Positions 1 to 64,000 of a DNA stretch of 64,000 nt are shown in pieces. The DNA is taken from positions 10,354,001 through 10,418,000 of the forward strand of contig CM075980.1 in NCBI GenBank assembly GCA_038087875.1. The letters are read 5' to 3'. The notes under the pieces are model-generated. The model saw nothing but the letters and a program-made list of their open reading frames with translations, was not told the origin of the DNA and did no database searches. This DNA comes from Malacoraja senta. Its lineage: Eukaryota. The first letter of the stretch is position 1, and the number at the start of each line of letters is the position of its first letter. The translations under genes and the position numbers were made by a program.

Positions 1-2170
1 CTCAATCAACTGGGATAGATACCAAAGGGTGCAGGGGACCTATCCAACTCAATGTTCCTCAAGAGCCTTACTGCCGTTCTTTTTTTATCTCAAGTCACCA
101 GTTACATTTCCCAACTCACATTACATTTCATGACCAGTTTGGCCCTACTCAACACCCGGTTGAGCTCTTTGCTACTTGCCATTCCTCATAGTCCCCGCAT
201 GATGCCACTTTGTAAATCTGACATACGCTCCTGCTTTGTTTCTGGAAAGGTTTATAACCTCGGTAGTCATTCACGGATCCCTTATCATGCCATCGTTATC
301 CATCCTCCTTACTGGAACATGCTGATCCTGTACTTTGGTCAGCTGGTCTTGAAATAACTCCCATATGTTAGCTGTGGACATACTCAATAACAACTGCTCC
401 CAAACTCCTGCCTAATGACATTTTAATGTTTTGCTTCTGCCAGCATCCAGACCAATCCTTATTCAAACCAATATTAAACCTTGTAAAGTTGTGGTCAAAT
501 CCCCAAGTGCTCTTCCAGCATACCACCAGTCACATGGCCAAGCTCATTTCCCAACACAAGGTCCAGTATCGTCCATCACATTCAGACTATCCATACACCG
601 TTAAGGCAAATTTATTTGGATATACTTCATAAATTCTACCTCGTTTAACCCCCTTGCACTGAACAAAAAACAGCCAACATTGGGGAAGTTAACGATACCT
701 ACCACAACAACACTGTAGTTCATGCATCTGTATGCATATCCGATCCATCTCCCGCTGATTATTGGGTAGGTCCCATATCATAATCCCATTAGAGAAACTG
801 TTCATTTCTTATTTTTAAGCACAAACCCATATGCCTCAATAGATGTACCGTCCAGTATGTCCACTCTGAGTACCGCCATCTCAAATATCGAAGCCCTGAT
901 ACATTGAACTGCCAGTCATGTCTCTCCCACAACAAAGTTTTCATATCGGCCACGACATTATTATTCCAAGCACTGATCTCGACTCTCTGCGTTCATTAAG
1001 CTTAATCCACAATACTCCTTGCTTAAATAAACCATTTCATCCCCTAATTGCCCCATAATCATGAACCACTCCCTGCCCATCATCAGCCTTTTCCATTTGC
1101 AGACTTGCTCCTTTCGTTCCCATTCTCTGTCCATTCCAACTTAAATTATACAGAGTAGTACGAGCAAACTTCACTGCAATGATGTTTGTGTCCCGTCAGT
1201 TCAAGTGCAACCTGTCCCTCTTGTGCAGGTCGCCTTTGCGGCAATAGAAATCTCAATTGTGTACAATATGAATCTTTTCCCCTGCTCCAACACCTCGTCA
1301 TGCATTCATCTGTCCTATCCTCCTATTGCTACCCTCACTAACACGTGGCAACTGTAGAAATCTAGAGATTACCACCCTGCACGTGGTAATTTAAACTTTT
1401 ACCTAACTTTGACACTCGGTCGGACCTCATTGCTCTTCGTTATATTTGCTGAACTCACTATATTCACTCCACAGGCCCCCATCCCTTTTCCTAACTATTT
1501 TCCCAACTCTTTATACTGACTCTATAGGACCTCATCCAGTTCCCTTACATATCATTTGTGCTGACATGCACAACGACTTCTGTCTGTTCACCCACCAGCT
1601 CGAAAATGCTCTGCAGTTGTTCCAGGACTAGATCCTTGCACCAGAGAGGCAACAGTCCATACATGAGCCCTATTTGCTCCTGTCTGTCCCCCGCACTAAT
1701 GTGTTTTATCACAATCACTGCCTGACTTCATACCGCAGCACATCAGAGACAGGCCCCAGTGCCACAGACATGACAACTGCTGCTGTCCCCTGAACGGTTA
1801 CCCCCTCAACAGGTGCAAAAGAACATAGGTGTTTTGCAGGAGAATGCCTACAGGGGATTCCTGAACCCTCTGCCTACTGCCTTTGCTGATGGTCATTCAT
1901 CCATTCTTTGTCCGCACCACAGGTGTGAGTACCTCACTATGACTCCTAACTATGACTTGCTCACTCTGTGGACGAACACGAGGTCATCCAATTGCAACAG
2001 CAGATCACTAACTGGGTCTTTCAGGAGGTGCACCTGGACACACGTCCTGCAGATATAACGTTCAGAGACACTACGTCTTCTTCAGTTCCAACATCCCACA
2101 GGCTGAGCACATTAGCCTCTATCTCTATGATACCAAGACCAGTTTGTGCTGCAAAGCAAACATAAAGTGA
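1..2170 (-). mobile_element. Degenerate CR1-type LINE (ORF1 esterase region plus ORF2 endonuclease), uninterrupted copy
   Basis: Homologous to 11835-13575 plus 15452-16060, which show CR1-like motifs NFPNID, ILDL.LGNE and VVLHVSTND. Confidence 0.75.
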
Positions 2171-2805
2171 CAGACCAAACCTTATCCTAAGGTAACCCTC
2201 ACAGAAGCCTCTTGAGCTTAAGCCTCAATAAACCAATCTTACTATGGCCGCTCCAATTATGTTTACCTTCATTTTATTGGCAATTGTTATTTAGCCAAAT
2301 AACCATGTGATACTTGCCCGTAAATAACGATAGAGAAGGTGAACCAGTATTCAGATAAGCATAACTCTGAAAAGAAATATATTCTGGACTATAGTAAGAT
2401 AATGTGGAAAACGACTGAAGGGATGTTCGAATTTTTGTGGCAAAAAAAACAATCAACAGAACAATCAATGGTATAAATAAAGGAATATGACTGTGTATGC
2501 CACATCAGAGATCAGATGATATGAAATTAAAAATTATTGTAAGGAAACCGAAGCTGAGGTTGAGGGCACACACCCTTACTTGCAACACGACAGTGGTAGT
2601 CCTTACAAATCGGACAATCTGCNNNNNNNNNNNNNNNNNNNNNNNNNNNNNNNNNNNNNNNNNNNNNNNNNNNNNNNNNNNNNNNNNNNNNNNNNNNNNN
2701 NNNNNNNNNNNNNNNNNNNNNNNNNNNNNNNNNNNNNNNNNNNNNNNNNNNNNNNNNNNNNNNNNNNNNNNNNNNNNNNNNNNNNNNNNNNNNNNNNNNN
2801 NNNNN

Positions 2806-2843
2806 CTCTCTCTCTTTCGATCTCTCTCTCCCTCCCTCTCTCT
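2806..2843 (+). repeat. (CT)n microsatellite remnant between two N runs
   Basis: Direct reading; N runs at 17656 and 31800 end at the homologous position. Confidence 0.75.
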
Positions 2844-3119
2844 CGTTTTTCTTATCATAATGCTCGCACGNNNNNNNNNNNNNNNNNNNNNNNNNNNNNN
2901 NNNNNNNNNNNNNNNNNNNNNNNNNNNNNNNNNNNNNNNNNNNNNNNNNNNNNNNNNNNNNNNNNNNNNNNNNNNNNNNNNNNNNNNNNNNNNNNNNNNN
3001 NNNNNNNNNNNNNNNNNNNNNNNNNNNNNNNNNNNNNNNNNNNNNNNNNNNNNNNNNNNNNNNNNNNNNNTACTCGACACCAAATTGTCATTTACCTTGA
3101 AAATAATTTGACACAGTAC

Positions 3120-3218
3120 GAATCTGGCAACTTCTGATTGGCGCAACACGCATTCTGATTTGACTGTTGATGGATAGATAAGGAACTCGCGGTGACGCCT
3201 TGTCATACGGTTCATAAG
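3120..3218 (+). promoter_or_regulatory. Putative promoter of cluster 1: CCAAT block, GATA, TGAC-N5-GTCA, weak TATA-like element
   Basis: GAATCTGGCAACTTCTGATTGGC 3120-3142, GGATAGATAA 3172-3181, TGAC/GTCA 3193-3205, TTCATAAG 3211-3218; same blocks in the same order upstream of diverged cluster 4. Confidence 0.65.
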
Positions 3219-3278
3219 CGACCCGGGAGAAACACTGAGAAGCCACTTCACCTGGGGTTCTCCGCTCAATTAATTACA

Positions 3279-3327
3279 ATGTCTTGCTGGATCTCTCTAG
3301 TCTATGCCTTAGCATTTTCCGCAGTTT
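3279..3327 (+). CDS. IgL: Ig light chain cluster 1, leader exon (MSCWISLVYALAFSAV)
   Basis: ATG at 3279, hydrophobic 16 codons + 1 nt, GTGAGT donor at 3328; 125-nt phase-1 intron ending in a pyrimidine tract and AG at 3451-3452. Confidence 0.93.
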
Positions 3328-3452
3328 GTGAGTATTTACTTCAACCGACATAATATTCAATCTCGAGTACGATTAAACCTTTCTATCCATGGCAATTCGG
3401 CTGTTTCTCTGATATAACTTAATATTCTACTTTTTTCTGGTTTGTTTTTCAG

Positions 3453-3797
3453 ATATAAATGCGCAATTTGCAGTAAATCAACCGTCTTCAAAATCCACAT
3501 CTCTGGGGCAGAACGTGGAAATAGCCTGTACCCTGTCTGGCGGCAGTTTAGGTAACAGTGACGTTTCCTGGTACCAGCAGATTCCCGGAACGGTTCCGCG
3601 GTATTTGTTCTACTATTATTCGGGAAGCAGCATTAGCAGAGGCTCGGGAGTTTCGGAACGTTTCTCCGGATCAGTGTCAGGCAACACTGCAACATTGACA
3701 ATATCGAACGTGCAGTCGGGGGACGCAGCGGATTACTACTGTGCTGTGTGGAAAGATGCTTTAATCTTCGGCAAGGGAACGAGGCTGGGTATTGGCA
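3453..3797 (+). CDS. IgL: Ig light chain cluster 1, germline-joined VJ exon
   Basis: Open frame QFAVNQP...IAC...VSWYQQIPG...[25 protein letters not shown] with both V cysteines, Trp and FGxG; V runs straight into J with no RSS; GTAAGT donor at 3798. Confidence 0.96.
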
Positions 3798-3821
3798 GTA
3801 AGTAAAATACCTTCTATCTTT

Positions 3822-4500
3822 GGGTAGACACAAAAAGCTGGAGTAACGCAGCGAGACAGGCAGCATCCCTGGAGAGAAGGGAAGGGTTGTAGGAAGGAAC
3901 TGCAGATGTTGGTTTAAACCGAAGATAAGCACGACAAGCTGGACAGGCAGCATCTCTGTAGGGAATGAATGGGTCTGCAGTTTCTTCCTGCATATTCTAT
4001 CTTTGGGTTATTGACATTGCAGTGAAAAGTAATTGGTTTTCTGTCGCTAATCGATGGTTCAAAGAAAAAGCGTTTAACGCTAATATGTTCAGCGTTCGCC
4101 CAAAGTCGAGTTTCCTTTGGCAAATTATTAGACGTAGCTCTATCAAAGGGCTTGATGCTAGGGCGGCTGTTTGCAATTTTTACACTAAATAAATTAAATA
4201 AAAGGTATTTAAAGCTGATATTTTTTGGCAAATTAGTTGACAACAGCAATGAAAGGATGAAACGGCTGTCCAGCTGTTTTATTATTCTTAATTACTTTGC
4301 GGACGGCGAGCTAACAATTATCAACCCTGGATAAGAATTAGACGGAACGTATGGGAACGGGAAATACATTTGGAGGGACAAGGAACTGCAGATGCTGGTT
4401 TACAAAAAAAGACACAAAGCTCTGGAGTGACTCAGCGGGTAGGGCAGCATCTCTGGTGAACATGGATAGGTACGTTTCGGTTCGGGTCCCTTCTTCAAAT
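3822..4500. mobile_element. Penelope-like short repeat fragments in the J-C intron (about 3822-3980 and 4378-4500; shared with clusters 2 and 3)
   Basis: GAACTGCAGATGCTGG / GCTGGAGT..CTCAGC / GCAGCATCTCTG motif family seen many times in the window; classification by recall. Confidence 0.55.
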
Positions 4501-5173
4501 CAGTTTTGTTTCGTTTGACATCTTATAACGCATTTTGCTTTTGTGCCATTAAGCGAAAGGAATAAGATTCGCTATTCAACTTCAGAAATCTGAGCTGAAT
4601 TATTACTTCAAAGAGAAGAGACGGGTCGAGAAAAAACAAACATATACGTTTCAGCATTAATGTAAATCATATCAACGACTATTTAATATGCGAGAAAACG
4701 GTAAATTTAACGTTGCTGCAAATCTAGTCTGTTCATAGATGGCTAAAACGGCAAAATATTCTTGTCGCTAAAATCCAACCATTAGTAACATTTGGGTATC
4801 TGATCTTAATAAATAAACAGATGAATTAAGGGAAGGTATTTAAAGAAAACTCAAGTTTTAAGCGAGTTTAGTGGAACTTTGGAAGCAATGAAAACCCGTA
4901 ACTGGCTGTAGTGTAAAACACTGTTGTTGTTTTTTTTATTGTAGCTGAAGCCAATGGAAATAATACTCTGGAGATCAATTAAAAACACTTCCGAAATAAT
5001 ATATTTTACGCTGCTGCGTATATTCTGTTCCATTGCCATAAATAGCAGTTATTTTTTGGGGATCTCACTTGGAACGAATGAATCCATGCTATACCAACTG
5101 TATTTTTACAAAGACAATGTTTAACCGAAGCAGTTCTGTTAGCCCTACTAATCTGTGACTTTATTTTAAATAG

Positions 5174-5496
5174 AACCTCAGCCCCCAGCGGTGTCCGTTC
5201 TTGGACCTTCAGCGCAAGAAATGACGGGAAAGGGCACCGCCACCCTTGTGTGTTTGGTGAACGGGTTTAATCCGGGTGCTGTGGAAATTGACTGGACTGT
5301 GGACGGCAGTGCGAGAAGTGATGGCGTTGAAACCAGCCGAATCCAACAAGAGGCGGACAACACGTTCAGTGCGAGCAGTTACCTGACTCTGCCAGCCACA
5401 GTCTGGAACTCACACGAGCTTTACTCCTGTGTGGTTAAACACGAGTCGCGGGCAAGCCCGGTGCAGGGAAACATCGCCAGGTCCGGCTGTCTGTAA
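5174..5496 (+). CDS. IgL: Ig light chain cluster 1, constant exon (lambda/type II-like)
   Basis: TAG acceptor 5171-5173 after a TACTAAT branch-like site; C1-set domain ATLVCLV...W...YSCVVKH, penultimate Cys, TAA. Spliced CDS 49+345+323=717 nt (238 aa). Confidence 0.95.
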
Positions 5497-5710
5497 AACT
5501 TCTAGATTCCAACTAATCAAGCTGAAAAATAGTTTTGCTCCGTCTTTCATTTGTCAAAAAATGGTATAAAAATATTCTCTGTTATCGACTAGCATTTGCG
5601 TTAAAATTGTCATTTGTCTCGCTGTTTGTAAACGTCATTCCATCGAAGCAACTCGTTGTGAATTCAAACGCAAATGTTATTCAATCTGTTAAATGCATTC
5701 CCAAATATCC

Positions 5711-5716
5711 ATTAAA
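5711..5716 (+). terminator. Candidate poly(A) signal ATTAAA of cluster 1 (equivalents 22223-22228, 36475-36480)
   Basis: Variant hexamer about 215 nt after the stop followed by GT-rich sequence; present in all three paralogs. Confidence 0.35.
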
Positions 5717-6325
5717 AGACAGTGGTCTAATTCAGGTTTGTTTTGCTTTACCACGATACTAGCATTTACAAATACAACTCTCGACTAAAATCAATAATTC
5801 AATCTTATGAGCAATACATGTGTTTGATTTTTATTTCTGATCACAGAAAATCAAATGTATTTAATCAACCTTCATTATTTTACCTTATGGAAGAACCGGT
5901 GATAAATGGTGCCGAACGTTATGTTATAAACTGGTGTGATTATAAATTGGTTCATTTACCCGCGCGCGCGCACACGCACACGCACGAACAAAATGGCGCG
6001 CTCATGTAGAAACGCATTCGAGGACAGACAGTAATCGTTATATTTGACCTTGCTAATACTATTCACTTAGCAATTCCAAGCTATTTCATCTGTGAATTAA
6101 ATGGGTGGGGCTGGTGGTGAGTGAGTGACAGTAATATGGTCTTTCTGCCTTTATATAGGGCGCTAGCACACATGGAGTATCACATATAGTTTTACTTTCC
6201 TCGCCTAATAGAGGTACTGAAGTTCTTGGTTAGTTCCTGCTGAGCTGATTAGTGGGATAAGTGCACGCTGCGAGGAACGACTGAGAAGTACAGCCTACCT
6301 TCTCATCCACTCCCTACACAGTGGG

Positions 6326-6506
6326 GGGCAATTGTACAGAGCCCAATTACTTATGAACCCGCAATCTTTGGGATGTGGGAGGCAACCCACGACATCACGT
6401 GGAGAATGTGTAAACTCCTCACAGACAGCACCCGAGCTCAGGATTGAACCCAGGTCTCTGGCGCTGTCGAGGCAGCTGCTCTACCAGGTACGCCACTGTG
6501 CCGCCC
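6326..6506 (-). mobile_element. tRNA-derived V-SINE, HE1-like (paralogs about 23195-23375, 37225-37402)
   Basis: Minus strand starts GGGCGGCACAGTGGCG...GGTTCAATCC (A/B boxes) followed by a V-domain-like GAGTTTACACATTCTCC. Confidence 0.7.
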
Positions 6507-6789
6507 TACACTATAAAATATATCAGCCACTGTAATATATAAAACTCTTAGTGGTCTTGGCAGGAAAGATGCAGACGTTATTTCTCCTGATAGATGAGTG
6601 CAAACTAAAGTTTGCAGTATCCACAGAGCGCAGAACACAGTACAGCACAGCACACGAACAAGCCTTTCGGCACTCCATGTCTCTGCTGACATGAGGCCAA
6701 AACCATTTTTTTTCTGCGTGCACGCGATCCGTATACCTACATTCTTACACCCAGAAGTCTTTCATATACCACTGTTGCATGTGCCGCCA

Positions 6790-7260
6790 CCATGAGCCTC
6801 GCCAACGCCTTCCGGGTCCTCACCAACCTCTGTATATAAAATGTCCATGCGTCTCTCACCTTAAAGCTATGTCATCTCGTCCTTAATATTTCCATTCTGA
6901 GAGGAAATGGTAATGATTCTCTGCCATATCTATGACTCTCATAATTTAATATATTTCTAGCTGGTCTCCCCTCATCGTCAACGGTTACAGAGAAATCAAC
7001 CCAATTCTGTCCAACCTCTGTTCGTAGCTCTGTTCGTAATACCTCTAATTCAGGTATCATGCTGGTAAACATCCTCTGCGCCCTTTCCAAGGCCAAGACG
7101 TCCATCTAGTATTGGGGCGACCAGAAATGATGGCAGTACCCGAAATGCAGCCGAACAAAGGTCCTACAGGTCCTTATCCTGAATGCCCTGCCCAATGAAG
7201 GAAAACATACAATATGTCTTCTTACTACTCAGTATAGTAGCGTTGCCACTGAGGGAGATA
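6790..7260 (-). mobile_element. CR1 RT C-terminal fragment (paralogs about 23640-24130, 37680-38170)
   Basis: ORF 6872-7105 DVLALERAQRMFTSMIP. Confidence 0.7.
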
Positions 7261-9297
7261 TAGACTTGGTCCCCAAAATTCCCAAAAGTACATCAATACT
7301 GTTGTTATTAATCGAAAGTAGACACAAATTGCTGGAGTAACTCAGCGGGTCAGGCAGCATCTCGTATATTTCCCCTTACAATCCACACCTCCCGCAGCAC
7401 TTCAATGCTCTGGTTAATCTGCATATATCATTTCATCTCTCATTTTTATACCTAGTCTTTAACCTGCTGTATACTTTGACGGCCTTCCGTACTGTCCGCA
7501 ACCCAAATCTAGCTGTCATCTGTAAACTTACTAACTGCTGGAGAAGGTGCAGAGATCTTTGTCATGGCTCCTGCAAACTCGTCTTTTGTGTCTCTCAATG
7601 ATCTGTCCATTCGTGCACACTGCCCCTCAAGACACCCAACACCTACTTCTGAATCACACAGTTCCCTTGCATATGAATGTACGCCACATTGATCTCACTC
7701 TCCTACTTGTCCTGCTCGTTGGTGAAAAGACATACAACGCACTCATTTAAAACCTCGCCTATATCCCTTGACTCAAAGCACAAATTCCTCCCTTTATCCT
7801 CGAGTTACCATCTTTCTGGTTACCCTCTTGCATTTAATTTAGGTATAAAAAGCCTTGCGAACTTTTTTAATCTAGTTCGACAAACCCCTTTCTTGCCCAC
7901 TTTTGGCTCTTCTAATGGACCGCTTAAGTTATTTCCAACTCGATTTTATATTTCTGCCTGATTTCATCTTCAGATAATGGGTTGGGTAATCAGGATTGAA
8001 AAGAAAAGTATTCTTGGCTGGATGCGATTATAATTTTTTGGATACTTTACTCCATATGCTTCCCGGTACTCAGATTGATATTGAAATGACTTTAAGCGAT
8101 AGAAGGGAGTTGGGAAAAGGGCGTGACACTGCAATTTGCTGAAACGTTCAACCCATGACTCCCGGTGAAGTCTTGAACAACTTACATATTCCTTCTTCTT
8201 ATGTTCCCGGTAAGAAATTGGCAAAACGGAGACACGTGACAATAATAATAAACCACAAACAAACAAACTCGGAAATGAATTTTGTGACCATGACCGTTAC
8301 TCGGAACTATTAGATCTCAATGGAGTTTGCCTCTCGACAATGCCCCTCCTATAATGTTCTACTGCATGGAAGTCCTTCGCTCGATTCCTTTTGGACATCT
8401 CCGATAATATCAATAATATCGCAGCAATTTACTCTCTTTCTAATATCTCATTATTTTGTGAGCTCTGAAGGCAACACTGGGTCCTTCTATTCCGTAGTTG
8501 GGTACTGCCCTTGACACCAAACCCACAAGACGCAAATTCCTGTCCGGATGTTCATAAATGATATTGACTTAGCTCTTCATTGTTTCACACCTATCTGATT
8601 AATGAATTATGGACCAAATCTTTTTTCTGCCTTTAGCAGCCGAAGACCAGTTGGTGCATCTCAGTCTCTCTATACCACAAGATGTTTCCGCCGAATCCTG
8701 TCTTCAAATTGAACTGACAGCCTGCAATTTCAAGTCCTTCTAAACAGCACCAAGTCCTCCAGTTATCTACATTGCTATCACTGCGACTTACGCACGAACA
8801 ATGCTCTCGTTCCGCCTCCATCATAGTCTGATAAATGCCCATTCGTGTTTTTAGTGCTTAGAGGCACCGGTCATAAATGTCCTCGCTAACGACGTCCTTC
8901 ACCACCAGAAACCTCGGCTAGATTAATAGCTCATCACGAATTGTCTATAATTGCGTACAACAATCCTAATTTCTCTCATTCTTCTGAGTCTCCCTGTTAA
9001 GTCAGCGGTTCGGCTACTCAAGGTAGATAAGGAGTACCAATTTAAGACAAAGAGAACCACATGTGCTGGATTCACCAGCTGCTGGAGTACTCGGCGGGTC
9101 AGGTAGCAATTGTGAAATAAATGGATAGGCGACGTTTAGGTCAGATGCTGCGTGACGCGTCGAGATATTCGATCACTTTGTGTTTTATTTAACCATAAAT
9201 AACTGCCCAACCCAATATACTAAATTTCACTAACTACAAAAAATATTTGCCCATTCCCCATTCCTCATATTTTAAAGATAACATTCACACAGCTTTT

Positions 9298-11015
9298 TTT
9301 TTTTAATTTTTTTATTTTATTAGAAGTAAGTACAATTGTATACAATCATATCTTCATAATACCTTTTATGTACAGCTTCTTATTTAAAAAAAATTGAAAT
9401 AAAGAAGAAAAAGAAAAAAGTTAGATAATGAAAATAGAAAAATGTGAGATATATAGTGTGTGAAAAGAAAAATAAAGAATGAAAAAAGAAAGTTGAGACA
9501 TAGAAAATAGAAGAAAGAGAGTAAAAGAAAAGAAGAGAAGAAAAGAAAATAGAAGGAGCATTTATAATCTTGGCCATCCGCAGTCACGGTTAGCTTTTAC
9601 ACCTGTTTTGCACCATACGTTTCCAAAAAGACGACAAGTGGAGACCAACTCGTTATGAATTGGTCAAATTTATCTATTAGGAGGAATCGCATTTCCTCAA
9701 GATGTGCGGTATCCAACATACTTGCAATCCACATTTTGAGCGTTGGTATTGGTGTATTTTCCAAAATTTCAATATTAATTTTTTGCTATTATTAAACCAT
9801 AATTAAAAATTGACTTTTGAGATGAGCTCAATTTGTTCCCGTCTTCCATTACCCCAAATATAATCAATTCATTATTGGGTTCCATTTTTGTCTTAAATAG
9901 TTTTGTAAATATTTCGAAAATATCACTCCAAAATCCATGAAGTTTTATACAAGAAACAAAAGAGTGTGTTATAGTTGCTTCTTGGATTAAACATTTATCG
10001 CAAATGGGCGATATATTTGGATAACATTTATTTAATCTTGTTTTTGAGTAATATATTCTATGTAAAATTTTAATTGGATTAGATTATGTCTTGCGTTAAT
10101 CGAACACTTGTGAATGTATGTCAAATACTTTTCCCATGTAGCCTTCGTAATTGTTATCAATAATTCCCGTTCCCACTCTTCTCTAATTACCTCGGTCACA
10201 GGTAAATCTATATTTAAGATATTATTATATAAATATGATATTAATTTTTGTGTATCAGCTTTTATATTCATTACTTCTTCTAGTAAATCAGGAGTTATTT
10301 TTTGATATCCCTGTATGTATGTCTTCAAAAAATTACAAATCTGAAAATAATTAAAATAATGTGTGTTTTTCAGTTTAAATTTTAATTGTAATTGTTGAAA
10401 TGATAATAAATCTCCCATTTCATACATATCCTCGATCCTTTTAATTCCTAAACTTTCCCATTGATTATATATTTTATCCATCATAGATGGTTTAAATAAA
10501 GGATTATTCGCTATCGGTGTTAACAATGATAGGTTTCTTAATTTTAAGGATAATTTTATTTGTTTCCATATTCTTATTGTATCTTGTATAATTGGGTTTT
10601 TCTTATATATTGTATTGTTCATTTTTTTCGGGGAGAAGAGGATTGTTCCTATATTACAAGGATAACAATCCTCTTTCTCCATTTTTATCCATTATGTCTG
10701 TTGAGTTGAACTATCCAACCAGTAAATTATATTCTTAATATGTATTGCCCAATAGTAATACAAAAAATTAGGGAGTGAAAGTCCCCCGAAATCTTTTGGT
10801 TTACATAAGTGTTGTTTTTTAATTCTATGTGATTTGTAATCCCAAACAAAATTAGTAATATTAGCGTTCAGTTTAGAAAAAAAATATTTTTGGTACATAT
10901 ACTGGTATAGATTGAAATAGGTATAATAACTGTGGTAGGAAGCTCATTTTAATAGCATTTATTCTGCCTATTAATGATAAAGGGAGTGTTTTCCAAAATG
11001 TTATCATTATATTAA
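9298..11015 (-). mobile_element. 5'-truncated L1-clade LINE with 15-bp TSD
   Basis: ORF2 C-terminus (ORFs 10032-10682, 10692-10898; HKCSINARH..IQ); poly(T) on + at the left end; TSD ATTCACACAGCTTTT at 9283-9297 and 11016-11030; empty site at 40095-40109. Confidence 0.9.
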
Positions 11016-11204
11016 ATTCACACAGCTTTTCACGGCTATTCGTCAAAATGCAACATTTTCTTCAGAATCTCCGAAATCTTATTTGACCTGCAAAGTGCCA
11101 TGGATTTGTCGACCAAAGCTTTTCATCCAAACTGGTCGGGGTCACCTTGTATGCCTGGCCAACGCCAATTTAATCTTCACTGTTTATTGAACCATATAAG
11201 ATTA

Positions 11205-11569
11205 TTAAGCGGTTGGACACGCCAGAGGCAGGAAACATGTTCCCGATGTTGGGGGAGTCCAGAACCAGGGCCACAATTTAAGAACAAGGGGTAAGCTATT
11301 TAGAACGGAAATGAGGAAACACTTTTTCACACAGAGAGTTGTTAGTCTGTGGAATTCTCTGCCTCAGAGGGGGGGTGGAGGCCGGTTCCCTGGAAACTTT
11401 CAAGAGATTGCTAGATAGGGTTGAAGATAGCGGAGTCAGGGGATATGGGGAGAAGGCAGGAACAGGGTACTGATTGTGAGTGATCAGCCATGATCACATT
11501 GAATGTCGGTGCTGGCTTGAAGGACCGTATGGCCTAATCCTGCACCTATTGTCTTTTGGCTATTGTCTA
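11205..11569 (+). mobile_element. CR1 3'-end fragment (paralogs 25595-25960, 40281-40647)
   Basis: ORF2 C-terminal motif RTRGHNL...FFTQRVVSLWNSLP followed by 3' UTR. Confidence 0.8.
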
Positions 11570-11719
11570 ATACACAGCCATGCCTATCACTAACTAGCTC
11601 ATTCTCCTTCAAATGGGAGTAAATCTCAATGAATTATCTCCAATAGTTCCCTACTACTGACGTGAGTCTCATTGGCCTCTATTTCCCTGGATTCTTTCAA
11701 CATTTCAATAAACAAAGAA

Positions 11720-14700
11720 ATAACTGGCCATTTTCCAGTCCTCTTGGTGCTCGCCTGTGGCTAGAGAAGCTACAATGTTTCTTGTCAGGACCCTGGATTC
11801 ACCTCTCGCTTCCCTCAATAAACTGGGATAGATACCAACGGGTGCAGGGGACCTAACCAACTCAATGTTCCTCAAGAGCCTTACTGCCGCTCTTTTCGAT
11901 CACAAGCCCCAGCATACGTGGCCTAGCATATTTGTATTCTCCACACTGATCTCACCGTCATCCACGTCTTTCTCCTTGGTGAATACAGATGCAGAACACA
12001 CTCGTTCAACAATTCCGCGACATCCGTTATCCTTGATCAGACCTACCGTATCTCTTGGCACCCTTCTTGTTTTTAACATATGTATAAAAATTGGCAGGAT
12101 TTTCCATAACCCATCAATTACATTTCATGACCAGTTTGGCCCTACTAATCACCCGGTTGAGCTCTTTGCTACTTGCCATTCCTCACAATCCCCGTATGAT
12201 GATACTTTGTTAAATCTGACATACGCTTCCGTTTTATTTCTGGAAAGGTTTATAACCTCCGTGGTCATTCACGGTACCCTTACCATGCAATCTTTATCTA
12301 TCTTCCTTACTGGAACATGCTGATCCTGTACTTTGGTTAAATAACTCCCATTTGTTAGCTGTGGACATACTCAATAACAACTGCTCCCAAGCTCCTGCCT
12401 AATGGCATTTTAATCTGTTTTGCTACTGTGAACATCCAGACCAATCCCTATCCAAACCAATATTATACCTTGTAAAGTTGTGGTCACTATCCCCAAGTGC
12501 TCTTCCAGCATACCACCAGTCCCCTGGCCAAGCTCATTTCCCAACATAAGGTCCAGTATCGTCCCTCCTGGATTCAGACTATCCATACACCGTTTAAGGC
12601 ACATTTCCTGGGTATACTTCATAAATTCTGCCTCATTTAACCCCCTTTCACTGAACATAAAACAGTCAATATTGGGGAAGTTAACGATACCCACGACAAC
12701 AACACTGTAGTTCATGCATCTGTTTGCATATCCGATCAATCTTCCGCTGATTATTGGGTGTCCCATAATATAATCCCATTGGAGAGAATGTTCCTTTGTT
12801 ATTTTTAAGCAGAACCCATATGCCTCAATAGATGTACGCTCCAATATGTCCCCTCTGAATACCGCCATCACAAATATCGATGCCCTGGTACATTGAACTG
12901 CCAGTCATGTCTATCCCATAACCAGGTTTCCATAATGGCCACAACATTATTACTCCAAGCACTGATCTCGACTATCTACGTTAATTTAGCTTTATCCACG
13001 ATACTCCTTGCATTGAAGTAAACATTTCATCACTTCATTGCCCCATAATCATGAACCACTCCCTGCCCATCTTTCCTTTGAGACTTACTTGTTATACCCT
13101 CCACTTTCTCATCAGCCTTTCCATTTGCAAACTTGCTCCTTTCATTCCCATTCTCTGTCCATTTTAGCTTAAATTTTCACGAGCAAACTTCACTGCAAGG
13201 ATGTTGGTGTCCCTTCAGTTCAAGTGCAACCTGTCCCTCTTGTGCAGGTCGCCTTTGCGGCAATAGAAATTTAAATGTTCTACAATCTGAATCCTTTCCC
13301 CTCCACGAACTCCTCGGCCATGCATTCATCTGTCCTATCCTCCTATTGCTATCCTCACTAACGTGGCAACTGTAGTAATCTAGTGATTACCACCCAGCAG
13401 GTGGTAATTTTAACCGTTTACCTAACTCCCCACAGACACTCCATAGGACCTCATTGCTCTTCGTTATATTTTGCTGAACTCCTTATATTCTTTCCACAGG
13501 ACCCCATCCCCTTTCCTAACTTTTTCCCCAACTCTTTTTACTCCTCTATAGGACATCATCCAGTTTCCTACAAATGTGTTTGAGTAATAGAAGCTCACTA
13601 ATACAAGATATAAGTATGCTGTTCGCTTCATCTGTAAAAATGAGCAAGCTATCAGGGGTGATTCCATGGCTAAGAAGCTGTTAAGTAACAATGATACTGA
13701 TTTTTGGAAAGACGTGAGAGCTCTTAACAGTTGCAAAACATCTCTACCATGCACCGTAGATGGAATCTCCGGATCAGCTAATATCGCAGAGTTATGGCAA
13801 CATTATAGAACGTCATGACAACATTATAGCACTTTATTCAACTGTGTCCAAGGTGATTTGTATAGGGTGGACAATATTGAGAGTAATGACTCAGTGGTGA
13901 TTATGTCACATGAGGTGTATCATGTCATGAACAAGCTGTCCAACAACAAAGCAAGTGGCTTGGATCATATTTCTACTGAACATCTTAGTAAGCGAGTATA
14001 AAGATAGCCCCTCTACTTGCAATTTGCTTTACTGGCTTCATGATTCATTGCTACCAGCCTCAATGTTGTCTGTTCTGCAAGTGCTGGTCATTAAGGACAA
14101 CGCTGGTAAAGTAGGTAGCCTAAATAATTACAGGCCCATAGCTTTAGCCAGCATATTGTCAAAAGTCTTAGATATAATTCTGCTGGATAGAGTAAATGAG
14201 TTTGTGAACTCCACAGATAACCAGTTTGGTTTTAAAGCTAAACATGGCACTGACTTGTGCATATATGACCTAAAGGAGATTGTAAACAAATATAGAGGCA
14301 AAAACCTTCAATTCTTATGTGTTATATTGATGCTGTTTGTTAACTGCATAGAAAGCTGTTTGTTAAAATGAATCAAAGAGGGGTGCCTAAATACATTGTG
14401 AGAATTCTGGTTTACTGTTATGCACACCAGATTATGCAAATAAAAGTGGTAATAGGGTCTCACCCCCTTTTGGGGTTGCCAATGTTGTTAGACAAGGTGG
14501 AGTTTTGTCCCCAGTCCTTTTTAATCTTTATATTGATGATCTGTCCAAGCAATTGAAAGCCTGTAATACTGGGTGCATGATTGGTAATATTTTAGAGAAC
14601 CATATTATGTATGCAGATGATCTTGTGGTCTTTAGTCCATCTAGGGCTGGTCTCCAGCAGCTCCTTACCATATGTTCTGTGTGTGGTGTGGAACATAATA

Positions 14701-16060
14701 TTAAATATAATGCTTGTAAGACTGTTGTTATGATCTGTAGAACCAAAGAGGATAAATGTCTAAAATTCCTGATTATAAATTGTCTGACAATAATCTTAGT
14801 GTCTGTAATAAGGTAAAATATCTTGGGCATTTTATTACAGAACAAATGACAGATGATGAGGATATTTATAGGCAACGACTATGCTGTATGTACAGGCGAA
14901 TATTCTCTTGCATAAGTTTGGTGCGTGTGCAGATGTGGTGAAGATGTCGCTGCTTAGAGCATATTGCACACCACTGTATACTGCACACCTGTGGTCGAAC
15001 TACGGAAAGAGAAGTTTGCAGAGACAAAAGGTGGCCTATAATAACTCCACGAGAACACTGCTAAGGAAACCTAGATGGTGTAATGCTAGTAACATGTTTG
15101 TGGCTGCAGGAGTCAGTACTTTAGAAGCTATCCTAAGAAATCATTGGCAGGATAAATGACTCTAAAAATGTAATTATCGTGGCTTTGTCAAACATAAGGT
15201 TTAGCACTACATGCTACGAATCCCAGTTGTGGAGACACTGGTATCGCTGTCTCGTTGTAGGACATTGATCTTTTTATTCTGGATTTTAAATCATGTATTG
15301 TGTTTTTTTATATATATAATTTATGGTGCTTTTATAAGTGATATACTAAGATTTAACATGTATTTTATGGTGTTTTTAGATGCAATGTATTTTTATGTAA
15401 TGTTGTCCCTTGTCTGGACCTTGAGTCCGAAATAAAATTTATTATTATTATCATATCATTTGTGCTGACATGCAAAACGACTTCTCTCTGTCCACCCACC
15501 ACCTTGCAAATGCTCTGCAGCCGTTGCAGGACATCATTGATCCTTGCACCAGAGAGGCAACAGTCCATCCATTTGGTCTATTTGCTCCTGTCTGTCCCCC
15601 TCACTAATGTGTTTTATCACAATCACTCTGTCTGACTTCATACCGCTGCACATCAGAGACAGGCCCAGTGCCACAGACCCGACTACTGCTGCTGTCCTCT
15701 CAACAGTTGCAAAGGAACATAGCAGTTTTGCAGGGGAATGCCTACGGGGGATTCCTGAACCCTCTCCCTATTCCCTTTGCTGGTGGTCACCCATCTATCC
15801 TTTGTCCGCACCACAGGCGTGAACACCTCACTATGACTCCTAACTATGACTTGCTCACTCTTTGGACGAACACGAGGTCATCCAATTGCAACCGCAGATT
15901 ACTAATCTTTCAGGAGCTGCACCTGGACACACCTCTTGCAGCTGTAATGTTCAGAGACACTACGTCTACTTCAGTTACAACATCCCACAGGCTGAGCACA
16001 CTAGCCTCCATCTCTATGACACCAAGACTAGGTTGTGCTGCAAAGCAAACATAAAGTGAC
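11720..16060 (-). mobile_element. Degenerate CR1-type LINE, split by an RTE-X-like insertion at 13576-15451
   Basis: ORF 12410-12871 VNFPNID...GGTILDLMLGNELGQ (APE endonuclease); ORF 15365-15568 VVLHVSTND (esterase-like ORF1). Confidence 0.8.
13576..15451 (+). mobile_element. 5'-truncated non-LTR retrotransposon, RTE-X-like (clade tentative)
   Basis: RT motifs NYRPIALASILSK, QFGFK, LFNLYIDDLS, YADDLV in shifted frames; (ATT)n tail at 15440-15451; CATAT target duplication (13571-13575 reads CAAAT; 15452-15456). Confidence 0.75.
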
Positions 16061-19000
16061 AGACCAAACATTATCCTCAGATAACCCTCACAGAAGCCTC
16101 TTGAGCTTAAGCCTCAATAAACCAATCATAATATTGCCGCTCAACGTACGTTTTCCTTCCGTTTATTGGCTGTTATTTTAACTTCATTTTATTGACTGTT
16201 ATTTAGCCAAATATCCAAGCTGTGACACTTGCCCGCAAATAACGATAGAGGTATTTCTCGATAGAGAAGATTGAACAATATTCAGATAAGCATAACTCTG
16301 AAAAGAAATATATCCTGGACTCTAGTGAGTTAATGTGGAAAACAACTGAAGGGATGGTCGAATTCTCTGTGGCAAAAAAAACAATCAACAGAACAATCAA
16401 TGGTATAAATAAAGGAATATGACTGTGTATGCTACATCAGGGATCAGATCATATGAAATTCAAATATATTGTAAGGAAACCGAAGCTGAGGTTGAGGGCA
16501 CAAACCCTTACTTGCAACACGACAATGGTAGTCCTTACAATTCAGAACCAGACCCAATTCTGCCTACTTCGATTCATGATAGCATATGACCTCTAGTACA
16601 TGCATCATTTTCCTTCTTTGGACAATACACGTTAAAGTAAATACTACTTCGCCAAAATAGCTCTAATATCATTTGTGATCACAGGCCTGTGAATATGCGT
16701 GGGAGATAAAATAATATCTAGGAGTGCTTACTGTGCCAGTGCTAGACCCACTGACAATAAATGAAGCCGGGTAAGAGGATGAAGCATCAGTGGGCTGATA
16801 TTTTGAGGGTCCGAAACCATTGTATTTTACCCTTAAATTATGCACAGGAAGGGGTAAGAATAGTCCCGAAATTTGGTTTCTGAATTGCAAGAAGGTGGAT
16901 TTCAGTAACATTGTAAGAAGTATATTCTGGAATGGTATTCCAAGTGGGTTGGAGCTGTATCAATTCCAGGGAAGGTTGTCCTTACCGATTACAGAATCCA
17001 CATCACATCCCTATATTTAACGTATTAAGGATCATAGTCTTCTGGCATTTCATCTTTACCTGAAATTGCACGGCCACATAATCTCCGGGTTAACTACGGG
17101 AACAGATTGCTTCTCGACCAGGCTGCCCTGGTAATGCTACCCCTCGGTGAGCCATCACAATGCAACCGAGCAATTTGGAAGCGCACTTTGCTTACAGGAA
17201 ACATTCCACAAAGAAGTGAATGTTTGTTAGTCATTAACCCCGTTATTCTTCAGCTGTGTCTTCTATGCAATGTACATCTTCCCTGCGTAAAATGATAAAA
17301 ACTATATTTAAATACGTAATCTTATTTATTTTAGAGAATATCTAGATGGCTTTAATACTTCATTTCCATTAATGTTGTTAATGTGATAAACGTCTACTTC
17401 ATTCTCAAAGTGCTAGAGTAATTCAGCAGAACGGGCAGCATCTTTGGAGTACATGGATATGTTATGTTTTTGATGGGGACCCTTTTACAGAGTCTAAAGA
17501 AGGTTCGCGATCCGAAATCTCCTTACGAGATGATCTACTCCAGCATTGTGCGTTTTACTGAATATTCCAGCATCTCACAGTCGCATCTAATTGAACGTCA
17601 CAACCCCGTTCTGTTCAACATTTCATTACAAATGTTAATCTTTTGAGACTGTCAANNNNNNNNNNNNNNNNNNNNNNNNNNNNNNNNNNNNNNNNNNNNN
17701 NNNNNNNNNNNNNNNNNNNNNNNNNNNNNNNNNNNNNNNNNNNNNNNNNNNNNNNNNNNNNNNNNNNNNNNNNNNNNNNNNNNNNNNNNNNNNNNNNNNN
17801 NNNNNNNNNNNNNNNNNNNNNNNNNNNNNNNNNNNNNNNNNNNNNNNNNNNNNNNNNNNNNNNNNNNNNNNNNNNNNNNNNNNNNNNNNNNNNNNNNNNN
17901 NNNNNNNNNNNNNNNNNNNNNNNNNGATGCTCGCACGTAGAGTTACACTATGGCTCAAGCAGAAATAATATTCTGCAAAACTCCAACAAGACGAGTAGAA
18001 CAGCTCTACTACCCTATCATCTGCTTTTGTTTCCAAAACCAAAAGTTCCATCAATACGCCAAATTTTAATCAAATTTGATAGCTAGATGAGCATTTATAT
18101 GCACTGGTAAGCTTATTGAATCACTAAAGTATTCTGGCGATAGGACCCAAATCCTGCTATTAGAAAGGGATTTCTAAGAAATGGGCCGAACAATCGCAAA
18201 GCATAGTAATATATTTCGCACTGAACATTGGCTGTGACTTGTCTAGCAAGAGAGGTGCTCCTATGAACACCCTTTGCTCTTATCCTGATTAGGCACGGAG
18301 GTGTTGTCCGTGTGTCCTAGGCATAATTGTAATGCATTTTGCATATTGCCAAGAGAGTCGTGGCAATATATTGTTACTTGGGAGGGGATGAATATTTAGT
18401 GTGAGAAAAGTATCAAAGAGCGGATTACTTTCTTCTGGATGTAGTTCAACTACTGGCTTTTTGTATTACCTGCATGGAGAATTGTCCAATGTATCCAGTT
18501 TATGTAAAGCGTTCAAGTGGAGAGATCAGAGGATAACTTAGCAAAGGCAACGCACATTGGTAATAGGCTAGGTACGGGTGTCATGGTTGCGCACTGAAAC
18601 ATATTCTTATGTCATCATTTCAACTAAAATATTGTTAATGCCAGTTAAATGGTGCATAATCATGCCACGGTATCACAGGAATGATTCCCCTTTTCCAACA
18701 AAGATAGCATTTCCGAAGTAGCGAGGAGCAAAACAATTTCGGAAACAATGTTTGAGACATTGATGCCTTTGCTTGACCTGTTTGCATGTCATTGATCTGA
18801 GGGCTTTTATGAGATGCGAGTATTAACTGTCCAGGCACATCAGCAGAACAGCCAGGTCTCCTTTGATTAATTACCAGCGAATCGTTAGTCCGAATGTCAA
18901 CATTCTGAAAATGTAGACTTTTTTTTACTGTATTTTCTTGTTCATATCCGTTAGCACTGATTCACCTGGTGTTACTATCCTGCAGGGATAATCCATAAAG

Positions 19001-19549
19001 CGAAAGTAGCGCTGCCGCGATAACTAGCGCGATTGGGTTGCGATATAAAATCTGCGTACATTAGATCAAGTACAACACAACGCTGGTTGCATGTAAATAT
19101 AATTTCATATGTCAGATGAAGTTGGACAGAATTAATATCATAGCAATGCAAGCACGTGCAGACATCGGCGTCTTTAATATATAAAACTCGCCAGCAACAC
19201 CCTGGTCGATTAAACATGTTTCTCAATTTTTTTCTCAATTAAGTCAATTGCCCGTGTTAAACCAGTGAACATGTGTGCTGCTAGCAAGCATGCTTTCCAG
19301 AAGGTGCATGTCGCGTACAGTAGTGCGAGACCATGAGATCGGATTCTTCAGCCCCTGTTGGTATGCATCCCTTCATTTTTCAAGAGTGAATGAACAGTCG
19401 CCAGGAATTATGATGAGGTTATTCGATTAATTTATTTGAAGGCGCATGCCGTGCAACTGCACAGCAAAAGATTCAGAATAAATGAAAAGGAACAATTCAA
19501 AACCTCCTTTCAAACGAAACAAAGTCTCTTATGTGCTTGAGTCTATATT

Positions 19550-19595
19550 AAATTGTACCGAGGTACAAATGTACCGAGATAAATTGTACCGAGAT
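19550..19595 (+). repeat. Three tandem copies of AAA(T)TGTACCGAG upstream of the cluster 2 promoter (also 33944-33990)
   Basis: Direct reading. Confidence 0.7.
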
Positions 19596-19643
19596 ATTCG
19601 ACACCAAATCCTTAATTACCTTGGAAATAATTTGACACAGGAA

Positions 19644-19742
19644 GAATCTGGCAACTTCTGATTGGCGCAACACACATTCTGATTTGACTGTTGATGGATA
19701 GATAAGGAACTCGCGGTGACGCCCTGTCATACGGTTCATAAG
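19644..19742 (+). promoter_or_regulatory. Putative promoter of cluster 2
   Basis: Same blocks as cluster 1 (19644-19666; TGAC/GTCA 19717-19729; TTCATAAG 19735-19742). Confidence 0.6.
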
Positions 19743-19803
19743 CGACCCGGAGAGAAACACTGAGAAGAGACTTCACCTGGCGTTCTCCACTCAATTAATT
19801 ACA

Positions 19804-19852
19804 ATGTATTGCTGGATCTCTCTAGTCTATGCTTTAGCGTTTTCCGCAGCTT
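19804..19852 (+). CDS. IgL: Ig light chain cluster 2, leader exon (MYCWISLVYALAFSAA)
   Basis: Paralog of 3279-3327; ATG 19804, GTGAGT donor 19853, 124-nt intron. Confidence 0.93.
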
Positions 19853-19976
19853 GTGAGTATTTACTTCAACCGACATAATATTCAATCGCGAGTACGATTA
19901 AACCTTTCTATCCATGACAATTCTGCTGTTTCTCTGATATTAGTTAATATTCTACTTTTTCTGGTTTGTTTTCCAG

Positions 19977-20315
19977 ATATAAATGCGCAAGTTGCACTAA
20001 ATCAGCCGTCTTCAAAATCCACATCTCTGGGACAGAACGTGGAAATACCATGTACCGTGTCTGTCGGCAGTTTAGGTAGTAGCGTCGTTTCCTGGTACCA
20101 GCAGATTCCTGGAACGGTTCCGCGGTATTTGTTCTACTATTACTCGAGCATTTACAGAGGCTCGGGAGTTTCTGAACGTTTCTCCGGATCAGTGTCAGGC
20201 AACACTGCAACATTGACAATATCGAACGTGCAGTCGGGGGACGCAGCGGATTACTACTGTGCTGTGTGGAAAGATGCTTTAATCTTCGGCAAGGGAACGA
20301 GGCTGGGTATTGGCA
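19977..20315 (+). CDS. IgL: Ig light chain cluster 2, germline-joined VJ exon
   Basis: CAG acceptor; QVALNQP...IPC...WYQQ...[21 protein letters not shown]; in-frame 6-nt CDR2 deletion relative to cluster 1; GTAAGT donor 20316. Confidence 0.96.
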
Positions 20316-21688
20316 GTAAGTAAAATACCTTCCATCTCTGGGTAGATACAAAAAGCTGGAGTCACGCAGCGAGACAGGCAGCATCTCTGGAGAGAAGGAA
20401 AGGGTTGTAAGAAGGAACTGCAGATGTTGGTTTAAAACGAAGATAAGCACGACAAGCTGGACAGGCAGCATCTCTGTAGGGAATGAATGGCTCTGCAGTT
20501 CCTTCCTGCATATTCTATCTTTGGGTTAATGATATGGCAGTGAAAAGTAATTGGTTTTCTGTCGCTAATCGATGGTTCAAAGAAAAAGCATTTAACGCTA
20601 ATACGTCGAGTTTCCTTTGGCAAATTATTAGACGTAGCTCTATCAAAGAGCTTGATGTTAGGCCGGCTGTTTGTATTTTTTACACTAAATAGCTAAAATA
20701 AAAGGTATTTAAAGCAGGTATTTTTTTAATTCCCCGCCACGATCGAGTCTTTTTTGGCAAATTAGTTGACAACAGCAAGGAAAGGACGAAACGGCTGTCC
20801 AGCTGTTTTATTATTCATAATTACTTTGTGGACGGTGAGCTAACAATTATCAAACCTGGATAAGAATTAGACCGAACGTAAAGAAACTGGAAATAACTTT
20901 GGATGGACAAGGAACTGCAGATGCTGGTTTACAAAAATAGGCACACAGCTCTGGAATGACTCAGCGGGTAGGGCAGCATCTCTGGTGAACATGGATAGGT
21001 AAGTTTCGGTTCGGGTCCCTTCTTCAAATCAGTTTTGTTCCGTGTGACACCTTATAACGCATTTTCCATGTGTGCCATTAAGCGAAAGGAATAAGATTCG
21101 CTATTCAACTTCAGAAATCTAAGCTGAATTATTACTTCAAAGAGAAGAGACGGGTCGAGAAAAACAAACATATACGTTTCAGCATTAATGTAAATCATAT
21201 CAACGACTAATTAAAACGGTAAATGTAACGTGACTGCAAATCTAGTCTGTTCATTGATGGCTAAAACGGCAAATATTCTTGTCGCTAAAATCCAACCATT
21301 AGTAACATTTCGGTATCTGGTCTTAATAAATCAACAGATGAATTAAGGGAAGGTATTTAAAGAAAACTAAAGTTTCAAGCGCGTTTAGTGGAACTTAGGC
21401 TGCAATGAAAACCCGCAACTGGCTGTCGTGTAAAATAATGTTTTTTTTAATTGTTTCTGGAGCCAATGGAAATAATACTCTGGAGATCAATTAAAAACAC
21501 TTCCGAAATAATATATTTTACGCTGCTGCGTATATTCTGTCCCGTTGCCATAAATAGCAGTTTTTTGGGGGGGATCTCACTTGGAACGAATGAATCCATA
21601 CTATACCAACAGTATTTTTTAACAAAGTTAATGTTTTAACCAAAGCAGTTCTGCTAACCCTACTAATCTGTGACTTTATTTTAAATAG

Positions 21689-22011
21689 AAGCTCAGCCCC
21701 CCGCGGTGTCAGTCCTTGGACCTTCAGCGCAAGAAATGACGGGAAAGGGCACCGCCACCCTTGTGTGTTTGGTGAACGGGTTTAATCCGGGTGCTTTGGA
21801 AATTGACTGGACTGTGGACGGCAGTGCGAGAAGTGATGGCGTTGAAACCAGCCGAATCCAACAGGAGGCGGACAACACGTTCAGTGCGAGCAGTTACCTG
21901 ACTCTGCCCGCCACAGTCTGGAACTCACACCAGCTTTACTCCTGTGTGGTTAAACACGAGTCGCGGGCAAGCCCGGTGCAGGGAAACATCGCCAGGTCCG
22001 GCTGTCTGTAA
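21689..22011 (+). CDS. IgL: Ig light chain cluster 2, constant exon
   Basis: TAG acceptor 21686-21688; 3 amino-acid differences from cluster 1 C; spliced CDS 711 nt (236 aa). Confidence 0.95.
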
Positions 22012-22651
22012 AACTTCTAGATTCCAGCTATTCAAGCTGAAAAATATTTTTCCTCCCTTTCATTTGTCAAAAAAATGATATAAAAATATTCTGTTATCGA
22101 CTAGCATTTGCGTTAAAATTGTCCTTTGTCTCGCTGTTTGTAAACATCATTCCATCGAAGCTACTCGTTATGAATTGAAACTCCAATGTTATTCAATCTG
22201 TTAAATGCATTCCCAAATATTCATTAAAAGGCAGTGGTCTAAAGATTACATTCAGCTTTGTGTTGCTTACCCATGTTACTAACATTTACAAATACAACTC
22301 TCGACTAAAATCAATAATTCAATCTTAAGAGCAATACATTTGTTTGATTTTTATTTCTGATCAGAGAAAATCAAATGTATTTAATCAACCTTCATTATTT
22401 TACCTTATGGAAGAACCGGTGATAAATGGTGCCGAACGTTATGTTATAAACTGGTGATGATAAATTGGTTCATTTACCCGCGCGCGCGCACACGCACACG
22501 CACGAACAAAATGGCGCGCTCATGTAGAAACGCATTCGAGGACAGACAGTAGTCGTTATATTTGACCTTGCTAATACTATTCACTTAGCAATTCCAAGCT
22601 ATTTCATCTGTGAATTAAATGGGTGGGGCTGGTGGTCAGTGAGAGTAATAT

Positions 22652-22998
22652 AATGGATGGGATTTATATAGCGCCTTTCTAATACGCAAGGCGCTTTACA
22701 TCGCATTGTTCATTCACTCCTCAGTCACACTCGGTGGTGGTGAGCTACTTCTGTAGCCACAGCTGCCCTGGGGCTGACTGACGGAAGCGTAGCTGCTAAT
22801 CTGCGCCTACGGCCCCTCCGACCACCACCAATCGCTCACACACATTCACACACATTCACACACATTCACACGCAGGCAAAGGTGGGCGAAGTGTCTTGCC
22901 CAAGGACACAACGACAGTATGCCCTCCAAGCGGGATTCGAACCGGCTACCTTCCGGTTGCCAGCCGAACACTTAGCCCATTGCGCCATCTGTCGTCCC
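22652..22998 (-). mobile_element. tRNA-derived CORE-SINE with L2-like tail, present only after cluster 2
   Basis: A/B boxes (TGGCGCAATGG, GGTTCGAATCC), CORE-like GTGTCCTTGGGCAAGACACTT, tail AAGGCGCTATATAAATCCCATCCATT; AATAT duplication 22647-22651 and 23000-23004; empty site near 6133. Confidence 0.8.
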
Positions 22999-25900
22999 AA
23001 ATATGGTCTTTCTGCCTTTATATAGGGCGCGAGCACACATGGAGTATCACATATAGTTTTACTTTCCTCGCCTAATAGAGGTACTGAAGTTCTTGTTTTG
23101 ATTCATGCTGAGCTGATTAGCGGGAAACGTGCACGCTGCGAGGAACGACTGAGAAGTGTAGCCTACCTTCTCATCCACTCCCTACACAATGGGGGCAATT
23201 TTACAGAGGCCAATTAACCTATGAACCCGCAATCTTTGGGAAGTGGGAGGCAACCCACGACATCACGTGGAGAATGTGTAAACTCCTCACAGACAGCACC
23301 CGAGCTCAGGATCGAACCCTGGTCTCTGACGCTGTCGAGGCAGCAGTTCTACCAGGTGCGCCACTGTGCCGCCCCACAATATATAATATATCAGCCACTG
23401 TAATATATAAAACTCTTAGTGGTCTTCGCAGCAATGGTGCAGACGTTATTTCTCCTGATTGATGAGTGCAAACTAAAGTTTGCTGTATCCACAAAGCGCA
23501 GAACATAGCAAAGCACAGCACACGAACAAGCCTTTCGGGACTCCATGTCTTTGCCGACATGATGCCAAAACCAAATCTTATTTGCATGCATGGGATCCGT
23601 CTTACAAATGCCACTGTTGCATGTGCCGCCACCACCACCCTCGCCAACGCCTTCCGGGTCCTCACCAACCTCTGTATATAAAATGTCCATGCATCTCTCA
23701 CCTTAAAGCTATGTCATCTAGTCCTTGATATTTCCATTCTGGGGGAAAAAGGTAATGATTCTCTGCCCTATCTATGACTCTCATCATTTTATATATTTCT
23801 AGCAGGTCTCCCCTCATCGTCAACGGTTACAGAGAGAACAATCCAATTCTGTCCACCCTCTGCTCGTAGTTAATACCACTAATTCAGGTATCATGCTGGT
23901 AAACATCCTCTGCGCCTTTTCCAAGGCCTCCACTTCCATCTAGTATTGGGGCGACAGGAAATGAAGGCAGTACACGAAATGCAGCCTAACAAAAGTCCTA
24001 AAAGTAGCATCATGTCTCGCCTGCCCTTATCCTGAATGCCATAAACAATGAAGGAAAACATACACTATGCCTTCTCACCACTCTATATAGTAGTGTTGCC
24101 ACTGAGGGAGACATAAACTTGGTTCCCAAAATTCCTCTGTACATCAACACTGTTGTTATTAATCGAAAGTAGACACAAAATGCTGGAGTAACTCAGCGGG
24201 TCAGGCAGCATCTCGTATATTTCCCCTTACAATCGACGCCACCCCCAGCACTTCAATGCTCTGGTTAATCTGCACCTATCATTTCATCTCTCATTTTTAC
24301 ACCTAGTCTCTATCCTGCTGTATACTTTGACAGCCTTCCTCACTGTCCGCAACCCAAACAATCTAGCTGTCATCTGTAAACTTATTAACTGCTAGATAAG
24401 GTGCAGAGATCTTTGTCATGGCTCCTGCAAACTCGTCTTTTGTGTTTCTCAATAATCTGTCCATTCATGCACACTGCCCCTCAAGACACCAACACCTACT
24501 ACTTAATCACACAGTGGCCTTGCACATGAATATTCGCCACATTGATCTCACTCTCCTCCTTGTCCTTCTCCTTGGTGAAAAGACATACAACGTACTCATT
24601 TAATACCTCGCCTATATCCCTTGACTCAAAGCGCAAATTCCTCCCTTTATCCTCGAGGTACCATATTTCTGGTTACCCTCTTGCATTTAATTTAGGTATT
24701 AAAAGTATTGCGATCTTCTTTAATCTAGCTCGACAAACCCGTTTCATGCCCCCTTTTGGCTCTTCTAATCGACCACTTAAGTTATTTCCGACTCGATTTT
24801 ATATTTCTGCCTGATTTCATCTTCAGATAGTGGGTTGGGTAATCAGGACTGAAAAGAAAAGTATTCTTGGCTGGATGCGATTATAATTTTTTGGATACTT
24901 TACTCCGTATGCTGGCCGATACTCAAACAGATTGATATCGAAAGAACATTAAGCGATTCAAGGGAGTTGGGAAAATGGCCTGACACTGGAGTTTCAAGGG
25001 CATTCAACCCATGACTCCCGGTGAAGCCTTGAACAACTTATTCCTTCTTCGTATCTTCCCGATTTGAATATTGGCAAAACGGAGACACGTGACAATAATA
25101 ATAAACCACAAACAAACAAACTCAGAAATGAATTTTGTGACCATGACCGTGACTCGGAACTATTAGATCTCTATGGAGTTTGCCTCTTGACAAGGCCCCT
25201 CCTATAATGTTCTACTGCATGGAAGGCCTTCGCTCGATTCCTTTTGGACATCTCCGATAATATCAATAATATCGCAGCAATTAACTCCCTTTCTAATATC
25301 TCATTATTTTGTGAGCTCTGAAGGCAACACTGAGTCCTTCTATTCCGTAGTTAGGTGCTGCCCTTGACACCAAACCCACAAGACGCAAATTCCTGTCCAC
25401 ATGTTCATAAATGATATTGACTTAGCTCTACATTGTTTCACACCTATCTGATTAATGAATTATGGACCAAATCGTTTTTCTCCCTTTAGCAGCCGAAGAC
25501 CAGTTGGTGCACCTCAGTATCTCTATACCGCAAGCTGTTTTCGCCTAATCCTGTCTTCAAATTGAACTGACTGCCTGCAATTTCAACTCCTTCTTTTAAG
25601 GGTTTGAACACGCCAGAGGCAGGAAACATGTTCCCGATGTTGGGGGAGTCCAGAACCAGGGGCCACAATTTAAGAACAAGGGGTAAGCTATTTAGAACGG
25701 AGATGAGGAAACACTTTTTCACACAGAGAGTTGTTAGTCTGTGGAATTTTCTGCCTCAGAGGGCGGTGGAGGCCGGTTCTCTGGAAACTTTCAAGAGATT
25801 GCTAGATAGGGTTGAAGATAGCGGAGTCAGGGGATATGGGGAGAAGGCAGGAACGGGGTACTGATTGTGGGTGATCAGCCATGATCTCATTGAATGGCGG

Positions 25901-26109
25901 TGCTGGCTTGAAAGGCCGTATGGCCTACTCCTGCACCTATTGTCTTTTGGTTATTGTCTAATACACAGCCATGCCCATCGCTAACTACCTCATTCTCCTT
26001 CAAATGGGAGTAAATCTCAATGAATTATCTCCAATAGTTTCCTACCACTGACGTGAGTCTCATCGGCCTCTACCTCCCTGGATTCTTTCTACGTCTCAAT
26101 CAACAAAGG

Positions 26110-27964
26110 AACAACTGGTCATTTTCCAGTCCCCTTGGTGCTCGCCTGTGGCTAGTGAAGCACCAATGTTTCTTGTCAGGACCCCTGGAATCACCTCTCG
26201 CTTCCCTCACTAAACTGGGATTGATACCAACGGGTGCAGGGGACCTATCCAACTCAATGTTCCTCAAGAGACTCACTGCCGCTCTTTTCGATCTCAAGCC
26301 CCAGCATACGTGGCCTAGCATATTTGTATTCTCCACACTGATCTCACCGTCATCCACGTCTTTCTCCTTGGTGAATACAGATGCAGAACACACTCGTTTA
26401 ACAATTCCGCTACATCCGTTATCCTTGATCAGACCTACCGTATCTCTTGGCACACTTCTTGTTTTTAACATATGCATAAAAAGCGGCAGGATTTTCCTTA
26501 ACCCATCAATTACATTTCATGACCAGTTTGGCCCTACTAATCACCCGGTTGAGCTCTTAGCTACTTGCCATTCCTCACAATCCCCGTATGATCCCACTTT
26601 GTTACATCTGACATACGCTTCCGTTTTGTTTCTGAAAAGGTTTATAACCTCCGTGGTCATTCACGGTACCCTTACCATGCAATCTTTATCTATCTTCCTT
26701 ACTGGAACATCCTGATCCTGTACTTTGGTTAAATAACTCCCATTTGTTAGCTGTGGACATACTCAATAACAACTGCTCCCAATCTCCTGCCTAATGCCAT
26801 TTTAATCTGTTTTGCTACTGTGAACATCCAGACCAATCCTTATCCAAACCAATATTAAACCTTGTAAAGTTGTGGTCACTATCCCCAAGTGCTCTTCCAG
26901 CATACCACCAGTCACCTGGCCAAGCTCATTTCCCGACACAAGGTCGAGTATCGTCCCTCCTGGATTCAGACTATCCATACGCCGTTTACGGCAAATTTCT
27001 TGGATATACTTCATAAATTCTGCCTCATTTAACCCCCTTTCACTGAACATAAAACAGTCAATATTGGGGAAGTTAACGATACCCACTACAACAACACTGT
27101 AGTTCATGCATCTGTTTGCATATCCGATCCATCTTCCGCTGATTAGTCGGTGTCCCATAATATAATCCCATTGGAGAGACTGTTCTTTTGTTATTTTTAA
27201 GCACAACCCATATGCCTCAATAGATGTACGCTCCAATATGTCCCCTCTGAGTACCGCCATCTCAAATATCGAAGTCCTGATACATTGAACTGCCAGTCAT
27301 GTATATCCCACAACCAAGTTTCCATAATGGCCACAACATTATTACTCCAAGCACTGATCTCGACTATCTACGTTCATTTAGCTTTATACACAATACTCCT
27401 TGCATTGAAGTAAACATTTCATCACTTAATTGCCCCATAATCATGAACCACTCCCTGCCCATCTTTCCTTTGAGACTTACTTGTTATAACCTCCACCTTC
27501 TCATCAGCCTTTCCATTTGCAAACATGCTCCTTTCATTCCCATTCTCTGTACATTTTAGCTTAAATTCTCACGAGCAAACTTCACTGCAAGGATGTTGGT
27601 GTCCCTTCAGTTCAAGTGCAACCTGTCCCTCTTGTGCAGGTGGCCTTTGCGGCAATAGAAGTCTCAATGGTCTACAATCTGAATCCTTTCCCCTGCACGA
27701 ACTCCTCAGCCATTCATCTGTCCTATCCTCCTATTCCTATCCTCACTAACGTGGCAACTGTAGTAATCTAGAGATTACCACCCAGCAGGTGGTAATTTTA
27801 ACCGTTTACCTAACTCCCCATAGACACTCCGTAGGACCTCATTGCTCTTCGTTATATTTTGCTGAACTCCCTATATTCTCTCCACAGGACCCCATCGCTT
27901 TTCCTAACTTTTGTCCCCAACTGTTTTTACTCCTCTATAGGACCTCATCCAGTTTCCTACATAT
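26110..27964 (-). mobile_element. Degenerate CR1-type LINE, third paralogous copy
   Basis: ORF 26802-27260 nearly identical to 12410-12871. Confidence 0.8.
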
Positions 27965-28457
27965 GTGTTTGAGTAAAAGAAGCTCACTAATACAAGATAT
28001 AAGTATTCTGTTCGCTTCATCTGTAAAAATGAGCAAGCTATGAGCCCTGATTCCATGGCTAAGAAGCTGTTAAGTAACAATGATACTGATTTTTGGAAAG
28101 ACGTGAGAGTTCTTAACAGTTGCAAAACATCTCTACCATGCACCGTAGATGGAATCTCCGGATCAGCTAATATCGCAGAGTTATGGCAACATTATAGAAC
28201 GTTATGACAACATTATAGCACTTTATTCAACTGTGTCCAAGGTGATTTGTATAGGGTGGACAATATTGAGAGTAATGATTCAGTGGTGATTATGTCACAT
28301 GAGGTGTATCATGTCATGAACAAGCTGTCCAACAACAAAGCAAGTGGCTTGGATCATATTTCTGCTGAACATCTTAGGTATGCGAGTATAAAGATAGCTC
28401 CTCTACTTGCAATTTGCTTTACTGACTTCATGATTCATTGTTACCAGCCTCAATGTT
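27965..28457 (+). mobile_element. 5' part of the paralogous RTE-X-like copy, interrupted by an L1; remnant at 30266-30290
   Basis: Nearly identical to 13576-14067; resumes at 30266 after the L1 TSD. Confidence 0.8.
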
Positions 28458-30265
28458 TTTTTTAAAAAAAATTATTTATTAGAAGTACATTACATTACAA
28501 CCACATACATTAGTACTCGTCACTTATGTCTTCTTACAATTAATGTACTCCATTTGTTTTTTACACTAGTAAAAGGAAAAGATAAGATTGAAAGAAAGAA
28601 GGTGAAGGAAAAAGTGAGTGTAGAAAATGTGACAACAAAAAAGGACGAAGACCCTATAAGAACAAAATTAAAAACAAAAGAAAAAGAGTTAAGAAATAGA
28701 CCCTAGAAAAGAAGGAGAAAGAGAAAGAGGAAAAAGAGAGAAACAAATATTTTTTATGAGCATTACGCAAATGGGACATACCAACTCTTCAACTATCATC
28801 CCCCCTTACCTGACCTCAATTTTTTTTAAGGTACCTTTGCACCCTATATTTGTAATAATTATATAAATGCAGACCACGTCAGGTGGAAGTGATCTGGTTT
28901 ACCTGCTAGGAGGAGTCTTATCTCTTCTAGGTGTAATGTTTCGAACATATTTGAAATCCACATGTTTACAGTTGGTATTGGAGCCTTCTTCCAAAATTTT
29001 AGAATTAGCTTTTTTCCAGTTATTAACCCATAGTCTATTAGTTTCTTTTGAACACATTTAGTTCTGGACCATCTTCCGTTATTCCGAAGATAATCCATTC
29101 TGCTTTGGGTATCAGTCTTATTTTAAATAATTTTGTAAAGGTTTCGAAAATTTCATTCCAAAAATTTTGAATTTTTGTACAGAAAACGAATGAGTGCGCT
29201 ATAGTAGCTTCTTGGGATTGACATTTATCACAAATAGATGATACATTTGGGGAAATTTTATGAATTTTAGTTTTGTAATAATATAATCTATGTAAAATTT
29301 TAAATTGTATTAAAGTGTGTCTTACATTAATCGAACATTTATGCACGTTTAATAAGTGTTCATTCCAACTTTCCTTTGAAATTTTAATAGCTAACTTTTG
29401 TTCCCAGTCTCTTCTGATACCCTCCGCAGATGGTATTTGTACATTTATGATAATATTATACAAATATGATATTAAGTTTGCTGATTCAGCTTTTATCTGC
29501 ATTGCCTCATCCAATACATCTGCTGGGTTATTGTAATGATCTTTTGTATATTTTTTCAAATAGTCGCATATTTGAAAATATTTAAAATATTGATTATTTC
29601 CGAGTTTATATTTTATTTGTAATTGTGGAAATGAAAGTAATTTTCCAGTTTCATACAAGTCACCGAGCGTTTTAATTCCTAGTCTATCCCAATGTGTAAA
29701 AGCTTTATCTATAATAGAGGGATTAAACGAAGGGTTATTAACTATGGGTAATAAAAGTGATAAATTTCTTAATTTTAAATTCTGTTTTATTTGTTTCCAA
29801 ATTCGGATTGTACTATGAATAATTGGGTTCTTATTATAATTTATATTATTCAGTTTCATTGGAGAGAGGAGGATCGCTCCAATGTTTCCAGAGGAGCAAT
29901 CCTCTTTCTCCATTACAATCCAGTCCACTTGCTGGGCGGAGTTATCCATCAGTTGAATCATATTTTTAATATTTACTGACCAATAATAATACATAAAATT
30001 AGGTAGTGCTAAACCCCCTAATACTTTAGGTTTATTCAGATGAGTTTTTTGTATTCTATGTGATTTATAGTCCCATATAAAATTAGTGATATCTGAGTCG
30101 AGTTTAAAAAAAATCTTCTTTGGTAAGTATATAGGAATCGATTGAAATAGGTATAAAGATCATTGTGGTAGAAAGATCATTTTTATTGCATTTATTCGGC
30201 CTATTAAAGACATCGGGAGCGTTTTCCAGAATTTAATTAGTGTGTTTAATTTATTAAGTAGGGGG
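28458..30265 (-). mobile_element. 5'-truncated L1-clade LINE with 14-bp TSD
   Basis: ORF 29038-29994 with zf-RVT-like C..C...H....C motif; TSD CCAGCCTCAATGTT at 28444-28457 and 30266-30279. Confidence 0.9.
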
Positions 30266-33200
30266 CCAGCCTCAATGTTGTCTGTTCTGCTAGTTCCACT
30301 AGCCTCCATCTCTTTGACAACAAGACCAGGTTGTTCTGCATAGCAAATATAAAGTGACAGGCCAAACCTTATCCTCAGATAACCCTCACAGAAGCCTCTT
30401 GAGCTTAAGCCTCAATAAACCAATCTTAATATGGCCGCTCCACTTACGTTTACCTTCTGTTTATTGGCTGTTATTTTAACTTCATTTATTGACTGTTATT
30501 TAGCCAAATAACCAAGCTGCGACACTTGCCCGCAAATAACGATAGAGGTATTTCTCGATAGAGAAGATTAACCAATATTCAGATAAGCATAACTCTGAAA
30601 AGAAATATCTCCTGGACTCTAGTGAGTTAATGTGGAAAACAACTGAAGGGATGGTCGAATGCTCTGTGCCAAAAAAAAAACAATCAACAGAACAATCAAT
30701 AGTATAAATAAAGGAATATGACTGTGTATGTTACATCAGAGATCAGATCATATGAAATTCAAATATATTGTAAGGAAACCGAAGCTGAGTTTCAGGGCAC
30801 ACACCCTTACTTGCAACACGACAGTGGTATTCCTTACAAATCAGAACCAGACCCATTTCTGCTTTCTGTGTCAGTGCTAGACCCACTGACAATAAATGAA
30901 GCAGGGTAAGAGGATGATATTTTGGGGGTCCGAACCCATTGCATTTCCCCTTAAAGTATGCATAGGAAGGGGTAAGAATATTCCCGAAATTAGGTTTCTG
31001 AATTGCAAGAAGGTCGATTTCAATAACATTGTAAGAATTAAATTCTGGAATGGTATTCCTAGTGGGTTGGAGCTGTATCTTCGCTAAAAGGACCGCATCA
31101 ATTCCAGAGAAGGTTCTCCTTAACGATTACAGAGTCCACACCACATCCCTATATTTAACGTATTAAGGATCATAGTCTTCTGGCCTTTCATCTTTACCTG
31201 AAATTGCACGGCCACATAATCTCCGGGATAACCTACGGGAACAGATTGCTTCTCGACCAGGCTGCCCTGGTAATGCTACCACTCGCTGAGCCATCACAAT
31301 GTATGCAGTGTTGCTGCAACCGAGCAATTTGGAAGCGCACTTCGCTTACAGGAAACATTCCACACAGAAGTGAAGGTTTGTTAGTCATTAACCCCGTTAC
31401 TCTTCAGCTGTGGCTTCTATGCAATGTACATCTTCCCTGCGTAAAACGATAAAACTATATTTAAATACCTAATCTTATTTATTTTAGAGAATATCTAGAT
31501 TGCTTTAATACTTCACTTCCATTAATTTGGTAATGTGATAAACGTGTACTTCATCGTCAAAGTGCTAGAGTAATTCAGCAGATCTGGCAGCAACTTTTTA
31601 GTACATGGAAATGTAATGTTCTTGGTGGGGACCCTTTTCCAGAGTCTAAAGAAGGTTCGCGATCCGAAATGTCCATACGAGACCAGCATTGTGCGTTTTA
31701 CTGAAGATTCCAGCAAACCACAGTCGCATCTCATTCAACGTCACCACCCCGTTCTGTTCAACATTTCATTACAAATGTTAGTCTTTTGAGACTGTCAACN
31801 NNNNNNNNNNNNNNNNNNNNNNNNNNNNNNNNNNNNNNNNNNNNNNNNNNNNNNNNNNNNNNNNNNNNNNNNNNNNNNNNNNNNNNNNNNNNNNNNNNNN
31901 NNNNNNNNNNNNNNNNNNNNNNNNNNNNNNNNNNNNNNNNNNNNNNNNNNNNNNNNNNNNNNNNNNNNNNNNNNNNNNNNNNNNNNNNNNNNNNNNNNNN
32001 NNNNNNNNNNNNNNNNNNNNNNNNNNNNNNNNNNNNNNNNNNNNNNNNNNNNNNNNNNNNNNNNNNNNNNNNNNNNNNNNNNNNNNNNNNNNNNNNNNNN
32101 NNNNNNNNNNNNNNNNNNNNNNNNNNNNNNNNNNNNNNNNNAATGCTCGCACGTAGAGTTACACTATGGATCAAGCAGAAATAATATTCTGCAAAACTCC
32201 AACAAGACGAGTAGAACAGCTATACTACCCTATCATCTGCTTTTGTTTCCAAAACCAAAAGTTCCATCAATACGCCAAATTTTAATCAAATTTGATAGCA
32301 AGGTGAGCATTAGTATGCACTGTTAAGCTTATTGAATCACAGAAGTATTCTGGCGATAGGACCCAAAGCCTGCTAATAGAAAAGGATTTCCAAGAAATGG
32401 GCCCAACAAGCGCAAAGCATAGCAATGTATTTCGCACTCAACATCGGCTGTGTCTAGCAAGACTTGTCTAGCCTGAGAGGTGCTCCAATGCACACCCTTT
32501 CCTCGTATCCTGATTAGGCACGGAGGTATTGTCCGTGTGTTCTAGGCATAATTGTAATGCAGTTTGCGTATTGCCAAGAGAGTCGAGGCAATATATTTTT
32601 ACTTGGGAGGGGATCAATATTGAGAGTGAGAAAATTATGAAAGAGCGGATTACTTTATTCTGGATGTAGTTCAACTACTTGCTTTTTGTTTTACCTGCAT
32701 GGGGAATTGTCCAATGTATCCAGTTTATGTAAAGCGTTCATGTGGAGAGATCAGAGGATAACTTAGCAAAGGCAACGCACGTTGGTAATAGGCTGGGTAC
32801 GGGTGTCATGGTTGCGCACTGAAACATATTCTGATGTCATCATTTCAACTAAAATATTGTTAATGCCAGTTAAATGATGCATAATCATGCCACGGTATCA
32901 CAGGAATGATGCCCCCGGTCCAACAGAGATAGCATTTCCGAAGTACCGAGGAGTAGAACAATTTCGGAAACAATGTTTGATACATTGATGCCTTTGCTTG
33001 ACCTGTTTGCATGTCATCGATCTGAGGGTTTTTATGAGATGCGAGTATTAACTGTCCAGGCACATCAGCAGAAGAACCCGGACTCCTTTGATTAATTACC
33101 AGCGAAATCGTTAGTCCAAATGTCCAAATGTCAACATTTTGAAAATTTAGACTTTTTTTTACTGTATTTCCTTGTTCCTAGTCGTTAGCACTGATTCACC

Positions 33201-34038
33201 TGGTGTTACTACCCTGCAGGGATAATCCATGAAGCGAAAGGAGCGCTTCCGCGACAACTAGCGCGATTGGGTTGCGATAAGTAATGTGCGTACATTAGAT
33301 CAGGTATAAGGCAACGCTGGTTGCATGTAAATATAATTTCATATGTCAGATGAAGTTGGACAGAATTAATATCATAGCAATGCAAGCACGTGCAGACATC
33401 GACGTCTTTAATATATAAAACTCGCCATCAACTCCCTGATCGATTAAACATGTTTCTCAGTTGTTTTCTCAATTAAGTCAATTGCCCGTACTAAACCTGT
33501 ACATGTGTGCTGCTAAAAAGCATGCTTTCCAGCATAACAGCGGTTTTGACGGTGCATTGACACCCAAATTTGCAAATTCGTAAATAATTCTGCAGACAAT
33601 TGCTTCTTCACATTGCGCTTTGAAAGATTTCCTGCACACCATCTTCACCAGAATATTTATCAGTTTCAAATAAAACGTGGGTGTGCAACTAAAAGGGTGA
33701 AGGTACATGTCGCGTACCATGAGACCATGAGATCGGATTCTTCAGCCCCTGTTGGAATGCATCCCTTCATTTTTCAAGAGTGAATGAACAGTCGCCAGGA
33801 ATTATGATGAGGTTAGTCGATGAATTTATTTGAAGGCGCATGCCGTGCAACCGGACGGCAAAAGATTCAGAATAAATGAAAAGGAATAATTCAACACCTC
33901 CTTTCAAACGAAACAAAGTCTCTTATGTGCTTGAGTCTATATTAAATTGTACCGAGATATAAATGTACCGAGCTAAATTGTACCGAGATACTCGACACCA
34001 AATCCTTATTTTACCTTGGAAATAACTTGACACAGGAA

Positions 34039-34137
34039 GAATCTGGCAACTTCTGATTGGCGCAACACAAACTCTGATTTGACTGTTGATGGGTAGATAA
34101 GGAACTCGCGGTGACGCCTTGTCATACGGTTCATAAG
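34039..34137 (+). promoter_or_regulatory. Putative promoter of cluster 3
   Basis: Same blocks; the first GATA is altered (GGGTAGATAA). Confidence 0.55.
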
Positions 34138-34198
34138 CGACCCGGAGAGAAACACCGAGAAGCCACTTCACCTGTCGTTCTCCGCTCAATTAATTACA

Positions 34199-36269
34199 AT
34201 GTCTTGCTGGATCTCTCTAGTCTATGCGTTAGCGTTTTCCGCAGCTTGTGAGTATTTACTTCAACCGACATAATATTCAATCTCGAGTACGATATAACCC
34301 TTCTATCCATGACAATTCTGCTGTTTCTCTGATATTAGTTAATATTCTACTTTTTTCTGGTTGTTTTTCAGATATAAATGCGCAATTTTCACTAAATCAG
34401 CCGTCTTCAAAATCCACATCTCTGGGACAAAACGTGGAAATAGCCTGTACCCTGTTTAGGTGGAAGCATCGTTTCCTGGTACCAGCAGATTCCAGGAACG
34501 GTTCCGCGGTTACTGTTCTACTATTGGTCGGGCAGCAGCATTTACAGAGGCTCGGGAGTTTCTGAACGTTTCTCTGGATCAGTGTCAGGCAACACTGTAA
34601 CATTGACAATATCGAACGTGCAGTCGGGGGACGCAGCGGATTACTACTGTGCTGTGTGGAAAGATGCTGTAATCTTCGGCAAGGGAACGAGGCTGGGTAT
34701 TAGCAGTAAGTAAAATACCTTCTATCTTTGGGTAGACACAAAAAGCTGGAGTAACGCAGCGAGACAGGCAGCATCTCTGGAGAGAAGGAAAGGGTTTGCA
34801 GTTCCTTCCTGCATATTCTAGCTTTGTGTTATTGATATAGCAGTGGAAAGTAATTGGTTTTCTGTCGCCAATCGATGGTTCAAAGAAAAAGCTTTTCACG
34901 CTAACATGTTCAGCATTCGACCAAAGCCGAGTTTCCTTTGGCACATTATTAGACGTAGCTCGGTCAAATGGCCTGATGCCAGGCTGGCTGTTTGTATTTT
35001 TTTACACTAAATGGCTAAAATAATAGGTATTTAAAGCTGATATTTTTTTTAATTCCCGGCCACGATCGAGTCTTTCTGGGCAAATTAGTTGACAACAGCA
35101 ATGAAAGGACCAAACGGCTGTCCAGCTGTTTTATTATTCTTAATTACTTTGCGGACGGCGAGCTAACAATTATCGAACCTGGATAAGAATTAGACCGAAC
35201 GTAAGGAAACGGGAAATAACTTTGGAGGGACATGGAACTGCAGATGCTGGTTTACAAAAAAAGACACAAAGCTCTGGAATGACTCAGCGGGTAGGGCAGC
35301 ATCTCTGTTGAACATGAATAGGTAAGTTTCGTTTTGGGTCCCTTCTTCAAATCAGTTTTGTACGTGTGGCATTTTGCTGTTGTGCCATTAAGCGAAAGGA
35401 ATAAGATTCGCTATTCAACTTCAGAAATCTGAGCTGAATTATTATTTAAAGAGAAGGGACGGGTCGAGAAAAACAAACATATACGTTTCAGCATTAATGT
35501 AAATCATATCAACGATTATTTATAATGCGACAAAACGGTGAATTTAGTGTTGCTGCAAATCTAGTCTGTTCATAGATGGCTAAAACGGCAAAATATTCTT
35601 GTCGCTAAAATCCAACCATTAGTAACATTTTGGTATCTGGTCTTAATAAATGAACAGATGAATTAAGGAAATGTATTCCAACAAAACTAAACTTTTAAAC
35701 GAATTTAGTGGAACTTTGGCTGCAATGAAAACCCGCAATTGGCTGTCGGGTAAAACATTCGTGTTTTTAATTGTATGCGTATATTCTGTCCCATTGCCAT
35801 AAAATAGCAGTTATTTTTTGGACATCTCACTTGGAACGAATGAATCCATGCTATACCAAATGTATTTTAAACAAAGATAATGTTTTAACCGAAGCAGTTC
35901 TGCTAGCCCTACTAATCTGTGACTTTATTTTAAATAGAACATCAGCCCCCTGCGGTGTCCGTCCTTGGACCTTCAGCGCAAGAAATGACGGGAAAGGGAA
36001 CCGCCACCCTGGTGTGTTTGGTGAGCGGGTTTAATCCGGGTGCTGTGGAAATTGAGTGGACTGTGGACGGCAGTGCGAGAAGTGATGGCGTTGAAACCAG
36101 CCGGATCCAACAAGAGGCGGACAACACGTTCAGTGCGAGCAGTTTCTTGACTCTGCCAGCCACAGTCTGGAACTCACACGAGCTTTACTCCTGTGTGGTT
36201 AAACACGAGTCGCGGGCAAGCCCTGTGCAGGGAAACATCGGCAGGTCCGGTTGTCTGTACAACTTCTAG
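34199..36269 (+). pseudogene. IgL: Ig light chain cluster 3, frameshifted germline-joined VJ-C gene (leader 34199-34247, VJ 34372-34705, C 35938-36269)
   Basis: Splice sites intact, but the VJ exon is 334 nt against 345 in cluster 1: 11-nt deletion in CDR1 (about 34451-34452), shifted frame stops at 34565; C stop TAA changed to TAC adds YNF. Confidence 0.88.
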
Positions 36270-36773
36270 ATTCCAACTAATCAAGCTGAAGACTATTTTT
36301 GCTCCGTCTTTCACTTGTCATAAAATGATCTAAAAATATTCTCTGTTATCGACAAGCATTTGCGTTAAAATTGTCCTTTGTCTTGCTGTTTGTAAACGTC
36401 ATTCCATCGAAGGAACTCATTGTGAATTGAAACTCCAATGTTATTCAATCTGTTGAATGCATACCCAAATATTCATTAAAAGACAGTGGTCTAAAGATTA
36501 CATTCAGTTTTTTTTGCTTACCCACACTACTAACATTTCCAAATACAACTCTCGACTAACCCATTTATTTGAATTTTATTGTGATCATAGAAAATCAAAT
36601 GTATTTAATCAACCTTCATTATTTTACCTTATGGAAGAAGCGGTGATAAATGGTGCCGAACGTTTATGTTATAAACTGGTGTGTTTATAAATTGGTTCCT
36701 ATAGCCGCGCGCGCACACGTACACACACGAACAAAATGGGGCGCTCATGTACAAACGCATTCGAGGACAGACA

Positions 36774-36933
36774 GTGTTTAAGAAAGAACTGCAGATGCTG
36801 GAAATATCGAAGGTGGACAAAAATGCTGGAGAAACTCAGCGGGTGAGCAGCATATATGGAGCGAAGGATTAGGCAATGTTTCGGGTCGATACCCTTCTTC
36901 AGACTGAGTTTCTCCAGAATTGTTGTCTACCTA
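36774..36933. mobile_element. Penelope-like terminal-repeat-derived insertion with 12-bp TSD, only after cluster 3
   Basis: TSD CGAGGACAGACA at 36762-36773 and 36934-36945; internal inverted arms; hammerhead-like core at 36878-36902. Confidence 0.7.
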
Positions 36934-39900
36934 CGAGGACAGACAATAGTCGTTATCGACCTTGCTAATACTATTCACTTAGCAATTCCAAGCCATTTCA
37001 TCTGTGAATGAAGTGGGTGGGGCTGATGGTGAGTGAGGGTAATATGGTCTTTCTGCCTTTATATAGGGCGCTGGCACACATGGAGTATCACATATAGTTT
37101 TACTTTCCTTGCTTAATAGAGGTACTGAAGTTCTTGGTTGGTACCTGCTGAGCTGATTAGTGGGATAAGTGCACGCTGCGAGGAACGATTGAGAAGTGTA
37201 GCCTACCTTCCCATCAGTGGGGGGCAATTTTACAGAGGCCAATTAACCTATGAACCCGCAATTTTGGGACGTGGGAGGCAACCCACGGCACCACGTGGGA
37301 AACGTGTAACCTCCTCACAGACAGCAACCGAGCTCAGGGTCGAACCCTGATCCATGTCGCTGTCGAGGCAGCTGCTCTACCAGATGCGCCACTGTGCCGC
37401 CCCACAATATATAATATATCAGCCACTGTAATATATAAAACTCTTAGTGGCCTTGGCAGGAAAGATGAAGACGTTATTTCTCCTGATTGATGAGTGCAAA
37501 CTAAAGTTTGCAGTATCCACAAAGCGCAGAACATAGTACAGCACAGCACACGAACAAGCCTTTCGGCACTCCATGGCTCTGCCGACATGAGGCCAAAACC
37601 AAATCTTATCTGCGTGCACGCGATCCGCATCCAGAAGTCTTACAAATGCCACTGTTGCCTGTGCCGCCACCACCACCCTCGCCAATGCCTTCCGGGTCCT
37701 CACCAACCTCTGTATATAAAATCTCCATGAGTCTCTCACCTTAAAGGTATGTCATCTAGTCCTTGATATTTCCATTCTGGGGGGAAATGGAAATGATTCT
37801 CTGCCCTATCTATGATTCTCATAATTTTATATATTTCTACCAGGTCTCCCCTCATCGTCACCGTTAAAAAGAAAACAACCCAATTCTGTCCAACCTCTGC
37901 TCGTAGTTAATACCCCCAATTCAGGTATCATGCTGGTGAACAACCTCTGCGCCTTTTCCAAGGCCTCCACTTCCATCTAGTATTGGGGCGACAGGAAATG
38001 ATGGCAGTACACGAAATGCACCCTAACAAAAGTCCTAAAAGTAGCATCATGACTCGCCTGCCCTTATCCTGAATGCCGTGCCCAATCAAGGAAAACATAA
38101 AATATGTCTTCTCACCACTCGATATAGTAGTGTCGCCACTGAGGGAGACATAGACTTGGTTCCCAAAATTCATCTGTACATAAATAGTGTTGTTATTAAT
38201 CGAAAGTAGACACAAAATGCTGGAGTAACTCAGCAGGTCAGGCAGCATCTCGTATATTTCCCCTTACAATCCACACCTCCCCCAGCACTTCAATGCACTG
38301 GTTATTCTGCATCTATCATTTCATCTCTCATTTATATACCTAGTCTCTATCCTGCTGTATACTTTGACAGCCTTCCTCACTGTCCGCAACCCAAACAATC
38401 TAGCTGTCACTGTAAACTTATTAACTGCTAGAGAAGGTGCAGAGATCTTTGTCATGGCTACTGCAAACTCGTCTTTTGTGTTTCTCAATAATCTGTCCAT
38501 TCATGCACACTGCCCCTCAAGACACCAACACCTACTTCTTAATCACACAATGCCCTTGCATATGAATATTCGCCACATTGATCTCACTCTCCTCCTTGTC
38601 CTTCTCCTTGGTGAAAAGACATACAACGTACTCATTTAATACCTCGCCTATATCCCTTGACTCAAAGCACAAATTCCTCCCTTGATCCTCGAGTTACCAT
38701 CTTTCTGTTACCCTCTTGCATTTAATTTAGGTATAAAAAGCCTTGAGAACTTCTTTAATCTAGCTCGACAAACCCGTTTCATGCCCCCTTTTAGCTCTTC
38801 TAATCGACCGCTTAAGTGATTTCTAACTCGATTTTATATTTCTGCCTGATTTCATCTTCAGATAATGGGTTGGGTAATCAGGACTGAAAAGGAAAGTATT
38901 TTTGGCTGTATGCGATTATAATGTTTAGGATACTTTACTCCGTATGCTTGCCGATACTCAAACAGATTGATATCGAAAGAAGTTTAGCGATTCAAGGGAG
39001 TTGGGAAAAGGGCGTGACACTGGAGATTGTTTGAACGTTCAACCCGTGACTGCCGGTGAAGCCTTGAACAACTTACTTATTCCTTCTTCTTATATTCCTG
39101 GTTTGTATTTGGCAAAACGGAGACACGTGACAATAAATAATAAACCACAAACAAACATACTCAGAAATGCATTTTGTTACCATGACCGTGACTCGGAACT
39201 ATTAGATCTCAATGGAGTTTGCCTCTCGACAAGGCCCCTCCTATAATGTTCAACTGCATGGAAGGCCTTCGCTTGATTCCTTTTGGACAACTCCGATAAT
39301 ATCAATAATATCGCAGCAATTAACTCCCTTTCTAATATCTCATTATTTTGTGAGCTCTGAAGGTAACACTGAGTCCTTCTATTCCGTAGTTAGGTGCTGC
39401 CCTTGACACCAAACCCCCAAGACGCAAATTCCTGTCCACATGTGCATAAATGATATTGACTTGGCTCTGCATTGTTTCACACCTATCTAATTAATGAATT
39501 ATGAACCAAATATTGTTTTCTCTTTAGCAGGCGAAGACCAGTTGGTGCACCTCTGTATCTCTATGCCGCAAACTGTTTTCGCCTCATCTTGTCTTCAAAT
39601 TGAACTGACCGCCTGCAATTTCAAGTCCTTCTGAAGCAAGTGCTCCAGTTATCTACATTGCTATCACTGCGTCTTATGCACAAACAATGCACTCCTTCCG
39701 CCTCCATCATACGTCCGATAAATCCTCATTCGTGTTTTTAGTGCTTAGAGGCACCGGTCATAAATGTCCTCGCTAACTGCACGTCCTTCACCACCAGAAA
39801 CCTCGGCTAGATTAATAGCTCATCATGAATTGCCTATGATTGCGGACAACAATCCTCATTTCTCTCATTCTTCTGAGTCTCCCTGTTAAGTCAGCGCTTC

Positions 39901-41116
39901 GGCTACTCAAGGTAGATAAGGAGTACCAATTTAAGACAAAGAGAACCACATATGCTGGATTCACCAGCTGCTGGAGTACTCGGCGGGTCAGGTAGCAATT
40001 GTGAAATAAATGGATAGGCGACGTTTAGGTCAGATGCTGCGTGACCCGTCGAGATATCTTTGCCCATTCCCCATTCCTCATATTTAAAGGTAACATTCAC
40101 ACAGCTTTTCACGGCTATTCGCCAAAATGCAACATTTTCTTCAGAATCTCCGATTTTATTTGACCTGCAAAGTGCCATGGATTTGTCGGACCAAAGCTTT
40201 TCATCCAAAGTGGTCGGGGTCTCCTTGTATGCCAGGCCAACGCCAATTTAATCTTCACTGTTTATTGAACCATATAAGATTTTTAAAGGGTTTGAACACG
40301 CCTAGGCAGGAAACATGTTCCCGATGTTGGGGGAGTCCAGAACCAGGGGCCACAATTTAAGAACAAGGGGTAAGCTATTTAGAACGGAGATGAGGAAACA
40401 CTTTTTCACACAGAGAGTTGTTAGTCTGTGGAATTCTCTGCCTCAGAGGGCGGTGGAGGCCGGTTCTCTGGAAACTTTCAAGAGATTGCTAGATAGGGTT
40501 GAAGATAGCGGAGGCAGGGGATATGGGGAGAAGGCGGGAACGGGGTACTAATTGTGGGTGATCAGCCATGATCTCATTGAATGGCGGTGCTGGCTTGAAG
40601 GGCCGTATGGCCTACTACTGCATCTATTGTCTTTTGGTTATTGTCTAATACACAGCCATGCCTATCGCTAACTACCTCATTCTCCTTCAAATGGAGTAAA
40701 TCTCAATGAATTATCTCCAATAGTTTCCTACCACTGACGTGAGTCTCATCGTGCCTCTACTTCCCTGGATTCTTTCTACGTCTCAATCAACAAAGGAACA
40801 ACTGGTCATTTTCCTGTTCCCTTGGTGCTCGCCTGTGGCTAGTGAAGCACCAATGTGTCTTGTCAGGACCCCTGGAATCACCTCTCGCTTCCCTCAATAA
40901 ACTGGGATAGATACCANNNNNNNNNNNNNNNNNNNNNNNNNNNNNNNNNNNNNNNNNNNNNNNNNNNNNNNNNNNNNNNNNNNNNNNNNNNNNNNNNNNN
41001 NNNNNNNNNNNNNNNNNNNNNNNNNNNNNNNNNNNNNNNNNNNNNNNNNNNNNNNNNNNNNNNNNNNNNNNNNNNNNNNNNNNNNNNNNNNNNNNNNNNN
41101 NNNNNNNNNNNNNNNN

Positions 41117-42330
41117 CTGAGCAGCCTGATGAAGTACAGTCTCTGCTGGGCTTTTTTCACTGTTGCGGCAGTGTTCAAAGTCCAGTTCAGATCTGATGTT
41201 ACTTGTAATCCCAGGTATCTGTAACTGTCAGCCCTCTCCACCACAGTCCCCTTGATGATGAGGGGCTGCAAGGGGGTGGATTTTTTCTGAAGTCCATTAT
41301 TATTTCTCTTGTCTTGTCTGTGTTGAGGCTTAGGTCGTTCACCTCACCATAGGCAAGAATGTCATTCACCAGATTCCTGTAGCCCGACGTCCCCCCCCCC
41401 CCCCCCCCTTGATGAGGCCCAGGATGGTGGTGTCATCCGCATACTTAATAATTATGGTATTTTCCTGGGTGGAGACACAGTCGTGTGTGTACAGGGTGAA
41501 AAGTTTGGGACTGAGACAGCAGACTTGTGGTGATCCTGTGCTGACAGTGAGCTCTGCAGACACCCTCCTTCCCATCCTCACCACCTGTGGTCTTTCAGTC
41601 AGGAAATCCAAGATCCAGTTGCAGGTGGGAGTCGGGACGCCGAGGTCTGTCAGCTTCTCAATCAGCCTGCCCGGGTGAATGGTATTAAAAGCCGAACTGT
41701 AATCCAGGAACAGCGTTCTGACGTATGTTCCTCTGCTGTCCAGGTGTTGCAGGATGTGGTGTAGAGCAATACACTGCGTCGTCCACTGAGCGGTTGGGGC
41801 GGTAGGCGAACTGGAGGGGGTCGATCGTGCCCGGGACCATGTGATTGATATGTGTGAGAACCACTTTTTCTAAACACTTCATGGCAACTGGCGTGAGTGC
41901 CACTGGCCTGAAGTCATTCAGGGTGGATGGATTTGTTTTTTTTGGAACTGTTACGATGGTGGAAAATTTAAAAATATGGGGGACCACTGCTTGGTTTAAA
42001 GACAGAATGAAGATGTTTACAAACACTCCAGTGAGTTGTTCTGCACAGGCCTTCAGAACTTTAGGAGGGACGCCATCTGGTCCCACAACCTTGTGGGGGT
42101 TCACCTGCCTCAGAGCTTTCAGGACCTGTATGGGTGTCACCTGAAAAACAGTGTCCGTGGGGTTGCAGGGGGCTTTTGAGGGGGTATCTGTGTGCAGTCT
42201 GTCAAACCTGGTGTAGAAGGTATTAAGGCTGTCTGGGAGGGTGACATCCTGGGGGTCTGTGGTTGGTACTGTTTTCTTGTAGTTTGTGACTGCTTGGATT
42301 CCCTGCCACATACTGCGTGTGTTGTTACTT
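41117..42330 (-). mobile_element. Rex1/Babar-like LINE RT fragment
   Basis: [45 protein letters not shown]; frameshifted; left end in an N gap. Confidence 0.85.
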
Positions 42331-42344
42331 AGGTAAAAGCTTTC

Positions 42345-42810
42345 AAGTAAAAGATGGTCGAAACCTTCGCGTTTTTAGAAATCAATATCACCAGCAAGTT
42401 GTCCTGGACCAGCCACATCGAAGCATTGGCGAAGAAAGCACACCAGTTTCTCTAAGGTCCTTAGAAGGTTTAGTATGTTCAGTATGTACCTAACAGCCCT
42501 CACCAACTATTACACGTGCGCCGTAGAAAGCATTTTATCGGGATGCATGGTTTGGGAACAGCTTCATCCAAAACCGCTAAAAATTGCAGAATTTTGGACG
42601 TAGCCCAGAAAATTGTGGAAATCAATCTCCCTTCCACGGACTTCACAATGCATTGCCAGCCGATCAGCATAACACAAGGCCAGTCTCACCTCGATCACTT
42701 TCTCTTCTCCTCGCTCCCAAGGCGGAAGAGGTACAGAAGTTTGAAAACGCATACCTCCAGATTCCGGAATAATTTCTTCCCAGCAGTCATCAGGCAATTG
42801 CACCTTCCTT
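42345..42810 (+). mobile_element. Degenerate Rex1/Babar-like 3' fragment
   Basis: Similar to 49230-49680 and the RT C-terminus (SWT.H...AKKA.QR; NFFPAVIRQL). Confidence 0.6.
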
Positions 42811-43238
42811 GCCAGCGGGAGTGCCGTTCTGATGTTCCATCTACCTCATTTGCGACCTGTGAATTGTTTTTACTCGGATCCCAGAGCACTTTATCTTGTA
42901 CTAATTTACATATTCTTAATTCTGTATCGGAACACTGTGGCCGTCTTGTTTGTAGCAGGCCGGAACGCTCCCGGCAAACAGCGGCTAACAGGCCCGTCTC
43001 GCCGGCCGTGGACCGACCCCGGATGACCCGACCGGTAAACCCGACCGACCCAGAGGCTCGACGGCGTCCGCCCGAAACATCGCGGTCGGCGGGACCTCGC
43101 CCGAATGCTCGTGAACGACGGGCATTGAGAAACCGCCCGAAGGCTCGGCAGACGGCGTAACCGGGAGGGAACAGGAGACGTCGGAAGCGAAGGGCAAAGA
43201 CCAATAGGAGGGTGAACCGGAGTAATGCCTCCTGCTCG

Positions 43239-43452
43239 GTCTCACTTGGGCGTCATTTGCGCGTCACGCAGGTGGCGCACGAGGATTTTGAGAATCCACA
43301 AATCCTGGGGCGCCGCGCGCTACCGCGCTTCACTGGCTACGCCACCACGTCTCACCACGCGCCATGCGCGCGTAATGCACGCCATGCGCACATTACGCGT
43401 AAATGATGTCGCGTAAATGACGCGCAAATAACGCACAAGTGGGACAGGCCCT
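43239..43452. mobile_element. MITE with terminal inverted repeats, Harbinger-like end
   Basis: CACTTGGGCGTCATTTGCGCGTCA against TGACGCGCAAATAACGCACAAGTG (22/24 complementary); right end GGGACAGGCCC followed by TTAA; left end eroded. Confidence 0.65.
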
Positions 43453-43454
43453 TA

Positions 43455-44100
43455 AGGAATTGTCCCAGCAACATCTTCATAAATCTTCTCTGCACCCTTT
43501 CCAGCTTGACAAAATTGTTATTGTAACAAGGTGCCAAAAATTGAAAATAATACTCCAACTGCAGCACTTATGCAACTGGAACATGACATCCAAACCTCTA
43601 TACTCTGACTGATGAAGGCCAAAGTAGACAACCCATCAAGATCAACAATCTGCTGCAATTTTTGATAACCATCTTTACAATCTACAATACCACCCTCTTT
43701 TGAGTCACCTGCAAACTTGCTGAATTTGCCATGTACCTTCTCATCCAAATCATTGTCAGAGATTACAAACAGCATTCGGCCCAGCGCCGAACCCTGAGGC
43801 ACACCACTTGTCAGAGGCCTCCAGTCGGAAAACGAATCTCCCAACATCACCCTCTGCTTCCTACGATAAAGCCAATTTTCTATCAATTCAGTTACCTCTC
43901 CTTGAAACCCACGGGATCTAATGTTCCAGAGCAGCTTTCCGTGTGGAAACTTGTCAAATGCCTTACTAAAATTCATGTATAAAATTCTACAGATCTGCCT
44001 TCATGGACCTTTTTAGTGACATCTACAAAATCTCAATCAGGTTCGTGAGACATGACCTCCCCCGACCTTCCATGTTGACTATCCCAAATCAGCCAATGAC
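43455..44100 (-). mobile_element. CR1 RT fragment
   Basis: ORF 43518-43976 FSKAFDKFPH...SGVPQGSALG...SKFAGD. Confidence 0.8.
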
Positions 44101-45069
44101 CATTCAAATGAATGTATACATCACCAGCGGCATCCTCGCCAGCAGCCCGTCTGTCCTTTCGACATTTTGCTGTTCTTTTTAGTGTGTCTAAATGTATGAT
44201 TTAATGTTTCTCGGTATGTCTTATGTGGGGGGTCGTGGGCGGGGGGGGAATAGGGGGAAACCGTTTTCAGTCACTTACCTCAACGGAGATGCAACTTTTC
44301 TCCTTGTCGCATCTTCGCCCCTCTCGCGGCCTAACAACTGGTTTGGAGCTTCTAGCCGCGGGCGCGGCATGGACTTACCGTCGCGGAGCTTGGAATCCCT
44401 TGCTGGGGATCGCCAGAAGAAGTGCTCCGATCGCTGGCCCGTGGTCTTTAACATCGTGAAGCAGCGGAATCCGGTAAGAAGCGGCCAATTTGGGAACTCC
44501 AAGCCGCAGAATGTATTCTGATCTGTGCCGACGTCGGAGTTTCGATCATCCCGACGAGAGGGCTTGTAGCGGCGACTGTGGAGGGTTCAAGGCCCCGACC
44601 ACGGGTGAACAAAGGAGGAAGATTGACTGAACTTTATCGCCTCCCATCACAGTGTGAAATGCTGATTCCACTGTGAATATTGTTTATATCAAACTCTATA
44701 TATAACGTGTATTGTGCTCTTTTTACGTATGGCTGTATGGTAACCCGAATATCACTGTGACTTAATTGGTGCTTGTGCCAATAAATGTGAACTTGAACTC
44801 ACCTATCCCTCAGAATACCCTCCAGTAACTTTCCAACCACAGATGTTAGGATCTCTGGAATGTAGCTTCTAGCCTTTTCCTTGCAGCCCTTCTTGAATAG
44901 AGTCGCAACATTTGCCTCCCTATAGTCTTCCAGCACCTCGCCTGTAGTTACCAGAAAACTGCGACGGCTCCAGCTATTTCCTCTGTGGCTTATCACAGTG
45001 TCCTCGGATGTATTTGATCAGGCCCTGGAGATTTGTCTATATTAAACATGTGAGGACCTCCAGCAAGTG

Positions 45070-46522
45070 CAGTGCCCTCCATAATGTTTGGGACAAAGAC
45101 CCATCATTTATTTATTTGCCGCTGTACCCCACAATTTGAGATTTGTAATAGGAAAAAGTCACACGTGGTTACAGTGCACATTGTCAGATTTTAAGAAAGA
45201 CCATTTGTCTACATTTTGGTTTCACCATATAGAAATTACAGCTGTGTTTATATATAGTCCCCCTCATTTCAGGGCACCATAATGTTTGGGACACGTGGCT
45301 TCACAGGTGTTTGTACTTGCTCAGATGTGTTTAAATGCCTCCTTGATGCAGGTGTAGGAGAGCTCTCAGCACCTAGTCTTTACGCCAATCTTTCCATTAC
45401 CTTTGGAAACTGTTATTGCTGTTTATCTACATGAGGACCAAAGTTGTGCCAATGAAAGCCAAAGAACCCATTATGAGACTGAGAAAGAAGAATAAAACTG
45501 TTAGAGACATCATCCAAACCTTAGGCTTACCAAAATCAACCGTTTGGATCATCATTAAGAAAGAGAGCACTGGTGAGCTTACTAATCACAATGCCAACGA
45601 AGATCTCCACAACTGATGACAGAAGAATTCTCTCTAAAATAAAGAAGAAGAAAAAAACACATGTCCGACAGATCAAAAACACTCTTCAGGAGTCAGGTGC
45701 GGATTTGTCAATGACCACTGCCACAGAAGACTTCATGAACAGAAATACAAAGGCTACACTGCAAGATGCAAACCACTGGTTAGCTGCAAAATAGGATGGC
45801 CAGGTTATTGTTTGCAAGAAGTACTTAAAAGAGCAACCACAGTTCTAGAAAAAGGTCTTGTGAACTGATGAGACGAAGATTAACTTATATCAGTGTGATG
45901 GCTAGAGCAAAGTAAGGAGTAGAGAAGGAACTGCCCAAAATCCAAAGCATAGCACCTCACCTGTGAAACACGGTGGTGGGGGTGTTATGGCCTGGGCATG
46001 TATGGCTGCTGAAGGTACAGGCTCACTTATCTTCATTGCTGATACAACCTGCTGATGGTAGTAGCATAATTAATTCTGAAGTGTGTAGACACATCCTATC
46101 AGCTCAAGTTCAAACAACTGCCTCAAAACTCATTGGCCGGTAGTTCATTCTACAGCAAGGCAGTGATCCCAAACATACTGCTAAAGCAACAAATTAGTTT
46201 TTCAAAGCTAAAAAATGGTAAATTCTTGAGTGGCCAAGACAATCACCCGATCTGAACCCAATTGAGCATGCCTTTTATTTGCTGAAGAAAAACTGAAGGG
46301 GACTAGCCCCCAAAACAAAATAAGCCAATTATTTGGCTTATGAATCGCAGACTTAAAGCAGTCATTGCATGCAAAGGATATGCAACAAAATACTAAACAT
46401 GACTACTTTCATTTACATGACATTGCTGTGTCCCAAACATTATGGTGTCCTGAAATGGGGGGACTATGTATAAACACTGCTGTCATTTCTACATGGTGAA
46501 ACCAAAATGTATAAAAATGGCC
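45070..46522 (+). mobile_element. Degenerate Tc1/mariner element (IR/DR type), copy 1, right end truncated
   Basis: CAGTG end, repeated CATAATGTTTGGGACA direct repeats, inverted copy at 46429-46452; disrupted transposase with HTH, DETKINL, KHGGG, SPDLNPIEH. Confidence 0.85.
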
Positions 46523-47424
46523 TTTATTAAAGAACCAATAAAGAACACAAGGTGGCACAAGTTCAAAACGCGGACCGATTAAGCACAACCGCTGGTGGAA
46601 TCTGCACATCGTGGTATGATCACGTCTACACCTGAGCACCACTATGGGTAGAGTAGAATGAACACAAGCTATACTGTAAACGTTTATCCAGCCGAGGGGG
46701 AAACGGAGCGCAGGAAGGAGATTGAATCCCGCATAACCTGGTGCCAAAATAACAACTGTTCTCAATGGCAGCAAGACGTACGAGATTCTGGTTGACTTCA
46801 TGGAACCAAGAAGGACACACATGAAGACGGCGAACTAGAGGTGTTCGAATGAATATCACCAGCAAACTCGCCTGGACCAGCCATGTCGAAACAATGGCCA
46901 AGAATGCACACAACGCCTTAATTTCCTAAGGAGACTCAGTAACTTTGGCGTGTACTTAACAGCCCTCGCCAATTACCACAGCTGCGCTCTAGAAAACATT
47001 TTAATCGGCATGCATCACACCCATGGTTTGGGAACAGGTCCATCGAAACTCTATATATAACGTGTATTGTGCTCTTTTTACGTATGGCTGTATGGTAACC
47101 CGAATATCACTGTGACTTAATTGGTGCTTGTGCCAATAAATGTGAACTTGAACTCACCTATCCCTCAGAATACCCTCCAGTAACTTTCCAACCACAGATG
47201 TTAGGATCTCTGGAATGTAGCTTCTAGCCTTTTCCCTGCAGCCCTTCTTGAATAGAGTCGCAACATTTGCCTCCCTATAGTCTTCCAGCACCTCGCCTGT
47301 AGTTACCAGAAAACTGCGACGGCTCCAGCTATTTCCTCTGTGGCTTATCACAGTGTCCTCGGATGTATTTGATCAGGCCCTGGAGATTTATCTATATTAA
47401 ACATGTGAGGACCTCCAGCAAGTG

Positions 47425-48922
47425 CAGTGCCCTCCATAATGTTTGGGACAAAGACCCATCATTTATTTATTTGCCTCTGTACCCCACAATTTGAGATTTG
47501 TAATAGAAAAAGTCACACGTGGTTACAGTGCACATTGTCAGATTTTAAGAAAGACCATTTGTATACATTTTGGTTTCACCATATAGAAATTACAGCTGTG
47601 TTTATATATAGTCCCCCTCATTTCAGGGCACCATAATGTTTGGGACACGTGGCTTCACAGGTGTTTGTACTTGCTCAGATGTGTTTAAATGCCTCCTTGA
47701 TGCAGGTGTAGGAGAGCTCTCAGCACCTAGTCTTTACGCCAATCTTTCCATTACCTTTGGAAACTGTTATTGCTGTTTATCTACATGAGGACCAAAGTTG
47801 TGCCAATGAAAGCCAAAGAAGCCATTATGAGACTGAGAAAGAAGAATAAAACTGTTAGAGACATCATCCAAACCTTAGGCTTACCAAAATCAACTGTTTG
47901 GATCATCATTAAGAAAGAGAGCACTGGTGAGCTTACTAATCACAATGCCAACGAAGACCTCCACAGCTGATGGCAGAAGAATTCTCTCTAGAATAAAGAA
48001 GAAGAAAAAAACACATGTCCGACAGATCAAAAACACTCTTCAGGAGTCAGGTGCGGATTTGTCAATGACCACTGCCACAGAAGACTTCATGAACAGAAAT
48101 ACAAAGGCTACACTGCAAGATGCAAACCACTGGTTAGCCGCAAAATAGGATGGCCAGGTTACTGTTTGCAAGAAGTACTTAAAAGAGCAACCACAGTTCT
48201 GGAAAAAGGTCTTGTGAACAGATGAGACGAAGATTAACTTATATCAGTGTGATGGCAAGAGCAAAGTAAGGAGTAGAGAAGGAACTGCCCAAAATCCAAA
48301 GCATAGCACCTCACCTGTGAAACACGGTGGTGGGGGTGTTGTGGCCTGGGCATGTGTGGCTGCTGAAGGTACAGGCTCACTTATCTTCATTGCTGATACA
48401 ACCTGCTGATGGTAGTAGCATAATGAATTCTGAAGTGTGTAGACACATCCTATCAGCTCAAGTTCAAACAACTGCCTCAAAACTCATTGGCCGGTAGTTC
48501 ATTCTACAGCAAGACAATGATCCCAAACATACTGCTAAAGCAACAAATTAGTTTTTCAAAGCTAAAAAATGGTAAATTCTTGAGTGGCCAAGACAGTCAC
48601 CCGATCTGAACCCAATTGAGCATGCCTTTTATTTGCTGAAGAAAAACTGAAGGGGACTAGCCCCCAAAACAAAATAAGCCAAAGATGGCTGCAATACCAG
48701 AGAAGACAACCAGCAACTGGTGATGTCCATGAATCGCAGACTTCAAGCAGTCATTGCATGCAAAGGATATGCAACAAAATACTAAACATGACTACTTTCA
48801 TTTACATGACATAGCTGTGTCCCAAACATTATGGTGTCCTGAAATGGGGGGACTATGTATAAACACTGCTGTCATTTCTACATGGTGAAACCAAAATGTA
48901 TAAAAATGGCCTTTATTAAAGA
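47425..48922 (+). mobile_element. Degenerate Tc1/mariner element, copy 2 (product of the tandem duplication)
   Basis: Near-identical to 45070-46522. Confidence 0.85.
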
Positions 48923-50463
48923 ACGAATAAAGAACATAAGGTGGCACAAGTTCGAAACGCGGACCGATTAAGCACAACCGCTGGTGGAATCTGCACATCG
49001 TGGTATGATCACGTCTACACCTGAGCACCACTATGGGTAGAGTAGAATTAACACAAGCTATACTGTAAACGTTTATCCAGCAGAGGGGGAGACGGAGCGC
49101 AGGAAGGAGATTGAAACCCGCATAACCTGGTGCCAAAATAACAACTGTTCTCAATGGCAGCAAGACGTACGAGATTCTGGTTGACTTCATGGAACCAAGA
49201 AGGACACACATGATGACGGCGAACTAGAGGTGTTCGAATGAATATCACCAGCAAACTCGCCTGGACCAGCCATGTCGAACAATGGCCAAGAATGCACACA
49301 ACGCCTTTATTTCCGAAGGAGACTCAGTAACTTTGGCGTGTACTTAACAGCCCTCGCCAATTACCACAGCTGCGCTCTAGAAAACGTTTTAATCGGCATG
49401 CATCACACCCATGGTTTGGGAACAGGTCCATCGAAACTCGCAAGAAATTGCAGACAGTTGTGGACATAGCCCAGGCCATCACGCAAAACAGCCTGCCTTC
49501 CTTGGACTCCATCTGCACCACGCTGCCTTGCTGGGCCACCATCTTAATCAAGAAGTAGTCTCACTCTGGTCATTCCCTCTCTCCCATCAAGCAAGAAGTA
49601 CAGAAGTTTGAAAACGCATACGTCCAGATTCACGGAAAGTTCCTTTCCAGCTGTTATCAGGCAACCGAACCGTCCTCTCACGAGCGGGTGTGCGGTCCAG
49701 GCCTCTCGTTTAGCCTCATAGGAGACCATTGATTTATCGTTAATAGAACTTCATCATGCACTGAATGGTATACCTTTATCCTCTACCTGTACAATGTGGA
49801 CATTATAATCATATAATCCTTTTGTTGACATTAAAAAATGTTTTTACAGTCTCAATATAATAAACCAAACTAAGATGATGAAGAAGAAATATGAGTTCAA
49901 AATATAGTGATCATGGGATGTAATTGTGAACGAAATAAATGTAAGATTCCAGATTGCGGTGATATGGGAATTTCAGATTTAACATTGTCCATTAGCGCCA
50001 CGGTAGCATGGATGAAGAAGAAAGAAAACGCACACAGGCATTCTGTTTCATGAACTTTGACGAAGAACACCAACGTCTGTGTCCATTGTACAGAGCGGGG
50101 ACTAAGGGCATTTTCGTGTCTCTGGAGACATATTCAGGCGGAATTGGCATGACACAGATATCCAAGTTCGCCGAAGAACTGGCAAAGTTCAAAGCGCCAG
50201 ATGTGCACTTGTTCTACGAGTTTGGAGCTCTGTTTGAAATTAAGAAGCTCAGTTTTAACAAACCATTGTTCACAGCGCCATGCGCAAATATGCTCTGGAA
50301 CAGGATGTCAACGTGTGGCATAGACGACATAGGTTTTGCAATAGAATTGACGTATATAGATATATTTCAATGAGCTCATCGCCACGGGGATCATGCTGGG
50401 ACCACCTTCTTACTAATCGTGTAAAAATGGGGTTGAAGGGAATTAACGAAATCGTGGAGTTTT

Positions 50464-53455
50464 TATTTAAATCTTTTTATTTGAATTTCACAGCAATTTG
50501 CATACATGCTATGATAACAGACAGTGACAGTCAAGGCATAATTGTGCAACAGTATGTAAGCGACCCTCAAAGCCCTTACCCTTACCCACCTTCAACCCAC
50601 CCGAATCAGGTCGGAACCAAACGGGGACAAACAACACTCACATACGTACACATCCACACAAATATGGTAAGATAAACGAAACAAAAAGTACTTAAAAAAA
50701 ATAAAAATAAAAATAATTTTAAAAAAATAAAAAAATAAAAAGATAAATAAAAAAATAAAAAAATTGGGGTCACTACTAACAGTAAATAAGTAAGTAATTA
50801 AATAAATAAGTGTGGGGAGGGGGGTTTAAGGGGAGAGCAGCTGCAGTAGAGCAAAACAATGGTGGAGAGCACTCAATCCTCTTCCGAGTCCGGGGACAAG
50901 TTGAGAGAGTTAACAAGTTCCAAGAAAGGGTTCCATGTATCTAGGAATGTCTTGGTAGAGCCTGTGAGAGAGAACCTAAGTTTTTCAAGCTTTAAATTGT
51001 AAAGCACCTCCTTAATCCAACGGGCGTGTGTCGGGGGACAGGTGAGCCTCCAGTTAAGCAAGATCAGTCTCCGGGCTAACAAAGTTGTAAAAGCTAGGAC
51101 CCGTTTCACCGCAACAGAGAGGTTGGTGTTAGGAGGGGTACCGAAAATGGCTGACATTGGGTTTGGAGGAATAGTCTGGCCGTAGGCTCTGCTTATCAAG
51201 TCCAAAGCACTCCTCCAAAAGGCTGCTAGCTTAGGGCAAGACCAAAACATATGGCTATGGTTGGCAGGGGATTGATTACATCTGTTGCAGGTGTCCCTAA
51301 CAGCGGGGTAAATTGTAGATAATCTTGCATTTGTGTAGTGGACTTTGTGAAGGACTTTGCATTGGATTAGGCCATGACGGGCACATATGGAGGAAGAATG
51401 GATCAAATCCAAGGCAGAGTCCCATTGCTTGTCTGTTAGTTTCGTATTCAGCTCACCCTCCCACGCAGCTTTTAATGAGGTATGAAGTTTCAATATAACC
51501 GACCCTAGCAAATTATACAAAATAGAGATGCATTTCTTCCGGTTGGGATCTAGAGCGAAGATGGTATCGGTCAGGGTTTCAGGGGGGCGATTTGGGAAAT
51601 GGGGGAATGTCTTCTTCACAAAATCTCTAATCTGGATAAAACCAAAAAGGTGGGAGTTTGGGAGGCTGTAGTTGGACGAGAGCACCGCAAAGGACGAAAA
51701 GATGCAATCCTTGTATAGGTTTTTGATACTACTGATACCGTTGCTATGCCAGGTTTTGAATGCGTGGTCTGTACTTGAAGGTTTAAAGATGTGATTTTTA
51801 AGCAGTGGGGTCAAGATGGAAGGGCCTTGTAAACCGAAGTTTTTCCTGAGTTGACTCCATATCTTGAGCGAGAGGGACGCAATTGGGCCTGCACCCACAG
51901 ATGTTATAGGAAGGGGGAGTTGGGAGCATAGGACAGACCGCAACGGGAGACGTGAACTCGCCATTTCCATGTATACCCAGTCGGTAGGTGGTCGCAATCA
52001 TCATTCATCCAATACAGGAGTTTTTTCAAGTTAGCTGCCCAATAGTATCGCCTAAAGTCAGGAAGTGCCAAACCGCCGTCACTCTTAGGAGACTGCAGTA
52101 TCGCCTTTCGGATTCTAGCCGGTTTGCCACCCCATAAAAATTTAGATATTGTCCTTTCTAATTTATCAAAAATAGATTTAGTGATAAGTATAGGGACGTG
52201 CTGGAAAAGATACAGGAATTTGGGTAGGACGACCATCTTGACCAGATTTATCCGGCCCACGAGGGATAGCGGTAAAACTGACCAGCGGTCAAAATCTCTT
52301 TCGACTTTCTCAACCAGAGGCAGAAAGTTTGTGCGGAACATATCAGATAAGGGTGTTGTGATAAAAACGCCGAGATAGCGAAACCCGTCCTCTGCCCATT
52401 TGAATGAGGTTAAAGAGCGAGGGAGCTGCTTAGCCAATGAGTTAATCGGTAATAGCTCACTCTTTTGGTAGTTAAGTTTATAACCAGAATACGCACCAAA
52501 CCGTTCTAAAATATTCGTAATCACAGGGCGAGAACTGACTGGGTTCGAGATGTACAGGAGCAGGTCATCTGCATACAATGAGACTTTATGAGTTGTGTCG
52601 AACTGTGTAATACCTTTGAAGCCCTTCTCTGAGCGTAACCAGACCGCCAGGGGTTCTATCGCGACAGCAAACAGGAGTGGTGATAACGGGCAACCCTGTC
52701 TGGTACCTCTCTGAAGGGGGAAGTGGGGCGACAGTGTGCCGTTTGTTTGTACTGAGGCCACCGGGGACGAGTATAATAGCCTGACCCAAAGAATAAAACT
52801 GTTACCGAGGCCAAACCTGTCCATCGCCTCATAATGTCGAAAGCTTTTTCGGCATCGAGGGAGACCACTATCTCCGGGGTCTCACTACTCGGTGAATGGA
52901 TGATGTTAAGGAGACGCCTAGTATTGTGGGAAGACTGTCGGCCTGGTATGAACCCTGTTTGATCTAACGAGATAATAGAGGGCATCACTCGTTGAAGACG
53001 GAGCGCAAGGGCTTTAGAGAGGATTTTGAGGTCCACATTCAGGAGTGAAATTGGTCTATAGCTACTACAAAGCAGGGGATCTTTCTCCTTTTTAAGAATT
53101 AGGGAGATAGTAGCCCACGACAAGGTGGGCGGTAGGCGACGATGTAAAAACGCCTCATTGTACATATCTCTCAGGACTGGTGCGAGGAGAGCAGAGAAAG
53201 CTATGTAATATTCTACAGTGAAGCCGTCAGGGCCGGGTGACTTTCCGCTTTGCAGCGATGTGATGGCTGCTTGGACCTCAGCAACAGTTATGGGACCACC
53301 CAAGTCTCCCGTGGCTTCATCGTCAATTCGGGGAAACGTCATACAACTGAGCATGTCTCCTGCAGTGGTAGGACAGTCGGAAGCGTATAGTTCAGCGTAG
53401 AATTTAGCAAATGCTTCATTAATTCTAAGAGGATCAGTATGAATCTCCACTAAGC
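50464..53455 (-). mobile_element. 5'-truncated L1-clade LINE with most of the RT, 12-bp TSD
   Basis: KSPGPDG, YRPISLLN, LDAEKAFD, RQGCPLSP, YADD, zf-RVT; small frameshifting deletion near 52830; TSD TCGTGGAGTTTT at 50452-50463 and 53456-53467, empty site reads TT/AAAA. Confidence 0.92.
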
Positions 53456-54169
53456 TCGTGGAGTTTTAAAGAGGAGAACATTGCGTTTTTTTACATCGGA
53501 AGATCAAGCCCATGGGGCAAACTGGTAATAAGTGACAGTAATATCGCAAATGTAAAGGTGATATTGCGCCAGTTGTGTTTGAATAGACGGTAGTTAAAAT
53601 AGACAGTGCATGAACACCAATTGAGACAGATTAATTGGTTTGTTAACATGTGGTTAACAAAAATAAATTGAGGAAGAACCAAAAAAGTGCAAGAAGTGAT
53701 CTCAGAGTCGATCTCGCGCCGAGTACTGGTGACGCGGACCGGACGGGGAACCCACCCGGTAGGCTCACCTCGCCCGCCCGGAGAGGAAGGAGTCGGAGGA
53801 AGGACCGTTAAGCAGACTGGCTGCGGGAGGGAGTGCACAACCCTGACGGTGAAGAGGGCCGATGAAGAACCTGCAACGCTGCCAGGGTAGCGGACCTTCA
53901 TGCCACACGTTAATGCAGGGTCAAGAACCCTGCATTAACAACAACTGGGATTTGAAAATGGAGCCAAATCTGGCGACTTTATATACTCTCTCAGTGTACC
54001 ACCAGGATACACTTTTACTGTATCTGAGATGTTTATCTAAGATGTATTTAAGTGCTTATGTATACTGATACTTGTACTGAACTGTAAACAAAAATGAATT
54101 ACACTGTACCCTGGTAGATGAGAATAACGCACCATTGAACCATTCATAAAATCTCTACGTATTTCTTTG

Positions 54170-54362
54170 AAGATAGACATAAAAAGCTGGTAAGACAGCA
54201 TCTCCGGTGAAAAGCAGCATGTGACGTTTCGGTTCTGAAGGAGCGTCTCGACCCGACACGTCAGCCGTTCCTTTTCTCCGGAGATGCTGTCTGACCCGAA
54301 TGAATTACTCCAACTTTTTTTATGTCTATCTTCGGTTTAAACCGCCATCTGCAGTTCCTTCC
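54170..54362. mobile_element. Inverted pair of Penelope-like terminal fragments
   Basis: GACGTTTCGG at 54223-54232 facing CTGAAGGAGCGTCTCGACCCGACACGTC at 54235-54262; flanking arms are reverse complements. Confidence 0.55.
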
Positions 54363-55512
54363 TACACACTACGTATTTCTTTAATCTGCACCGGGGCAGT
54401 GTATTTCAATTGGGCTGCTGAATATTCTCAGAGAGTTTCGAACAAAGAGAGAACTCATTGGAAAATAAATGCTTATTGTGAGGAAGGGGAACAAGAGATC
54501 CATGGATCTGTTGGATCTACAGTGGGGACAATATCACGTTGGATCTGGCTATGTAGGGGTGAGATAAAGTGGATAAAGCGGAGAAGGTTGTAAATTATTG
54601 GAATCCTCTTTGTTGGGTGGCTTTGAATGTCCCGTCATTGGAACAATTCATATCTGATCGTCTGATATTGATGGATAGTTGGCCACTAGAGAAACAGATG
54701 GAAATGCCAAGACCAGAAAGATTCAATCTTTGCTGTTTGCTCCCTCAGAAAAAAAATACAACCCACAGCGGTGATTGTGATGGAACATGGCATGATAACG
54801 ACAGCTTAGCGTAATTGGAATACAAATCCCGTCACCGGTTAATGTCAATGTCTTCGATGATAAAGGATGGAGTTGCGGTGCATAGTGTGGATAGTGTAAA
54901 GTGGAGGTGAGAACAAACCATCAGTTTTACAGAATCTTGCTGATATGTTGGGAATTAATGTCGTTTCTGGTAAATTTCCAGGTATGCACATATCTTGCCT
55001 TTATTTACAGTATGTAACGGTGCCCCTTACGAACGAAAACATAATTAACAAAGCCTTTAAACCCTGAGGGTGTGGGGTTGGTAGGGACATTATTGACCAA
55101 AAGAACAACCTGAAACGTCAAATCAATTTCTCACTTCAGGCCGCTTCGTCTGCTGAGAATTAACAGCATTTTCTGCCAATGTTGTGGTTTCTCATTAGAG
55201 TTGAGATCACGTTTGTCATGATTGGTTTAGAACGCATTGTATAACTTGACTAGTGGCACAAACTCAACTCCGGTTCTCCTATTGTAATTCGAGATCGAGA
55301 TTGAGGGAAAATAAATCAGCGTTTCTTGCTCAAATGTACAAGACAACAGAATCCATATTAAGTCGTCATGTTTGAGGTCACAAATAAATCAAGGAGAATC
55401 AGCAATGCATTTGACAATAGTTTTAAAACTTTACTCAACGTCTGCAAAGAATACCTTGGGTAAAATAGCAACATACATGCTTTTAGTTAAAGCAATTGAA
55501 TCGACTTGATGC

Positions 55513-55518
55513 TTTATT
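55513..55518 (-). terminator. Candidate poly(A) signal AATAAA of cluster 4
   Basis: AATAAA on the minus strand about 180 nt after the stop. Confidence 0.5.
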
Positions 55519-55697
55519 CATGAACGATATTCGTTCGAAAGAACTACATTTAAGGCGAACAAGTCATAAAAAATCAAGGTTTCAACTATAAATGGCATTT
55601 CTTTATGAAAATTCCGAAAGACAAAGACGAACTTTGTCACATGGAAGAACCCAATGGTGATTAGCTAACTTTGGGGAGTCAGCTCACGTTTCAAACA

Positions 55698-56020
55698 TCA
55701 GATACAGCTAGATCTCATGATATTTGTCTTCAGCGGGTCTGACCGACTCTGGTGTTTAACCACACAGGAGTAAAGATTGTGTAAGTTCCAGTCTGAGGCT
55801 GTCAGAGTCAGGAAACTGCTGAGACTGAACGTGTTGTCCTTATCCTGCTGGATCGGGCTGGTCTCAACGCCGCTACTTTTTGCACTGCCGTCAACGCTCC
55901 ACTCAACGGCCACCGAGCCCGGGTTAAAGCCGTTCACCAAGCACACCAGGGTGGCGGTGCCCTTTGAGGTAACTTCATCGGCTGAGGGCGGGAGGACCGT
56001 CACGATCGGTGCACGAGGAG
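55698..56020 (-). CDS. IgL: Ig light chain cluster 4, constant exon
   Basis: CAG acceptor 56023-56021; (A)PRAPIVTVLPPS...ATLVCLV...YSCVVKH...RSSCI-stop; spliced CDS 717 nt. Confidence 0.95.
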
Positions 56021-57592
56021 CTGTTTAATAAGAAGTCACAGTTAATTGGAGAATTGCTGTCGTTGAGATATCATTATTTGCCGAATATACATCTCATTAA
56101 AGCACTCATTTATTCATTTATAGAAATAAGTCGTTTTATTCTCGACCTATTTCAAACCATTACAGTTCGTTTTTTTAAATTGGGTAAACAATAAATAAAG
56201 TACGTGAAAGCACCTAGAATAGTTAATTTTCTGTCTGCCCTATGCATAAACTGCGGGAAAGCATCTGTGATAGATCATGGCTGCACTGTTTTATAAAACT
56301 GAATACATTATTATAACTTTTATAATGTCATTTTACTACACGTCTTCGGCTTTACATTTATTTAAATATATCAGCAGATATAAACGATTCGCGGTTTCGA
56401 AAGTAATAATAACAGATTTAAACTTATTTAAGTGCCCGCACCCTTTGAAATGGAGGGTGACGCTATTAAGTTCGGCAAAAATATATAGAAACTAGTCTTC
56501 GAAAGCCACGGTCGACATTCGCTGATGTCGTTCGCAATCAAGGATGACATTGTAGTTGGAATATGCATTTATATTTGAAATGCACTGCTGTGTCCATGAA
56601 AGGCTGCTCTACGTATTAAACAACATTTCTGAAATGTGCGAAATTTTCGCCTTTCGCATTTCGCATTTAAACCCGTCAACCGGAATTTTGACAGTGTTGA
56701 ATATGAACGTTGCTGACCCCCCGTTACCCAAGCAATATCCTTTCATATCTGGACAATCACTGCGTATATTTCCGCAATTTATTGGACGAACCCTATTCCG
56801 TGCAACTTCAGTTCTACATCAACCCTCATCTAATTGACGATTTCAAAATCCGAGAGAAATGACACCATTCGCATTAGGAAGTACGCGATCATTATTGGAC
56901 GGGAAGCAAAATGGAAAATTGAAGATTTGCATCACATTTTCGAGTACATTAAATTCATGGTGCGGTCCTAAGTAATTCTGTGAACTGTAAAAAAAAATAT
57001 TGCTTGGAATCGCAGCTGCGCGATTTCTAATCTAATATTGACGCTGTAAGGATTAGTCTTGCCTGGTCATGGTTGTTTTGAAATGCTTTGAAGGCGGAAT
57101 ATGGCTCTGATCAGCGAAAACAATTATATACGTTATTTTCGTAATGCAACTGTAGTATAATGGGCTACAGAGTGAAACACTTGCTTGAATATTAGACAAA
57201 ACAACATGGAACAAATAATTCCTTCGCATCGCGGCACCGTGCAACCAGACCTCAATGCCTAAAAGGGGATCCAAGTAACTACTGTCCTAAGCGAGTTAAT
57301 TCGCTCAAAGTCGCTACAGTCCCGTGGTTCCCTGGGCACAGGATGCTTTTGTCGAGAAATTGATTGTTCGTCTGTAAAAGCTCAAGACAAAGCATTAGCT
57401 CGCTTTTGCAGTCATTTCACTGAGCTATGTCCAAATGAACTCGGAACATCTGTATAGCAAGATCGCACTATCTGCACTGAAATACAGCTGGCCCAATCAC
57501 GTATAATGTGAACTCACGACGTTAAATCAAGCAATATCTGCATTAAAATAAAAAGAAAATAGCGTGCTGTCCGAAGAATATATTTTACTTAC

Positions 57593-57937
57593 CGCCAATA
57601 CCCAGCCTCGTTCCTTTACCGAAATGTAAACCACTATCCCATTTGGCACAGTAATAGTCCGCAGCATCCACCGATTGAACGCTAGATATTGCGAATACTA
57701 GAGAGCTGCCTGACACCGAGACGGAAAAACGGTCTGGAATGTCCGTGCCTTTATAAATGCTGCCACTGGTAGTATGGTAGAATAGATACTTGGGAGTTTT
57801 GCCAGGAATCTGTTGGTACCACGAGACATAGTTAGCGCCTGAACTGGAACCCGATATGGTGCAGGATATTTGCATTTGCTGTCCCGTGGAGGCGGACATC
57901 GAAGGCGGCTGACTTACTGTAACTGCCGCGCTTAAGT
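57593..57937 (-). CDS. IgL: Ig light chain cluster 4, germline-joined VJ exon (diverged V)
   Basis: AVTVSQPPS...ISC...WYQQIPG...[25 protein letters not shown], 345 nt, no RSS, GTAAGT donor at 57592. Confidence 0.96.
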
Positions 57938-58057
57938 CTGAGAAAAGAGAAATATCAGAAAAAAAGAAAATTGTTAAGTTTGTTGAAGTGTGGGAGATAA
58001 CCCCAAATTAATGGTGAATAGAAATAAGTATAATGTCCAGGAAAGTAAAATACTCAC

Positions 58058-58106
58058 AAACTGCGCAAAACACCAACGCTCCGACCACACGGATCCAATA
58101 AGACAT
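58058..58106 (-). CDS. IgL: Ig light chain cluster 4, leader exon (MSYWIRVVGALVFCAV; an in-frame ATG at 58112 could add MK)
   Basis: Same length and phase as the other leaders; GTGAGT donor at 58057; 120-nt intron; CAG acceptor 57940-57938. Confidence 0.9.
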
Positions 58107-58182
58107 TTTCATTAACCGAATGAGCTCCGATCGGGCGGCAGTTTCCAGGACAAGTGACGTGTAATCTTGCTCTCTGGCTCTC

Positions 58183-58278
58183 TTTATAAATGGAATGACG
58201 AGATGTCACCGTGTGTTTATCTATCCAAACCAATCAAAACGATATGCTCGTCGAAGCCAATCAGAAATTGCCAGATTC
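58183..58278 (-). promoter_or_regulatory. Putative promoter of cluster 4 with canonical TATAAA
   Basis: Minus strand: GAATCTGGCAATTTCTGATTGGC 58278-58256, second ATTGG, GGATAGATAA 58226-58217, TGAC-N5-GTCA 58208-58196, TATAAA 58188-58183. Confidence 0.7.
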
Positions 58279-59289
58279 TTCCTCAAAATATTCGCCACTG
58301 TGAAACGTGCAGGTCTTCTTTTAGAAATTTGTATTTCTAAAAAGCTTCATGCGTTCTCATACATACAGCAGAATGAAAAGGATTGCCACAGTTGTCCCTT
58401 CTTTATAAACAAACCATCTAAAATTTCTTGTCTGAACCCTCCGCATATATACATTAAACAGATTGCGAGGTTTAAATATTAAATTCGGTAACTGTTTAAT
58501 CACCAATGAAAACGGAATAGTAATATTTTATCTAAACGGGCCAACTGAATCCGGATCGCTGATTTCCTTCGCTCCATGGATGCTCCCTCACCCGCTGAGT
58601 TTCTCCAGCATTTCTGTCTACCTTCGTATCGCTGAACATAACATGATCACAGTCACCTCCTCAGCACTGTTTTTATTAAAAAGCACATTAAATCTATACT
58701 TAGATATTTTTGTAATTTTAGAAATCAAAACCCCCACTGGCTGCCCTTCTACTTGTGTATCAGATAATTTAGAAAGGACCTGAGGGGACAGAAGATCACT
58801 ACAAATGTCAGTAAAGTTGCTGTTTTGGAGGCTATTTTGACTACCCGATGTGTGTCGTGCTTGGAAAAGCGGTCTGTGATACTATCCTATTGTAATGCGC
58901 AGTAATTCGCAAAACTTGCCACGACTCAAAGTGGAAATGTTACCTGTACCAAATTAATGCATATATGAGTGAAGTAAAAGGGGACATATTGGCTCTCACC
59001 GACCACTTCCAGAGTTCTTTCGACTTTGTAGTACGACAGGACGACAGGAATGTTACATACAGCACATCCATATTCAATTAAAGTTGAATGGAATATGGGC
59101 TCTCCAGCTATCTGGCAAAACTGACAAGGGAGAAACGCGAAGAGCGGTTTTCGGGAAATAGCGGGTGAGAAAAATAATTACAATTAATAATTGTCCTTAA
59201 GGTCTCATTAAATATATTAGTTTAGCAGTGCACATGACTGGACAGCAATCCATTAACTTAACCATTCATCCTTTCACCACTACGTTTTC

Positions 59290-59481
59290 CCCATGATCTG
59301 CCTGGGATTTCGCAGGAAGCTCCGGTTTCCTTCCACACGACAAAGACAGATTGGTAGGTTCATTGGCTTGGTAAAATTATATATTGTCCCTAAAGTGTGT
59401 CGGATAGTGTTAATGTGCGGGGACTGTTGATCAGTGGGCAGCAGAGCCTGTTTCCGCGCTGTATCTACAAATTAAACTAAA
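59290..59481 (+). mobile_element. 3' half of an HE1-like SINE
   Basis: TCCGGTTTCCT.CCACA..CAAAGAC and a CR1-like tail CCTGTTTCCGCGCTGTATCT...AAACTAAA. Confidence 0.55.
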
Positions 59482-59754
59482 GTGAATACAATTAGTACCA
59501 TCTACAGAATGAGCAGTAATTGCGCGCATAAGCCTTTTTGAACGTAGGCATGTCACTACGACTAGCAAGTTTACCTAATGTTTATTTACACAGGTCCCTG
59601 CTCTCACCGTTCTCATCCTTCTCTCACTGCTGCATGTTGTCAACTTTGCAACGTGAAATACCTTGAGAAAATGAACACGCGAAAGATTGCACTGGCTCAT
59701 GTCTGTTCATTATTACCTCCCAAATGCCGACCCACAGATACTACATGATCCCCC

Positions 59755-60675
59755 ATAGAGTCAAAGAGAGTCATAGAGTCATAGAGTGTGGAAACAAGCC
59801 CTTCGGTCCAACTTTCCCACATCGGCCAAAATGTCCCATCTACACTAGTCCCATCTGCCCGTATTGGGTTCATATCCGTGCAAATCTGTCATATCCATGT
59901 ACCTGTCTAACTGTTTTTAAACGTTGGGATAGTCCATGGCACAACTACCTCCTCTGGCTGCTTGTTCCATACAACCACCTGTGGGAAAAAGTTACCCCTC
60001 GGATTCCTATTAAATCTTTGCCCTGTCACCATAAACCTCGATTCACCTATTCTAGGCAAGAGACTGTGCATCTACCCGATCTATTCCAATGAGGACCCTA
60101 TACACCTTTAAGATTTCCCCCTCGTCTCCCTGTGCTCCAAACAATAGAGTCCCAGCCTACTCAACCTCTCCCTATAGCTCAGACCTTCTAGTCCTGGCAA
60201 CATCCTCGTAAATCTTCTCTGTACCTTTTCCAGCTTGTCGAAATCTTTCCTATAAGATGGTGCCCAGACTGAACACAATAATGTAAATGCGGCGTCACCA
60301 ACGTCTGATACATCTGCAACAAGACCTCCCAACCTCTATACTCATTACTCTCGCTGATGAAGGCCAATGTGCCAAAAGCCTTTTTGACCACCCGATCTAC
60401 CGTCGACTGCGAAGGTCTTGCCCATGTTAGACTACCCAAAATGCAACACTTCACATTTCTCTGCATTAAATTCCATCAACCATTCCTCAGCCTACCTGGC
60501 CAATTGATCAAGATCCTGCTGCACTTTTTCACAACCATCGCCACTATCTGCAAAACCTCCCACGTTTGTATCATCTGCAAACTTGCTAATCTTACCGAGT
60601 ATGATCTCATTCAAATCATTGATATGGATGAGAAATATTAACGGTCCCAGCACCGAACCCTGAGGCACACCCCGT
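59755..60675 (-). mobile_element. CR1 3' fragment with repeated tail
   Basis: ORFs 60108-60466 (KAFGTLAFI; LEKVQRRFTRMLPGL); CATAGAGT repeats at 59755-59785. Confidence 0.8.
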
Positions 60676-60832
60676 GTTACTCCAGCACTTTGTGTTTCAT
60701 CATGATTCCAGCAGCCGCAGTTCGTTCTGTCTCTGTGTTCCCTCTTTTGGATGGGCAATAAATACTGCCTTCCCAGAGACGCAATCATCATACAAATGAA
60801 TAACTTTGAAGAATTAGATGTGACCAAGTGCG

Positions 60833-61860
60833 ATAGAAACATAGAAAATAGGTGCAGGAGCAGGCCATTTGGCCCTTCGAGCCTGCACCGCTATTCATTG
60901 TGATCATGGCTGATCATCCATAATCACTAACCCTTGCCTGCTTTCTCCCCATATCGCTTGATTCCGCTAGCCCCGAGAGCTCTATCCAACTCTTTTAAAT
61001 TCATCCAGTGAATTGGGCCTCTACTGTCTTCTGTTGCAAAGTATTCCACAAATTCAAAACTCTCTGGGTGAAAGGTTTTTTTCCTCTCAGTTTTAAATGG
61101 CCTCCCCTTTATTCTTAAACTGTGGCCCCAGTTCTGGATATTATAAGTTTCTATAACACCCCTCCTTCTTACTTCCAGTGAATACAAGCCCAATCTTTCC
61201 AATCTTTCTTCATCTGACAGTCCTGTCATGCCAGGGATTAACCTCTTGAACCTACGCTGCACTAAGGATGCCCTTCCTTAAATTAGGGGACAAAAAACAC
61301 ACAGAATACTACAGATGTGGTCTCAACAGGGCCCTGTACAACTGCAGAAGGACCTCTTTATTCCTCTACTTAAATCCTCTCGTTATGAAGGCCAACATGC
61401 CATTAGCTTACTTCACTGCCTGCTGTACCTGCATGTTTTCTTTCAGTGACTGGTGTACAAGGACACCCAAGTCTCGCTGCACTTCCCTTTTTCCTAATCT
61501 GACACCATTGAGATAATAATCTGCCTCCTTGTTCTTGCCACCAAAGTGGATAAACTCACAATTATCTACATTATACTGCACCTGCCATGCATCTGCCCAC
61601 TCACTCAACCTGTCCAAGTCGCCCTACCACATCCTAGCATCTTCTTCGACTTCACAATGCCACCCAACTTTGTGTCATCTGCAAATTTGATAGTGTTACT
61701 TTTAATGCCATCATCTAAATCATTAATATATATTGTAAATAGTTGCGGTCCCAGCACCGAGCCTTGCGGCACTCCACTCGCCATGCCTACCATTCCGACA
61801 GGGACCCGTTTATTCCTACTCTTTGTTTCCTGTTTCCCAATCAATTCTCTATCCATGTCA
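60833..61860 (-). mobile_element. CR1 3' fragment
   Basis: [31 protein letters not shown]; ATAGAAAC tail repeats. Confidence 0.85.
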
Positions 61861-62899
61861 ATACCATGTCAAAGATCGAGCAGAGTGCATTGATGAAGGA
61901 TTGTTTAATGTTTAACAGTCAAGAAAGTGGACATGGTGTACTAAGAAAAGATTGTTGACCCCACGGCACTTCCAGATGTCTATTGGGATATCTCAATTTC
62001 ATTCTTAGAGACATCCGAGACTAGCTCGGCCCTTGATTTAATAAATAGCTTACTGTTTCTTGAGTACAAAGAAGAACAACTAGTTTTAAAACTTACATTT
62101 GTTTCGAGATCAGATTTATTGATTTATAAATTAATGTTTCGATACAGCTCACAGAACTCACCTTCATGAGAGAGAGAGAAAGACTGCGCATCAGATCACG
62201 ATCCCGAAATGTGCCGGGACTTTCGAGATCTCCAGACAAGCTATAGCAAACAGGAATCTGGAAGAGGAGAAATTCATGTGACTTCTTATTATTACCCGCC
62301 GTCTATATCAGTTCACGCTTAACAAGCAGAAGGACATGAGATTTACTGCTTTATGAAAATGTTCTCGTATTTTCTATAATAAAGATCCTGTTGGAAGCAA
62401 AATAATCTATCTCCATTCCATCTTATTCCAGTTCCCCACTCAATACCAAATTTTCAAGACTGATAATGCTTAAAAAAGAGCAATATGGCTATGATGATAT
62501 CCTCGCTACATGTCGTGATGACTTCGGATCCGACAACGTTCAAGAAGTGCGAGATTTTACAGGATGACGTTTTTATTTTAATGGCATAATCCCATTCTTT
62601 GCCTCTCTTTGCCACAAGTGCAACAAGCCCACAGTCTGTGCCGTCTACAGAATGCATTCTAATCAGTCCCCTTATGTATAACCTCAAGAAAATGGTCACC
62701 AAGGCATTCAAGAACCAGACGCATAATTCATGTTCATAAATTCATTCTTCTAGGAGCAGAATTAGGCCATTCGGCCCATCAAGGTTTCTCCACCATTCAA
62801 TCATGGCTGATCTATCTTAACCTCTCTACCATTCTCATGTCTTATCTCCGTACCCCCTGTACCAATCAAGGATCTGTCAATCTCGGCTTTAAAATTATT

Positions 62900-64000
62900 C
62901 AATTATTAAAGATGTAATTGCAGCGTATTTGGAAAGCAATGAAGGGATCCGACAAAGTCAGCAGGGATTTATGAAAGGGAAATCATGCTTGACCAATCTT
63001 CTGGAAACTTTTGAGGATGTAACAAGTAGAATGGAAAAGGGAGAGCCAGTTGATGTGTTGTATCTGGACTTTCAAAAAGCCTTTGACAAGGTCCCACACA
63101 AGATATTAGTGTGCAAAACGAGAGCACATGGTTTTGTGAGTAGGGTATTGACATGGATAAGGGACTGGTTGGCAGGCAGGATGCAAAGAGAATGAATTAA
63201 TGGGTCCTTTTCAGAAGGCAGGCAGTGACTAGTGGGATGCCGCAAGGCTCAGTGCTGGAACCCCAGTTATTTACAATATATATTAATGATCTAGACGAGG
63301 GAATTAAAAGTAACATCTCCACGTTTGCGGATGACACAAAGCTGGGTGGCAGCGTGAGCTGCGAAGAGGGTGGTATGGGGTGACTTGGATAGGTTGGGTG
63401 AGTGGGCAGATGCAGTATAATGTGGATAAATGTGAGGTTATCCACTTTGGTGGCAAGAACAAGAAGGCAGGTTATTATCTGAATTGTGTCAGATTAGGAA
63501 AAGGTGAAGTGCAACGAGGCCCTGCACATTAGTCATTTGTACATCAGTCATTGAATGTAAGCATGCAGGTACACCAGGCAATGAAGAAAGGAAATAGCAT
63601 GTTGCCCTTCATAGTGAGAGGATTTGAGTATAGGAGAAAGGAGGTCCTACTGCAGCAGTACAGGGTCCTGTTGAGACCACACCTGGACTATTGTGTGCAG
63701 TTTTGGACCCTAATTTGAGGAAGGACATTCTTGCCATTGAGGGATGCAGCGTCAATTCACCAGGTTAATTCCCGGGATGGCGGGACTGACATATGATGAA
63801 AGAATGGGACGACTGGGCTTGTATTACCTAAAATTAGAAGGATGAGAGGGAATCTTATAGAAACGCATAAAATTCTGAAGGGATTGGACAGGCTAGAGGT
63901 AGAATTTTTTCCCCCGATGTTGGGGATGAACAGAACCAGGCATCACAGATTAAGAATGAGGGTGTAGGCCATTTAGGAATGAGATGAGGAGACTTTATCC
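62900..64000 (+). mobile_element. CR1 RT fragment running off the window
   Basis: QGFMKGKSCLTNLLE, YLDFQKAFDKVPH; frameshifted. Confidence 0.85.

What the first reader, a model, noticed from the sequence alone, without database searches (positions are those of the whole stretch)
3279..58112. Germline-joined Ig light-chain family with a mixed signature: lambda-like C, split leader, long CDR2, 8-residue CDR3
Seen: all four genes have V fused in frame to J with no RSS, a 120-125 nt intron splitting the leader, CDR1 of 13 aa, CDR2 of 9-11 aa (YYSGSSISRGS, YYSSIYRGS, HTTSGSIYKGT), no FR3 insertion, and CDR3 of 8 aa. Established: cartilaginous fish have cluster-type IgL with germline-joined members. 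Recalled, not verified: the C resembles shark type II/lambda C, type II genes were described with the leader contiguous with V, and H.TSGSIY.GT resembles type I/sigma-cart (NS5) CDR2. Inference: this may be an uncatalogued lambda-related subgroup or a V/C mosaic lineage with a fixed, innate-like light-chain repertoire.
Basis: partly seen in the sequence, partly recalled or inferred. Interest (0 to 1): 0.8.

Follow-up and report, generated by a model that had tools for sequence, protein, structure and literature searches.

The report
Pre-joined skate lambda light-chain genes
These are ordinary germline-joined lambda (type II) antibody light-chain gene clusters of a skate, but their V domains form a sister family to the classically described type II genes, with a long CDR2 and a fixed 8-residue CDR3.

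Summary
The window holds four leader / VJ / C immunoglobulin light-chain miniclusters at the stated coordinates. Three are intact (236, 238 and 240 aa). The third is broken by an 11-nt deletion in CDR1.

- **Confirmed:** split leader (introns of 120-125 nt), fused VJ without RSS, and CDR lengths of 13, 9-11 and 8.
- **Gaps:** none of the assembly gaps lies inside a gene. However, the fourth gene lies beyond the gap at 40917-41116, in a block that is a 99.96% inverted copy of DNA 200 kb upstream. Its place and orientation are therefore unproven.
- **Locus:** the genes belong to a 1.16-Mb lambda locus with at least 29 clusters; every cluster whose V was read is germline-joined, as reviews report for lambda in cartilaginous fish.
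- **V domains:** they form a well-supported clade beside, not inside, classical type II (little skate cDNA AAA59379.1, sandbar shark, horn shark, ratfish). Classical type II has a short CDR2 and a 2-residue FR3 insert.
- **C domains:** they are lambda and intermix with classical type II C. Monophyly of this family's C is rejected (AU p = 2e-6), which points to C homogenisation inside the locus.
- **Split leader:** it is not distinctive, because classical clusters here have one too.
- **Relatives:** RefSeq already models this family as "lambda-1 light chain-like" in skates, rays and two sharks.
- **Expression:** RNA-like contigs from related species show the predicted splicing.

The scan noted the same family in neighbouring windows of this genome. 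The family is real but modestly new.

The parts
3279..3327 (+). G1 leader exon (49 nt, ends in phase 1)
   Evidence: ATG at 3279, donor GTGAGT at 3328. The same leader peptide, including the split Tyr codon, is present in RefSeq model P0001.
3328..3452 (+). G1 leader intron, 125 nt, GT..AG
3453..3797 (+). G1 germline-joined VJ exon (CDR1 TLSGGSLGNSDVS, CDR2 YYSGSSISRGS, CDR3 [19 protein letters not shown])
   Evidence: One open exon, Pfam V-set E 1.5e-17, no RSS heptamer.
5174..5496 (+). G1 C-lambda exon with stop; ATTAAA at 5711-5716
   Evidence: Pfam C1-set E 5.6e-25; acceptor AG at 5172-5173; poly(A) signal.
19804..22011 (+). G2 whole gene: leader 19804-19852, intron 124 nt, VJ 19977-20315 (CDR2 two codons shorter, YYSSIYRGS), C 21689-22011; 236 aa, intact
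34199..36269 (+). G3 pseudogene: leader 34199-34247, VJ 34372-34705 with an 11-nt deletion in CDR1 (frameshift, stop at 34563-34565), C 35938-36269 with the normal stop lost (TAA to TAC)
58058..58112 (-). G4 leader exon (55 nt; second in-frame ATG at 58106)
   Evidence: RNA-like contigs of related species join 58058 to 57937.
57938..58057 (-). G4 leader intron, 120 nt
   Evidence: Skipped exactly in contigs of runs X23 and X27.
57593..57937 (-). G4 germline-joined VJ exon (CDR2 HTTSGSIYKGT, CDR3 AKWDSGLH)
   Evidence: Pfam V-set E 1.2e-14. V is 90% identical to little skate XP_055511140.1.
55698..56020 (-). G4 C-lambda exon with stop; AATAAA at 55518-55513
   Evidence: Pfam C1-set E 1.4e-26. 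The J-C joint 57593 to 56020 is seen in contigs of X23, X25 and X27. Poly(A) signal.
40917..41116 (.). Assembly gap that separates the G1-G3 tandem array from the inverted block holding G4
   Evidence: N run. Everything from 41117 to 64000 is a 99.956% inverted copy of C4:10186640-10209519.
17656..17925 (.). Assembly gap 1.9 kb upstream of G2, intergenic
   Evidence: its flanks are collinear with the flanks of the gap at 31800-32141.
31800..32141 (.). Assembly gap 2.1 kb upstream of G3, intergenic, at the same position in the repeat unit

Best explanation
The window is the distal part of a skate Ig lambda (type II) light-chain locus of the minicluster type.

**Anatomy.** Each gene is a self-contained unit: promoter, leader exon, short intron, an exon in which V and J are already fused in the germline, a 1.2-1.6 kb intron, and a C-lambda exon.

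**How it most likely works**
- The gene is transcribed in B cells.
- Two introns are spliced out.
- The 236-240 aa precursor loses its signal peptide.
- The chain pairs with an Ig heavy chain through the penultimate Cys.
- No RAG cut is needed, so CDR3 is set by the genome.
- Diversity comes from differences among clusters, mostly in CDR1 and CDR2, and probably from somatic hypermutation.

**Status of the four genes.** G1, G2 and G4 are intact. G3 is a pseudogene.

**Where the family sits.** The V domains belong to a second lambda V family with two subfamilies, G1-like and G4-like. It has a long CDR2 (IMGT 7), no FR3 insert and a conserved 8-residue CDR3. In the V tree it stands beside the classical type II V family of the same locus. 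The C exons of the two families have been homogenised within lineages.

**Shown:** gene structure, intact frames, family membership, and splicing of orthologues in related species.

**Inferred:** expression in this animal, heavy-chain pairing and hypermutation.
For: - **Structure and domains:** exon structure and canonical splice sites; V-set and C1-set domains.
- **Splicing:** RNA-like contigs of related organisms skip exactly 57938-58057 and 56021-57592 and leave no depth in the introns. One 792-nt contig spans leader, VJ and C.
- **Orthologue:** the little skate orthologue XP_055511140.1 has the same exon plan, with a 121-nt leader intron.
- **Locus:** the genome has at least 29 lambda-type C exons on C4 between 9.28 and 10.44 Mb. 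Every V read next to them is fused to J.
- **Literature:** reviews state that all lambda/type II genes are germline-joined in every cartilaginous fish studied (PMC5192425, PMC4279169).
- **V tree:** the long-CDR2 family is a clade at 100/98; classical type II, including AAA59379.1, is a clade at 100/98; all lambda together have 99/88.
- **C identity:** 62-76% to classical type II C, against 42-49% to sigma-like and sigma-2-like C.
- **Conserved features:** the family's CDR lengths hold across 34 sequences from about 10 species. The CDR3 AVWKDALI is identical in this skate and in two stingrays.
Against: - No RNA run of this organism was found, so expression of these particular copies is not shown.
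- The AU test on 116 V columns cannot reject a grouping of this family with the sigma-2-like V genes (p = 0.33). It also cannot choose between classical type II and tetrapod lambda as the sister group (p = 0.50).
- No true kappa or lambda-2 reference sequences could be obtained for the trees.
- The sigma-2-like and sigma-like references are labelled only by their CDR lengths and their joined or split state.
- G4 may be a duplicated haplotype contig.
Confidence: 0.87

Rival explanations
1. A cross-isotype mosaic: a V domain of sigma-2 (type I / sigma-cart) ancestry became attached to a lambda C, creating a separate lineage or isotype.
For: - IMGT CDR1/CDR2 lengths of 8/7 equal the invariant sigma-2 pattern (PMC5985310, Table S5).
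- The CDR2 / early-FR3 motif resembles the sigma-2-like genes of this genome. HWADGSISRGTGVTDRF (L006) matches HTTSGSIYKGT at 6 of 11 positions and YYSGSSISRGS at 5 of 11.
- The AU test does not reject a V grouping with the sigma-2-like genes (p = 0.33).
Against: - The ML V tree puts the family inside lambda (99/88) and the sigma-2-like genes outside.
- V identity is 31-44% to sigma-2-like, against 44-55% to classical type II and up to 58% to a mammalian lambda V.
- FR3 length matches tetrapod lambda, not sigma-2-like.
- A CDR2 of 7 lies within the published lambda range.
- The clusters sit inside the lambda locus, next to classical type II clusters.
Confidence: 0.05
2. The fourth gene (G4), as placed in this window, is an assembly artefact: a second haplotype or redundant contig of the cluster at C4:10.19 Mb, scaffolded inverted next to a gap. 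On this reading the window really holds three genes of one subfamily. This does not compete with the biological reading of the gene itself.
For: - Window 41117-64000 is 99.956% identical (6 mismatches and 2 gaps in 22,884 nt) to C4:10186640-10209519, inverted.
- The copy begins exactly at the gap 40917-41116.
- G4 and L023 are 100% identical over 3961 nt.
- Such divergence is in the range expected between haplotypes (my own knowledge).
Against: - The copy continues for 4 kb beyond the window at a lower identity of 99.33% and then ends without a gap.
- A further minus-strand G4-like cluster follows at C4:10438062, only 95-98% identical to the same source block. This shows that real inverted duplications exist at this end of the locus.
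Confidence: 0.35
3. The array is a decaying, non-functional relic of pre-joined genes.
For: G3 is frameshifted and has lost its stop. L024 has a stop in V, and L012, L016 and L032 are defective or lack a V.
Against: - G1, G2 and G4 have intact frames, splice sites and poly(A) signals.
- CDR3 and the frameworks are conserved across skates, rays and sharks.
- Orthologues are present as spliced RNA-like contigs in three runs from two related organisms.
Confidence: 0.04

Closest known systems
Classical type II / lambda (NS3) light-chain clusters of cartilaginous fish: little skate AAA59379.1, ratfish AAA59371.1, sandbar shark AAA86749.1 and AAC59643.1, horn shark WKK30313.1
   Same: - Same locus in this genome (C4, 9.28-9.54 Mb).
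- Same minicluster plan, with a split leader and germline-joined VJ.
- Same C-lambda type, 62-76% identical and phylogenetically intermixed.
- Same Kabat CDR1 length of 13.
   Different: - V is only 44-55% identical and forms a separate clade with full support.
- Classical V has a CDR2 of 6-7 (IMGT 3) against 9-12 here (IMGT 5-7).
- Classical V has a 2-residue FR3 insert (SVDSSINQMHL) that is absent here.
- Classical CDR3 is 9-12 residues and varies between clusters; here it is 8 residues and nearly invariant.
- The classical leader intron is 93-94 nt, against 120-125 nt here.
RefSeq models 'immunoglobulin lambda-1 light chain-like': XP_032898932.1 (Amblyraja radiata; near-orthologue of G1) and XP_055511140.1 (Leucoraja erinacea; near-orthologue of G4)
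   Same: - V is 95% and C 93% identical for G1; V is 90% and C 89% identical for G4.
- Same length, the same CDR2 type (identical string for G1; HTTGGSIYKGT against HTTSGSIYKGT for G4), the same CDR3 length (identical AKWDSGLH for G4; AVWKSACI against AVWKDALI for G1) and the same exon plan.
   Different: These are automatic predictions without a described family name. One member (XP_078251645.1) is even labelled kappa-like.
Type I / sigma-2 (sigma-cart, NS5) germline-joined light chains of skates
   Same: Germline-joined in skates (PMC2192082 abstract). IMGT CDR1/CDR2 of 8/7. Partial similarity of the CDR2 motif to the sigma-2-like genes of this genome.
   Different: - V is 31-44% and C 42-47% identical.
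- These genes lie on different chromosomes or contigs (C6, C5841).
- They fall outside the lambda clade in the V tree.
- The sigma-2 label of my reference sequences is itself unverified (one search returned only automatic names).
Mammalian lambda V subgroups with a long CDR2 (human IGLV4, IGLV5, IGLV9, IGLV11; from my own knowledge, not tested here)
   Same: They are lambda V domains whose IMGT CDR2 has 7 residues followed by xxGSGVPxRF. The published lambda range is 3-7 (PMC5985310).
   Different: They are rearranging segments with RSS. No orthology was tested. The best mammalian match found here was a Vlambda1-type chain with a short CDR2 (58% identity).

Membership tests
Ig lambda (type II/NS3) light chain of cartilaginous fish | Two-domain light chain (V-set plus C1-set) with a signal peptide | tested here: met
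   Pfam; spliced products of 236-240 aa.
Ig lambda (type II/NS3) light chain of cartilaginous fish | Minicluster organisation with V and J joined in the germline and no RSS | tested here: met
   Single VJ exon in all four genes; no RSS heptamer. Reviews report that all lambda genes are joined (PMC5192425, PMC4279169).
Ig lambda (type II/NS3) light chain of cartilaginous fish | C domain groups with lambda C | tested here: met
   62-87% identity to classical type II C and intermixed with it in the C trees; 42-49% to the other isotypes of this genome.
Ig lambda (type II/NS3) light chain of cartilaginous fish | V domain groups with lambda V | tested here: inconclusive
   The ML tree gives a lambda clade at 99/88 that includes this family. 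The AU test cannot reject a grouping with sigma-2-like V (p = 0.33). No kappa or lambda-2 references were available.
Ig lambda (type II/NS3) light chain of cartilaginous fish | IMGT CDR1 of 3-9 and CDR2 of 3-7 residues | tested here: met
   8/7 (G1, G4) and 8/5 (G2), by my own numbering of the sequences, set against PMC5985310 Table S5.
Classical type II V family (AAA59379.1 and relatives) | V sequence inside the clade of named type II sequences, with a short CDR2 and the FR3 insert | tested here: not met
   Separate clade at 100/98; 44-55% identity; CDR2 of 9-12 against 6-7; no FR3 insert.
Sigma-2 (type I / sigma-cart) | CDR1 of 8 and CDR2 of 7 (IMGT) | tested here: met
   G1 and G4 are 8/7. 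This is length only and overlaps the lambda range.
Sigma-2 (type I / sigma-cart) | V and C group with sigma-2 | tested here: not met
   C is 42-47% identical and forms a separate long branch. V lies outside in the ML tree, although the AU test is not decisive. The reference label is unverified.
Sigma (type IV) | CDR2 of 9-10 and CDR1 of 4-7 (IMGT) | tested here: not met
   8/7 here. The sigma-like V genes of this genome (L002, L003) are split and 38-40% identical.
Lambda-2 (teleost 'lambda') | CDR1 of 5-7 and CDR2 of 2-3 (IMGT) | tested here: not met
   8/7 here (PMC5985310). No lambda-2 sequence was available for a tree.
Kappa (type III/NS4) | CDR2 of 3 residues; V and C group with kappa | tested here: inconclusive
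   The CDR2 length does not fit. Every named non-chondrichthyan hit was lambda. No kappa-like C was found in this genome, so no tree test was possible.

The most novel reading that the evidence does not exclude
Batoids and squalomorph sharks may carry a second, ancient lambda V family, pre-joined for hundreds of millions of years, that has not been described in the literature.
- Its 8-residue CDR3 is almost frozen. AVWKDALI is identical in a skate and two stingrays, and AKWDSGLH is identical in eight of the nine G4-like copies read here (the ninth is a pseudogene) and in two other skate genera.
- Its long CDR2 has the same length as that of sigma-2.
- Its C exons are kept like those of classical type II by exchange within the locus.

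Such a chain could serve as a semi-invariant, innate-like or preferred-partner light chain. No member was seen in galeomorph sharks or chimaeras, which would explain why it was missed.
Probability: 0.4. Interest if true: 0.45.

Novelty: new member of a known kind. Interest (0 to 1): 0.3.

Why it matters
Germline-joined lambda genes in cartilaginous fish are textbook knowledge, so the basic finding is ordinary.

What adds something is the locus-level picture:
- One 1.16-Mb locus holds two deeply diverged lambda V families.
- Every cluster whose V could be read is pre-joined.
- One family has a near-invariant junction that is conserved across batoids.
- The C exons evolve in concert across the two families.

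This gives a concrete system for two questions. Why do pre-joined genes persist beside a working RAG system? And does a fixed CDR3 mark a preferred heavy-chain partner or an innate-like specificity?

It also warns annotators in two ways. Automatic names (lambda-1-like, kappa-like) hide at least three distinct light-chain lineages. And part of this locus may be duplicated in the assembly.

Tried and rejected
- **Naming references.** The third protein search, with a sigma-2-like gene of this genome, returned only eight batoid RefSeq models with automatic lambda-like names. The sigma-2 label therefore stays unverified, and no kappa or lambda-2 references were obtained.
- **Papers.** Criscitiello and Flajnik 2007 and Flajnik 2024 are not held. 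Only the abstract of Anderson 1995 is held. Five literature searches found no description of a second lambda V family. A further search for a description of the leader intron in sandbar shark lambda genes also found nothing useful.
- **RNA of this organism.** None was found. Reads were laid on G4 with runs of related species. As a result, neither the G3 frameshift nor the copy number of the G4 block could be checked against reads.
- **Kappa in this genome.** The next-best C1-set hits were IgM constant exons, not light chains.
- **First C tree.** It was poorly resolved and disturbed by a row without a C domain. I rebuilt it without the long rows.
- **Rejected readings.**
  - Retro-copied cDNA: the introns are present.
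  - Surrogate light chain (VpreB / lambda5): these are full V-J-C chains with a normal C-terminal Cys.
  - Lambda-2: the CDR lengths do not fit.
- **Not run.** A structure prediction and the protein-representatives search, because neither would change the verdict.

Full report
**1. What is in the window**

Reading the four places and splicing them in a script gives four light-chain miniclusters.
- G1 (+): leader 3279-3327, VJ 3453-3797, C 5174-5496. Product 238 aa.
- G2 (+): 19804-19852, 19977-20315, 21689-22011. Product 236 aa.
- G3 (+): 34199-34247, 34372-34705, 35938-36269.
- G4 (-): 58112-58058, 57937-57593, 56020-55698. Product 240 aa.

All introns are GT..AG. The leader introns are 125, 124, 124 and 120 nt. 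The J-C introns are 1376, 1373, 1232 and 1572 nt. Pfam finds V-set and C1-set domains.

V runs into J ([10 protein letters not shown]) inside one exon, and there is no RSS heptamer. Poly(A) signals lie 180-215 nt after the stops.

G3 is not in frame. An 11-nt deletion in CDR1 shifts the frame and gives a stop at 34563-34565. Its normal stop after C has also changed from TAA to TAC.

**2. The gaps**

N runs lie at 2623-2805, 2871-3070, 17656-17925, 31800-32141 and 40917-41116. None lies in an exon or intron of the four genes, so no frame depends on them.

A self-comparison shows that G1-G3 are three tandem units of 14-16.5 kb, 87-95% identical. The gaps upstream of G2 and G3 sit at the same place in the unit and have collinear flanks.

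The gap at 40917-41116 is different. Everything beyond it (41117-64000, with G4) is 99.956% identical, inverted, to C4:10186640-10209519, about 200 kb upstream. The copy runs on to C4:10422182 at 99.3% identity, about 27 kb in all. G4 equals the cluster at C4:10.19 Mb over 3961 nt without a single difference. This is either a very young inverted duplication or a misplaced haplotype contig.

A further minus-strand cluster at C4:10438062, 95-98% identical to the same source block, shows that older inverted copies do exist here. I could not settle the question.

**3. Expression and splicing**

No RNA run of this organism was found.

I laid RNA-like runs of related organisms on G4 at 85% likeness. 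Their contigs cover only the exons and skip exactly 57938-58057 and 56021-57592. One 792-nt contig carries leader, VJ and C. The single letter reported between the two sides of the J-C joint is the relatives' GAT (Asp) where this genome has GCT (Ala).

The genomic locus of the little skate orthologue XP_055511140.1 has the same plan, with a 121-nt leader intron.

**4. The locus**

The window is G000:C4:10354001-10418000. A search with the G1 C exon finds at least 29 lambda-type C exons on C4 between 9.28 and 10.44 Mb. I fetched the 4 kb before each of them and read the V regions. Every V found is fused to J. Three groups appear:
- **F1:** 15 clusters at 9.28-9.54 Mb, in two subtypes. CDR2 of 6-7, a 2-residue FR3 insert, a CDR3 of mostly 9-11 that varies between clusters (6 in one cluster), and J FG(R/K/T)GTKLNL.
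- **F2:** G1-G3, L022, L030 and L029. CDR2 of 9-12 and CDR3 of 8.
- **F3:** G4, L023-L028 and L031. CDR2 of 9-11. CDR3 is AKWDSGLH in every copy except the pseudogene L024.

Defective copies also occur: G3, L024 (a stop in V), L016, L012 and L032.

**5. Which group is the described type II?**

A search with G2's V found only RefSeq models named 'immunoglobulin lambda-1 light chain-like', and one named 'kappa-like'. They come from Amblyraja, Leucoraja, Rhinoraja, Hypanus, Hemitrygon, Mobula, Pristis, Pristiophorus and Heptranchias. After them come tetrapod lambda chains. The clusters I read held no classical GenBank entry.

A search with an F1 V found the classical sequences:
- little skate AAA59379.1, clustered with XP_055511526.1;
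- ratfish AAA59371.1 and AAA59368.1;
- sandbar shark AAA86749.1 and AAC59643.1;
- horn shark WKK30313.1;
- dogfish and elephant shark cDNAs.

XP_051887747.1, the sawfish lambda reference used in PMC12227049, is also F1. The described type II is therefore F1, and the window's genes are a different V family of the same locus.

**6. Trees**

*V tree (92 rows, 116 columns).*
- F2+F3 is a clade at 100/98.
- F1, including the chimaeras, is a clade at 100/98.
- F1 and F2+F3 join at 98/75.
- All lambda together, including tetrapod lambda, have 99/88.
- The sigma-2-like and sigma-like V genes of this genome lie outside.

*AU tests on V.* These show the limits of so short an alignment. Holding F2+F3 together with sigma-2-like V costs 7.4 log-likelihood units (p = 0.33). 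Holding it with tetrapod lambda costs 0.7 (p = 0.50).

*C trees.* The C domains of F2+F3 are intermixed with F1 C, and holding them together is rejected (p = 2e-6).

*Identities.*
- G1 C is 74-80% identical to F1 C of this genome but only 67% to G4 C. G1 V is 58% identical to G4 V and 48-53% to F1 V.
- In Heptranchias, the two families differ by 47-48% in V but only 13-15% in C.

The simplest reading is concerted evolution of the C exons inside the lambda locus, with two old V families kept apart. This is a V/C mosaic only in that weak, within-isotype sense.

**7.

*Split leader.* The F1 clusters also have one: a 46-nt exon and a 93-94-nt intron. It encodes MA(A/E)WVWVLALVTCFH, closely matching (14 of 15 residues) the leader of the classical cDNA (MAVWVWVLALVTCFH). 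It does not distinguish this family.

*Long CDR2.* By IMGT numbering the genes are 8/7 (G1, G4) and 8/5 (G2). The published ranges (PMC5985310) are:

| Isotype | CDR1 | CDR2 |
|---|---|---|
| lambda | 3-9 | 3-7 |
| sigma-2 | 8 | 7 |
| sigma | 4-7 | 9-10 |
| lambda-2 | 5-7 | 2-3 |
| kappa | 6-12 | 3 |

The lengths therefore fit both lambda and sigma-2.

*Resemblance to sigma-cart CDR2.* The sigma-2-like joined genes of this genome (L005 on C6, L006 on C5841) do share part of the motif. HWADGSISRGT matches HTTSGSIYKGT at 6 of 11 positions. Overall, though, they are 31-44% identical in V and 42-47% in C.

*Conservation.* Across 34 sequences of the family, CDR1 is 13 in 31, CDR2 is 9-12, and CDR3 is 8 in 30. 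AVWKDALI is identical in this skate and in Hypanus and Hemitrygon. The join and the junction sequence are therefore old and conserved.

**8. Verdict**

These are lambda (type II) germline-joined light-chain clusters, a known kind (PMC5192425 and PMC4279169 state that all lambda genes are joined in every species studied).

Their V family is real, old and distinct from the classical one. Within the literature I could reach it is not described, but RefSeq already predicts it in many species. The scan's own notes flag the same family in neighbouring windows.

I rate it a new member of a known kind, of modest interest. There are two caveats for anyone using this window: G3 is broken, and G4 may be an assembly duplicate.

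Noticed in passing
window 41117-64000 and C4:10186640-10209519 (L040-L042); continues to C4:10422182 (L044): A block of about 27 kb is an inverted copy, 99.3-99.96% identical, of DNA 200 kb upstream. It starts exactly at an assembly gap. It is either a very recent inverted duplication or a misplaced haplotype contig.
   Followed up: partly
window 2623-3070, 17656-17925, 31800-32141: All three tandem units have unread letters in the same region, roughly 0.2-2.1 kb upstream of the leader. Something there, perhaps a repeat, resists assembly in every copy.
   Followed up: partly
window 3071-3278, 19504-19803, 33899-34198, 58113-58412: No Ig octamer (ATTTGCAT or its complement, one mismatch allowed) within 200-300 nt upstream of any leader, apart from one 1-mismatch site at -222 of G4. 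All four genes share an ATTGG box and a GGTGAC..GTCAT block. About 160 nt of upstream sequence aligns between G1-G3 and G4 as part of a roughly 700-nt alignment at 65-66% identity.
   Followed up: partly
L005 (C6:33384000-33393000) and L006 (C5841:1313000-1322000): Two germline-joined VJ-C clusters of another light-chain lineage. CDR1/CDR2 are 8/7 and C is 42-47% identical to lambda. They are probably sigma-2 / type I, yet RefSeq names their relatives lambda-1-like. Only two such C exons were seen, far fewer than the 89 type I clusters reported for little skate.
   Followed up: partly
L002-L004 (C2460:9000-54500): Sigma-like clusters with unjoined V (long CDR2, short CDR1). No kappa-like C exon was found anywhere in the genome; the next-best C1-set hits are IgM constant exons.
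   Followed up: partly
window 50873-53450 (-), 41685-42311 (-), 29038-29994 (-), 13955-14371 (+): The DNA between clusters is filled with fragments of non-LTR retrotransposon reverse-transcriptase ORFs (Pfam RVT_1 and zf-RVT).
   Followed up: yes
window 20130-20160 (G2 CDR2) compared with 3612-3648 (G1): G2 differs from G1 mainly in CDR1 and by a clean 2-codon deletion in CDR2. FR3, CDR3 and J are identical in protein. Differences among paralogues are concentrated in the V-encoded loops.
   Followed up: partly
L007-L017 (C4:9.28-9.46 Mb): In the classical type II clusters, CDR3 differs in length (9-11) and sequence from cluster to cluster, although all are pre-joined. This contrasts with the frozen CDR3 of the window's family. 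It may reflect many separate joining events or diversifying selection.
   Followed up: no
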